A stretch of 64,000 nt of DNA from an uncultured Gemmatimonadaceae bacterium (GTDB taxonomy: Bacteria; Gemmatimonadota; Gemmatimonadetes; Gemmatimonadales; Gemmatimonadaceae). Positions 1-64,000 of the stretch are shown here, piece by piece. The DNA lies in contig CAWHHI010000004.1 of the NCBI GenBank assembly GCA_963829055.1, positions 288,001-352,000 on the forward strand, in the 5' to 3' direction. A model generated the notes under the pieces. The model was not told the origin of the DNA, did not search any database, and was given only the letters and a program-made list of their open reading frames with translations. Numbering within the stretch: position 1 is the first letter of the stretch; each line of letters starts with the position of its first letter. Made by a program: the position numbers and the translations under genes.

Positions 1-775
1 CCATGGAGCACAACCGGATGTACACGTCGCAAAACGCGACCGAGAAGAGGCTCATCCACGCGAACCGCATGTGCCGCTTGTTGAGCGCCGTGCAGCCGGC
101 GTAGAGACGTTGACGTACCGGTCGCCCCGCGAGACGGTCGAGGTAGCCGCCGATCACGTGCCGGAAGGAGTGGCAGCCTAACGTGTAGCTCGAGAGCAGC
201 ACCACGTTCACAGCGAGCAGAATCGTCCCGAGCCCGATGCCGAAGTGCCTCTGGCCGGTGGTCGGATCAATGAACCACATCGCCTTCCAGACATCCCACG
301 CGAGCAGGAAGAGGAACACGACCGCGACGTACAGGAAGTAGCGGTGGACGTTCTGGATGATCAGCGGGAACGAGCTCTCGCCGCGGTACGACTTGCGCGG
401 CTCGCCCACTGAACATGACGGCGGATCCGCCCAGAACGCCTTGTAGTACGCGCCCCGGTAGTAGTAGCACGTGAAGCGAAACAGTCCGGGAAATGGCAGG
501 ATCAGCAAGGCGGGCGAGAATGGAGCCCAGCCCGGCCACCAGCCCGGCTTCGGACCGAACCACGCGTGCGGCGAGTCGCCGAACAGTTCCGGCGCGTAAA
601 ACGGCGAGAGGTACGGGCCGTACGTGTAATGCCCATTCTGAAACGCGGCCCATGTTGCGTAGACCACGAACGACGACAGGATCACGAAGACGACCACCGG
701 TTGAACCCACCACGCGTCGCGGCGAGCGGTCTCGCCAAAGCCACGCTGGATTACCGGCAGCTGCGCATGCGCCAT
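1..775 (-). CDS. Succinate dehydrogenase membrane anchor subunit, Rv0249c/SdhF type (runs off window edge)
   Basis: Not in ORF track (no stop in window). Manual translation from ATG at 775 (AGGGAGAG just upstream): MAHAQLPVIQRGFGETARRDAWWVQP...YLSPFYAP...FRFTCYYYRGAYYKAFWADPPSCSVGEP...FPLIIQNVHRYF...YTLGCHSFRH...LNKRHMRFAWMSL, motifs typical of this family. Confidence 0.75.
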   Translation of the reverse strand, partial: MAHAQLPVIQRGFGETARRDAWWVQPVVVFVILSSFVVYATWAAFQNGHYTYGPYLSPFYAPELFGDSPHAWFGPKPGWWPGWAPFSPALLILPFPGLFRFTCYYYRGAYYKAFWADPPSCSVGEPRKSYRGESSFPLIIQNVHRYFLYVAVVFLFLLAWDVWKAMWFIDPTTGQRHFGIGLGTILLAVNVVLLSSYTLGCHSFRHVIGGYLDRLAGRPVRQRLYAGCTALNKRHMRFAWMSLFSVAFCDVYIRLCSM

Positions 776-948
776 CAGACTCTCCCTGATCGAGCTCACG
801 AACTCGGCGGCTGCACCGCCCGGACGCGCGGCGCCCTGCCGCGCGTTCCGCGCATATTCACGCTCTCACCGCAACGGCTGTCAATGGCCGTCGTGGACTC
901 GTTCCGGGGCTGTGAAAGGCGAAGAAAAGTCAGGATGTACGGGTTGGG

Positions 949-1270
949 CCCGAGGGTATCCGGCATCGCGACCCACACCCACGGTTTCAGTACCGAGGGG
1001 TCAGTCGGGAGGTGTCATTCCGAGCGGAGCCGCGAAGCGGCGCAGTCGAGGAATCGCGATCGTCCCGGTAGAGAGCCGTCTACGAGCGGGAGTCTCGATT
1101 CCTCGACTCGCGGCCCTTCGCTCGCTCGGAATGACACGGCTTCGCGGCTCCGCTCGGAATGACGGCTTGGCGCCAAGCCCGCGGATACGCGGACTGAAAA
1201 TTGATGACTATGACTGAGCACTGACCCACTTGGAACCGGCCATGCCGCCGCCGGATGGCCGTGCCTCTGG
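949..1270. repeat. Left arm of long imperfect inverted repeat (partner 1844-2088), interrupted by a REP-like hairpin
   Basis: 962-973 GGCATCGCGACC is the reverse complement of 2064-2075; 989-999 of 2036-2046; 1181-1199 matches reverse complement of 1911-1929 at 18/19 nt. Confidence 0.8.
1012..1163. repeat. REP/MITE-like palindromic element, GTCATTCCGAG subfamily
   Basis: GTGTCATTCCGAGCG (1012) pairs with CGCTCGGAATGACAC (ends 1137); inner GTCGAGGAATCG/CGATTCCTCGAC stem; duplicated right end to 1163; inverted near-copy at 37990-38137. Confidence 0.85.
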
Positions 1271-1366
1271 CGCTTTGGCGTCCACGCTGGAGATTGGGCG
1301 CGAGCCACGAGGCCCGGATTGTGCGGCGACGCGACTCGCGGAACCCTCACGTTGGAGAACAGATCA

Positions 1367-1799
1367 ATGCGTGGGCGAAACTCCCTGGCGTTAGGTGTCG
1401 CCGTCGCCCTGGCGATGGGGTGTGCAGCGTCGAAGACGGCGACGCCGTCTACCGATCCAGAGGTGATCACGGCCGACCAGATCGCGCGGTCGAAGGCGAC
1501 CAACGCCTATGACGTCATCGCCACGATCCGCCCGCAGAATGTTCACCGCCCACGGTGCCCCGACGACGCGCGGTCAGCAAGCACCCACACCGGGCCGTCA
1601 GACGGCTCCGGTGGTGGTGTACATTGACAATGTGAGGGTCGGCGCCGTGCAGGAGCTCAAGGCGTTAGGCAAGATCGACGTGCGTGAGATCCGCTACCTG
1701 AGCCCTCGCGTCGCGACTGACCGGTGGGGAGAGAACCATGCCGGCGGGGTCATCTACGTGACGACCCTCCAGGCGGGTGGGCCAGATACGACGAATTAG
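1367..1799 (+). CDS. Lipoprotein with stand-alone TonB-receptor plug-like domain (one frame break near 1537)
   Basis: Signal with lipobox-like LAMGC, then EVITADQI...NAYDVIATIRP in one frame and PVVVYIDNVRVG...IDVREIRYLSPRVATDRWGENHAGGVIYVTT in the next. Confidence 0.7.
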
Positions 1800-1843
1800 A
1801 TACGACGAATTCGTCTGGCCTGTTCACCGGCTGCTTGCTGCAT

Positions 1844-2088
1844 CCAGAACGGCATCCGGCAGGGCCTGGCCAGTACCAAGTGCGTCAGTCGCTCAGTACG
1901 AGTCATCAGGTTTCAGTCCCCGTATCCGCCGGCTCCGGCTGCCGAGCGCTCGAGAGGCGAACCGCCGGTCCGCCGCGGCTCGGAGCGTACTACCTACCGA
2001 CAGACTCCGACTGAGAACCGATGACAAATGACTGACCCTCGGTACTCAGTGACCGATGGTGTCGGTCGCGATGCCAGGTACCCTCGGG
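1844..2088. repeat. Right arm of long imperfect inverted repeat (partner 949-1270)
   Basis: Manual alignment to the reverse complement of 949-1006 and 1172-1270. Confidence 0.8.
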
Positions 2089-2136
2089 GAATTTACAGGA
2101 TCTTACGACTGCGACAGCAGCTCGACTCGAAACACG

Positions 2137-3636
2137 TTAGGCCATCGCCGCCAGTCGTCGGGCGTCCCACCGCGCCATCTCGTCGCAGGCATCGCAGTTC
2201 CCGCACTCCCAGTCCGGCGCGAACTCCTCCCCGAAGTACTCGAGGATGTAGCGCGTGCGACAGTTCGCCGTCTGACAGAAGGCGATGATCGACCGGAGCT
2301 TCGACTGATCACGCGCCCGGCGTTCCTCGTAGTCCATGAGGTCCGCGCTCAGGTCGCACGCCACGAGATTGTTGCGCAGTCGCTCCCACCGACCGCCCCG
2401 ATGCTCGCGCACCAGGCCGTGCCGCTTGAGCAGCACCATCACGATGCGCGCCTTGCGATGCGGCACCCCTGACTGGTTCGCGAGATCATCGACGTGCACC
2501 GGCGTCTCGAGCGGCATCGCCTCGAGCACGAGCGCGACACGCGCCGCCTCTTCGACCTCCGGATACTTGCCGCCGAGGAAGTACGACTGGATGCGACGGT
2601 CCTCGACGCGGTAGAGCACCGTGCACACCGCCGGCAATCCGTCTCGGCCGGCACGTCCCGCCTCCTGATAGTACGACTCGACCGAGCCCGGGAAGTGGTA
2701 GTGCACGACGAAGCGAAGGTCCTGCTTGTCGATGCCTAACCCGAACGCGTTCGTCGCGATCATTGCCTTGAGGTCGCCGGCCATGAAGCGATCCTGCGTG
2801 CTGCGACGATCGGCAGCCGGCATCTTTCCGTGATAGAGCCCGATGCGATAGTCGTGACGCAGCTCTTCGTAGAGCCGCTCCGCTTCTCGAATCGTCGCGA
2901 GGTAGATGACGCCCGATCCCTCGGTCTCATCGAGAATGCGATGGAGCGCTTCATCCTTCACCGCATTGTTCACCGCGCGCACGACCTCGAAGCGCAGGTT
3001 CGGTCGCGCGAAGCCCGTCACCGTGATGTACGGATCGCGCATGCCGAGCTGCCGCGCGATGTCCGCACGAACTTCTTCCGTCGCCGTCGCCGTGAGCGCC
3101 AGAATCGGCGGCCGTCCGAGCCGCTGCGCGATGGAGCCCAGCGTTAGGAAATCAGGTCGGAAGTCGTGCCCCCACTGACTCACGCAGTGCGCTTCGTCGA
3201 TGACGAACAGGCTCACCGTCCGCGTCAGCAGTCGCTCGAAGAAGTCGCGGTCCTTGAAGCGCTCGGGCGTGACGTAGAGGATCGAGCCTTCTCCGTCCTC
3301 GATCTGTCTGTGCGTCTCGCGCGTCGCTGGTCCGGACAAATGCGAGTGCATGGCCATCGCGTCGACGCCCACCGCGCTCAACTTGTCCTGTTGATCCTTC
3401 ATCAGGGCGATCAACGGGCTCACGACGACCGTGAGCCCCGGTAGCATCAGCGCTGGCAGTTGGTAGATGAGGGATTTGCCGCTGCCGGTCGGCATGACGA
3501 CCACCGCGTCGCGCCCGTCGAGCAGCGCTTCCATCGGCTCCCACTGGCCGGGCTGGAACTCAGCGTGCCCGAAACGCTGCGTGAGGATCTCACGCGCGCG
3601 TCGCAGGGACGCGTGCTTTGTAGCATGCTTCGACAT
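2137..3636 (-). CDS. recQ: RecQ-family ATP-dependent DNA helicase
   Basis: Intact 499 aa [47 protein letters not shown]-terminal Zn motif CR...CGNCDAC; no HRDC domain seen. Confidence 0.95.
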
Positions 3637-3775
3637 AACGCTTGGTCGGTGGCACTTTCCGTTCCGCGCGTAACCCGCCCGCCTTTGTAGTCGAGCTCCC
3701 TCGCATTCGATACCAACTGGCGCCCCCTTTGCATTGCCTGCGTGCTCTCGAACGTTCTCGCTCGGAGGCTAAAGC

Positions 3776-3994
3776 ATGGCGGAGATCAAGGTCGAGCCGA
3801 AACGCGGCGGACTCGGATGGTTGTGGGCGATCATCGTGATCGCGCTGATCGCGGCGGCGGTCTGGTACTTCATGAACAACTCGCGGACAGTACCCGTGAC
3901 GACGCCGGCGGATTCCGTGCGGACGTCGATGCTCGACCAACCTACCCGCGTCGGGACGACGCGCCTCCTCACCAACGTCTTCGCGAGGGCGTGA
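3776..3994 (+). CDS. Small single-pass membrane protein
   Basis: GGAGG RBS upstream; MAEIKVEPKRGGLGWLWAIIVIALIAAAVWYF hydrophobic helix; stop 4 nt before the next start. Confidence 0.7.
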   Translation: MAEIKVEPKRGGLGWLWAIIVIALIAAAVWYFMNNSRTVPVTTPADSVRTSMLDQPTRVGTTRLLTNVFARA

Positions 3995-3997
3995 GCC

Positions 3998-4896
3998 ATG
4001 GCTGATCGAAAGAAGACGAATCGCAGCGTGAATCGCGGCATGCGCGACGAAGCCGGCGTCGGGCCGAATCCGGCCGACGCCCGCCGGCTCGTTCGTTTGA
4101 AGGAGCTCGATGACTACAAGGTCGCCGAAGGCGAGCCCGATATCCGCGGCTGGAACGTCTACACGGCGACCGGCCGCGAGCTCGGCGACATCGATGACCT
4201 CCTCGTGGACACCGAGCTCGGCGAAGTGGTGATGGTCGACGTCGATCTCAAGCGCGACGACCGCCACACGCTCGCGCCCATCAAGGCCGCATGGATCGAC
4301 CGCGACAATCGTCGCGTCGTGCTCAACACCTCGATGTTCGACGTCGATGACGCGATCCCAGCGCTCAGCCGACGTAACGAGCCGATCGAGAGCGAGTCCG
4401 TGCGACACTTCAATGAACGCTACGAGCGCGCCTACGGTGCCGACGGCTGGGATCGCGATCGCGACATCACGATTCGTCACGCGAACGACGACTTCCGTAT
4501 CTCGCGATCGGCACCCCCACCGCCAATCACGAGAGATCGCCCAGTCGACGTCACGCCGAGTCGCACCGCGGATACGCTCGAGCGCGCTGGCGACCGGACT
4601 GGCGCAGCGGTGGAGCGCGGTACCGAGCGAGTCGCCGATACGCATCCGCGGTCGCGACTTCGACCACGACCTGAGTCGTCGTGCGGAAGGCGACCTGCAG
4701 CCGGAGCGACGCCGCTTCGTTCGCTACGGGCCGTCTCGCGAACGCATCGTCGACGAGTGTCGTGGGGGGCCAACGACGCACCGACGCTGCCGACCTTTCA
4801 CCGGCCGAGACGGAGCGACTCCGCCAGGTGCAGGGTGATCTCACGACCGACGCGCGGGATACGCTCGTTCGGCCACCGAACGAGGAACGACGGTAA
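3998..4896 (+). CDS. PRC-barrel domain protein (frame breaks in C-terminal part)
   Basis: LKELDDYKVAEGEPDIRGWNVYTATGRELGDIDDLLVD is a PRC-barrel signature; the 550 aa ORF-track call drifts out of frame after about 4640; plausible end ...VRPPNEERR at 4896. Confidence 0.75.
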
Positions 4897-5650
4897 CTCC
4901 CACTCCTGCGCACACTCCCATCGCTGGCGATGGGAGCCACGCCTGGCGACGCGCGATCCTTCTCAGCGTCGCCGGGCTACTCCTGGCCGGCGCCATCGGC
5001 GCCATCTTCGCGCTCTGGGTCCAGTCGAGTGGGGACTGGCGTGTCGGCTTACCATGGGAGCGAGCGCTGCTCCTCAAAATCGACCGCTCGGTTCCGACCG
5101 CGGTCGACTGGGTGATGCTCGCGCTCCCGTGGCTCGGGACCAATCTCACGCTGCTCCCGATCACGGCGGTTGTCGCGCTGTGGCTCTGGCGAAAGAAGAA
5201 TCGCGGCGATCTCGCGCTCCATCTGATGGTCACTGTGATTGGCAGCCTCATCCTGAACGCGGTATTGAAGGACGTCGTTCAACAGGCCACGCCCGGAGCT
5301 CTGGCCGCACCGCGGACAGTACCAGTGGGCGGCGTTTCCGAGCGGCCACGCGATTGCGGGGATCGCGGTGTACTTCACGGGCGCTCGGATGCTCTATCAG
5401 GCTCGCGGGTGGCGATGGCCGTTCGTGCGTCGCCACTACGCTGCTCATGGTGAACCTGTATTCGCGACTGTACCTCGGCGTACACTGGCCGACGGACGTG
5501 CTTGGCGGGATCATCTGCTCGGAGTCGTCATGGCTCGGTCGCCACGCTGTACGCGTTCGCGGCAGCTCGAGCGACAGTATGGAGCGTCGGACGCATCGAA
5601 ACTACCACGGGCCAATCCGACCGGCGTTCCGCGGCGTTCTTCATCAATAG
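4893..5650 (+). CDS. PAP2-family membrane phosphatase (frame breaks; ends approximate)
   Basis: Across frames: LKD..NRPRP, FPSGHA, SRLYLGVHWPTDVLGG, the three PAP2 motifs, plus TM segments. Confidence 0.85.
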
Positions 5651-5741
5651 AAGGGGCCGGAGCGTAGCCGTCGAGCGACGCGGGAACTCGCGGTCGGCCA
5701 AGTCGGTACATTGCGCACTAACTCCCAACCGCGCGGCAACC

Positions 5742-6666
5742 ATGCTCATCAAGAAACCCGACGATCTGCGATCGTCCGAGATCACGCCGGAGAACCTCTA
5801 CTACGATCGCCGCGAGTTCCTGCGCGCCGCCGGACTGCTCGGCATTGCGGCAGCGACCCTTGGTGCCGTCGAGTCGGCTCAATGCCGCCACGCAGAACGG
5901 GCAGGAAAAGGACGAGCTCACGCCGTTCGAAGACGTGACGACGTACAACAACTTCTACGAGTTCGGCACCGACAAGAGCGATCCGGCCGAGAACGCGAAG
6001 GGGTTCAAGACGAAGCCGTGGACCGTGAAGGTCGAAGGGCTGGTGAGCAAGCCCGCATCGTACAGCATCGAGGACTTCATCAAGCCGTCGAAGCTGCGAG
6101 GAGCGCGTCTATCGGCATCGCTGCGTCGAGGCATGGTCCATGGTGATCCCGTGGCAGGGCTTCCCGATGTCGGATCTCATCAACCGCGTGCAGCCGCTGT
6201 CGTCGGCGCAAGTTCATCGAGTTCCAGACGCTGAACGATCCGCAGCAGATGCCTGGGCAGCGGTCGCCAGTCCTGCCGTGGCCGTACACGGAAGGGTTGC
6301 GGCTCGACGAGGCAATGCATCCGCTCGCGATCTTCGCGGTCGGGACTCTACGGCAAGACGCTGTTGCCGCAGAACGGCGCGCCGCTCCGCACGGTGATTC
6401 CGTGGAAGTACGGATTCAAGGCGACGAAGTCGATCGTGCGCATCCGGTTCACGGACAAGCAGCCGCGCACGGCGTGGAATCAGGCGACGCCTAACGAGTA
6501 CGGGTTCTACGCCAACGTGAACCCCGAAGTCGATCACCCGCGCTGGAGTCAGGCCAAGGAGCGGCGCATCGGCGAGTTCCGGAAGCGTCCGACGCTCATG
6601 TTCAACGGATACGCCGATCAGGTGGGCCGACTCTACCAGGGGCTGGACCTCCGCAAGAACTATTGA
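5742..6666 (+). CDS. msrP: Protein-methionine-sulfoxide reductase catalytic subunit MsrP (frame breaks)
   Basis: [27 protein letters not shown] (Tat), [68 protein letters not shown]. Confidence 0.95.
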
Positions 6667-7445
6667 TGGCGATCTGTGGCGTGGTCTCCGCCGCGCTGGC
6701 TGCGGCCGGTCGTCTTCGTCGTCTGTCTCATTCCGGCCGCGTGGGTCGATCGTCGCGATCGCGTCCGACTTCTTCAGCGGCACGCGGCTGCTCGGGTCGA
6801 ACCCGATCAAGGAAGCGGAGCACTTCACCGGGCGGTGGGTGCTCCGCTTCCTCATGTTCACGCTCGCCGTGACGCCGATCCGCCAGACGCTCGGGTGGAA
6901 CTGGCTGCAGCGGTACCGTCGGATGCTCGGGCTGTTCGCGTTCGCCTACGCGACGCTGCACCTGTCGATCTATTTCTTTCTGGATCTGGAGCTGGCGTGG
7001 GGCGATCTCTGGGCCGACATCGTGAAGCGACCGTACATCACGATCGGGATGGCGGCGTTCGCGTTGCTCGTGCCGCTTGCGGTCACGTCCACGGCGAAGA
7101 TGGTAAAGCGGCTGGGCGGTAAGCGATGGGCGGCACTGCACCGGATCGATCTACGTGATCGTCGTGCTCGGCACGATCCACTTCTGGATGGCGGTGAAGC
7201 GCGACATCACCGCTCCGCTCATCTTCGCGGCGATCTTCGCCGTCTTGTTAGGCTATCGTGTGGTGAACTGGCGTCGTCGAAAGTTGGCTGCAGCCGCGCG
7301 CGATCAGAGCGGTGATCCTGAACCGGCAACGGCTATGCCGAGTCAGTCGCGCCGGTTCCCGCATCCCACGGCGATTCGCCAGTCCCAGCGTCAGGCGGCG
7401 TCGATCCGGCCGTTGCGCGACCCGTGCTTTCCGACTCCGAGCTGA
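6666..7445 (+). CDS. msrQ: Heme-binding membrane subunit MsrQ (frame breaks; 3' end uncertain)
   Basis: Directly after msrP; NPIKEAEHFTGRW, LAVTPIR, RRMLGLFAFAYATLH, KRPYITIG, LAVTS...RLGGKRWAALHR. Confidence 0.92.
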
Positions 7446-7881
7446 ATCGCCGGAAACGTTCCGCTGATCTTCGCGGCTCCTCGCCGCATGAGCGACGAGA
7501 TGAGGATGAACGCCTCGGTCCACGCGCTTCGCACCTCCGGAGTGAACTTGTCGCCCAGCCCTTCCTCGAGCGTGCCCGATGAGCGCCGTGCCGACCTTCG
7601 CGTAGTGCTCATCCGTGACCCCGTACTTCGTGTGTCGCTCGCCGAGCTGCTTGAGCGCCGGAACCAGGCGTTCGGGGATGTCGAGCCACTGGACGATCAG
7701 GTCGAGCATCGTCGTGAGCTTGCGGATCTGCTGCATTCATGGACCGTTCCCGCGAACAAGGCTCGCAGGGTTCGGGTCGATCTCGAACAGCCGGCGATAG
7801 AAGATGGTGCCGACGATGCGGCATTCGGAGACAGCTGTCTTCCAGCTGTCGATCACGAGTTGTCTGCGTTCGGGATATCAT
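7391..7881 (-). CDS. Single-domain globin (flavohemoglobin-globin-like; frame breaks)
   Basis: Across frames: VIDSWK...IFYRRLFEIDP...QIRKLTTMLDLIVQWLD...LKQLGERHTKYGVTDEHYAKVGTALI.TLEEGLGDKFTPEVRSAWTEAF; no reductase domain follows. Confidence 0.85.
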
Positions 7882-8053
7882 TGGGTGCTCTATCGGTTCA
7901 GGCGTCGGCACGGTTCCGCGCTGCGCGCCGGAGTGACGTGCGCTGCGGGAAGTACGGTTCGACGACGACCAGTGCCGCTGCTCGTATTGCAGCGTCGTCG
8001 ACTGACAGCTAGTATAGCCCGCGCTATCACTCCGAAATCACCTCGCGAAGTCG

Positions 8054-11032
8054 TTGCGGCTAAACACTCTAGGCGGCGTCCGCGTCATCGCGGACGGGAA
8101 TGTGGTCGCTGGGGCCGCGGCGCAACCTCGACGTCTCGCGGTGCTCGCACTGCTCGCGCGCGCCGGCCGGGCGGGCGTGACGCGCGAAAAGATCCTCGCG
8201 CTTCTCTGGCCGGACGAGGCCGAAGAGCGCGCCCGCCGCTCGCTCAACCAGGCGGTCTACTCGCTGCGCCGAGACCTCGGCGCCGATGACACGCTCGTCG
8301 GCGACGAAGGATCTGAGGCTCAACCTCGACCTGCTCGAGGTCGACGTCATCGAGTTCGACGACGCGCTTCGAGTCGAACGACCTCGAGCGCGCCGTCCGA
8401 TTGTACGCCGGTCCGTTCCTCGACGGATTCTTCATTCCGCGAGCACCCGAGTTCGAGCGCTGGGTCGAAGGCGAGCGGGCCGTGCTCGCGCGTGACTACG
8501 CCTCGGCGCTCGAGAAGGTCGCCGATCGAGCGACGCAGCGCGGTGATGCGGCCGGTGCGGTCGCTCACTGGCGGAAGCTGGCCGCGACGGATCCGCTGAA
8601 CGCGCGCGTGGCGATGTCGCGTGATGCACGCGCTCGTCGCTGCGGGCGACGTGAACGGCGCGATTCAGCACGCACGGCTCCACGAGGTACTGCTCGATCA
8701 GGAGCTCGGGCTCCCGCCGGATCGCGATATCGCCGCGTTCGCGCGTCAGCTTCGGACGAGGTCCGCGACCGTTGGCAATGCCGCGCCCACGAACGAGGCA
8801 TCGCCGGTGGCGCTGCCGAGTCGGCGCCCGTCGCCACGATCAGCGCAACGTTGAACCCGACTGTGCCCGATCCGGCCGCATCGTCGAGCGATGTCGCGAT
8901 GGCTACCGTCGCTCCCACGGAACGTCGCCGTCGCCGCACACGCGCCGGCGACGACCCGTTCGTCGCGACGCCCGCCGCGCGTGGTGGATCGGCGGTGGGT
9001 CGGCCATTGCGGCCGCGCTACGTCGCGGTCGTCGGCAACGCAGCTGTCGAAGCCGCTCCGCACTCTCGAGCACGGCGTCGATTCCGGCAGCAGGTCGTCG
9101 CCGTCGGAGTCGATCAACGACTACGCGTCGGACGACTCGTCAGGCGTCGCGCGCGCGTTGCGCGACATGCTCGCGACGAACCTCGCACGGTCGCCGGAGT
9201 TGACCGTCGTGAGCGGATCACGACTGCTCGAGGTCGAGCGTCAGATGAACGGCGGAGCACCGTCGGTCGCCGGCGCGATCGTGCCGGTCGCTCGTCAGGC
9301 AGGTGCGACGACGCTCGTCGACGGCGCGCTCTACCTGCTTGGCGTGCGATACGCTGCGGCTGGATCTGCGCGTCACCAGCCTGCGGGATGGGAACGTGCT
9401 GCGCGCGTACACCGTGACCGGGCGCGATCCGTTCGTCCTCGCGGACAGCGCCACGGCGCGTCTCGTCGCTTACCTCGGCTACTCGGCGCCGCGCGGATCC
9501 GTCGCCGATGCGACGACACGCTCGGTGACGGCGTATCGACTCTACGAGGAAGGGCTCCGCTCGTATCTATCTCGGAGATCTCGCGTGCGTCCGCGACGAC
9601 TGTTCGACGCCGCGCTGACCGAGGACTCGACGTTCGCGATGGCCGCGTACTACTCCGCACTCGCGACGCGCACGAGCCGCGCGCGAGTACCTCCGCCGCC
9701 TGCGCCGTGCGGTCAGCGCTCGCTGGTCGCGCGAGTGATCGGGAGCGACTCATCATCGAAGGTGGATGGGCCGAGGCGAACAACTCGCTGTCGCTGCGGG
9801 CGATCGGAGAGACGCTGGCGGTTCGGTACCCGACCGAGGTGGAGGGCCACTACTACCTCGGGCGCGCGCTCGTGAACGGTGGCGCGTTCATGGATGCGAT
9901 CGTTCCGCTCGCACCGCGTGGAGCTGATGGACTCGCTGAGCCTCCGAGGTGGCGACGCGCGTTGCGCGTCGTGCGACGCGCTGCTCCAGCAGGTGGTGAG
10001 CTACGAGCTCGCGGACTCGCTGGCGGCTGCGGAGCGGGTGGTGCGCCGATGGATCGCCGCGACGGCCAGCCGACGTGGGTGGCGTACGTCGAGCTCGGGC
10101 GCGTACTGACTGCGGTTGGTCGCGTCGACGAGGCACTGTCGGTGTTCCGAACCGCGCGATTCGCTCGACGCGCTTGGAAGCCATTGGGAACCGCTGGCGA
10201 CGCTGTGGATCCGCACCGGCCAGTTCGCGCGCGCGGACGAGATGCTGCGCGGGGAGATCGCGAAGGGCGGGGACGAGGTCGAGGCGCACTGGTTTCTCGC
10301 GATCAGTCTGCGCCACCAGGGCCGGTTCAGCGAAGCGTTAGGCGAGGCGAAGGCCTACCGACGCGGCACCGCGGGGCTCGAGCGCGTGACTCCCGACGCT
10401 GCCGCAGCCGGCGGCGCTGCTCGAGGCGCAGGTGTTGCGCGAGCTCGGGCGATACCGAGAATCGGCGGCGCTGTTCGACTCGATCTCGCGGTTCCGTGTA
10501 GTTGGCGCCGAGCCGTCGGCGCTGGCGTCTGGTCGCGTGTGGTCGCTGACGCACATGGCGGGCGCCCTGGCGGCGGGCGGTGAGTCCGCGCGACTCGAGT
10601 CCCTCGCGGATACGATCGAGGTCTGGGGCGCGGGGAGCAATCTCGCCCGCGACAATCGGCTGCACCATCACGTGCGTGGGCTGCTGCTGGTGGCTCGCGG
10701 AAATGACTCTGAGCGCCGTAACGGAATTCCGCCACTCGATCTTCTCCATGCCCCTTGGCTACACGCGGACGAACGTCGAGATGGCGAAGGCGTTGATGCG
10801 GCTCGGCCGATACGCGGAGGCGGCGCAGGTTCTCGAGGCGGCGCTTCGCGGGTCACTCGAGGCGGCGAACCTGTACGCGACGCATAGCGAGATTCGACTC
10901 CTGCTGGCGGAGGCCTACCGCGGCGCCGACCAGCGCGATCGCGCGAACCAGCAGCTGGAGTGGGTGCGCCACGCGTGGGAGAAGGCGGACCCGCCGGTGC
11001 GCGCGCAGCTGGATGCCGCGATGCGGCGGTAG
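8054..11032 (+). CDS. SARP/BTAD-type transcriptional activator with TolB-like and TPR regions (many frame breaks)
   Basis: LNTLGG...QPRRLAVLALLA...REKILALLWPD...ARRSLNQAVYSLRRDLG; LYAGPFLDGF...EFERWVEGER; DPLNARVA; TTRSVTAYRLYEEGL; TPR-like helices to 11032. Confidence 0.85.
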
Positions 11033-11041
11033 TCAGCAGCG

Positions 11042-11148
11042 GCATCCCGAGCGTCAGCGAGGGACCTTCGAAGGCATCGTAGCAGTCTGGCCACTAGTAC
11101 TTCACAGAATTGCTCCGCTCAGGCAGTCTGGCGCTCCTCGGGATGACA
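11042..11148. repeat. REP-like palindromic element, GTCATCCCGAG subfamily (degenerate)
   Basis: GCATCCCGAGCGTCAGCGAGGGA ... CTCGGGATGACA; interior CAGTCTGGCCAC resembles CAGTCCGGCCAC in the 43780 copy. Confidence 0.7.
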
Positions 11149-11166
11149 CTCGGTGGCGCTGCGGAT

Positions 11167-11201
11167 AAAAGAAACCGCCGGGGTCACGGTCCCCGGCGGT
11201 T
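11167..11201 (-). terminator. Rho-independent terminator
   Basis: Stem AACCGCCGGGG (11173-11183)/CCCCGGCGGTT (11191-11201) followed on the minus strand by TCTTTT. Confidence 0.8.
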
Positions 11202-11314
11202 CTCTGATTGTTCAATGCTGCTCGTGCATCTATGTCGTTCGGCGTCTTGCCGATCCCGTTAGGGATCGAAGGCGCGTTGGTTAGAGCCCGGCTCGAATGA
11301 TCGGTCCGGGTGAA

Positions 11315-11858
11315 TCAGGCCGCTGCGGCAAGGAGTTGCGACGCGCAGTTGAGCGCGAAGGCTACAATTGCCGGCTCCTCCTCATCGACGACGATGTCGG
11401 CGATCGCGCGGCGTACCGCCTCGAGCGAGGCGTATTCCCCACCTATCCACTCCTCCATCCCTTCCGGCGAGCGGACTGCCAGGTCGCGCTGGAGCCTTCC
11501 GATCTCCAGGGCCAACGTGGCGACCGCTTGAGCGGGCTGGGAGTCGTTCTGAACTCGGGTTTTCGCAGTCGCCAACACTCGGCTGACGACCTGGGAACGA
11601 TCGGGCGCCGGCCGGAAGTGCGCCGGGACGATTGGTGCGGAGCCGACGGCTACCGTCGTCGTCGGGATCGAGGGTGCAACGACGGCCGGAAGTTCCTCCG
11701 TCGCTCCGACTCCGACCACGGTGCTCGCTCCGAACACCAGCGCCGCGAGCGTACGGCCGCGGCGGCGCACGCCGCCGGTCGGATTCAGAACCACCCCACT
11801 GCACCAGCTCAGCGTTGAGTGCCTTGTTCAATGCGTCGAGGTAGTTGCTCGGTGCCAT
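11315..11858 (-). CDS. Hypothetical protein (about 180 aa; one frame break near 11795)
   Basis: MAPSNYLDALNKALNAELVQWG joined to VLNPTGGVRRRGRTLAALVFG...EEPAIVAFALNCASQLLAAAA; a terminator lies downstream; no family recognised. Confidence 0.55.
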
Positions 11859-12373
11859 GGTCGGATTCTCAGTTCTATCCGCCCGATCGGGCGGCGTTAG
11901 GTCGATGTGGTCGGTCGGCGTTCGAAGCGTGCGAGTTTTTCTTTCGGCGTCTCGCTTGCGCCGTTTGACGAAGGGAAGGATACGAAGCCCGATCACCCGG
12001 GAATCAACGCCGTGTGTGTCGAGTTGCCTGCGTTGTAAGTCGCTATTGGATAGTGCTTTGATCGAGGATGCCGATGTCGGATCACTGCCGATCGCTGGTC
12101 GAGCCGCGGTCGAATCACTTTCAGGTGATCGGCTACGCTGTCCTGCTCGCGCTTCGTCATTCGCGATTTTTCCCAAACGGCTGAATGAGGAACGGCACCC
12201 TGCGCATGATCCGGACAACGGCGAGACCGATGGAACGATCGTTCAAAGCCTTCGCGGGATGCCATTGGCCGAAAGGCACGTCGCAAGGATCTCGACTTCG
12301 TAGATGCCGGTCAGGTACTCATCGCGCGGAACGGCAACCAGACCGGACAGCCGTGATCGGTATCACGAAAGAC

Positions 12374-12407
12374 TTGACAGATCGCGGTTGCTAATACGTA
12401 TTAGCAA
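12374..12407 (+). promoter_or_regulatory. Sigma70-type -35 box and LacI-family operator
   Basis: TTGACA at 12374-12379; perfect 20-bp palindrome TTGCTAATACGTATTAGCAA at 12388-12407 with the central CG typical of LacI operators, 2 nt before the lacI GTG. Confidence 0.85.
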
Positions 12408-12409
12408 GC

Positions 12410-13477
12410 GTGGCGAAACGATCCTCGGCCGCTCAGCGGCGCGTAACCACCCACGACGTCGCGGCACGGGCCGGTGTCTCCCAGCCGACCGTCTCGCTCG
12501 TGTTGTCGCGGAACCCGACTGCCCGCGTGGCGCCCGAGACCCGCGAGCGCGTCATCCGCGCTGCCGAAGAGCTCGGGTACCGGCCGAACGTCGTCGCGCG
12601 CAGCCTCGTCCGCCGACGGTCATACGCCATCGGGCTCGTCGTACCCGACCTGTCGAACCAGTTCTTCGCGCACGTCGTGAGCGGCGCACAGCGGGTGGCG
12701 GTCGAAGAGGGCTACGCCGTTCTGCTATGCGAACAGAACGGCACCGGAATCGACCGCCACCTCGATGCCCTCCGCGCTCGCCAGGTAGACGGCGTCATCC
12801 TCGATGCCGCCGGCGCTTCATCGATTCCCGAGGAACTGCTCGACGGCATCAACGTCGTGCTCATCGACCAGCCCTCTCAGCGCTGGCCCGGAGTCGCGAG
12901 CGACGCCGAAGGCGCGGGACGCATGGCGGCGGAGCATCTCGTCGCACTCGGGCATCGGCGCGTCGCGTTCATCGGCCCGTCGGCCGACGTCCATACGTTC
13001 CGCATGCGCGAGCGCGGGTTCACCCGCGCCATGCGCGACGCTGGGATCAGCGTCGATCCCGACCTGTTCCGGCGTGCGCCAGCGACGGTCGCCGGCGGCC
13101 ATGCAGCGATGCGGACGCTGCTCGCGCAGCGTACCCCGCCGACCGCCGTGTTCTGCGCCAACGACCTGCTCGCGCTCGGTGCGTACAAGGCGTGCGCCCA
13201 GGCGGGCGTATCGATTCCACGCGACATGTCGATCGTCGGGTGCGACGACATCGAATTCGCGCAGCTGGTGACCCCCGAGCTCACGACGATCGCCATACCA
13301 GCACGCGAGCTTGGCGCACGTGCCGCGCGGTTGCTGGTTCGCGAGCTTGCTGGCGACCCGGCCCCGCCTTCTCAGCACACGCGGCCACTCCCGGTCCGCC
13401 TCGTCACGCGCGGATCGACGGCCGCTCCGGCGGCGTCCGCGCCGACCAAATCCAGGCTCGGAGACGCTGGCCGGTGA
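12410..13477 (+). CDS. LacI-family transcriptional regulator
   Basis: VTTHDVAARAGVSQPTVSLVL HTH, LGYRPN, AVFCANDLLALG, SIVGCDD, PELTTI. Confidence 0.95.
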   Translation: MAKRSSAAQRRVTTHDVAARAGVSQPTVSLVLSRNPTARVAPETRERVIRAAEELGYRPNVVARSLVRRRSYAIGLVVPDLSNQFFAHVVSGAQRVAVEEGYAVLLCEQNGTGIDRHLDALRARQVDGVILDAAGASSIPEELLDGINVVLIDQPSQRWPGVASDAEGAGRMAAEHLVALGHRRVAFIGPSADVHTFRMRERGFTRAMRDAGISVDPDLFRRAPATVAGGHAAMRTLLAQRTPPTAVFCANDLLALGAYKACAQAGVSIPRDMSIVGCDDIEFAQLVTPELTTIAIPARELGARAARLLVRELAGDPAPPSQHTRPLPVRLVTRGSTAAPAASAPTKSRLGDAGR

Positions 13478-14511
13478 GTGGGGCGAGCTTGTCGTCGGAG
13501 CGCGGACAGCATGCCGTGATTACCGGCACCGGGTCGTACGTCCCGGCGCGCGTCCTCACGAACGCGGACCTCGCGGCGATGCTCCGCGTCGAGATCGAGC
13601 CGTTCGTATCGGAAACGCTCGGCATCCACGAGCGACACGTATGCGCCGACGACGAGTCCACGGCCGACCTGGCGGAGCGCGCAGCGAAACGAGCGCTCGA
13701 CGATGCGGGCCTCGAGCCGAATGAGATCGACCTGCTGATCGTCACGACGGACACGCCCGAGTTCATCTCGCCCGCGACGTCGTCGGTGGTCCACGGGCGA
13801 CTCGGGACGACGCGCGCCGGCACGTTCGACGTGAACGCTGGATGCGCCGGGTACGTCACCGCACTCGACATCGCGTCCAAGTACATCCGCGCCGACGATC
13901 GATACGATCGCGTGCTCGTCGTCGGAGCGTACGCGATGTCGAAGTACCTCGACTACACCGACAAGAAAACGGCGACGATCTTCGCTGACGGTGCTGGCGC
14001 GACGGTGATCGAGCGCCGCAATGCGCCGGGCGTGCTCGCCTCGGAGCTGTTTGCTGACGGACGACTGGCTTGCGGCATGGGCGTCTTCGCTGGTGGAACG
14101 GCCGAGCCGATCACGGAGGCGGTGCTGCGTGAGGGGTACCGCAATCATCTCCGCTTCGTCGAGAAGTATCCAAAGGAAGTGAACGAGGAAGGGTGGCCGC
14201 GGATCGCGCGCTCGGTGCTCTCACGCATCGGGCGAGGTGTCGAAGACGTTAGGCTGTGGCTGTGGACGCAGGTGAACCTTTCCACGATCCGCCTGGTCAT
14301 GGGTGCGCTCGGCGTTCCGATGTCTCGCGCGCACACGGTGATGGGGAAGTGGGGGTACACGGGTGCCGCGTGTCTCCCGATGGCGCTCGATGACGCCGTG
14401 CGGGCCGGGCGTCTCAGCGACGGCGATCTGGTGATGTTCACCGGCTCTGGTGCCGGTCTCGCGATGGGCTGTGTGGCGGTGGAGTGGCGGAGCGAGGCCG
14501 GACGCCAGTGA
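13474..14511 (+). CDS. Ketoacyl-ACP synthase III (FabH)-like protein with altered catalytic triad
   Basis: GTG overlapping lacI stop; ITGTGSYVP, FDVNAGCAGY, IFADGAGA, FTGSGAGL; WTQVN and GYTGAA sit where canonical FabH has HQAN and GNTSAA. Confidence 0.88.
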   Translation: MSGASLSSERGQHAVITGTGSYVPARVLTNADLAAMLRVEIEPFVSETLGIHERHVCADDESTADLAERAAKRALDDAGLEPNEIDLLIVTTDTPEFISPATSSVVHGRLGTTRAGTFDVNAGCAGYVTALDIASKYIRADDRYDRVLVVGAYAMSKYLDYTDKKTATIFADGAGATVIERRNAPGVLASELFADGRLACGMGVFAGGTAEPITEAVLREGYRNHLRFVEKYPKEVNEEGWPRIARSVLSRIGRGVEDVRLWLWTQVNLSTIRLVMGALGVPMSRAHTVMGKWGYTGAACLPMALDDAVRAGRLSDGDLVMFTGSGAGLAMGCVAVEWRSEAGRQ

Positions 14512-16341
14512 CGGTGCCGTTGCGGGAAGTGCAGGAAATGCACGACACGATGCTCGCGACGTTCCTCTCGCGCGTACGTGCGACTCCCGACCGCGTCGCG
14601 CTCGAGGAGTTGGCGGCGGGTGGAGCGCCCGCGGACCTGTCGCTCACGTGGACGCAGTGGCGCGAGGCATCTCGCTCGTTCGCGGCCGCACTCATTGCGG
14701 ATGGAGTCCAGCGTGGCGATCGCGTAGCGATCCTCGCCGGCAATCGCGCGCTCTGGCCGATTGCCGACATCGGTATCCTCATGGCCGGCGCGATCAGCGC
14801 CGGCGTCTATCCGACGAGCGCTCCGGCGCAGATCCGCGAGTTGCTCAGCGATTGCGGTGCCGTTGCCATCGTCGTCGACACCGCGGATCAACTGCAGAAG
14901 GTGACGTCGGTCGCGCACGAGCTGCCGTCACTGCGCCGGATCGTGGCTGCGGAGCTGGAGGCGTCATCGGGGATCGTCCGTCGGTGGCGCGACTACCTCG
15001 GACAGGGAGCGTCGGCGCTTGCCTCATCCGCCGAGATCGGGGCCGAGATCGACGCGCGATCTCGCGACACGACGCCTGACGACATCGCGCTGCTGATCTA
15101 CACATCGGGATCGACCGGCGAGCCGAAGGGCGCACGGATTCCGCACCGCTACCTGTCGGCATCGGCGGCGTCGGTGCGTGACACGTTAGGCCTCACCGAC
15201 GACGACACGGCATTGTCGTTCCTGCCGTATTGCCACGCGGGCGAGCGCGTGTTCGGCCTCTACACGCGTATCCTGTGTGGCATGCGGACGGGGCACGTAC
15301 TGGAGCACGCCCGGCTCTGGGATGCCGCTCGCGCATTCGAGCCGACGATCTTCGGGGGCCTCCCACGGTTCTTCGAGAAGATCTTCGAAGCGCTCGTCGT
15401 GCACGAGGGCACACTCGGCGCACGCGCCCGTCGTGAATGGCAACGGGCGCTCGCGCTCGGGCGCGAGCGATTCGTGTTTCGTCGGAGCGGTAGCGCGGTG
15501 CCGAGCGAGCTGGAGGAGCAGTGGCGCGAGGCGAGTGCACCCTGCGCAATGGTAGTGGCGAGTCTCCTCGGGACCCGTGTGCGGCTGGCGACGTCCGGTG
15601 GCGCGACACTCCCTCAGGAAGTCGCCGACTATCTCGATGCGGTCGGCCTCTCGGTGCTCGGTGCCTACGGGCAGACCGAGCACCTGTGCGTCGCGTTCCA
15701 CCGTCCGAATTGCTACGACACCGAGACGGTCGGGCCGCCGATGCCCGGCACCGAGATCCGCATCGACTCGGATGGTGAGGTGCTCCTCCGGCGGGGCCCA
15801 CTCACGTTCGCGGGCTACCACGACAAGCCGCTCGAGTCACGCAGATGCGTTCACGGCTGATGGCGAGTGGCTTCACACCGGCGACCTCGGCGAGCTCACG
15901 ACCGGAGGCCGGCTGCGCCTAACGGGGCGAAAGAAGGAGCTCATCGCGCTTTCGAGCGGGAAGAAGATCGCGCCGCTCCCGATCGAATCCCGCCTGATCG
16001 AGGATCCATGGATCGGTCACGCGATGCTGTACGGCGAGGGGCAGCGGTTCGTCTCCGCGTTGCTGGTGCCGCGGCGACCGGTGCTCGAAGCGTGGCAGCG
16101 CGAGCAGGGGTTGCAACTCGCGTACGACGAGCTCCTCGGGCACCCGGACGTTGTGACACGGGTGCAGCAGGCGGTGGACCGCGTGAACTCCGTCCTATCC
16201 GGGCCCGAGCGCATCAAGCGGTTCGTGCTACTCGATCGTGAGCTGTCGGTCGAAGCCGACGAGCTGACGCCCACCATGAAGATCCGCCGCGCTGTCGTCA
16301 CGGAGCGCTATCGCGATCGACTCGAACCCCTCTACCGGTGA
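14508..16341 (+). CDS. Long-chain acyl-CoA synthetase (AMP-forming; one frame break near 15845)
   Basis: IYTSGSTGEPKGA, SFLPYCH, AYGQTE, GEWLHTGDLG, TGRKKELI..SSGKKIAP, ELTPTMKIRR. Confidence 0.92.
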
Positions 16342-16345
16342 CCGG

Positions 16346-16792
16346 ATGACGCGACCACTCGCGATTGGCGCACTGCTGGTGTCGGCGCTTCTGATCGGGG
16401 CCGCGTACGTAGGCGCGCTCGTCGCGTCGCCAGTACCACGGTGGGCGCCATGGGCGCTCATGATCGGCACGTCGACGATCATGCTCGCGACAATGGTGTT
16501 GGGTGCGAGTCGGCGTGGCGCGGGCATCGGCCGACTGGTCGTGCCGTTTGTCGCGATGTTCGCGGTGCTGATAGTCGGTTTCAGTGCCGCGCTGGTTTTG
16601 CCGGCGGAGTCGGCGACGTCTCCTCTCTGGTTTGGGCTCCCGCGCCGCGCGGCCGTGATTTTGTACGGCGTTGGTGTGCTGCCGTTGTTCGTGCTGCCCA
16701 TTGCGTACGCAGTGACGTTCGAATCGCTCACACTGAGTGACGAGGACCTCGAGCGAGTGCGCGCGGTGAAGCGCGCGCGGGTGGGTGCATGA
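16346..16792 (+). CDS. Small integral membrane protein, probable accessory of the SSS transporter
   Basis: 148 aa, about 4 TM helices, LWFGLPRRAA motif; stop overlaps the symporter ATG. Confidence 0.75.
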   Translation: MTRPLAIGALLVSALLIGAAYVGALVASPVPRWAPWALMIGTSTIMLATMVLGASRRGAGIGRLVVPFVAMFAVLIVGFSAALVLPAESATSPLWFGLPRRAAVILYGVGVLPLFVLPIAYAVTFESLTLSDEDLERVRAVKRARVGA

Positions 16793-18285
16793 CACAATCA
16801 ACGGCGCTTCCACCGCTTGCGCAGCCAATCATCGTCGGCGTGGCGGTCGCGTACTTCGCCGTCGTGGCGGCGATCGGCGTGTGGGCGACTCGTCGCACGC
16901 GCACCGCGAGTGATTTCTTCGTGGCCGGTCAGGGGATCGGCCTGTGGGCGCTCGCCATAGCATCCATGGCGGCGACGCTGTCGGGGTTCGCGTTCATTGG
17001 TGGACCGGGGCTCGTCTACTCCGTTGGCATTGGCGCAGTGTTCATCATCCTGCCTGTGTCGCTCACGAACGCGATGGGTGCGTGGGTGCTGGCGAAGCGC
17101 ATGCGATTGCTGGCCGAGGTGCGCGACATGATCACCGTACCGGACGCGATCGGCGCGCGCTATCGGTCGCGTCTGGCGCAGGGCCTGGCCGCGATCGCGA
17201 TCCTGATTGCCGTCGTCGGTTACATGGCGACGAACGTGCTCGCGCTCGGTCTCGTGATCGACGCGATCTTCGGCGTCGGTCTGGCGTGGGGGATCTGGAT
17301 CGGAACGCTGATCACGCTTGCGTACTCCGTGTCCGGCGGGATTCTCGCCGGCGTGTACACGGACGTGTTCCAGGGCAGTCTCATGGCGCTCGCGTCAGTG
17401 TTGGTGTTCGTCTACGTGCTCGAGGCGGGAAGCGGACTCTCCGGCATCTCTCGCACGATTCTCGGAGCCGATCCCGGGTTCCTCGGTCCATGGGGGAAGC
17501 TGACGCCACTGGCGGCGCTCTCTTTCTTCTTCGTGTTTGGGCTTGGGTCGTTAGGCCAGCCGCACGTCGTGCACAAGTTCTACATGCTGCGTGATCCACG
17601 CCGGCTCAAGTGGTATCCGCTCATCATGACGACGGCGTTGTTCGTGACATTGCTGCTGTACGTCGGCGTCGGGCTGGCAGTGAAGTCGCTGGTTGTGACC
17701 GGCGCACTCCCGGCGTTAGGTCGCGCCGACGATGCCACACCGACGTTCCTCCTGCGGTTCACCCCCCTGTTGCTGGCCGCGCTGGTGTTCTCCGGGGTTG
17801 CGGCGGCGATCATGAGCACGGTGAACTCCTTCATGAGCATCGGGGCCGCCGCGCTGACGCACGACCTTCCAGTCGCGTTGGGACGGCGCGTCGGGAACGA
17901 GCTCCGTTGGGGGCGAATCTCGACCGTCGTCATCTCCGTGGTCGCGGCGCTCGTCGCGCAGGCATCCGGGACGCTGGTCGCGTTTCTCGGAATATTCGGC
18001 TGGGGCCTGTTCGCCTCGACGCTGGTGCCCGCGCTGGCGATCGGTCTCAACTGGCAAGGTGCGACCCGCGCTGGCGCAGTGACGTCGATCGCGACGGGCA
18101 TCGTCGTGACGCTCGTGTTCGAGACGCTCGCGTACTTCAAGGTGTACACGTTCCCGGCGGGTGTGACCGTCGCGGGGTTGTCGCTCGTCGCGTCAGTCCT
18201 GGTGTTTCTCATCGTGTCGCTGCTCACGCGCGAGACTGAAGGCGCGGCGATCGACGCGGACATCCGACTCGTGATGGAGGTCTGA
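16789..18285 (+). CDS. Sodium:solute symporter (PutP/ActP-like)
   Basis: DFFVAGQ, SGFAFIGGPG, YSVSGG..AGVYTDVFQG, GQPH, AAIMSTVNS; highly hydrophobic 498 aa. Confidence 0.93.
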   Translation: MTQSTALPPLAQPIIVGVAVAYFAVVAAIGVWATRRTRTASDFFVAGQGIGLWALAIASMAATLSGFAFIGGPGLVYSVGIGAVFIILPVSLTNAMGAWVLAKRMRLLAEVRDMITVPDAIGARYRSRLAQGLAAIAILIAVVGYMATNVLALGLVIDAIFGVGLAWGIWIGTLITLAYSVSGGILAGVYTDVFQGSLMALASVLVFVYVLEAGSGLSGISRTILGADPGFLGPWGKLTPLAALSFFFVFGLGSLGQPHVVHKFYMLRDPRRLKWYPLIMTTALFVTLLLYVGVGLAVKSLVVTGALPALGRADDATPTFLLRFTPLLLAALVFSGVAAAIMSTVNSFMSIGAAALTHDLPVALGRRVGNELRWGRISTVVISVVAALVAQASGTLVAFLGIFGWGLFASTLVPALAIGLNWQGATRAGAVTSIATGIVVTLVFETLAYFKVYTFPAGVTVAGLSLVASVLVFLIVSLLTRETEGAAIDADIRLVMEV

Positions 18286-18737
18286 TGGCGCGAATCGACG
18301 AGCTCTCCGTTGGCCAGGTGGCCGAGTTGGCGAAGACAGTGACGGAGTCGGACATCGTGCTGTTCGCCGGCGTCACGGGTGACTTCAACCCCGTGCACAT
18401 CGACGCGGAAGCGGCGAAGCAGTCCGTGTTCGGCGAACGGATCGCGCACGGGATGCTGAGTGCCGGCTTCATCTCCGCTGTGCTCGGGATGCGACTGCCG
18501 GGTCCGGGCTCGATCTACCTGAGTCAGACGCTGCGCTTCACGAAGCCGGTGCGCATTGGCGACACCGTGACGGCGCGCGTCGAAGTGGTCGAGGTCATCG
18601 CGGCCAAGCGGCGCGTACGGCTCGCGACGACGTGTCGGAATCAGAACGACGAAGTGGTGGTCGAGGGGGAAGCAGTCGTGATGATGGAGAAGCGGGAACA
18701 GGACACGGGGCGTTCAAATCGACAGGGGACACCATGA
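18285..18737 (+). CDS. MaoC-family (R)-specific enoyl-CoA hydratase (PhaJ-like)
   Basis: FAGVTGDFNPVHID hydratase-2 motif, RIAHGML, LPGPGSIYLSQTLRFTKPVRIGD. Confidence 0.92.
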   Translation: MARIDELSVGQVAELAKTVTESDIVLFAGVTGDFNPVHIDAEAAKQSVFGERIAHGMLSAGFISAVLGMRLPGPGSIYLSQTLRFTKPVRIGDTVTARVEVVEVIAAKRRVRLATTCRNQNDEVVVEGEAVVMMEKREQDTGRSNRQGTP

Positions 18738-21304
18738 TCATCTCACGTTGTATCACGAAAGGCTGGCAGGCTGCGCAGGTCACGCTCTTCCTGGCGTTAG
18801 GCTCGACTGCCGCTGTAGCGCAGGCTGGTCGCATCACCGGTACGGTTACGGACTCGGCGAAGGCACCACTGATCGGCGCGCAAGTCAGCGTCGTCGGCAC
18901 ACGGGCGGGCGCGATGAGCGACGCGTCTGGTCGCTATTCGATCAGCGGAGTCAACGCCGGCACCTACGAAGTCCGCGTGCAGCGGATCGGCGAGCGTATG
19001 GAATCCGTCACCGGCGTCGTGGTGCGCCCCGGTGAAGAGACGCGCGTGGATGTCACGCTGGCGCGCGCGCCGCTCTCGCTCGCGGGCGTCGTCGTCTCGG
19101 CATCGCGTCGCGCGGAAAAGGTTACCGACGCGCCGGCGACGATCACGAGCATCGAGACGGAAGCGATCGACAACGCCGTCGGCAACAACTTCGCCGGCCT
19201 GCTGAAGGAGGTGAAGGGTATCGACTTCATCCAGGTAGGCATGACGTCGATCGCGATCAACGCGCGAGGGTTCAACTCCTCGTTCAATAATCGCATGCTG
19301 ATGACGGAAGACGGACGCGTGTCGATCCTTCCGGAGAATGGACTTCCAGTAGGCACGCTCACGGCGACGCCGAAGGTGGACCTCGCCGGCATCGAGGTGC
19401 TCGTTGGTCCGGGCTCGGCACTCTACGGACCAGACGCGTCCAACGGCGTGCTCGCGTTGACGACGAAGGATCCGCGCGCGTCCAAGGGCGTGACACTCGA
19501 GCTCACGGGTGGCAATCGCAACTTCCGCGACATCCAGGCTCGTTATGCGAACACGTTCGGCAACTTCGGGTTCAAGGTGTCGGGCGAGTATCAGCGCGCG
19601 AAGGACTGGGACAACTACCTGTACTACAACGCCGCCGGCACGATCGTGCTCGATACGTTCACGACGACGCCCCCGCCGACGGTCGTGCGCGAGAGCGCGC
19701 TCAAGGATCCGGTGAACTGGGAAACTGGCGTGGTCCGCGGAACTGGTGCGCTCGTGTACTATCGCGGCGACCAGCGCCTCGAGCTGTCGGGCGGAATGAG
19801 CCGGACGGACGGCGTCGGTCAGACGAACGTCGGCCGCAATCAGCTGCGCGACTGGGACTACAACGTCCAGCAGGCGAAGTACTCGACGCCGCACTGGTTC
19901 CTCAACGCGTACCGCGCGCAGTCGAAGAGCGGCACGTCGTTCGCGCTCAATCGTTATGCGGGCGCGCAGCTCGCGCCGGCCAACGCGGCGCTCAGCGCCG
20001 ACTCACTCGGCAAACTGAGTGATTGGCCGAGCGACGGTCGGATGTACGCGGCGGAAGTGCAGGGCAACTATGCGATCAGGCCGCTCCTCAACACGACAGT
20101 GGTCTTCGGCGGACAGTACCGGAACGACGTCGTGAGCAGCGATCGTCAGTGGTTGTGGGATCGCATCACGAAGTCCGATGTCACCAACTCGCAGACGGGC
20201 GTCTACGCGCAGACCACGACGCCGGTGGCGCGCTGGCTCGACGTCGTGCTCGCCGGCCGTCTCGATGATCCGGAGAACTACGACAAGCAGTGGAGCCCGA
20301 AGGCCGGCGTCGTTGTGAAGCCGTGGGTCGATCAGGCATTCCGCGTGACGTTCAATCGCGCGTTCAAGTCGCCGACGATCCTGCAGACGAATTTCTACAT
20401 CCCGGACTGGACGGCGATCATCTCGATCTACGGCAACACCGGCGGCTTCCAGACGACGAACGCCGCAGGCACGGTGCTGGCGACGTATCAGCCGATGCGG
20501 CCGGAAACGAACAAGACGTGGGAGTTCGGCTACAAGGGCATTCTCGCCAATCGGCTGTACCTGGACGGGACGTACTTCCAGTCGGACTACGAGAACTTCA
20601 TGAGCCCGCTCACGATCGTTGGCAACCCGTTTGCTGGCGCGGCGGCAACGTTCGCGAAGCCGGTGACGAACCCGGGCGGCGACATTCCGGTCAACGGACA
20701 GGGGCGCATCGTCAACCAGGCGCCGACACCGATCACGCCGATCGTGCTCACGTATTACAACCTCGGCAACGCCAAGGTCTCGGGCGTCGACGCGGGCCTA
20801 ACGGCGATCCTCACCCAGCATCTCGAGGCGCGGTCTACGCTCTCGACCGTCAAGATCAACGATCTGACGATTCCGCCTGGTGGAAGTCCGGAAGCGGCGT
20901 CGCTCAACGCGCCGACGACCAAGTGGACGATCGGTGCGACGGCTCGCGACCTCGGCCCGGTCACGGCCGGTCTCACGTTCCGCAACGTGAACGCGTACTA
21001 CTTCCGTTCAGGGACGAACACTGGCGTCATTCCGACGTTCGGAGGGCTCGACGCGAACGTGACGTTCAAGCTGCGATCGCTGCAGAATTCGCTCGTGAGC
21101 CTCAGTGTCTCGAACCTGTTCTCGTGCACAGGGGAGAATCCGAGATGGAGCACGCCCCCGGCTACCCCGCCGACGCCTGCGCAGCCGAACAGCATTCTGG
21201 CGAGCGAGGACCGCGGGTGCGGGTTCAACCGCAAGCACATCGAGATGATCAACATGCCGGAGATCGGACCGATGCTGTTCCTCGGCGTCCGGTACGCTCG
21301 TTGA
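18734..21304 (+). CDS. TonB-dependent receptor with N-terminal carboxypeptidase-regulatory-like domain
   Basis: ATG overlapping maoC stop; signal ..AAVAQ, GRITGTVTD, VVVSASRRAEKVTDAPATI, INARGFN, IEVLVGPGSALYG, C-terminal FLGVRY. Confidence 0.93.
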   Translation: MIISRCITKGWQAAQVTLFLALGSTAAVAQAGRITGTVTDSAKAPLIGAQVSVVGTRAGAMSDASGRYSISGVNAGTYEVRVQRIGERMESVTGVVVRPGEETRVDVTLARAPLSLAGVVVSASRRAEKVTDAPATITSIETEAIDNAVGNNFAGLLKEVKGIDFIQVGMTSIAINARGFNSSFNNRMLMTEDGRVSILPENGLPVGTLTATPKVDLAGIEVLVGPGSALYGPDASNGVLALTTKDPRASKGVTLELTGGNRNFRDIQARYANTFGNFGFKVSGEYQRAKDWDNYLYYNAAGTIVLDTFTTTPPPTVVRESALKDPVNWETGVVRGTGALVYYRGDQRLELSGGMSRTDGVGQTNVGRNQLRDWDYNVQQAKYSTPHWFLNAYRAQSKSGTSFALNRYAGAQLAPANAALSADSLGKLSDWPSDGRMYAAEVQGNYAIRPLLNTTVVFGGQYRNDVVSSDRQWLWDRITKSDVTNSQTGVYAQTTTPVARWLDVVLAGRLDDPENYDKQWSPKAGVVVKPWVDQAFRVTFNRAFKSPTILQTNFYIPDWTAIISIYGNTGGFQTTNAAGTVLATYQPMRPETNKTWEFGYKGILANRLYLDGTYFQSDYENFMSPLTIVGNPFAGAAATFAKPVTNPGGDIPVNGQGRIVNQAPTPITPIVLTYYNLGNAKVSGVDAGLTAILTQHLEARSTLSTVKINDLTIPPGGSPEAASLNAPTTKWTIGATARDLGPVTAGLTFRNVNAYYFRSGTNTGVIPTFGGLDANVTFKLRSLQNSLVSLSVSNLFSCTGENPRWSTPPATPPTPAQPNSILASEDRGCGFNRKHIEMINMPEIGPMLFLGVRYAR

Positions 21305-21308
21305 GCGA

Positions 21309-22382
21309 GTGGTATTCAAATGGCTGGTCGCGGCCGGGTATGCCGCGAGCGCAATGACGATGCCTAACGGTGGGGGCGACGCTGCTCACGCCAAGGCAAC
21401 CCACCCGGTCGCTCAGGCGGCCGGGCATTTCGTCGACGGAACGTTCTCGTCCGACGCGGGAACGCGTCGCTGGCGATTGTGGGTGCCGAGTCGCTACGAC
21501 AAGTCGCGCCGGCATCCGCTCGTCGTGCTGTTGCACGGATGCACGCAGGACCCGGATGATCTGGCGCGTGGCACGCGGGTAAGTGAGCACGCGGACCGCC
21601 GGGATGTTCTCGTGTTACTCCCGGAACAGCCCGAGTCTGCGAACCCGAAGAAGTGCTGGAACTGGTACGACCCGGCGCATCAGCAGCGGGATGGTGGCGA
21701 GCCCGCGCTGATTGCCGGAATGACGCGGCAGGTCGCTGGAGAGTGGGCGGTCGACTCGCAGCAGGTGCACGTCGCCGGAATCTCGGCGGGGGCAGCGATG
21801 GCGGCGATCCTCGCTGTCACGTATCCGGACGTGTACGCGTCTGTCGCGCTTCACTCGGGGATTGCCTATCGCGCCGCCGCGAACGTGATGGAGGGCGTGG
21901 GCGTGATGACGACCGGTGCTCCGGATTCGCCGCGCCTCGCTCGCCTGGCATACGACGCGATGGGCGCGCGCGCCCGCGTGATTCCGGCGATCATCGTGCA
22001 AGGCGCGGCGGATCCGGTCGTCAAGCCGATCAATGCGATTCACACACGCGACATGTGGCTGGCGATGAACGCGCTTGCACGTGGCGGCGGTTCCAGCGGT
22101 AATGCCGTGGCGGACGCTTCACCCGTGACGCCGGATCGACGCTCGGAAGCTCACGTGTCGGGGCTTGATGCCGTCACGGAGTGTTACGGTGCGCGCACTT
22201 CGAAGAGTGAATGCGAAGTCGAGTTGCTCACCGTGGCCGGGCTCGGGCACGCATGGTCGGGTGGATCGAAGCTGGGCACGTTCACCGATGAGCGTGGGCC
22301 GGACGCGACGGACGCCATCCTTCGCTTCCTGCTGGCGCACCCGATGCCGAACGGTAGCGCACCTAACGCGCCGAAGCCGTGA
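21309..22382 (+). CDS. PHB depolymerase/LpqC-family esterase
   Basis: PLVVLLHGCTQ, NPKKCWNWY, lipase box GISAG, QGAADPVV, GHAWSGG. Confidence 0.9.
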   Translation: MVFKWLVAAGYAASAMTMPNGGGDAAHAKATHPVAQAAGHFVDGTFSSDAGTRRWRLWVPSRYDKSRRHPLVVLLHGCTQDPDDLARGTRVSEHADRRDVLVLLPEQPESANPKKCWNWYDPAHQQRDGGEPALIAGMTRQVAGEWAVDSQQVHVAGISAGAAMAAILAVTYPDVYASVALHSGIAYRAAANVMEGVGVMTTGAPDSPRLARLAYDAMGARARVIPAIIVQGAADPVVKPINAIHTRDMWLAMNALARGGGSSGNAVADASPVTPDRRSEAHVSGLDAVTECYGARTSKSECEVELLTVAGLGHAWSGGSKLGTFTDERGPDATDAILRFLLAHPMPNGSAPNAPKP

Positions 22383-23917
22383 CGCCGCCGCCTGTCTTCC
22401 CGTCCACGTCCGATCTCATTGCGTGGTGGGCGCGGGTCGCACCGGAGCGAGTCGCGATAGTCGACAGGACCCGTGGTGGGCGGCACACGTACGCGGACCT
22501 GAACGCGAGCGCAGAGCGATGGGCGCGTGTGCTCCTCTCACTTGGCGTAAGGCGAGGCGATCGCGTCGCGACGCTCACGGGAAACCGCGTCGAGATCGTC
22601 GGGCTCTTCTTTGGAGCGACGCGCATTGGTGCGGTGCTCGTGCCGCTCAATTGGAGACTGTCGGTGGCGGAGCTCGCGCGCGTCATCGACGACGCCGCGC
22701 CGGCCCTGATCGTCGGCGAGGATCGCCATCGGTCGCTGGGTGAAGCGGCAACGAAAGCCGCTGAGTCCGCGGTTCAATGGCTGGAGCTGGATCGCGAGGC
22801 CGCACCGCTGCTCGCGGCATCGGATGCGGTCGGTGGTGTCGCGTGGGTGTCGTCGGAGCCGGAAGCGCCAGCGATGCTGCTGTACACGTCGGGGAGCACC
22901 GGAAAGCCGAAGGGCGCGATCCTGCCGCACCGACAGATCTACTACAACGCAGTCGCGACCACGGTCGGGTGGCAGATCGGCTCGAACGACGTCGCGATCG
23001 TCGCGAACCCGCTGTTTCACACGGGCGGGTGGCACGTGTTCTCGACGCCGCTCTGGCATCGCGGTGGCACCATCGTGTTGTTCGATCAGTTCGACGCGAC
23101 GGCGTTTCTCGACGCCATTGCCGAAGAGCGGGTGACGCTCGCGTTCGGCGTGCCGACGCAGATCGTGATGATGACGCAGAGCGCGTCGTGGGGACGGGAG
23201 CTACCGTCGCTGCGCTTTCTGATCTCGGGCGGTGCGCCGTGTCCCGAGGCGTTAGGCGAGAGAGTGCGAGCGGCGGGACTCCGCTTTCGCCAGGGATACG
23301 GACTCACCGAGTGTGGCCCGAACTGCTTTGCGATCACGGACGAGGAAGCGGTTCGACGGCCGGGGGCGGTGGGGTGGCCGAGCCCATTTCTGGAAATGCG
23401 GTTGGTGACAGAGGGAGCCGGGAACGGGGAACAGGGAACCGAAACCGCAAACCCCGGTGAACTGCTCCTCCGGGGCCCGCAGATGTTCGGCGGCTACTTC
23501 AACGATCCCATTCGCACAGCGGAAGCGATCGACGCTGACGGGTGGCTCCACACCGGCGATCTCGCCACGCGCGACGCCGACGGCGCGTACCGCATCTGTG
23601 GACGCAAGAAGGACATGTTCATCTCGGGCGGGGAGAACGTGTTTCCCGGCGAGGTCGAGGCGGCGCTCTCCGAATGCCCAGGGATCGGCGAAGCCGTCGT
23701 CGTCGGCGTGCCTGACGAGAAGTGGGGCGAAGTCGGTCGCGCGTTCGTACTCCGCCGAAGTGGTGAAGAGCTCACGGCCGAGCAGGTGATCGCGCACGCC
23801 CGCCAGCGGCTCGCGGCGTACAAGGTGCCGAAATCGGTCGTAGTCCTCGACGAGCTCCCGCGCCTCGGATCGGGTAAGGCCGATCGCGCGGCCCTCAAGA
23901 TCTTTACGAGTTCTTAG
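22379..23917 (+). CDS. Acyl-CoA synthetase (AMP-binding)
   Basis: LYTSGSTGKPKGA, PLFHTGG, GYGLTE, GWLHTGD, GRKKDMFISGGENV, YKVPK, GSGK. Confidence 0.93.
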   Translation: MTPPPVFPSTSDLIAWWARVAPERVAIVDRTRGGRHTYADLNASAERWARVLLSLGVRRGDRVATLTGNRVEIVGLFFGATRIGAVLVPLNWRLSVAELARVIDDAAPALIVGEDRHRSLGEAATKAAESAVQWLELDREAAPLLAASDAVGGVAWVSSEPEAPAMLLYTSGSTGKPKGAILPHRQIYYNAVATTVGWQIGSNDVAIVANPLFHTGGWHVFSTPLWHRGGTIVLFDQFDATAFLDAIAEERVTLAFGVPTQIVMMTQSASWGRELPSLRFLISGGAPCPEALGERVRAAGLRFRQGYGLTECGPNCFAITDEEAVRRPGAVGWPSPFLEMRLVTEGAGNGEQGTETANPGELLLRGPQMFGGYFNDPIRTAEAIDADGWLHTGDLATRDADGAYRICGRKKDMFISGGENVFPGEVEAALSECPGIGEAVVVGVPDEKWGEVGRAFVLRRSGEELTAEQVIAHARQRLAAYKVPKSVVVLDELPRLGSGKADRAALKIFTSS

Positions 23918-24095
23918 CGGCCGTCTCGCGGTTCTTTGTGCGCCCTTCACGGCGGCGCACGTAGCGATGGCATCGGCTGCGTATGGTTCGATAGTCGATC
24001 GCCTAAGGACTGCGGCGTTAGATTGCGGATCGATCGTCCATTGCCGCGACGTCGATGCTCGCGCGTTCACTCACCACCTGACGCGATCCTTCGCG

Positions 24096-24644
24096 ATGTA
24101 CGCAAAAGGCACGACCATCCGCACGACGGTCGATTTCCTCAGAGCGGAAGGCGGATCCGATCTCGTGAACCGCGTGCTCGGCACGCTCGCGCCGCATACG
24201 CGCGAGGCCATCGCGCGCGTCGAGCCTACGGGAGAGCTTCCATACGCCGTGTTGCAATCGCTCTGGCGTTCCGCGGACGACGCGCTCGGCGCCGACCCGA
24301 CATGGGCCGAGCGGGCCGGTGCGTTCTCGATCGAGTCGTTAGGCATGCAGCTCTACCGCGGCATCCTGCTCAAACGGTCTCCGGCCGAATTCCTGACGCA
24401 GAGCGTGTCGCTGTTCCAGCTCTACTATCGCCCCGGCGACATGACGGTGGTGTTCGAGGAGCCGGGCCACGCGGTGCTGCGTCTCATCGGGTTCGACGCG
24501 GGTTCGTCGGTGTTCTGTCGCCGACAAACTGGCGGGCTTCAGTGCGCGATCACGCTCGCCGGCGGCGCCGAGCCCTCAACGCGACACGTGCGATGTGTGC
24601 TGGAAGGCGATGCCTTCTGCGAATGGGAGCTTCGCTGGAAGTGA
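24096..24644 (+). CDS. Hypothetical protein, DUF2378/V4R-like
   Basis: MYAKGTTI...; C-terminal CVLEGDAFCEWELRW resembles V4R/TIGR02265-type proteins; family assigned from memory of motif only. Confidence 0.55.
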   Translation: MYAKGTTIRTTVDFLRAEGGSDLVNRVLGTLAPHTREAIARVEPTGELPYAVLQSLWRSADDALGADPTWAERAGAFSIESLGMQLYRGILLKRSPAEFLTQSVSLFQLYYRPGDMTVVFEEPGHAVLRLIGFDAGSSVFCRRQTGGLQCAITLAGGAEPSTRHVRCVLEGDAFCEWELRWK

Positions 24645-24754
24645 ATCGGTCGTGAAGCAGCCGGAGCCAGATCGCGTGCCGATGCCATCATGGAGCGTAC
24701 TAAACGGTGCGCGGCACAATGTCGCCCAATGTATCGAGGGCTGTAGATTCCGGC

Positions 24755-25975
24755 ATGAGCTCGCCCCAGAACTACGACGCGTTCGTCATCACGGCCCCCG
24801 GCCTCGAAGCACTCGCCACCGCGGAACTGCACGCGCTTGGCGTCGCGGACGCCAGAGCTGTCGAAGGCGGTGTCACCTTCACCGCGTCGCAGCGGTCCCT
24901 CTATGCCGCGAATCTCCATCTCCGTACGGCTAGTCGAGTCGTCGTGCGGGCGAGCGAGTTCGGGGCGACCGCGTTCTTCGAGCTCCAAAAGCGCGCAGCG
25001 AAGGTGCCGTGGGACGAATTCCTCTCGCCCAACCGGGCCGTCTCGCTCCGCGTCACGTGCAAGAAGTCGAGGCTCTATCACTCGGACGCCGTGGCGGAAC
25101 GCGTGGCGACGGCGATCACCTCCAGAGTGCGCGGTGCTCGCATCGTGGAAGACGCCGGCGATGAAGAAGCCGACGCACCGAGTCAGCTCGTCATCGTCCG
25201 CCTGTTTCACGACCGGTGCACCGTGAGCATCGATAGCTCCGGTGCCCTGCTTCACCGGCGCGGCTACCGCCAAGCCATCGGCAAGGCGCCGATGCGCGAG
25301 ACGCTGGCGGCGGCGACACTCCTCGCGAGCGGATGGCGAGGGCAGTCGCCGCTCGTCGATCCGATGTGCGGGTCGGGAACCCTTTCTATAGAAGGCGCGC
25401 TCATTGCGCGACGGATGGCGCCCGGGCTACACCGCGATTTCGCGTTCGAGCAATGGCCGGACTTCGACGCGGTAACCTGGCGCGAAGTCCGCGCCGAGGC
25501 GGAGTCGACGGCGTTGCCCCGGTCGCCCGTGGTAATCCAGGGCTCCGACAGGGACGAGGGCGCGATCGAGGCAGCTCGCGCGAATGCAGCACGGGCGGGT
25601 GTGAGCGACGACGTCGAGTTCGCGGTCCGTCCGATCTCCGCGGCCGAGTCGCCGGCCGAGCACGGCTGGATCGTCTCGAACCCGCCATACGGCGTCAGGG
25701 TCGGTGAGCGTGACCCGCTTCGAAACCTGTACGCGCAGATCGGCAAGGTCGTGCGCGCGAAGTACGCGGGCTGGCACATCGCGCTCGTCACTGCGGAAGC
25801 TGGGCTGGAACGCCAGTTGGGGCTCGGGCTCAAGCCGGTTCTCAGAACCGCCAACGGCGGTATTCGCGTTCGCGTGATGGCGGGCGAGGTAAACGCCTCG
25901 TCCGCACGCCAGCCAACCGACGTGGCGCCGCGCAAGCGCCGTAGGCCAACGCGCGGGGCGGCGGGTGATCGGTAG
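24755..25975 (+). CDS. THUMP-domain RNA methyltransferase (RlmL-like)
   Basis: ITAPGLE, ANLHLRTASRV, SIDSSGALLHRRGYR, APMRETLAAA, DPMCGSGT, SNPPYGVR. Confidence 0.92.
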   Translation: MSSPQNYDAFVITAPGLEALATAELHALGVADARAVEGGVTFTASQRSLYAANLHLRTASRVVVRASEFGATAFFELQKRAAKVPWDEFLSPNRAVSLRVTCKKSRLYHSDAVAERVATAITSRVRGARIVEDAGDEEADAPSQLVIVRLFHDRCTVSIDSSGALLHRRGYRQAIGKAPMRETLAAATLLASGWRGQSPLVDPMCGSGTLSIEGALIARRMAPGLHRDFAFEQWPDFDAVTWREVRAEAESTALPRSPVVIQGSDRDEGAIEAARANAARAGVSDDVEFAVRPISAAESPAEHGWIVSNPPYGVRVGERDPLRNLYAQIGKVVRAKYAGWHIALVTAEAGLERQLGLGLKPVLRTANGGIRVRVMAGEVNASSARQPTDVAPRKRRRPTRGAAGDR

Positions 25976-26435
25976 CAAGGCCGGGATCGTCACGTCGCTC
26001 AACCGTTCGGACGGTGGTGTCCCGAAGTTGCCCATCGAGACCGCGAGAGTGACGATTCACGGGATCGAAGGCGACCGACAGCGTAACCTCAAACACCACG
26101 GTGGGCCGGACCGGGCCCTGTGCCTCTACTCGGCGGACATCATCGATCGACTGCAGAGCGAAGGTCACCCGATCTTCCCGGGTTCGATTGGCGAAAACGT
26201 GACCATCCGTGGTCTGGATTGGGGGTTACTCCAGCCGGGGAGCGCCGTTTCTATCGGCGATGTCGAGGTCGAGCTTACGTCGTTCGCCGTGCCGTGCCGC
26301 AACATCCGAGGCTCCTTTCGCTGGAGCCGATCGAGTCGCGTCTCCCCGAAAACGCACCCGGGTGAGGCCCGCCTCTACGCACGCATCCGGCGAGAAGGCG
26401 TCGTCACCGTCGGCGATCCGGTGACGCTTCTCTAG
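25965..26435 (+). CDS. MOSC domain protein
   Basis: GGVPK, GIEGDRQ..HHGGPDRALC, PGSIGENV, PC motif, YARIRREG. Confidence 0.9.
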   Translation: MIGSKAGIVTSLNRSDGGVPKLPIETARVTIHGIEGDRQRNLKHHGGPDRALCLYSADIIDRLQSEGHPIFPGSIGENVTIRGLDWGLLQPGSAVSIGDVEVELTSFAVPCRNIRGSFRWSRSSRVSPKTHPGEARLYARIRREGVVTVGDPVTLL

Positions 26436-26578
26436 AAGCAGCCGGTCTCGACGGCTTAACCGCCCCGATCAGGGATCGCCTCGACGGTATCCATCTTGAA
26501 GAGGTAGGGGGAATCCTGGGCGGAGGGACATCAAGTCCCTGCGCCCGAACTCCCATTCGAATAAGACGGAGCCCCACC

Positions 26579-32257
<5,679 letters not shown>

Positions 32258-32279
32258 ATGCACGCGGCGGGGTCGGACG

Positions 32280-33236
32280 GTGAGCGTGGATCAACGTGGT
32301 CCTGACGGCGCGGCGGCGGCTGAGGCGGCGGAGAAGGGCCGCCGTCGCGAGGACCGCTTGCGCGCTTCCATGGGCTCCAGGCAAACGGGGCCTGACGCGT
32401 CACCGCCGGTCTCGTACGATCCGGAGCTGGAGCGTCTCGAGATCGAGCTGCTGCTCGAAGCCGTCTACCGACACTATGGCTTCGACTTTCGCTCGTACGC
32501 GTACGCGTCCATCAGGCGTCGCCTCTGGCGTCGCATCGAAGCCGAGGGACTGACGACCGTCTCGGCGTTGCAGGATCGGGTGCTCCACGAGCCATCGATG
32601 ATGGAGCAGCTGCTGCTGGACCTGTCGATCAACGTCACGGCAATGTTTCGCGACCCCACCTTCTACCTGGCGTTCCGGCAGAAGGTGATCCCGCTGTTGA
32701 GGACGTATCCGTTTTTTCGGATATGGCATGCGGGGTGCTCGACAGGAGAGGAGGTCTATTCGATGGCCATTCTCCTCGAGGAAGAGGGTCTGTACGACCG
32801 CGCGCGCATTTACGCCACGGACATCAACGAGGTCGTCGTCCATCGCGCGCGCGCCGGGATCTTTCCGCTCGAACGGATGCAGGAGTACACAGAGAACTAC
32901 ATCCGCGCCGGTGGGACGCGTTCGTTCTCCGAGTATTACGTGGCGAAATACGATGGCGCGCTGTTCTCACCGGCGCTGCAGCGCAACGTCGTGTTCTCGC
33001 AGCACAACCTCGTCACCGATCGTTCGTTCGCCGAGTTCAACGTGATCCTCTGTCGCAACGTGCTCATCTACTTCGACCGGACGCTCCAGACGCGCGTGCA
33101 CGGACTCTTCTACGAGTCACTCGTGCATCTGGGCATTCTCTGTCTCGGCTCGAAGGAGACGCTGCGGCTGTCGGACTACGAGGCGTCGTACGACGAGTTG
33201 TCGGGTGCAGACCGGATTTACCGGAAGGTTCGGTAG
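32280..33236 (+). CDS. cheR: CheR-type protein-glutamate O-methyltransferase
   Basis: YGFDFRSY, SINVTAMFRDP, RIWHAGCSTGEEVYS, ATDI, ILCRNVLIYF. Confidence 0.95.
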   Translation: MSVDQRGPDGAAAAEAAEKGRRREDRLRASMGSRQTGPDASPPVSYDPELERLEIELLLEAVYRHYGFDFRSYAYASIRRRLWRRIEAEGLTTVSALQDRVLHEPSMMEQLLLDLSINVTAMFRDPTFYLAFRQKVIPLLRTYPFFRIWHAGCSTGEEVYSMAILLEEEGLYDRARIYATDINEVVVHRARAGIFPLERMQEYTENYIRAGGTRSFSEYYVAKYDGALFSPALQRNVVFSQHNLVTDRSFAEFNVILCRNVLIYFDRTLQTRVHGLFYESLVHLGILCLGSKETLRLSDYEASYDELSGADRIYRKVR

Positions 33237-33238
33237 TC

Positions 33239-33835
33239 GTGTACGAGATCATCGTGATCGGAACGTCGTGGGGCGGGTTGAGCGCGCTCTCCACGATCAT
33301 CTCGACTCTGCCGTCCACGTTCGCGTTGCCGATCGTCGTCGTGCAGCACCGCAGCCCTGACGCCGCGGGATTCCTCGCTGAGTTGCTGCAGGGCCGCACC
33401 AGCCTGCGCGTGGCGGAGGTCGATGACAAGATGACGATCGCTGCCGGTCACGTGTACGTCGCTCCACCGAACTATCATCTGCTCGTCGAACGCGGCTTCT
33501 TTTCCCTCACCACGGATGCGCCCGTGCGGTACAGTCGCCCGTCGATCGACGTCACGTTCGGCTCGGTGGCCGACGCCTACGGCCGTTCCGCCATCGGCAT
33601 CGTGCTCACCGGCGCGAACGAGGACGGCGCGTTAGGCCTGAAGCGCATCGCCGATCGCGGTGGGTACGCCATCGTCCAGGATCCGGAGACGGCTGAAGGC
33701 GCGATGATGCCGCGCGCGGCGTGGCGCCTGGTGCCGCGAGCCCGCGTGCTGCCACTCGAGCTCATCTCCAGCCACCTGGTGACCGTCGCTCCGGCGCGTC
33801 CGCCAGCGCAGACGCGGCGGGCTCCGTTCGCATGA
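33239..33835 (+). CDS. cheB: CheB methylesterase, catalytic domain only
   Basis: VIGTSWGG, VVVQH, YVAPPNYHLL, SRPSIDV, VLTGANEDGA, QDPETA..MP; no receiver domain. Confidence 0.93.
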   Translation: MYEIIVIGTSWGGLSALSTIISTLPSTFALPIVVVQHRSPDAAGFLAELLQGRTSLRVAEVDDKMTIAAGHVYVAPPNYHLLVERGFFSLTTDAPVRYSRPSIDVTFGSVADAYGRSAIGIVLTGANEDGALGLKRIADRGGYAIVQDPETAEGAMMPRAAWRLVPRARVLPLELISSHLVTVAPARPPAQTRRAPFA

Positions 33836-35511
33836 CGGCGACCATCGGCGAAGCCACAACCGCGCCTCCGAGCGGGGCGCACGATGAGCAGGTGAACATC
33901 CTGCTCGTGGACGACCGCGCGGAGAATCTCCTCGCGCTCGAGGCCATCCTCGAGCCGCTCGGTGAGCGTCTCGTGCGCGCGCACTCGGGTGATGAAGCGC
34001 TGAAGTGCCTGCTGACCGAAGAGTTCGCGGTCATCCTGCTCGACGTGCAGATGCCCGGGCTCAACGGATTCGAGACCGCGGAGCTGGTCAAGTCGCGCGA
34101 ACGCACACGCTTCGTGCCGATCATTTTCCTCACCGCCATCAGCAAGGACGAGGCGTACGTCTTCCGCGGCTACTCGGTTGGCGCCGTGGACTACATGTCG
34201 AAGCCGTTCCAGCCCGATGTGCTCCGGTCGAAGGTGTCCGTGTTCGTGGACCTGTATCGCAAGCAGCGGCAGCTCAAGCGACAGGAGCGGTTGCTGCGTG
34301 AGGCGGCCGTGCGCGAAGTCGAGCTGGAGCATCGCGCACGCCTGCTCGCGCAGGAAGCGCGGACCGCGCAGATCGTCAGCACGGCGATGGACGCCATTAT
34401 CGTGCTCGACGCGGACCGCTACATCGTGATGTTCAATGGCGCGGCGGAGCGCATGTTCGGGCGCGCGGCGTCGGAAGTCATCGAGCTGTGCGTCGACGAG
34501 CTCATTCCCGACGAGGCGCTCGATCAGGCCCTAACGAGGATCAGTGCGGCACCCGCCGCGGACGCCGGCGTGCCGGCACTGCTGTCGCTGCAAGGCGAAC
34601 GCGCCGGTGGCGAACACTTTCCGTTGGAGGCGTCGGTCTCCTGCCTCGACGTCGGCGGTGAGCGCAGCTTTGCCATCATCGCACGCGATGTCACCGACCG
34701 CGTTCGCGCGGAAGAGGCGTTGCGCACGCAGGCGGTTTCGATCGCGGAGAACGCAGCCGAGCTGCGCCAGTTGAACGACGAGCTCCAGGAACGGCAGCAG
34801 GATCTCGAGCGGGCGATGACGGCGCGCAACCGGTTCTACGCGTCGATGAGTCACGAGCTGCGCACGCCGATCAACGCCATCATCGGCTACAACACGCTCC
34901 TGCTCGATCACATCTACGGGCCGCTCAACGAGAAGCAGACGCACGGCCTGCAGCGAACGCACAAGGCGGCGAACCATCTGCTCGAGCTGGTGAACGACGT
35001 GCTCGATCTCTCGAAGATCGAGGCGGGCAAGATCGAGCTCACCTTGCAGCCTGTGCCTTTTCCGGGCCTCATCGAGGATCTCTTCGTCACGGTCCGCCCA
35101 CTTGCCGATGAGCACGAGACTCGGCTGGAGCTCAGGGTCGATGGTGATCCCAAGGCGATCATCAGCGACCCGCGTCGCGTCCGGCAGATTCTGTTGAACC
35201 TGCTCTCGAACGCCATCAAGTTCGGCCGCGGCAAGCCGATCCAGGTCGACCTCACCCTTGGCGCCAGCGACCATATAGAGGTTGCGGTCACCGATCAGGG
35301 TGAGGGCATCGATCCCGATGACCTGCCTCGCATCTTCGATGAGTTCGTGCAGCTGTCGAATTCGCAGCAACTGGGCGGCACTGGGTTGGGCCTGCCAATT
35401 TCCAAGCGCCTCGCGACGCTTCTCGGCGGCGAGCTCCGCGTGTCTTCGGAGCGAGGCAAGGGAAGTACATTCCGGCTCACGCTGCCGGAGCGCATCGGCA
35501 TGACCGAGTAG
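33832..35511 (+). CDS. REC-PAS-HisKA-HATPase sensor kinase
   Basis: ILLVDD, LLDVQMP, DYMSKP; PAS (DAIIV..FNGAAERMFG); [26 protein letters not shown]. Confidence 0.93.
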   Translation: MTATIGEATTAPPSGAHDEQVNILLVDDRAENLLALEAILEPLGERLVRAHSGDEALKCLLTEEFAVILLDVQMPGLNGFETAELVKSRERTRFVPIIFLTAISKDEAYVFRGYSVGAVDYMSKPFQPDVLRSKVSVFVDLYRKQRQLKRQERLLREAAVREVELEHRARLLAQEARTAQIVSTAMDAIIVLDADRYIVMFNGAAERMFGRAASEVIELCVDELIPDEALDQALTRISAAPAADAGVPALLSLQGERAGGEHFPLEASVSCLDVGGERSFAIIARDVTDRVRAEEALRTQAVSIAENAAELRQLNDELQERQQDLERAMTARNRFYASMSHELRTPINAIIGYNTLLLDHIYGPLNEKQTHGLQRTHKAANHLLELVNDVLDLSKIEAGKIELTLQPVPFPGLIEDLFVTVRPLADEHETRLELRVDGDPKAIISDPRRVRQILLNLLSNAIKFGRGKPIQVDLTLGASDHIEVAVTDQGEGIDPDDLPRIFDEFVQLSNSQQLGGTGLGLPISKRLATLLGGELRVSSERGKGSTFRLTLPERIGMTE

Positions 35512-35770
35512 CACGGAGAGTCGCAAAGCACCCGGGTTGCTGTTCGCGGCTCGTGCCGGCTTCTAGTTTTAGTTGTCGGTCGATAGCTGATAGCTTTTCG
35601 CCCGTTGATCGGCGAACATTCCACGCAATATTGGACACGCACGCGAATAGCCGGGGCCGGTCGCTTGGTCTCGACTGAACCAATCGCATTGTCCGACGGT
35701 ACCACTCGGCGAGTCCTTCGTCGCCATTGCGCGTGACCGGACGAAAGTGAATGTCACCAGTGTTCAGCGA

Positions 35771-36213
35771 GTGAGCGCATTGAAGGCTTTGTGTGTTGGT
35801 CGGCATCGCTATCTCAGCGATCACTTCGGGCGGTTCTTCCGGAAGCTCGGAGTGGACGCCGTCGAGCGTCGTTGGTGTGATGGATGCGATTGGATGCGGC
35901 GCGCGATCATCGGCCCGACATCGTGTTCTGTGAGTACGACCTGTCTGGCTACCGTTCCGCTGGAACCGTGGGAACGCGATCCATTTCTCTCGCGCTTGCC
36001 GGTGATCGCCGTGAGTCTCACGCGTCGCTCGGACGAGATGCATCTGCTCGACATCAACAACATCGCCGGCTTCTTCTATCTGCCGTCGCTCACCGAAGAC
36101 GACGCGCGTCAAGCTGTTGCACGTTGTGCGACCGAGCGCGGGGTATTCCTTGCAGTCATCACTGCAGTCGATCCGTCGAACGACCATCGCCCACGTCGTC
36201 GCCTCGCGCCTGA
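35771..36213 (+). CDS. Hypothetical protein with degenerate receiver-like fold (frame breaks)
   Basis: KALCVGRHRYLSDHF...HRPDIVFCEYD.LATVPLEPWERDPFLSRLPVIAVSLTRR...IAGFFYLP; CheY-like spacing without the acidic pocket. Confidence 0.55.
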
Positions 36214-36311
36214 CGAGTGCTCACTCGGCAAGTCGTCGGCGTCGATTCGGCGGACATGCGGTTGCGCGTGCATCATGATTCATTATCATTCGCCCGCGTT
36301 TTCGTACGTTC

Positions 36312-37984
36312 GTGAACGCGCGCGACGCAAGCGGGATTCACGGGCGCGCGGTGCCGGCGACGGAGCAGGAACGGCGAGCTTTGAAAACGCCTGACGTGAA
36401 ATCGAAGGGAATCGATCGCCCGGCGCAGACCGAGGCGCTGCTGTCCGCTGCAGGACTCGATGTGCTCGGCGCGCTGAGCACCGGGATCGTCTGCGTCCTT
36501 CCTGACGGAACAATCTCCGCGGTGAACGATGCCGCGGCAGAAGCGCTCGCCGCGGACTCGCGACAGATCGGCTCCGATTTCTGGAGCTCGTTCCCAGCGC
36601 TGCACGACGGTCGCGGACACGATCACATCGCCGCGACCATCCTCGACGGCGCCCCGCGTGTGTTCCACGCCGCGCTCCCCGGTGGACACGCCGATGCGGT
36701 GCACGAGATCCGCGTCGCGCGCACTCGCGCCGGCTGGCTCGTGTTCGAGATTCGCGAGACGACACATCAGACGCGCGACTCGTCTGGCGAGGAAGGCGAG
36801 CCGCTCCGCGAGATCGCGCGCCGCATGGCGGCTGGCTCGGACTCCGAGGCGCTGCTCTGCGTGCTCTGCGACGCCGCGCGCGAGATCGCCGGCGCGGACG
36901 GCGCGGCCGTCGCTCGGCTGGCGGGAGCGGACGGCATCGTCGTCGCGTCGTCAGGCAGCGAGGCGCCTGACGAGGGCACGTTGTTCGGCATGGTCGACTC
37001 GCTCGCCGGGAACGCGCTGCGCAGTCGCAACCTGATCGTCGAGCAGGACGATCCTTCGCTCGCCTGGCCGGTCTTTGCACCCGACGCGAAGCGTCGGTGA
37101 GGTCGCCGTGGCGCCGCTCATCGCCGCGGACCAGCCGGTCGGCGTGCTGTGCGCGTGGCACTCGCGATCGACGGCGACGTCTTCTCGCAGCGGGATCGAC
37201 AGCGGCTGCGGACAATCGCCGATCACGCGGCCGTCGTGCTCGTGAAGGCGCGACTGCTCGAGGAAGCACAGGCGGCCACGCACGCGAAGGGCGTCGTTCC
37301 TCGCCACGATCTCGCACGAGCTGCGGACGCCGCTCACGGCACTCGCGGGCTACGGCGAGCTGCTCGCGGACGAGATCCTCGGCCCGCTCAGCACGCATCA
37401 GCTGGATATGGTCGACCGCATGCGGTCGGTGACGCATCAGCTCGGGGTCATGGTCGATGAGCTGCTGACGTTCTCGGCGCTCGAAGCGGGGCGCGAGATC
37501 GTCCACGCGCGGACGTGTCGACTGGCCGATATCATGGAAGCGGTGACAACTGTCATCGAGCCGCTCGCACGACAGAAGGATCTCGCCCTCACGTGACGCT
37601 GCCGGAGCGCGCGACCTGGCTGCTACACGGACGGGGAAAAGGTCCGGCAGATCCTGGTGAACCTGATGGGCAACGCCGTCAAGTTCACGGACAGTGGCAG
37701 GTGACGCTGAGCGCGTCGCGCGTCGTAACGGCGAGGTGCACGATCGACGTGCAGCGACACGGGCATCGGCATCAGACGAATTCGATCTCGGCAGGCTCTT
37801 CCAGCCATTCACGCAGCTCGACGCCGGGCTCACTCGCCGTCATGGCGGCACGGGGCTCGGGCTCTACAACTCCAGTCGCCTCGCCCGACTGCTCGGCGGC
37901 CATATCGACGTCGACCTCCGCGCCCGGGGCGAGGGCAGCACGTTCAGCCTGATCATCCCGGCCCGGTACAGCACGCTCGGGTAG
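36312..37984 (+). CDS. PAS-GAF sensor histidine kinase (frame breaks; start uncertain)
   Basis: VNDAAAEAL (PAS), LRTIADHAAV (GAF end), [35 protein letters not shown]. Confidence 0.85.
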
Positions 37985-37989
37985 CCGGG

Positions 37990-38137
37990 GTCATTCCGAG
38001 TCGGGTGTCATTCCGAGCGAGCGGAGCGAGTCGAGGAATCGAGACTCTGCCCGGAGACGAGCCCTCTACCCGCATGATCGCGATTCCTCGACTCCGCGCC
38101 TTCGCGCTCCGCTCGATGCACCCGGCTCGGAATGACA
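37990..38137. repeat. REP/MITE-like palindromic element, GTCATTCCGAG subfamily
   Basis: GTCATTCCGAGTCGGGTG pairs with CACCCGGCTCGGAATGAC; interior is the inverted near-copy of the 1012-1137 element. Confidence 0.85.
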
Positions 38138-38165
38138 ACCGGCTCGCCGAAGTTAGATTTCTTTC

Positions 38166-40940
38166 ATGTCCAGCGCCCCTATTACGAGCGTGTACAACGA
38201 CGGCTACATCGCCGAGGTCTACGAGGCGTACCGTCGCGACCCGGCGTCCGTCGACGAGTCCTGGCGCCAGTTCTTCCGCTTCGCGGAGCAGCTCGGTGGG
38301 TCCGCTTCGACGTCCACCACAGTTGCCGCGGACCCGGTCTACCTTCGAAAGGTCGCCGGCGCGGCGGCACTCGTCGACGCGATTCGACAGTACGGTCATC
38401 TCGCCGTGCAGCTCGATCCGCTCGGATCGTCGCCACCCGGCGCCGCTGAGCTGACTCCGGAGTTCCACGGCATCACCGAAGCCGACCTGCAGCTCGTGCC
38501 GGCGCTCGCGCTCGGCTTCGACGTCGGGACGGCCGCGGACGTCACCGCGCGTCTTCGCGATCTCTACTCGTCGACGATGGGCTTCGAGTTCGCGCACCTC
38601 GGCGAGGAGAACGGAGCGCGAGTGGTTCCGCGAGACGATCGAGCACGAGACAGCTCGCGCGATACCTAACGCCGGAAGAGAAGCGCGCCATCCTCGAGCG
38701 CCTGAGCGAGGTGGACGGTCTCGAGCGCTTCATCGGTCGCGCGTGGGTGAACATGAAGCGGTTCTCCATCGAGGGAACCGACGCGCTCGTGCCGATGCTC
38801 GACGTCGCTCATCGAGGAGTCCGCGCCGCGCGGGCGCGCGCGAGGTCGTGATCGGCATGGCGCATCGCGGACGCATCAACGTCCTCACGCACATCCTCGG
38901 CAAGCCGTACGCGACCGTGTTCGGCGAGTTCGACGGCAAGCACGCCGCCGCGTCCGCCGAGAGCGAGACGGGCGACGTGAAGTACCACCTTGGCGCTCGC
39001 ACGGAGCGCGACGCTCGCCGATGGTCGAACGGTCGGCGTGCAGCTCGTGCCGAATCCGAGCCATCTCGAGGTCGTGAATCCGGTGCTCACGGGCGTCGCG
39101 CGCGCGCGGCAGCGCGTGACGGCCGGCGAGCGCCTGACGAGTGAGCTCGACGCGCTCGCGGTGGTGCCCGTGCTCGTGCACGGCGACGCCGCGTTCCCGG
39201 GCGAGGGCGTCGTGGCCGAGACGCTGAACATGTCGCGGCTCCGCGGCTACACGGTCGGTGGCTCGCTGCACATCATCGTCGAACAACCAGGTCGGCTTCA
39301 CGACCGATCCGACCGACGCGCGCTCCACGCACTACGCGAGCGATCTCGCGAAGGGCTTCGAGATCCCGATCGTCCACGTGAACGCCGACGATCTGGAGGC
39401 GTGCATCGCGGCGGTGCGGCTCGGCGTCGCGTATCGCACGAAGTTCAGGAAGGACTTCCTCATCGATCTCGTCGGCTATCGTCGTCACGGCCACAACGAG
39501 GGCGACGAGCCGACGTTCACGCAGCCGACGCTGTACGCGACGATCAAGGCGCATCCCACGACGCGGCAGGTGTGGGGCGAGCGGCTGGTGCGCGAAGGCG
39601 TCGTGACGCGGAGGACGTGCAGGCGGCCGAGCGCGACGTCGCGCAGCAGCTCGAGGAGACGTACGACGAGGTCGAAGAAGGCGACGCACGGAGGACGATC
39701 ACGAGATCGAGTGGCGACAAGGCGCCGCCTCCGACGGATCGTCGAGACGGCAGTGCGCGCCGAGCAGCTCGTCGCGCTGAACGAACAGCTGCTGGCCTGG
39801 CCCACGGGCTTCAGCGCGCATCCACGGCTCGCGAAACAGCTCGAGCGCCGTCGCGACGCGATGGGCGAAGCTGGCGGCATCGACTGGGGGCATGCCGAGT
39901 CGCTCGCGTTCGCCTCGCTGCTCGCCGAGGGGACGTCGGTCCGGCTGTCGGGCCAGGACGCCGAGCGCGGAACGTTCTCGCATCGTCACGCGGTGCTGCA
40001 CGACCCGAACACCGGCCAGACGTTCACGCCGCTGCAGCACCTGCCTAACGCCAGCGGGCAGTTCGAGATCTACAACAGCCCGCTGTCCGAGACGGGCGTG
40101 CTCGGCTTCGAGTACGGCTACAGCACCGCGGCCGACGATACGCTGGTGCTCTGGGAAGCGCAGTTCGGCGACTTCGTGAACGTCGCGCAGCCGATCATCG
40201 ACCAGTTCATCGCCGCCGACCGCGCCAAGTGGGCGCAGGATTCCGGCGTCGTGCATGCTGCTGCCGCACGGCTACGAAGGGCAGGGGCCGGAGCACTCGA
40301 GCGCACGTCTCGAGCGCTTCCTCCAGCTCTGTGCCGACGGGAACCTGCGCGTCGCGTATCCGTCGCACGCCGGCGCAGTACTTCCACATTCTGCGTCGTC
40401 AGGCGAAGTCGGATTCGCGACGTCCGCTGATGCTGATGCAGCCCAAGAGCCTTCTGCGCCTTCCGCAGGCGGCGTCGCGGCTCGAGGATCTCGCGAACGG
40501 CCGATTCGCGTCGGTGATCGACGATCAGATCGGTCGGTGATCGGCGCGATGACGTGCAGCGCGTCGTGTTCTGCACCGGCAAGATGTTACTACGATCTCA
40601 ACGGCGAAGGAGCGTCCGGCGAACGTCGCGATCGCGCGCGTCGAGGAGCTGTATCCGTGGCCGGCGCGAGCAGGTCTCGCGCATCGTCGACCTCTATCCG
40701 CAACGTCGACCGAAGTCGTCTGGGCGCAGGAAGAGCCGAAGAACATGGGCGCGTGGAGCTACGTGTGCGCCGCGGCTGCGTGCCTGCACGGGCAACGCGA
40801 TGCTCATTCGCTACATCGGGCGTCCGGAGCGCGCGAGCCCGGCGGAAGGGTACCTGACGTCGCATCAGGAAGAGCAGGCGCGCATCGTCACCGATGCGCT
40901 CGAGGTGCCAGCGAAGCGAAAGGCGGCAGCACGGTCGTAA
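38166..40940 (+). CDS. sucA: 2-oxoglutarate dehydrogenase E1 (many frame breaks)
   Basis: [114 protein letters not shown]. Confidence 0.96.
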
Positions 40941-40971
40941 TCGACGCGCTGCCATCCCGAGGAACGACACC

Positions 40972-43700
40972 GTGCGGTCAGGCGTTGAACGCTCGGCGGT
41001 GCGTCTGCCGCCGTCGGCAGTGCTGTTGCTCTTGGCGCGCTCACGGCGCCGCCTGCCCTCCCGGGCGCAGGGCATCCCGCGACTCGACGAGGCGATCTCG
41101 GGCCTGTCCGTTCCCATGCGTGTGCTCGTCATCGCCGCGCACCCGGACGATGAGGACACGCAGCTCATCACGTGGCTCGCGCGCGGGCGGCACGTCGAGA
41201 CGGCGTACCTCTCGCTCACGCGCGGCGACGGCGGTCAGAACCTGCTCGGCAACGAGCTCGGCGATGCGTTAGGCGCCATCCGCACCGAGGAGCTGCTCGC
41301 GGCGCGACGCATCGATGGCGGCCGCCAGTACTTCACGCGCGCGTACGACTTCGGTTTCTCGAAGACGTCCGACGAGACGTTCCGGCACTGGCCGAGGGAC
41401 TCGATCCTCCGCGACGTCGTGACGGTCGTGCGGTCGTTCAAGCCGCACGTCATCGTCGCGCATGTTCTCCGGCACGCCGCGCGACGGCCACGGGCACCAT
41501 CAGGCGTCGGGCATTCTCGCGCGCGAGGCGTACGACGTCGCGGGTGACACGGTGCGATTCCCGGCGAGCGTCACCGCATGGGCTGGCGCCGTGGACGCCG
41601 CTCAAGTTCTATCGCGGTGCGTGGTCGGCGCAGCGGCGACAGACCCGGTGCTGCGCATCAACGTCGGCGAGTTCGATCCGATGCTCGGGCGCTCGTACGC
41701 CGAGATCGCGGCGGAGAGCCGGTCGCAGCACAAGTCGCAGGCGTTCGGGTCGCTCCAGCCGAAGGGCGCGCGATTCACGCAGGTGCGTCGCGAGGCGACG
41801 CGCGTGAACGAGTCGCAGGCGCCGGGAACGGAGAAGTCGCTGTTCGACGGCATCGACACGACGTGGGCGCGGTTCAGGACGTCCGACAACGTCGCCGGAG
41901 GTCGCGCGCGCTCGTCGATTCGCTTCCGCGGCCAGTTGCGGCAAGCGCAGGCGTCGCCGTACCTCCGCGACGCCGGCCTCGGCCGTGCCGGCGCTGCACG
42001 CGCTGTGCTGAGCCTGGCGCTCCGTGCGCACGACGCCGACAGCGGCATCTCGGCGCGTCCGGGTCGCCTGACGCCGCGGCGAGCGCGAACGTCGGGCGAC
42101 TTGCCGATCTGGACGAGGCGCTCCGCATCGAGCAGAACGGTGAAGCGCGCTCGCGCTAGCGAGCGGGGTCGCGGTCGAGGCGAGGCGGAGCCGCGCGATC
42201 AGTCGCGACGGCGACAGCGCTCGCCGCTCACAGCTCACGGTCTACAATCGCGGCACGGTCCGGTCGACGCAAGCCCGGAGTCCGTTCTACATCGTGCGTG
42301 CCGAAGCGTGGCCGCTCGCTGAGCGGCGGAATGCGCAGCGCTCGCCGTGCTCGGGCGACGAGCACAGCTACCATTCTCCCCGACAGCGCGCGCACGTGGC
42401 GCGCTGGGTCGTGTGCGCGCCGAGCGGCTCGGCGCACTCGCCGTACTGGCTGAGTCGGACGGCGCGCCGGGCGACATGTTCCGGCACGCGCGAGCCTGGT
42501 CGAAATCCGAGAGCGCAGGCGACGGCGGGCGCAGTCGTGTGGGTCCGTCCAGTTGCCGGGTGACCCGACTGCTCGGCAAGCCGGTTCGACATCGACGACG
42601 CCGATCGTGTATCCGCTACGCCGATCCGCTGCGTGGCGATGTGAGTCGCCCGCTGGCGTTACGTGCCCGAGGTGTCGGTGACGCTCGATCGGGCGATCGA
42701 GTACGCGCCCGCGCGCACGCCACTCGTCAGGCAGCTTCGCGTGGAGCTCCGCTCGGCCGCCACGACGTCGCGGGATGTTCGCGTCTCGCTGCAGCTCCCC
42801 GCCGGCCTTCGCGCCGACTCGGCCACGCGGATCGGTGACGCTGCCGGCGTACGACGCGGTGCGCAGTGCGACGTTCACGGTGCGCGGTGAGCTTCCGGCC
42901 GGGTCGACACACGATCTCCGTCGTCGCGGAGTCGAACGGGAAGCGCTTCACGCAACGGCTACACGGCGATCGAGTACGATCACATTCGCCCGCAGCGGCT
43001 GTATCGCGATGCGGCCGTCGCGATCGAAGCGGTCGATCTCAAGGTGCCGCCGACGCGGTCATCGCGTACATCCAGGGCGTCGGCGACAACTCGGCCGCCA
43101 TGCTGCAGCAGCTCGGGTTGCGCGTCACGACGCTCAACCCGGCCGACATCCCGAAGACGGATCTGTCCCGGTACAACGCGATCGTCGTCGGCACGCGCGC
43201 GTACGAGTCGAACGACGCGCTCGTGGCGAACAACGCGGCGCTGCTCGACTACGTGAAGCAGCGGCGGGACGATGGTCGTGCAATACGGGCAGACGAGATG
43301 ACAGCAGCCCGGGCATCATGCCGTATCCGATCACGCTCGCGCGGCCGGCGGATCGAGTGACGGACGAGGCGAGTCCGATCCGCATGCTCGACCCGAAGGC
43401 GCGGGTGCTGACGTACCCGAACGCGATCACGGACGCGGACTTCGCGGGCTGGATTGCAGGACCGTTCGCTGTACATGCCGCGCACGCATGCCGCGGAGTA
43501 CGCCGCGGTGCTCTCGACGAACGACCCGGGCGAGCACACCTAACGATGGGGCGATCCTGGTGGCGAAGTACGGCGCGGGGACGTACGTGTACACGACGCT
43601 GGCGTTCTTCCGTCAGCTGCCTAACGGTGTCCCGGGCGCGGCGCGCCTGTTCGTGAACCTGCTGGCCGCGAAGGCGCCGGATAAGACTGTGGTGCCGTGA
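40972..43700 (+). CDS. Secreted PIG-L family deacetylase with C-terminal Ig-like and glutamine-amidotransferase-like regions (frame breaks)
   Basis: AAHPDDED, TRGDGGQN, RTEELLAARRIDG, DFGFSK, GHGHHQASG, SRSQHKSQAFG, IVVGTRAY, FFRQLPNGVPGAARLFVNLL. Confidence 0.88.
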
Positions 43701-43930
43701 GGGAGGCCGGAGGAAGGAGGCCGGAGGACGGAGCGGAGGCGGAGGCGGACGGCGGAGGCGGGCGACCCGAGCGGCAGCGTGTCATCCCGAGCGGCAGCGA
43801 GGGATCTCCTCGGAAGTCTCGGGGCCAGTCCGGCCACGATGTCCTCCGGAGATCCCTCGCTGCGCTCGGGATGACAGCTCCACCGTCCGCCGTCCGGCCT
43901 CCGTCTCCTAAGGCCTGCCTGCCTGACGGC
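43701..43930. repeat. REP-like hairpin (43780-43876) nested between inverted GGAGGC/GGACGGC-type short repeats
   Basis: TGTCATCCCGAGCGGCAGCGAGGGATCTCC ... GGAGATCCCTCGCTGCGCTCGGGATGACA; partial left-end duplicate near 43766; lies between convergent genes. Confidence 0.8.
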
Positions 43931-45593
43931 CTCACGCTGGAACGCGCTCACGACCAGTCCGACGATCACCACCGTCACCGCGCCGATCACGTTGTGCCAG
44001 AGGAACGCGACCTCCGGCGGCCGAACGTTCACCGCGCCAACCACCGAGATGCCCGCGATGCAGCCCGATGAACGCGCCCGTGCGCACGTGACCCTCGGAA
44101 TCATCGCCAGCAGGAAGACGCCGAGGATCGAGCCGTAGAAGAACGAGCCGAACCGGTTCACGACCTCGATCAGCGAGCCGAGGCTCACCGCGTACGATCG
44201 CGATGATGCACGCGAAGACGCCCCAGATCACCGTCGCGATCTTCGACGCCCGGACATACGCGGCGTCCGGCGCGTTAGGCCGCAACCACCGGCGGTAGAA
44301 GTCGATCACCGACGCCGTCGCCAGCGAGTTGAGCTCGCCGGCCACCGCCGACATTGCGGCCGCCATCACCGCCGCGATGAAGATCCCCGTCAGACCCACG
44401 GGCAAGGTCGAACAGCACGAAGTGCGGGATGATGTAGTTCACATCCCTCGACGACTCGCCGGTCACGCGCGCCGCCAGCGCCAGCGCCTCCGTGCGCACG
44501 TCCTCGACGCGTTTCTCGGCCGATGCGGAACGCTGTCGCGCGTGGCCGACGTCTTCGCGCGCGGCGATCGCCACGTGCGGCCGCGTCACGTTGCGCGAGT
44601 GCGGCGCCGTATTGCGTCGCCAGCGCCTGGTACTGCCGCCGGCTGCGCCTCCCGCACGCGACGGTCGTGTGTCGGGTTGAACAGCATCGGCGGCGGCTGG
44701 AACAGGTAGATACACGAACACCAGCACGCCGACGAGCAGCACTCCGGCCTGAAGCGGGATCTTCCAGTACGCGCTGATGAGCAGCGAGCTTCGCGCCTCG
44801 TCCACGGACTTCGCCGTGAGGAACCGCTGCACCTGGCTCTGATCGGTGCCGAAGTACGACAGCATCAGGAACGTGCCGCCAATGAGCCCCGACCAGAACG
44901 TGTACGTGCTGCGTGATGTCGAACGAGAAGTCGAACACCCGCAGCCGCCCGACAGCGCCGGCGACGTGGAGCGCCTGCGTCGGGGCTCACGGGCAACTTG
45001 AACAGCACCACCGCGATCACGGCCGCGATCGCGGTCACGACGAGCACCATCTGCTTGACGTCGGCCCACGTGACCGCCTGTACGCCGCCGACGATCGTGT
45101 AGATCACGGTTGGGATTCCCATGATTGCGACCGACCAGCCCGACCGGCCAGCCGAAGATCGATGAGAACACGACCGCGGGCGCGGCGAGAATCGTCCCGC
45201 ACGACATCCCGCGCGAGAGCAGAAACAGGAATGCGGTGAGCGAGCGGGTCTTCGCGTCGAACCGGCGCTCGAGGAATTCATAGGCCGTGAACACGCGCGC
45301 GCCGTGCAGGAACGGCACGAGCGTCACGCCGAGGATCACCATGGCGAGCGGCAGTCCGAAATAGAACTGGACGAACCGCAGCCCGTCCGTCGCGCCCTGG
45401 CCCGGTCGTCCCGATCATCGTGATCGGCCGAGAGCTGGGTCGCCATCACCGAGAGCCCGACTGCCCACCACGGAAGGCTCCGGTTGGCGAGCAGGTAGCC
45501 CTCGATCTCGGTGGAGCGCTTCGTTCGGCGGATGCCGTCAATCCCCACGTACGCGAGGTAGACGACGAGGATCGCCCAGTCGAGAGAGTGCAC
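43908..45593 (-). CDS. Sodium:solute symporter (frame breaks; 3' end approximate)
   Basis: [68 protein letters not shown]...[13 protein letters not shown]. Confidence 0.9.
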
Positions 45594-45599
45594 GAATCC

Positions 45600-45733
45600 C
45601 GTCAGGCTCGTGTAGCGCGACTGCAGCAGCCACAGGAGGAGCAGCGCTCCGACCTGAACGGCCATCACGCGAATCAATGTCTGCCGAAACGTCGGGGTCG
45701 CCGGCGCCGGCGACTCACTCGGGCGATGTCATG
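45600..45733 (-). CDS. Possible small membrane peptide upstream of the symporter
   Basis: [30 protein letters not shown] hydrophobic segment; appears fused to the symporter frame, possibly through an indel. Confidence 0.4.
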
Positions 45734-45904
45734 TCGGGATCGGTGGGTGTCGTGACTCGTGCGCGCATGGAGCGCGGCCGAAGTATCCACTCGCGCGCGC
45801 AACCGGAGCAAGGAGTGCGGCGATGGTCAGGATGAAACCCTGACCTTGTTAGATTCTCGCTGGAGGGCAGCAGCGACTCCAACTCGCTCCAGTGCTCATG
45901 GCCA

Positions 45905-47252
45905 ATGATAGCTACAGCGCTCGCCTGGCAGCGACCGCGCGTGGTGATCGTCGGTGGCGGGTTCGGCGGACTCACCGCCGCGCGAGCGTTTCGCCGATCT
46001 CGACGTCGACGTCACTGTCATCGACCGAGAACAATCACCACACGTTCCAGCCACTCCTCTATCAGGTAGCGACGGCGACGCTCAATCCGAGCGACATCAC
46101 GGCACCGATCCGGCATCGTGCTGCGCTACTCAGCGGAATGCGACGGTGCTGCTCGCGGACGTGATCAGTGTCGACGTCGCGAACCGCACGATCTAACCAT
46201 CGAGGAAGTGCGTGGTCGCATCGCGACGTCGTCCGCTACGACTATCTCATTCTCGCTGCGGGCGCTCGCCACTCGTACTTCGGCCACGACGAGTGGGAAG
46301 TCAGATCGCGCCGGGACTCAAGACCATCGACGATGCGCTCGAGATTCGTCGTCGGTTCCTGCTCGCGCTCGAGCGGGCGGAGCTCACCGATGATCCGGAC
46401 GAGCGCGACAGAGTACATGACGATCGTCATCGTGGGTGGTGGGCCAACGGGCGTCGAGCTCGCGGGCCTCATTCCCGACGTGCTTCGTGGTATCCGTCGC
46501 GACTTTCGCCGCATTGATCCGACTCGCGCGCGCGTGATTCTCATCGAGGGTGGGCCGCGCCTGCTGGCCGCGTTTCCGCAGGAGATGTCGGATCGCGCGC
46601 TGTCGGATCTACGCGAGCTCGGCGTGGACGTGAGGCTCGATTCGGTCGTGACGCGCGTCGAGCGCACGACGGCGTGCATTGGCTCTGGCGAGTGCATTCG
46701 CGACGCGAACGATTTTCTGGGCTGCCGGCAACGCAGCGTCGCCGCTTGCGCGATCGCTCGGCGCACCGCTCGATCGTGCCGGACGCGTTCTCGTGCAGCC
46801 AGATCTTGTCGGTTCCCAGACCATCCGGAGGTGTTCGTCGTCGGCGACATGGCTACGCTGACGGACGTGCGGGGCGTACGGTTCCGTGGCGTGGCGCCGG
46901 CTGCGAATCAGCAGGGCAAGCGCGCCGCCGAGAACATCAAGCTGCTGATTGCGTGACGAGAAAACCGATCGCATTCCGCTATCGCAACAAGGGAGACCTC
47001 GCAACGATCGGCCGATACAAGGCCGTCGCGGACTTCGGGAGCTTTCGCGTCACCGGCTGGATCGCGTGGTGGTTCTGGCTGTTCGTTCACATCATGTATC
47101 TCGTCGGTTTCCGGAACCGCCTCAGCGTGCTGCTGCAGTGGGCGTATTCCTACTTCACGTATCAGCGGGGCGTCCGACTGATCACGCACGAGGATACGGA
47201 ACGGGAGGACCGCTTGGCCGGCGCGTGGCCAGCGCTGAGGACGCGCGCATGA
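45905..47252 (+). CDS. ndh: Type II NADH dehydrogenase-like FAD-dependent oxidoreductase (frame breaks)
   Basis: VVIVGGGFGG, NHHTFQPLLYQVATATL, YDYLILAAGA, PGLKTIDDA, VGGGPTGVELAG, VFVVGD, FRYRNKGDLATIGR, WLFVHIMYLVGFRNR. Confidence 0.9.
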
Positions 47253-47401
47253 CTCGCGAACGTGAACAGATTTCAATGCGCGAGTCTATGGGCGAATGAT
47301 CTGACCTTTGGTTGACGTGCCGAGCAATTGGTCGAATATTCGAAACCCGCGGGGACGTCGACGCCGATGAATCCGCCGCGCACGGCTACTCGGAGCACTG
47401 C

Positions 47402-48030
47402 ATGGCAGCGGATGGCCGTAGCACTACGGCGATCGATGCTCCACCGTCTCCGGTCCGCGTCCTCATCGCTGAGGACGACACCGATCTGCGCGGGGTACTC
47501 AGTCGGAGTCTGAGCGCTATCGGGCACGTCGTCGTCGGCGAAGTAGCGACGATCAGCGGAGGCCATCGAGCGCACGCGCGAGCTCGTCGCCCGACGTGCT
47601 GCTGCTCGATGCGCATCTCGGTCCCGACAAGATGCGTCGAGGCCGCGAAGACGCTCGCGACCGACAATCCCGGCGTGGCGGTCATCTACCTCTGTGGCGA
47701 GCCGGAATTCGTGCTGCGAAGGAGACGTCGCGGGACACGACGGCGATCTCGGTGCTGCCGAGCTCGTGCCCCGCGTCGCGTGCTCGACTCGAGCATTCGA
47801 CTCGCCGCGCAGCGCGCGCGCGAGCTGCGTGCGGCTCGCGAGGAAGTCGCGCGAGTTGGCAGCAGCTCGAGAACCGCAAGGCGATCGAGCGCGCCAAGGG
47901 CATCCTGATGCGGCGCACTGGACTCTCGGAGCAGGAAGCGTATCGCATCCTCCAGCGCACGAGTCAGGACCGATCAGTCCCGATGGTCGACGTCGCGCAG
48001 GAAGTGTTGGACAGCGAACCGGGTAGATAG
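47402..48030 (+). CDS. ANTAR-domain response regulator (frame breaks)
   Basis: RVLIAEDD receiver start; LENRKAIERAKGILMRRTGLSEQEAYRILQRTSQDRSVPMVDVA ANTAR motif. Confidence 0.9.
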
Positions 48031-48046
48031 GGACTCGGCATGCGGG

Positions 48047-48174
48047 TATCAGCTATCAGCTATCGGAGCACGGGAAACGGTGAAACCCTCGGGACGTCTC
48101 TCTTGGCGAGCGAGATCATCCCGAGGGTTTCCGCTTCCCGTTTCCCGTAGCTCGATAGCTGCCAGCTGATAGCT
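48047..48174. repeat. Long intergenic hairpin built from heptamer arrays; possible bidirectional terminator
   Basis: AGCTATC x2, CGGGAAAC, GAAACCCTCGGGA ... TCCCGAGGGTTTC, GTTTCCCG, GATAGCT x2; between convergent genes. Confidence 0.75.
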
Positions 48175-48183
48175 TCTGCTTCT

Positions 48184-49568
48184 CTACGCCGTCGCCGGCG
48201 GACTAACGAACTGCTCGAGCCCCACGCCCAGCATTAGCGTCGCCAGCACGACAGCGGCCGACGTGAAGAACGGAACGCCCGTGCCGAGGTGATCGTAGGC
48301 GAAGCCCGCCCACAGCGGCGCGATGATGCGCGCGACACCGCCGAACGTCTGCTGCACGCCCATGTACAATCCTCGCTCGCGCGGTGGAGATCACCCGCGA
48401 GAGCAGCGCCGTCACGCACGGGAACGTGAACGCGGTGCCGAGCGGGATGAACGCGACGGCGAGCGCCAGCACCGGCAGCGATCGCGCGAGCGGCATCCCG
48501 CCCAGTCCGATCGCCAGCAGCACCACACCGAATCCGCGACAGGCGCGCCTCGCCGAATCGATCGACCGCCTTGCCGAGCAGCAGCACTCGCGTGAACACG
48601 GAGATCGATCCGATGTACATGAAGAAGTAGCTGATCGTCTGCTCGGTCACCTGGTAGCGATCCGCGAGAAACAGCGCGAGCACCGCGGTCACACCCTGAA
48701 ACGCGCCCATGGCGATCGCGTAGATCCAGATGAGCCGCGACGCGGGCTCGCCGGAATGCTCGAGCACTCGCAGCACGGCCTCGCGCGACGAGCGCGGCTT
48801 CTGCGGCGTCGGATGCTGCGCCTCGCTCACCGCGGCGCGACTCGCGCAGGTAGTGCCACGCGAACGCCATGTTCACGAGGCAGAGCAGCGCCGCGAGCAG
48901 ACCGGGCATCGCGTGACCCACCGCGTGCAGCCCCGCAACGTCACCGCCGCCCAGGTTGCACACCTTGTTGCCTAACGTGATGGAAAAGGCGCCGAGCACC
49001 GGGCCGAACGCGACGCCGAGGTTCGTGGCGGCGGAGAGCCAGCCGAGCCCGCGCGCGCGCTGATCGGGCTCCACCGAGTCCGCGACGTACGCCTGGATCA
49101 CGCCGACCGTGCCGCCGCCCGCGCCCTGGACGATGCGCGAGATGAACAGCATCGCCAGCGAGTTGGCGAAGCCGAAGATCACGTACGCGATCGCCGACGC
49201 GCCGAGCGCGACGAGCAGGGCGGGGCGTCGCCCGAATCGATCCGAGAACCGCCCCCACACCGGCGCGCTCACGAGCTGCGCGACCGTGAACGTCGACACG
49301 AGCAGCGCGACCACGGATGCCGATACCGAAATGCACGCGCGCCGATGTTGAACCCTTCGCCGCCCAACCTGCGCGCGTAGAACGGAAGGATCGGCACGAC
49401 GATCAGCAGCCCGACCATGTCGAGGAATGCCGTCGCCATCAGCACCATGAGCTTCGCCGGAATCTTCCGAAGCTCGCGGCCCAGTGTGTACAGGAGTCCC
49501 ACCGCGAGCGCGCCGAGAACGATGCGCACGGCGGGGTGCTCGAGTGATGTCGCGATGTCGAGGACCAT
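48184..49568 (-). CDS. MFS transporter, TetA/DHA1-like (frame breaks)
   Basis: FLDMVGLLIVVPILPFY, WGRFSDRFGRRPAL, QAYVADS, FGPVLG, GVQQTFGGVARIIAP. Confidence 0.9.
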
Positions 49569-49675
49569 GAGGATCTATATGTACGACGCGCGCGGCAGGC
49601 CGCGTCGCGTCCGAACTGGATCGTTTACCGAATCACAACTTCCTGACCTCGGCGGCCGTTCCTGGAAACGACGCC

Positions 49676-50553
49676 TCAGTCGACTGCCTTGCCGAGCGCT
49701 GCGGGCTGCACGGCTCGTCCAACGACACCAGCCAGAGCGACGATGGTAAGCACGTACGGGATCATCTCAACGAACTGTGACGGAACGAGCTGCAAGCGAC
49801 TGCAAGCGGATCTGCATCGTCTCGGCAGCGGCGAACAGGAGACACGCGATCGTAACCCGTTTCGGATCCCACTTGCCGAAGATGACGGCTGCGAGCGCAA
49901 TGAAGCCACGCCCAGCCGTCATGCCGTCCGTGAACTGATGCTGATCGAGCGCCAGGTAGGCACCCGCCAGCGCGGCGCAGGCGCCCGATACCGCCACCGC
50001 CAGCCACCGAACGCGCTTCACCGGCACTCCAACCGACAACGCCGCCTCGGGCTTCTCGCCCGCCGCGCGGACGCGCAAGTCCGAACGGTGTACGATAGAG
50101 CAACCACGCCACCGCGACCATGGTGATAATACCGAGCCAGACGAGCGGGTTCGCAAGCGACGACAGCACCCCGCTCCGCACCTCCGCGCCGCCAAAGCCG
50201 GGGACCCGCGGCGAGTTCGACGAGCTGTCGAACGCGAGGCGGAGGAAGAACCGGGTGACGCCCACCGCGAGCAGGTTCATGGCGATGCCGACGACAACCT
50301 GGTCCGCGCGATAGCGAATCGTCGCCAGCGCATGCAGCAACGCCGCCACAGTCCGCCCGCGATCGCCGGCGAGGATCCCGACCCACGGTGAGCCCGAGTA
50401 GTAGCTCCCGAGCGTGGCGCAGAACGCCCCCGTGAGCATGAACCCCTCGAGCGTGAGCGCGATGATCCCCGCTCGCTCGGACACGATCCCGCCCGCGGCC
50501 GCGAACAGGTACGGCACCGCGATGCGCAGCGTCTGGATGAGAAACGCGATCAT
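49676..50553 (-). CDS. Nucleoside/sugar (CUT2) ABC transporter permease (frame breaks)
   Basis: AGGIVSERAGII..LEGFMLTGAF, ADQVVVG, RTPFGL, GMTAGRGFIALAAVIFGKW, MIPYVLT, PAALGK. Confidence 0.9.
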
Positions 50554-51756
50554 TCGAGGAACCGGGAACGGGGAACTGGGAACTGGGTCCCGGATTCACG
50601 GTTTCCGCGTTGCCGCGGCTGTCCCGTTCGCCGGCTCCCGCCGGTTCCCGGTTCCCGTCGACTCGCGCTCGCGAGCGCACGTCGGACTTCAGGCACGGCC
50701 GTCGCGACCGCGATGATGACGACCGCCGTCAGGACGTCCACCATCTGTTTGGGCACGAGCGCGTTCACGGCGAGCCCGCCCTGAGAGAGCGTCGCGAACA
50801 GCAGCGCCGCGATGATCACGCCCACGTGGGTGATTTCGACCCACCAGCGCGACCGCGATGCCCAGAAAGCCGCTGCCGGTACCGAAGCCTTCCTCGTAGT
50901 AGTGCTTGTAGCCGAGGACGTAGTTCAGGCCACCGAGGCCGGCGAGCGCACCGCTCAGGATCATGGTTCTGGCCCACACTGCGCCTACGCGAACGCCGCC
51001 GTATTCGGCCGCGTCGGGCTGCAGTCCCACGGCGCGAAGCTCGTAGCCGGGTCGCGTCCGGAACAGGTACCACCAGACAGCCGACCGCGGCGACGATCGC
51101 CAACAGGAACGTCGTATTGGCGGCCGAGCCGGCGAACATGGCGGAGACGGCGGCGAGCCGTGGCATTGCGCCGGCCTGCATTTCCGGCGTGTGCAGTGTT
51201 TCGGGGACGTGAATGTGCGCGGCGACAATGTAGTTCAGCAGCGCGAGCACGATGAAGTTGAGCATGATCGTGACGATCACTTCGCTCGCGCCGAAGCGCG
51301 CCTTGAGCACGCCCGGAATCGCGCCGACGACGCCACCTCCCGCGCCGGCCGCCACGATGCAGAGCAGAATCGCGATCACGGCCGGCGTTCCCGCGGGCAG
51401 CGACAGCCCGACGAGCGCCGCGAGAAAGCCGCCGCTCGCGAGCTGGCTCTCAGCGCCGATGTTGAACAGTCCGGCGCGGATACCGATCGCGACGGCGAGT
51501 CCGGTGAACGTCAGCGTGGTCGCCTTGTAGATGACCTGACCGAAGCCGTACGCATTGCCCCACGTGCCTTCGAGCAGCTGGCGGAAGACGTCGCCCGGTG
51601 ACTGCCCGAAGATGATGATGAGGATGTCGCCGACGACGGCCGCGATGAGCAGCGCGACGAGCGGCGGCAGAATCGATTCCTCGATGCGCGCACGCCACGC
51701 GCTCGCGTCGCGGACTCCGATTCTGCCGGTGCGATCTCGAGCGAGGGGTTCGTCAC
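50550..51756 (-). CDS. Nucleoside/sugar (CUT2) ABC transporter permease (frame breaks)
   Basis: AGLFNIGAESQ, LKARFGASEVIVTIMLNFI, GYELRAVG, SGALAGLGG, GFLGIAVALVGRNHP. Confidence 0.9.
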
Positions 51757-53399
51757 GCGGCGGTTCCGCTCGCGCCGGTCATGTAGGGTCCGAGGACTTC
51801 CGCGCTCGCGTCGCTGGCCGGGCAGCGTCACGACCATGCGGCCGCCGTACATGACGGTCACGCGATCGGAGAGCGCCAGAATCTCCACGAGGTCCGCAGA
51901 CACGAGCAGAATCGCCTTCCCCTCGGCCCGCGCGCGCCGCAGTTGGTCGTGAATGAACTCGATTGCGCCGACGTCCACGCCGCGCGTCGGCTGCGCCGCG
52001 ATCAACACCGTGAAGTCGCGCCCCATCTCGCGGGCGATGACGATCTTCTGCTGATTGCCGCCCGACAGCGCGCGCGACGGCAACGACTCGTCAGGCGGCC
52101 GGATGTCGAACGTCTGGATGCGACTCGCCGCGTTCGCGGCGATGCGCGCGTGATCGAGCACGCTGGCGCCGCCCGTGAACCGATGCTGTTGACCGAGGAT
52201 GAGATTGTCCGCCACCGAGTACTCGAGGACGAGCCCGCGGCGGTGGCGATCTTCGGGGATGTGCGAGAGCCCCGCGTCGGCGCGGCGCGCGCACGTCGCG
52301 CGTCGGTGATGTCGTGCTGCGTGCCGACCGAGGTCGACGATGCTGATGGTGCCCGACGCCGGCGCGCGAAGTCCGGTGATGGCTTCGATCAGCTCGGTCT
52401 GTCCGTTGCCCTCGACGCCGGCGATGCCGAGGATCTCGCCGCGCGCGATCGGTGAACGAGACGTTGTCTACCTCGTTAGGCTTGCGGCGGGAGGCGACGG
52501 TAAGGTTTGAAACGCCTGAGAGCGGGAACCGGGAACCGGGAAGCGGGAAGCGGGGCTGCTCGCAGCCCGCTGCTTGCAGCTCCGTCCCGGCTTCCCGCTT
52601 CCCGCTTCCCGTTCCAACGGCGACACCATCGATCGCGAGAACGACATCTCGGCCCACCATCATCCGTGCGATCGATCGCGGCGTCGCGTCGGCCGTCCTC
52701 ATTCGTCCCACCGTTCGCCCCGCGCGCATCACCGTGATCGTCTCCGAGATCTCGATCACCTCGTCCAGCTTGTGCGTGATGAGGATGACCGTATCCGCCG
52801 TCGTCGCGGAGACGACGCAGCACCTTCCACAGCTCACTCACCTCCGGTGGCGACAGCACCGCCGTCGGCTCGTCGAGAATCGAGGATCTTCGCGCCGCGG
52901 TAGAGCGTCTTCAGAATCTCGACACGCTGCGCTTCGCCGACCGAGAGCTCCGAGACGAGCCGCGACGGGTCCACTCGCAAGCCCCGTGCGCTCGCTCAGC
53001 GCACGCACTTCGCGCTCGGCGGCGCTGAGATCGAGCGAGAGACCGCGTCGCAGCTCGCGGCCGAGGATCAGATTCTCCGCGACCGTGAGCGTGGGCACGA
53101 GCATGAAATGCTGGTGCACCATGCCGACGCCGGCGTCGATCGCTTCGCGCGTCGTCCAGCCCGTGACGTCGCGCAGGGCGCCGCCGGAGGTCGCGACTTC
53201 GACCGACGCCGCCGTCGGGCGGATACATGCCCGCGAGCACCCGCATGAGCGTCGACTTGCCGGCGCCGTTCTCGCCGACGAGCGCGTGAATCTCGCCCGA
53301 CGCGACCTCGAGGTCCGCGCCGGCGTTCGCGACGACCGGCCCGAATCGCTTGACGACGCCCGTCATCCGAACCGCGGTCGATCGGCTCATCGCGATCAT
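51753..53399 (-). CDS. Nucleoside/sugar (CUT2) ABC transporter ATP-binding protein, two NBDs (frame breaks)
   Basis: [64 protein letters not shown]. Confidence 0.92.
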
Positions 53400-53406
53400 C
53401 GCGTGC

Positions 53407-54446
53407 TCACCGAGTACTCGGCACGGTGATCTTGCCGGCGACGATCTCGGCCTGCAGCTCCTGGAGTCGCGTTCGCACGGAGTCCGGAATGAGCGCGCTG
53501 TTGTTCGCGTCGTACACGTAGCCGACGCCACCTTCGGCGAGCCCGAACTGGTAGATGCCGCCGCGGAACGAGCCGTCCTTCGCGCGGCGAATGGCGTCGA
53601 ACACGGCGGCGTCCACGCCCTTCACCATCGACGTCAGCACGTAGCCGGGCGCCTCCGCGAACTGATCGGCGTCCACGCCGATCGCGAGCTTGTGAGACGA
53701 TCGCGCGGCCTCGAACACACCGAGGCCCGTGGACCCGGAGGCGTGGAAGATGATGTTCACGCCCGACTGGTACTGGCTGAGCGCGAGCTCTTTCCCACGG
53801 CCCGGATTGCGAAACGCTTCCGGCGTGACACCGGCATACTGCGCGATCACTGTGCAGTCGGGGCACACATGCTTCACGCCGGCGCGGTAGCCTGCTTCGA
53901 ACTTGTGAATGAGCGGGATGTCCATCCCGCCCACGAACCCGACCTTCTTCGAGCCGCCGACGAGCGCAGCCAGTGCGCCGACGAGGAACGAGCCCTGTTC
54001 CTCGCGGAATTTGAGTGCGGCGAGGTTCGACGGCGGCTCGATCGTGTTGCCCTGCGGCGTCCGTCGCCGACGGCGTAGTCGACGCCTGCGAACTTGACGT
54101 TCGGGTATTCCTTCGCGAGCTGCGTGAGGTCATCGGTGAAGATGAAGCCGACGCCGATCACGACGTCCATCCCCTCGGCCGCCAGAAGCCGGAGCCCCGC
54201 CTCGCGGTCGGAGCCTTCGCCCGGCTCGATGAACCGCACGCGTGCGCCGAGCTGTCGTTCCGCGCGCTCCGCGCCGAGGTAGGCACCGTCGTTGAACGAC
54301 TTGTCGCCGCGACCGCCGACGTCGAACACGATGCCGACGTCGACGGCGTCGCCCACCGGCGCGGGCGTCGCACCGCGCGGACGCACGAAGAGGAGCGCGA
54401 CGTGCACCACGAGGAGCACGCCAAGGAGGGACAGAAGCCGTTTCAT
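53407..54446 (-). CDS. BMP-family ABC substrate-binding protein (frame breaks near 54040-54075)
   Basis: [59 protein letters not shown]. Confidence 0.92.
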
Positions 54447-54512
54447 CGCGGGGATAGAATCGTTCGGCGAAGCAGGCGAAGGGAAGGGAAACGCCGAACG
54501 ACTATCAGTGCG

Positions 54513-55748
54513 CTACCTGTTGGCCGCCTCGAGCTTCCACAGACCGTTCAGCATGTCGGACGCGTAGACGTAGCTGCCGTCGAAATGCACACCCCAGACG
54601 AAGACGTTGCCGTTCGTGAGCCCGGCCGCCAGCTCGCGGCCCATCTTCTTGAGGTCGCAGCGTCCGTCGGCCGACTTCTGGTCAGCCGTGCACGACGTGA
54701 GGTCGCCGCGAACATCGAGCGCGCGAACACCGGCGTTGTAGTAGGCCGCGTACAGGATCCCGCGCTGCTCGTCAACCGAGAAGTTGTGCGTCCCGGCGTT
54801 GTCCACGTGGTAGAACGCGACTTCTTTCGGCGCCGCCATGTTGGTCAGGTCGACGACGTGAACGTCGCCGTTCGACGCGCTGAGCAGTGGTCCGTTCCCG
54901 GGTGCTTCCTCGCCGACGAACAGGAACCGTTTCGCGTTCGCGCCGCCATTCGGGTCCTGGAACCACCACACGTTATGCGCCTCGCTTCCCCCTCCGGCTG
55001 CCGCATACGCCGCCGTGCGAACGTTGCCGATCTGCACGGGATTCGCCGGGCTCCCGCCCTTGCCTCCGCCACCAATGTCCCAGATGGTGACGCCGTCGTC
55101 CCAGAGGGCCGTGAACAGCAAGCCATCGCGAACGAACACGTCGTGCACGTACGGGTGAGCCCATGACGCGCACGAGCACTTCGCGTGGGTTGGACGGGTC
55201 CGACAGGTCGACGATGACGAGACGCGCCGTCGGCGTGTCGATCGAGAGGAACCCGTAGAGCGTCCCGTTGACGCGCGCGAGCTCCGCCGTGTGGACGCCG
55301 TTGCTCGTGTTCGCCGTCTGATACCGTGTGCGCTGCACAGGCTTGAGCGGGTTCGTGAGGTCGTAGATGACGATGGACCCGTTCGCACGCTCAGTCGCCA
55401 CGAGCAGCAGCTTGCCGTCGTCCGACACCTGCACGTCGCCGAGTGTGGTCGCGTTCTCGACGATGAGCGAGTCGACGAGCACCGGTGACGCGCCCGCGAT
55501 GTTCCAGATGTGGATGGCGTTGCCGAACGTGAGCCCGCGCTTACCCCACGTGGACGTGTACGCGACGTTGCCGCGCGTCCACACTTCGGCCATGTAGCGC
55601 GCGGTCATGTCACCGCGGCCGATGCTCGACAGGGCGGGACCACTAAAGGGCCGGTCCCAGTCGAGGAGTCGGAGCCGCAAGCAGCCACCAGCGTGGCGAG
55701 AGCGGGGACGGCAAGGCGCGCCAGGCGATGAGACAGAAGATTCATCAT
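54513..55748 (-). CDS. LVIVD-repeat beta-propeller lipoprotein (frame breaks)
   Basis: Lipobox-like VAACG; LVIVDLSDPSNP, YVHDVFVRDG, VTIWDI, AHNVWW, HVVDLTN, THNF, YNAGVRALDV, SDMLNGLW. Confidence 0.8.
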
Positions 55749-55812
55749 TGAGACGTGGCTACGGGAAGTCGTTAGGTCAGCGAGCCGACGAGATTGGCGG
55801 CGGACGCGGGCT

Positions 55813-57141
55813 TCAGTGAACATGTCCCGCCGCCTCCGTCGGTGTCGACGGCGACGGAGCGTTAGGCATCGCGACGCCATACCGGCCCATGCGGTGTACC
55901 ATCCGGCCTGACCCCGAGTCGGACGCCGAGTGACACGCTCCAGATGGACGAGGCGCCGTAGAAATCCTGCGGGACGAACGCCGAGGGGCTGATCTCCTCG
56001 CGCGGACGCGCATACGCGACTTCCGCGAATGGCGCAATGTCGACGCCGCGGACGGGAATCGGTAGGCTGAACGCGGCCGAGGCAATCCGCCACCGCGTTA
56101 TGCCAATGATCGAGAGGTCGGTTGGCGACCGCGAGTATCGAAACGGATCGAGCAGTCGCTCTTCCTCCGGGCGCGTCGTGTTCTCGAACCGCACACTCAC
56201 GGTCGCCGTTCGTACGGCTGCCGTGCCTTCGGCGAGGAACGACGTGAAGTCATTCGTCTGGACGTCGCCGAACAGCTCGTACGTTCGCGCCCACTCCACG
56301 AGCGCGCCTCGCAGTGCGCCGCGGTCGCGCTCCAGCCGCGCACCGACACTCCATTTGCGCTGATCGAGTCCGTCACCCGACGCCAACTCCGGTGACGTCA
56401 CCGATGCGAAGCTCCCCTCGATCTCGATCCCGGCGCGGGCGCTGACCGTCCCGCGCGCCGCCCATGAGTCACCGAATCGACTGGCGTCGGGCGGCGCGCC
56501 GGGGCTCACCGGCTCGTCGCCGTTGAAGAACGCACCCTCGAGCATCACCCGCCCTCGGCGCACGGCGCCGATGGCCACGTACCGCTCGAGTATCTGCGCG
56601 AGGTGGTGATTCACCGGGTAGGCGGCGAACGGGCGCATCATGGGATCATCGGTGCCGAACGGGACAAAGCCCTTACCTCCAGCGACTGATACCCCGATTC
56701 CCCCAAAGGTCCCGCTCGCCGCGACGATCGCTTCGTGAAGGTACGTATGCGGATGACGGCGGTCCGCATAGCCTTCGCCGTACGTGCCAGCGTTGAGCTG
56801 ACCGCGGTCGAGGGTCAGGCCCTCGAAGTCCAGCGTGAGCACCCCGCTCGAGGTGCCCGGACATGACGCTCCCGTGCGCCATGATCACGGGTTGCGCGAG
56901 GTAGCCCTCGGTATACCGGCGGTTTTCTGGCCCCGGATCGAGCCGGGTCACCAGCCCAATCGCCTGAGCTCGAACGCTGCCGGTCGCTCGCGAGGAAGAG
57001 TCGGGGGCCTCCATACCGGCCATGGTCCCCATCTGCGCGCGCGCTGGGGCGACCGACGCTGCGATCGCGCACGTGGCCATTGTGGCGATGACCGTGGTCG
57101 CGACTCGAATGTACCACCCCCACCTAACGATCGCCGCTCAT
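55813..57141 (-). CDS. Hypothetical secreted/outer-membrane protein (frame breaks; start approximate)
   Basis: Signal ..APARAQ, MGTMAGM, YGEGYADRRHPHTYLHE, PFGTDDPMMRP, NHHLAQILER, alternating beta-strand patterns, ends HRMGRYG...GHVH. Confidence 0.65.
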
Positions 57142-57246
57142 CCGAGCGTCGAGCGAGCGTGGAGCGAGTGTGCGGATGTCAGCGGAGCGACGGATATGTG
57201 AACCCCGATTCGGCAGTATCGGAACGCGCAGAACCACCGAAAGGTC

Positions 57247-57295
57247 GCGCCGGGCCACGACCGCCGAAAGGGCGAGGTCGGTCGTGGCCCGGCGC
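57247..57295. terminator. Strong hairpin, possible terminator of the upstream minus-strand small gene
   Basis: Perfect 17-bp stem GCGCCGGGCCACGACCG/CGGTCGTGGCCCGGCGC, 8 nt after the stop at 57304; no clear U-tract. Confidence 0.5.
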
Positions 57296-57303
57296 ATGGC
57301 TGC

Positions 57304-57522
57304 TTAGCCGTTCAACTCGTCCTCGTGTCCCGTGATGCGGTGCGATGACGTGCCCGTCTGCTCTACGTCAGGCTGCGTGGCGTCGTTCTTCTCCTTCTGT
57401 GACTGTGCGAACTCCTCCTTGTCATTGTCCATCAGCCTGGACTTCTCCTGCACATCCAGCTTGATGGTCCCGCCCGACTCAGGGCGCTTCGCTTTCAAGG
57501 CGTTCGATGGCTTGGAGCCCAT
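57304..57522 (-). CDS. Small hydrophilic hypothetical protein (72 aa)
   Basis: AGAGG RBS before ATG at 57522; MGSKPSNALKAKRPESGGTIKLDVQEKSRL...; GC3-rich codons; hairpin downstream. Confidence 0.6.
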   Translation of the reverse strand: MGSKPSNALKAKRPESGGTIKLDVQEKSRLMDNDKEEFAQSQKEKNDATQPDVEQTGTSSHRITGHEDELNG

Positions 57523-57830
57523 GGGTTTCCTCTGCGAATTGGGTAGTGCAGGCAAGGTCACGAATCATGCCGCCCATACTGCGTACGACCATCGTGCCTC
57601 GGCGGCCGAGCTCGGCGCTGTTAATCTCGCGTTAGGGTTGGAACGTGAGTGAACGGTCCGGTCCGGCATCGTGTCCCCACAGTCGATCACTGCTGCGAGC
57701 GCCCTATCCCACAATCGTTGCTGCACTACGTCGCACCGTCTATCTGCTCGGTTCATCCGCGCCGATCAGGTGTGTTCGAGGTGTCCATGGGACGCTGAAC
57801 AATCGGCGCACGAACGAAGGAGGAGCCACG

Positions 57831-60800
57831 ATGAAGCGAACACTTCGTCGAATTCTCGTTGCTGCCGCCGCGCTGACCGCACCACTGGTCGCCGCAGGTG
57901 CGCAAGCGACCGGCACAATCACCGGCCGGGTTACCGACCGCGCGACGCAGGCAGCGCATTGGCGACGCGCAGGTACTGGTAGTCGGCACGACTCGCGGGG
58001 CGCGTACGAACGACGCTGGGCAGTACCGACTCCCCGGAGTCGCCGCCGGTCCAGGTGCGCATCCGTGTCCTCAGACTCGGCTACGAAGCCGAGACGCGCA
58101 CGGTTGACGTCAATGCCAACGGGACCGCTACCGCCGACTTCGCACTCGGTGCGACGGCGACGCGCCTCGATCAGGTCGTCGTCAGCGCGACGGGAGAATC
58201 GGAGGTCAGGCGCGAATCGGGCAACAACATCGCGACCATTAATACGGATTCCATTCCGAAGACGGTCGTGAACGGCGTGAGCGATCTGCTGTCATCGCGC
58301 GCCGCGAACGTCATCGTGACGCAGACGAGCGGCACGACGGGCGGTGGCTCGCGCATCCGTATCCGCGGGTCGAACAGCCTCTCGTTGTCGAACGAGCCAC
58401 TGATCATCATCGATGGCGTTCGCGCGATCAGCGACGTGTCCGGCTCGACGATCGACATCGGCGGTCAGAATCCGAGCCGCCTCGACGATCTGAATCCGGA
58501 AGACATCGATGACATCGAGATCATCAAGGGGCCCGCGGCGGCGGCGCTCTATGGTACGGCGGCCGCGAACGGCGTCGTGCAGATCACGACCAAGCGCGGC
58601 CGCTCCGGCAAGACCAAGTGGACCGGGTACGCCGACGGCGGAACCGTCCGTGAGTCACGGCGTTTCCCGCCAACTTCGGCAGCGTCGGCCTAACGCCGAG
58701 CGGGCGTCGTACGACGGGCTGCAGCATCTGACGCCGAGCTGTCCGGGCTCTGCACGCCGAAGGCGGACTCGCTGATCAGCTTCAATCCGCTCGAGCAGGC
58801 CGGCCCGTTCGTCAACGGGTGGCGCAACGAGTTCGGGGCCAGCGCGAGCGGCGGAAACGAGCAGACGCAGTTCTACCTCGGCGGCGACTTCGGCCGCGAG
58901 CAGGGCGTGTACCCCAACAACGAAGTGCGTCGCACGCGGCATCCGCGCCAACCTAACGAGCCAGCTCGGCCCCAAGCTCGATGTCGGCGTGCACGCCGGC
59001 TACAACCAGGCGCGGCTCAAGCTGCCGCAGAACGACAACAACGATCTGAGCCCGATCGCGAACGGCATCTTCGGGAGCGCCGAGGATGATCCGGACCTCC
59101 GCGGGAACCTGTTCTATCCCGGTGAGCGTGATCAACGCAGATCTACACGGCGCAGAACACCGATCGCATGACGTTCTCGGGCAACGGCAACTGGCGTCCG
59201 CTGCCGTGGCTGAGCGTCGTGGGTGTGACGGGCCTCGACTACGCTGGGCGCACTGACCTGCAGGTCATTCCAGCCGGGCTCATTCCCGAGCCGGATCGCC
59301 GCGCGATCGGGTAACGCGACTTCCAATCCGTACAGCTTCTGGACGTACACGGCCAACGTGAACGGGACGGCGTCCTACATGCTGGGTTCGATGCCGCGTC
59401 GACGTCCATCGGCACGCAGTACAACAAGGAGACGGTGAACGGAACGCAGGCAGCGGGTGAAGGCCTCGCTGCCGGATCGAGCTCGGTTGCAGGTACGACG
59501 TCCGGATTCGCCGCCACGCAGCAGAACAGCGACATCATCACGCTCGGCGGGTACCTGCAGCAAAAGCTGTCGTGGCGCGACCGCCTGTATCTCACCGCCG
59601 CGGTGCGTGGTGACGACAACAGCTCGTTCGGCCAGGACTTCAAGCTGGTGTACTATCCGTCGGCGAGCCTCTCGTGGGTGATCGGCGACGAGTCGTGGTT
59701 CCCGAAGATCAATGCCATCAGCTCGCTCCGGCTGCGCGGGTCGGTCGGCCAGTCGGGTCAGCGCCCCGGATTCCGGAACGCCGTGTCGTTCTACCAGGCC
59801 GTCGGCGTTAGGCGCGAAGTCGGCGACGTCGGCGCGCTGGAGCTCGGCGCGAACATCGGGAACAACGAGCTCAAGCCCGAGCTGTCCACGGAATACGAGG
59901 GCGGGCTCGACCTCGGCATTCTCAACAGCCGCGTCTCGCTCGAGCTGACGTACTACAACAAGTCCACGAAGGACGCGCTCATTCAGCGTCAGCTCGCGCC
60001 GTCGACCGGCGCGCAGACGCGCTTCGAGAACCTCGGCGAGGTCACGAACAAGGGCGTCGAAGGCACGCTCAACGCCGCCGTGCGTCGACGCCGACAACTT
60101 CAAGTGGAACGTGACGCTGAACGGGTCGGTCAACAGCAACCGCCTCGTCACGCTCGGCGCTGGCGTCGACACGATCTTCCTCGGACTCGGCGCCGTCGAC
60201 GGCAACGCCATTCAGCGATTCGTCGAAGGCCAGCCCACCGCCGGCTACTGGCAGCGTCCGCTGATCTCGTGGCAGGACAAGAACAACGACGGTGTGATCA
60301 GCCCGATCGGTTGTGGCCCGACGTCGGCCGACGACACGCGCGGACTGCGAAGTGCAGATCGGCGACAACGTCGCCTATCTCGGCAATCCGCTGCCGAAGC
60401 GTGAGGTTCACTCTGAACACGAACTTCACGCTGTTCAAGTACTTCCGGCGTCGGCGGCGTGGTCGATCATCGCGGCGGCTACACGCTGTACAACGCCACG
60501 GAGCAGTTCCGCTGCGTCACGTTCCAGACGTGCCAGGCCGCGTACGACAAGAAGGCGCCGCTGGACGATCAGGCGGCGCGCATCGCGTCGCTGCTGGGCA
60601 CGGACGCCGGCTACGTCGAGGATGCGTCGTTCGTGAAGCTGCGCGAAGTCGTCGCTGACGCTGCTCGCGCCTAACGACTGGGCGAAGCGCGTCGGCACGT
60701 CGAACCTCTCGCTCACGCTCGCCGGCCGCAACCTCGCGACGTGGACCGACTACAAGGGCTTCGACCCGGAGCTGAACTGGAACGGCAGCTCGAACTTCAG

Positions 60801-60867
60801 CACGGCCGATTTCCTCACGCAGCCGCCGGTTCGCTACTTCACGGCGCGCTTGTCGTTCGCCTGGTAA
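57831..60867 (+). CDS. SusC/RagA-family TonB-linked outer membrane protein (frame breaks)
   Basis: GAAGGAGG RBS; TGTITGRVTD, SGTTGGGSRIRIRGSNSL, PLIIIDGV, LNPEDIDDIEIIKGPAAAALYGTAAANGV, AVRGDDNSSFG, ELKPE, TDYKGFDPE; ends in aromatic W. Confidence 0.93.
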
Positions 60868-60902
60868 TCCTCGAATATCGAACCTAACGAGGATCGACAT
60901 AG

Positions 60903-62257
60903 ATGACTTCAACTCACGTGACACGCACGCGGGCGCTCGCGATGCAGGGCGTGCTGTTAGGCGCCCTGCTCGCCGCCGCGTGCGACCCGAACAAGGCGCT
61001 CGACGTCAAGGACATCGACGTCGTGCAGCCCGGCCAGATCAACGACAAGTCGGCGCTGCCCGACCTTCGCAACGGCGTGTTGTCGACATTCCAGCTCGCG
61101 TTCAGTGGCGGAGCCGACCTCGCCAACGGCGGCCACGAGGGCCAGGTGAACATGTCCGGGCTGCTCGGCGACGAGTTTCTGAACGCCGAGAGCTTCCCGG
61201 ATCGCGTGTCGCGTCGACATGCGCGACATCATTCCGTCGAACCTGTCGCTCGTCTCGCTCTTTCTCGACCTGAGCCGCGCCCGAGCGACCGGCGACTTCG
61301 CATCGACGCAGCTACAACACTCTCGACGCCGGCGCCGACGGACAGTCGGAGGTGCTCAGCCTCGCCGCGTATCGCCTACGTCCTGTTCGGCGAGAACTAC
61401 TGCTCGGGTGTTCCGTTCAGCACGGCTGACGCTCGACCGGCAACATCGAGTACGGGGATCCGCAGACTCGCGACCAGGTCCTGCAGACCGCCGTCGCGAA
61501 GTTCGACTCGGCCATCACGATCGCGACGGCACAGGAGAACGCCGACCTGCTGAATCTCGCGCGCGTCGGCAAGGCGCGCGCGCTGCTCGATCTCGGCCAG
61601 TTCGCCAACGCCGCGACGGCGGCCGCAGCCGGTGCCGACGTCGCTTCCAGTATCTCATTCGCAGCTCGTCGAACAGCCTGCGCCAGAACAACGGTATCTG
61701 GAACTACACGGCGAACACGCTTCGCGTTCAGCGTGCCTGATCGCGAGGGCGGGAACGGACTGCCGTACCTGACCGCGAAGGATCCACGTCTCGACGGTCG
61801 TCGCGACCGGCCAGCGCGGGTTCGACCGCGCGACGCCGTTCAATCTGCAGCTCAAGTATCCGGATCTAGCAGGCGAACGTCGTGCTGGCTCGACGGCATC
61901 GAGGCGCGTCTCATCCAGGCCGAAGCGGCGTTCCGCGCCGGAACGCCCGGCCCGGCGTTCGCGACGCTGAACGCGCTCCGTGCGATCGCCGGCCTCGCTC
62001 CGCTCACGGATCCCGGAAGCGAGTCGGCGCGCACGAATCTGCTGTTCCGCGAGCGCGCATTCTGGATGTGGGGCACCGCGCACCGCCTGGGCGACATGCG
62101 CCGGCTCGTGCGCCAGTACGCGCGTGCGCAGGACACCGTCTTCCCGACGGGCGAGTACCACAAGGGCGGCGAGTACGGCAGTGACGTGAACTTCCCGGTG
62201 TCCAGCGACGAGCGAAACAACCCGAAGTTCACGGGGTGTATCGATCGTTCCGCGTAG
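60903..62257 (+). CDS. SusD/RagB-family lipoprotein (frame breaks)
   Basis: Lipobox [71 protein letters not shown]. Confidence 0.9.
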
Positions 62258-62259
62258 CC

Positions 62260-62666
62260 CGATCGTCGCGGATCGACGCGTACGGATCACTGCGCCTCGG
62301 CCGGTGCGAACTACGATCGGACGGATCTGTACTGCGAGACGACCGGACCGGCTTTGCATTCACGCATCTGCGGCGCTCGCGGCTCGCGTGGGAACGGCGA
62401 TGACGCGGATGACGCGGAAGAAGCAGGATACTGCTCGATCAGGTGTGGCCCCTCTCGCAACGAGCCGGGCATTCGTTGGGAACGGCCGCGTCGGGACGCA
62501 GCAGTCTCGACCGAGACGGCCGTTCACTCTTTCATCACGCCGCGGCGAGCAGCCAGCATCGATGCAAAGTCGTATCCGGCTCGTTTTCGCGTGTCAGTCC
62601 GCGACCAATCGTAGTTCCCACCGGCTACGGCGCATCGCATCCGTACGCGTCGATCCGCGCCGATCG
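62260..62666. repeat. About 400-bp intergenic fold-back element with about 130-bp imperfect inverted arms
   Basis: 62267-62287 CGCGGATCGACGCGTACGGAT is the exact reverse complement of 62639-62659; similarity continues inward to about 62390/62536. Confidence 0.8.
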
Positions 62667-62717
62667 CAGTCCTCGGGTTCCCGGTATCGCGCGTTCTCAG
62701 GTGTTGATTCACGCACC

Positions 62718-64000
62718 ATGACTGACCGGATTCGAACACGCTTCCTGATCGTTGGAAGCGGCGTCGCCGGGCTGCACACCGCGTGGCGCGCGTCGCAGAC
62801 CGATGACGTTCTCGTCGTCACCAAGCGATCGCTGTTCGACAGCGCGACCGCCTACGCGCAGGGCGGGATCGCCGCCGCGCTCGGCGCCGGAGATTCGCCC
62901 GAGCTCCACCGGAAGGACACGCTCGCCGCCGGCGCCGCGTTATGCGACGCCGCCGCCGTCGAGGTGCTCGTCGAGGAAGGGCCCGCGCGCGTGCGCGAGC
63001 TGCAGACCGCCGGCGCACGCTTCGACCTCGGCTCCGACGGCAAGCTCAAGCTCGGCAAGGAAGCGGCGCACTCGCGCAATCGCATCGTGCACGCGCACGG
63101 CGATCAGACCGGCGCCGAAGTCGCGCGCACGCTGAGCGCGCGCGTGCAGGAGAGCGAGCGCGTCGCCGTCTTCGAGAAGACGCGTGTCCTCGATCTCATC
63201 GTCGATCGCGGCCGCTGCTGCGGCGTGCGCGCGAGCGTCGCCGGCCGCGCGGTCGAGATCATCGCCGACGCCACCGTGCTCGCGACCGGCGGCTGCGGTC
63301 AGGTCTATCGCTACACGACGAACCCCGTCGTCGCGACCGGCGACGGCTTCGCGATCGCGCACCGCGCCGGCGTGAAGCTCGCGGACATGGAGTTCGTGCA
63401 GTTCCATCCGACCGCGCTCGACACGCCCGAGAATCCGCTCGCGCTCATCTCCGAGGCGGTGCGCGGTGAAGGTGCCGATGCTGCTCAACGCCGACGGCGA
63501 GCGATTCATGCGCGACCGGCATCGCCTCGCCGAGCTCGCGCCGCGCGACGTCGTGGCGCGCGCGATCTTCCGGGAGCAGGCCGGGCGGTCGGAAGGTCTA
63601 TCTCGACGCGCGACAAGCTCGGGATCCGGCTTCAAGAAGCGATTTCCCGGGATCTACGCGCTGTGCAAGGCGCGCGGCATCGATCCGTCGCGACAGCTGA
63701 TTCCGGTCACGCCGGCAGCGCACTACATGATGGGCGGCGTCGTCGTCGACCTCACGGGTCGCTCGTCGCTCAAGCGACTCTACGCCTGCGGCGAGGTGTC
63801 GCGCACTGGCGTGCACGGCGCGAATCGTCTCGCCTCCAACTCGCTGCTCGAGGGGCTCGTGTTCGCCGAGCGGGTCGCGCGCGATCTCGTGCAGACGCCG
63901 AAGCTCGCGCGCGGTGCCGCGCAAGCAGAGTTGGCGCGTGCCGCCGCTCGCCGATCGCGGCGCGGCGCAGGTGGCGGCGGACGAGATTCGCCTCGTGATG
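62718..64000 (+). CDS. nadB: L-aspartate oxidase (frame breaks; truncated at window end)
   Basis: [97 protein letters not shown]. Confidence 0.95.

What the first reader, a model, noticed from the sequence alone, without database searches (positions are those of the whole stretch)
177..60889. Highly iterated non-palindromic heptamer CGTTAGG/CCTAACG embedded across the window, including in coding DNA
Seen: 41 exact copies by manual scan (may be slightly incomplete). CGTTAGG on + (22): 1389, 1663, 2135, 3142, 10336, 11257, 11895, 14247, 15184, 17549, 17714, 18795, 23250, 24337, 33630, 41267, 44273, 52474, 55770, 55860, 57630, 59806. CCTAACG on + (19): 177, 6490, 15918, 20797, 21363, 22362, 27895, 30864, 34530, 38665, 40044, 43539, 43620, 48971, 57123, 58689, 58952, 60670, 60883. 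There are also 4 hexamer-only copies. A mononucleotide model at about 68% GC predicts about 7, and TA-containing words look depleted here, so true expectation is probably lower. The motif is read in different frames and imposes codons rare in GC-rich genomes: GCG TTA GGT (17714), TTC CTA ACG (recQ, 3142), GTT AGG (14247, 59806), CCT AAC (msrP, 6490), and the recQ TAA stop. Established: HIP1 and DNA-uptake sequences behave like this, whereas Chi and KOPS are strand-polarised, which this motif is not. Inference: a lineage-specific DNA-level signal (uptake, protein binding, modification/repair-driven or chromosome organisation). I know of no description of it.
Basis: partly seen in the sequence, partly recalled or inferred. 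Interest (0 to 1): 0.85.

Follow-up and report, generated by a model that had tools for sequence, protein, structure and literature searches.

The report
Genome-wide self-tag word CGTTAGGC
One eight-letter DNA word, CGTTAGGC, is written about 5,000 times through this soil bacterium's genome against its own codon habits, much like the self-recognition tags that Neisseria and Haemophilus use when they take up DNA, but what reads the word is still unknown.

Summary
All 41 copies lie at the stated places (shuffles give 2.7, at most 9). Genome-wide the 7-mer occurs 6,391 times. The true core, CGTTAGGC, occurs 5,004 times against 131 expected, about 38-fold, and is the top word of the genome.

- **Not a by-product.** It is not codon usage, a longer repeat, a replication-polarised signal or a sequencing artefact.
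- **Written at the DNA level.** It uses all four stop-free frames, holds 56% of all TTA codons and has changed the proteome.
- **Spacing.** Copies avoid each other within about 250 bp whatever their orientation.
- **Distribution.** Dense in 37 of 121 family genomes, in 24 of 68 genera; avoided in the rest; no alternative dialect found.
- **Integron link.** The word equals the attC core of this order's integrons, but the integron integrase does not track it. Neither does RecC.
- **Phages.** Phage contigs carry it at host-like density.

Best reading (0.4): an uptake-sequence-like self tag. The main rival is a tag read inside the cell.

This scan already found the same word on other genomes. My paper searches turned up no description, but I saw only the top 10 titles of each word search.

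The parts
177..183 (-). word copy (7-mer CGTTAGG on the named strand)
1389..1395 (+). word copy
1663..1669 (+). word copy; relatives have CTC Leu codon here
2135..2141 (+). word copy
3142..3148 (+). word copy; 1 of 4 relatives keeps it, 3 have xGTCAGG
6490..6496 (-). word copy; relatives have CCG/CCA Pro codon
10336..10342 (+). word copy
11257..11263 (+). word copy
11895..11901 (+). word copy
14247..14253 (+). word copy
15184..15190 (+). word copy
15918..15924 (-). word copy
17549..17555 (+). word copy
17714..17720 (+). word copy
18795..18801 (+). word copy
20797..20803 (-). word copy
21363..21369 (-). word copy
22362..22368 (-). word copy
23250..23256 (+). word copy
24337..24343 (+). word copy
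27895..27901 (-). word copy
30864..30870 (-). word copy
33630..33636 (+). word copy
34530..34536 (-). word copy
38665..38671 (-). word copy
40044..40050 (-). word copy
41267..41273 (+). word copy
43539..43545 (-). word copy
43620..43626 (-). word copy
44273..44279 (+). word copy
48971..48977 (-). word copy
52474..52480 (+). word copy
55770..55776 (+). word copy
55860..55866 (+). word copy
57123..57129 (-). word copy
57630..57636 (+). word copy
58689..58695 (-). word copy
58952..58958 (-). word copy
59806..59812 (+). word copy
60670..60676 (-). word copy
60883..60889 (-). word copy

Best explanation
CGTTAGGC (strict core GTTAGG, pyrimidine-preferring ends) is a genome-wide 'self' recognition word. 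A protein reads the whole word on double-stranded DNA, in either orientation.

The most likely mechanism is the one known for the DNA uptake sequences of Neisseriaceae and Pasteurellaceae. The DNA-uptake machinery prefers fragments that carry the word. Word-bearing alleles are therefore imported and recombined more often. Over time this biased transmission (molecular drive, possibly helped by selection) writes the word about once per kb into genes and spacers, even at the price of rare codons and amino-acid changes.

Shown here: the abundance, the DNA-level nature, the lack of orientation dependence, the short-range interference, the turnover of positions, the avoidance of the word in relatives without it, and the presence of uptake genes.

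Inferred, not shown: that uptake is the step at which the word is read.
For: - **Density and enrichment.** 5,004 copies, 0.64 per kb, 38-fold over an order-1 model. Every other top 7- or 8-mer is a sub- or super-word of it.
- **No conserved flanks.** So it is not part of a longer repeat.
- **Strand balance.** 2,547 forward and 2,457 reverse. No link to GC skew: r = 0.05 over 372 bins. Neighbouring copies share orientation in 3,293 of 6,371 cases. Sense 2,185 against antisense 2,066 in called genes.
- **All four stop-free frames are used.** 56% of TTA codons lie in the word. 60% of P-N-[VADEG] and 27% of [SPTA]-L-G tripeptides are spelled with it. These tripeptides are themselves in excess: 2,077 against about 1,055-1,233, and 6,029 against about 4,800-5,000. 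A coevolution paper reports that uptake sequences shape proteomes (PMC2817400; start of abstract seen in a listing only).
- **Denser outside called genes.** 1.22 per kb against 0.70 per kb.
- **Short-range interference, both orientations.** The pair density ratio is 0.22 below 25 bp, 0.32 at 50-100 bp, 0.55 at 150-200 bp, 0.82 at 250-300 bp and about 1 beyond 500 bp. Gene-wise counts fit a Poisson distribution. This fits the published result that two USS within 100 bp do not raise uptake, and that even spacing is an expected consequence of the drive (PMC7811141, passages read).
- **Steep mismatch profile.** Observed/expected drops from 16.9 at zero mismatches to 1.10 at one and 0.87 at two. 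A steep drop of this kind is described for DUS and USS (PMC1939737, passages read).
- **Positions turn over.** 13 of 32 are conserved within the genus against 22.8% for other 7-mers. 5 of 40 and 8 of 40 are shared with two other word-rich genera, and 0 of 31 and 0 of 30 with two word-poor genera.
- **Uptake genes in G000.** ComEC, a small ComEA-like HHH_3 open reading frame, DprA and secretins, plus three type IV pilin open reading frames.
- **ComEC across the family.** All 44 genomes with at least 0.03 copies per kb have ComEC. The 7 of 121 without a ComEC match are all word-poor.
- **Negative control inside the assembly.** 125 kb of probably foreign or chimeric DNA holds 0 copies.
Against: - **No uptake bias has been measured, and no receptor is known.**
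- **The uptake machinery does not discriminate.** PilQ-like secretins are in 120 of 121 genomes and ComEC in 114 of 121, word-poor genomes included.
- **No dialects.** Unlike DUS and USS, two word-poor genomes have no hyper-abundant word at all, and three word-rich genera share the identical word.
- **Patchy distribution, even within one genus.** 0.974 against 0.013 copies per kb in g49. This suggests a mobile or easily lost reader.
- **Phage DNA carries the word at host-like or higher density.** A 17-kb fragment with head, portal and terminase genes has 31 copies. A 44-kb genome rated 98% complete has 29 copies against 3 for the control word, and no integrase was found in the 54 of 56 open reading frames scanned. 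An uptake drive should not act on a non-temperate phage, although lysogeny is not excluded.
- **One-mismatch forms.** Those at the six inner positions are not enriched. Four sit at the low baseline of TTAG-containing words (0.2-0.4); position 4 ranges 0.6-1.5 and position 3 ranges 0.7-2.4, with CGTCAGGC at 2.4.
- **No excess of close inverted pairs** of the terminator kind typical of DUS.
- **The identity with the integron attC core is unexplained by this reading**.
Confidence: 0.4

Rival explanations
1. An intracellular protective or recombination tag, Chi-like in logic but read in either orientation. A nuclease, helicase or defence or repair system inside the cell, possibly mobile, spares or processes differently any DNA that carries the word. 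The chromosome, and phages that want to pass as 'self', are therefore selected to carry it about once per kb.
For: - Phage contigs carry the word at 0.66 to 1.83 per kb, against 0 to 3 copies of the control word.
- Presence is patchy across 68 genera and differs even within one genus, with an identical word everywhere. This fits a transferable reader of fixed specificity.
- Word-poor relatives avoid the word 5- to 20-fold relative to its reversed control.
- Spacing is even, and the probably foreign DNA holds no copies.
Against: - There is no replication-strand skew, whereas the skew of Chi is a recalled textbook feature.
- Interference between copies is at least as strong for opposite as for same orientation. 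A direction-dependent reader would not produce this.
- RecC was found in only 14 of 121 genomes, not in G000, and does not track the word: 4 of 37 word-rich against 10 of 77 word-poor.
- AddB: no alpha-type match and only a 35-bit match to the Gram-positive type in G000, which is 86% complete.
- From recall, the enrichment and the proteome cost are far above those of any known Chi.
Confidence: 0.25
2. The word is a binding site of an abundant nucleoid-associated or chromosome-organising protein. Each bound site covers about 200-300 bp, and phages replicating in the same cell use the same protein.
For: - Interference is independent of orientation, with a length scale of about 250 bp.
- Strands are balanced, and the word occurs in genes and spacers alike.
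- Phages also carry it.
Against: - From recall, no known nucleoid protein needs thousands of exact 8-bp sites written against codon usage.
- A protein this central should not be gained and lost within a genus.
- No candidate gene was found.
Confidence: 0.1
3. The word is read by the integron integrase or a relative. Each solitary copy is a duplex R-box half-site (an attI- or attG-like secondary site), and the chromosome has accumulated such sites through, or for, cassette recombination.
For: - In an integron array of a same-order genome (G015:C95), the attC sites read GCCTAAC ... GTTAGGC about 85-95 bp apart, preceded by C. The word is therefore exactly their R'' and R' core.
- G000 itself has an intI gene and attC-like sites.
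- The pyrimidine preference at the last position fits the GTTRRRY consensus, which is recalled and not from a call.
Against: - IntI (E <= 1e-60) is found in 23 of 37 word-rich, 4 of 7 intermediate and 48 of 77 word-poor genomes. That is 62% in both main classes.
- Solitary words have no attC partner. Divergent pairs at 60-150 bp number 41, against 38 convergent pairs.
- The base before the word is C in most attC sites but is the least used base (13%) genome-wide.
- Most copies lie inside genes, where a cassette insertion would be harmful.
Confidence: 0.08
4. The word is written by a sequence-specific repair or methylation-linked bias, of the very-short-patch type proposed for HIP1, and no whole-word reader exists.
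For: HIP1-type words have been linked to methyltransferases (recalled, not read here). The distribution is patchy, as for restriction-modification genes.
Against: - A T:G-to-C:G repair can only convert one-off variants. It would deplete the T variants, yet TGTTAGGC (10-fold) and CGTTAGGT (13-fold) are the most enriched variants.
- Creating the word often needs two changes, for example CTC to TTA, and amino-acid changes.
- The word is not palindromic.
Confidence: 0.04
5. Chance, codon usage, a hidden longer repeat or a long-read basecalling artefact.
For: The assembly carries many 1-bp indels relative to independent contigs.
Against: - Shuffle and Markov nulls.
- No conserved flanks.
- The same word is abundant in six other assemblies of the genus, of 260 to 1,170 contigs each.
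- Contigs of four independent runs cover word sites.
Confidence: 0.01

Closest known systems
DNA uptake sequences: DUS of Neisseriaceae and USS of Pasteurellaceae
   Same: - A short non-palindromic word at about one per kb.
- Both strands equally, inside genes in every open frame, and denser in spacers.
- It reshapes peptides.
- Observed/expected drops steeply from the perfect to the one-mismatch form.
- There is no benefit from two close copies, and spacing is even.
- Core uptake genes are present.
(PMC7811141 and PMC1939737, passages read)
   Different: - Uptake bias and receptor are untested.
- No dialects: one identical word in many genera, and none in the others.
- Presence is patchy even within a genus.
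- No terminator-like inverted pairs.
- Phage genomes carry it.
- The word equals the integron attC core.
Chi (RecBCD/AddAB) and KOPS (FtsK) polar words
   Same: An over-represented 8-mer that marks resident DNA. Phages could gain by mimicry.
   Different: - No replication or strand polarity.
- Interference does not depend on orientation.
- RecC was not found in G000 and does not track the word.
- From recall, the enrichment is much higher than for Chi.
HIP1 of cyanobacteria
   Same: A hyper-abundant octamer imposed on coding DNA, with an unknown reader and a clade-restricted distribution.
   Different: HIP1 is a palindrome linked to a methyltransferase (recalled). This word is asymmetric, and its variant spectrum argues against a repair-type writer.
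Integron attC/attI core site (R box, GTTRRRY)
   Same: Letter-for-letter identity with the R' and R'' boxes of attC sites in integron arrays of the same order, and of attC-like sites in G000.
   Different: Solitary copies lack the attC hairpin partner, are not next to intI, lie mostly inside genes and do not track IntI.

Membership tests
DUS/USS (DNA uptake sequences) | Short word hyper-abundant at about one per kb genome-wide | tested here: met
   5,004 copies in 7.78 Mb, 38-fold over an order-1 model
DUS/USS (DNA uptake sequences) | Equal on both strands, no replication polarity | tested here: met
   2,547 against 2,457; r = 0.05 with GC skew
DUS/USS (DNA uptake sequences) | Written into coding DNA in several frames, with an effect on the proteome | tested here: met
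DUS/USS (DNA uptake sequences) | Competent cells preferentially take up DNA that carries the word | not testable with these tools
   Needs an uptake or transformation assay in a cultured word-rich strain
DUS/USS (DNA uptake sequences) | A dedicated receptor (ComP-type minor pilin in Neisseria) | not tested
   Only three generic type IV pilin open reading frames were seen by a motif search. No specificity can be read from them.
DUS/USS (DNA uptake sequences) | DNA uptake machinery encoded | tested here: met
   ComEC, a ComEA-like HHH_3 open reading frame, DprA and secretin in G000. These are also present in word-poor relatives.
DUS/USS (DNA uptake sequences) | Related lineages carry altered dialects or types of the word | tested here: not met
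   Two word-poor genomes have no hyper-abundant word in 200 kb each. Three word-rich genera have the identical word.
DUS/USS (DNA uptake sequences) | Graded over-representation of mismatched forms | tested here: inconclusive
   Load 1 as a whole is at 1.1 to 1.5. Enriched variants are mainly at the two end positions, plus CGTTATGC at 4.4 and CGTCAGGC at 2.4.
Chi | Orientation bias with replication direction | tested here: not met
Chi | RecBCD or AddAB reader present | tested here: inconclusive
   RecC not found in G000. No alpha-type AddB, and a weak 35-bit match to the Gram-positive type. The genome is 86% complete.
KOPS / FtsK-orienting sequences | Strong skew that flips at origin and terminus | tested here: not met
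   On contig C16 the GC skew flips near 550 kb, while word orientation stays 201/159 before and 246/248 after.
HIP1 | Palindromic word | tested here: not met
   CGTTAGGC is not its own reverse complement, which is GCCTAACG.
Integron attC site | R''-L''...L'-R' imperfect inverted repeat of about 60-130 bp | tested here: not met
   No excess of GCCTAAC...GTTAGG pairs at 60-150 bp (41 against 38). No conserved flanks.
Integron attC site | Core R box GTTRRRY / RYYYAAC | tested here: met
   Identical to the attC ends in G015:C95. The consensus itself is recalled.
Integron attC site | Depends on or co-occurs with IntI | tested here: not met
   IntI in 62% of word-rich and 62% of word-poor genomes
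REP/MITE dispersed repeat | Conserved sequence or hairpin beyond the core | tested here: not met
   Information content is 0.16 bits or less outside positions 0 to 7, apart from position 8.

The most novel reading that the evidence does not exclude
Cells that prefer GTTAGGC-bearing DNA would preferentially import, or otherwise handle, gene cassettes. Each attC offers the word twice, once in each orientation.

Transformation delivers single strands, from which chromosomal integrons recruit cassettes efficiently (PMC12614218, abstract and passages read). The genome-wide copies would then be the by-product of that preference through molecular drive.

This would explain three things: why many genera share one identical word; why earlier notes of this scan report the same word in a second phylum (not tested here); and why the word has no dialects.
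Probability: 0.12. Interest if true: 0.9.

Novelty: new variant of a known kind. Interest (0 to 1): 0.72.

Why it matters
Sequence-biased self tags of this strength are established in only two bacterial families, recalled as Neisseriaceae and Pasteurellaceae. A third, unrelated soil lineage would show that the phenomenon is more general. This lineage has a word at the same density, clear on/off contrasts between sister species and a link to the integron recombination core.

And it would make an old question testable: do such words arise by uptake drive or by selection? The word is also a practical marker for binning, for spotting chimeric contigs and for assigning phages to hosts.

Tried and rejected
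- **Strand polarity in other genera.** The listing showed runs of '+' copies only for G056, G109 and G078. I fetched 400 kb and counted 36/24, 35/52 and 16/19 forward/reverse. The runs came from a cut listing, not from polarity.
- **Dense same-strand copies in word-poor genomes** (G015:C95, C80, C43; G013:C3; G017:C113). For G015:C95 I read the sites and they are integron cassette arrays, not the genome-wide signal. I fetched G013:C3, G015:C80 and G017:C113 but did not inspect them, and G015:C43 was not fetched.
- **IntI, RecC, PilQ and ComEC as genes that track the word**. None tracks it. ComEC is merely never missing in word-rich genomes.
- **Word deserts as genomic islands**. They encode housekeeping genes. 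These are second copies, 46-59% identical at the protein level to the main copies, and the tetranucleotide make-up deviates (L1 distance 0.18-0.31 against 0.078 +/- 0.021). They are probably chimeric or foreign DNA in the assembly. That makes them a useful negative control, not biology of the word.
- **One copy per gene.** Rejected: per-gene counts fit a Poisson distribution.
- **Prophage in G000.** A terminase profile gave only one 20-bit match, so no own prophage could be compared.
- **Phage G135 as a prophage.** Only a segment of about 500 bp matched, in 5 of 121 family genomes, and only 2 candidates per genome were scored. Neither its host nor its lifestyle is settled.
- **Literature.** Searches for the phylum name with 'DNA uptake sequence' gave 0 papers. 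Searches for the 8-mer in both orientations gave 223 and 280 papers. I saw only the top 10 titles of each, all primers or unrelated.
- **My gene calls are crude.** They cover 77.6% of the genome because the assembly has frameshifts. Coding versus non-coding figures are therefore approximate.
- **Sequencing runs.** All runs found are kept as contigs. They show presence, not variant frequencies or base modification.

Full report
**1. The observation**

One search finds 41 exact copies of CGTTAGG/CCTAACG in the window, 22 on + and 19 on -, at exactly the listed places. Dinucleotide-preserving shuffles give 2.68 +/- 1.65, at most 9, and 0 of 100 reach 41.

The window is G000:C4:288001-352000 of a 7,784,024-base assembly in 20 contigs at about 66.7% G+C. 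Every contig carries the word at 0.64 to 1.09 per kb, for 6,391 copies in all.

Observed/expected is 7.2, 18.1, 25.7 and 8.9 under Markov orders 0 to 3. It falls to 1.34 and 1.04 at orders 4 and 5 only because the sub-words hardly exist outside the motif: 72% of all TTAG tetramers lie inside it.

A logo of all copies shows no conserved flank. Position +8 is C in 78% and T in 13% of copies. Position -1 prefers G or T. The unit is therefore CGTTAGGC: 5,004 copies against 131 expected at order 1, which is 38-fold, and 49-fold at order 2. All other top 7- and 8-mers of the genome are pieces of it. Control words are not enriched: CGTTAGC 0.34, GGTAACG 1.09 and the reversed word 0.81.

**2. A DNA-level signal, not a coding effect**

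My own crude gene calls cover 77.6% of the genome. Coverage is low because the assembly has frameshifts (see section 7). In these calls the word sits in all four frames that avoid its TAG or TAA stop:

| Frame | Copies |
|---|---|
| xCG TTA GGx | 1,622 |
| xxC GTT AGG | 544 |
| CCT AAC Gxx | 1,240 |
| xxC CTA ACG | 802 |

That is 2,185 in sense and 2,066 in antisense orientation. Of 2,927 TTA codons, 1,626 lie in the word.

Shuffling synonymous codons genome-wide keeps proteins and codon usage unchanged. It gives 279 copies in genes against 4,234 observed, and 109 against 3,342 for the 8-mer.

60% of P-N-[VADEG] tripeptides and 27% of [SPTA]-L-G tripeptides are spelled with the word. These tripeptides are themselves about 1,000 copies each in excess. 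The word has therefore changed amino acids, not only codons. Copies are spread evenly along genes. They are 1.7 times denser outside called genes.

**3. Not polarised, and copies avoid each other**

- Orientation does not follow GC skew: r = 0.05 over 372 bins.
- Neighbouring copies share orientation in 51.7% of cases.
- Across the skew switch on contig C16, orientation barely changes (all).

Copies avoid each other at short range. Against a null that keeps 20-kb density, the pair density ratio rises with distance (raw spacings):

| Distance | Ratio |
|---|---|
| below 25 bp | 0.22 |
| 50-100 bp | 0.32 |
| 150-200 bp | 0.55 |
| 250-300 bp | 0.82 |
| beyond 500 bp | about 1 |

The deficit holds for same and opposite orientation alike. 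Counts per gene fit a Poisson distribution, so this is not a rule of one copy per gene.

An orientation-independent interference length of about 250 bp points to a reader that binds duplex DNA in either orientation and gains nothing from a second nearby site. Published work on Haemophilus says the same: two USS within 100 bp do not raise uptake, and even spacing is an expected outcome (PMC7811141, passages read).

**4. Variants**

Only four one-off forms are clearly enriched: TGTTAGGC (10-fold), CGTTAGGT (13-fold), CGTTAGGG (5-fold) and CGTTATGC (4.4-fold); CGTCAGGC is weakly so (2.4-fold). Changes at four of the six inner positions sit at the 0.2-0.4 baseline of TTAG-bearing words; positions 3 and 4 range 0.6-2.4.

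By mismatch load, observed/expected is 16.9, 1.10 and 0.87 for 0, 1 and 2 mismatches. DUS and USS also show a steep first drop (PMC1939737, passages read).

A very-short-patch type of repair writer would deplete the T variants. It also cannot build a whole octamer, so I rate that reading low.

**5. Distribution among relatives**

In 21 relatives the 8-mer counts are as follows:

| Genomes | 8-mer copies | Reversed control word |
|---|---|---|
| All seven assemblies of the genus | 2,501 to 5,112 | about 250-370 |
| G010 | 605 | 237 |
| The other 13 | 65 or fewer | higher than the word in each |

In the other 13 the count is often far below the control, so the word is avoided there.

I then sampled 121 genomes in 68 genera of the family. 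The sample includes the unpublished genomes G021, G043 and G089, all word-poor. These three enter only the tallies.

- 37 genomes, in 24 genera, have at least 0.1 copies per kb, up to 1.33.
- 7 genomes are intermediate.
- 77 genomes are below 0.03 per kb.
- Genera are mostly uniform, but g49 holds 0.974 and 0.013 per kb.

Two word-poor genomes have no hyper-abundant word of any kind in 200 kb each. Two other word-rich genera have the same word as their top word. The pattern is therefore presence or absence, not dialects.

Positions turn over:

- Within the genus, 13 of 32 aligned copies are kept, against 22.8% of other 7-mers in the same alignments. The lost ones often show the common synonymous codon, such as CTC for TTA or CCG for CCT.
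- Across genera, 5 of 40 and 8 of 40 positions are shared with word-rich genomes.
- 0 of 31 and 0 of 30 are shared with word-poor genomes.

**6. Candidate readers**

G000 encodes ComEC, a small ComEA-like open reading frame, DprA and secretins, plus three type IV pilins found by motif.

| Candidate | Result across the 121 genomes | Tracks the word? |
|---|---|---|
| PilQ-like secretin | 120 of 121, all just under the curated cut-off | No |
| ComEC | 114 of 121; the 7 without it are all word-poor, in 4 genera | Necessary at most, not sufficient |
| RecC | 14 of 121; not in G000; 4 of 37 word-rich and 10 of 77 word-poor | No |
| AddB (G000 only) | No alpha-type match; one 35-bit match to the Gram-positive type | Not assessed |
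| Integron integrase | 23 of 37 word-rich, 4 of 7 intermediate, 48 of 77 word-poor (also 26) | No |

*The integron link.* Dense same-strand copies in a word-poor genome (G015:C95) are integron cassette arrays. Their attC sites read GCCTAAC ... GTTAGGC. The word is therefore letter for letter the attC core of this order's integrons. G000 has its own intI gene and attC-like sites.

Solitary words have no attC partner. They also prefer a different preceding base. The identity is too specific to dismiss. By my own arithmetic, a random octamer contains GTTAGGC in either orientation with a chance of about 2 in 10,000. It remains unexplained.

**7. Artefact and controls**

Twenty soil or rhizosphere runs from 14 studies hold parts of the window. 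Contigs of four of them cover word sites at about 99% identity. None of the 40 differences shown falls in a copy, but 588 more were not shown.

The same comparison shows recurrent 1-bp differences, for example at 4642, 6749 and 9684. These suggest indel errors in this assembly.

Three large word-free stretches exist: C6:5440-55038, C11:1-44055 and C6:591808-623330. They carry second copies of normally single-copy genes (FtsK, chorismate synthase, FolD) at 46-59% protein identity to the main copies. Their tetranucleotide make-up also deviates. They look like chimeric or foreign DNA and serve as an internal negative control with 0 copies in 125 kb.

**8. Phages**

A scan of viral contigs for two copies 400-430 bp apart returned 119 stretches, of which 80 were fetched. 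Many of the fetched stretches with several copies carry them on one strand only; I take these for cassette arrays but did not inspect them. Some are real phages with copies on both strands:

| Record | Size and status | Content | 8-mer copies |
|---|---|---|---|
| G133 | 17 kb fragment | Major head, scaffold, portal and terminase genes | 31 |
| G135 | 44 kb, rated 98% complete | RecT, replication initiator, terminase, portal; no integrase in 54 of 56 open reading frames scanned | 29, against 3 for the control word |
| G136 | Provirus | Not examined | 18 |

G135 was not found integrated in the 121 genomes, but that search scored only two candidates per genome.

Phage DNA with host-like density is the strongest point against a pure uptake drive, unless these phages are temperate.

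**9. Reading**

The evidence excludes chance, codon bias, a longer repeat, an artefact and a polar Chi- or KOPS-type signal, and argues against a repair-type writer. What remains is a word read as a whole by a protein, and kept by biased transmission or by selection.

- I put 0.4 on the uptake-sequence mechanism. In its favour are the anatomy, the interference that ignores orientation, the effect on the proteome, and ComEC never missing where the word is rich.
- I put 0.25 on an intracellular self tag. In its favour are the phages and the patchy on/off distribution with one fixed word.
- The rest goes on nucleoid binding, an integrase-linked reading and others.

Membership in the DUS/USS family cannot be claimed. 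Its defining feature, biased uptake, is untested, and the dialect feature is not met.

**10. Earlier work**

This scan has already reported the same word on other genomes: at least 25 findings in at least 6 genomes. Those notes read it the same way. They also pointed me to the integron and phage leads, which I re-tested here.

In the literature I found no description. That rests on the searches only, and for the two word searches I saw just the top 10 titles. Supplements were not consulted.

Noticed in passing
window 1011-1165: A hairpin repeat of about 130 bp, MITE- or REP-like. It has about 370 copies in G000, 182 on + and 188 on -, with median identity 78%. A 160-nt stretch folds at -104.9 kcal/mol. 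Many further copies occur in G003 and G004, and metagenome depth spikes here. It carries the genome's other over-represented words (TCATTCCGA, AGTCGAGGAA and others) but not the CGTTAGGC word.
   Followed up: partly
G000:C20:190000-208958 (outside the window): An integron. The intI match lies at C20:208041-208958 on the - strand, at 265.7 bits, just over the cut-off. attC-like sites (GCCTAAC ... GTTAGGY or GTTAGCC, about 85-100 bp) lie on its 3' side. A short inverted GTTAGGC/GCCTAAC pair sits at 207951-207978.
   Followed up: partly
G000:C6:5440-55038, C6:591808-623330, C11:1-44055 (outside the window): Word-free stretches of 31 to 50 kb at contig ends. They hold second, 46-59% identical copies of single-copy housekeeping genes and have a deviant tetranucleotide make-up. 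They are probably chimeric joins or contamination in the assembly.
   Followed up: yes
window 4642, 4758, 5881, 6098, 6208, 6749, 9684, 9717, 9911, 10157: Contigs of three or four independent runs lack one letter at these places. Together with split genes elsewhere, such as chorismate synthase in two open reading frames, this suggests single-base insertion errors (frameshifts) in this assembly.
   Followed up: no
G000:C4:2862-3170 (outside the window): An isolated N-terminal fragment of an integron-integrase-like gene (105 bits, model positions 2-104). A similar fragment occurs in G002.
   Followed up: no
L098, L121, L122/L123, L142 (IMG/VR contigs): Viral-labelled contigs of 30-64% G+C with 7 to 14 copies of the 8-mer, all on one strand. 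They are probably integron cassette arrays from various taxa filed as viral.
   Followed up: no
whole genome: CTTAGGA/TCCTAAG occurs 71 times against 4.8 expected under the maximal-order model. TTAA (756 copies) and CTAG (3,962 copies) are very rare.
   Followed up: no
G078:C1:1-200000 and phage G135: In a 72.8% G+C word-rich relative the word points with the gene in 49 of 68 genic copies. In phage G135, 23 of 34 copies lie on the strand that carries nearly all genes. G000 shows no such bias.
   Followed up: no
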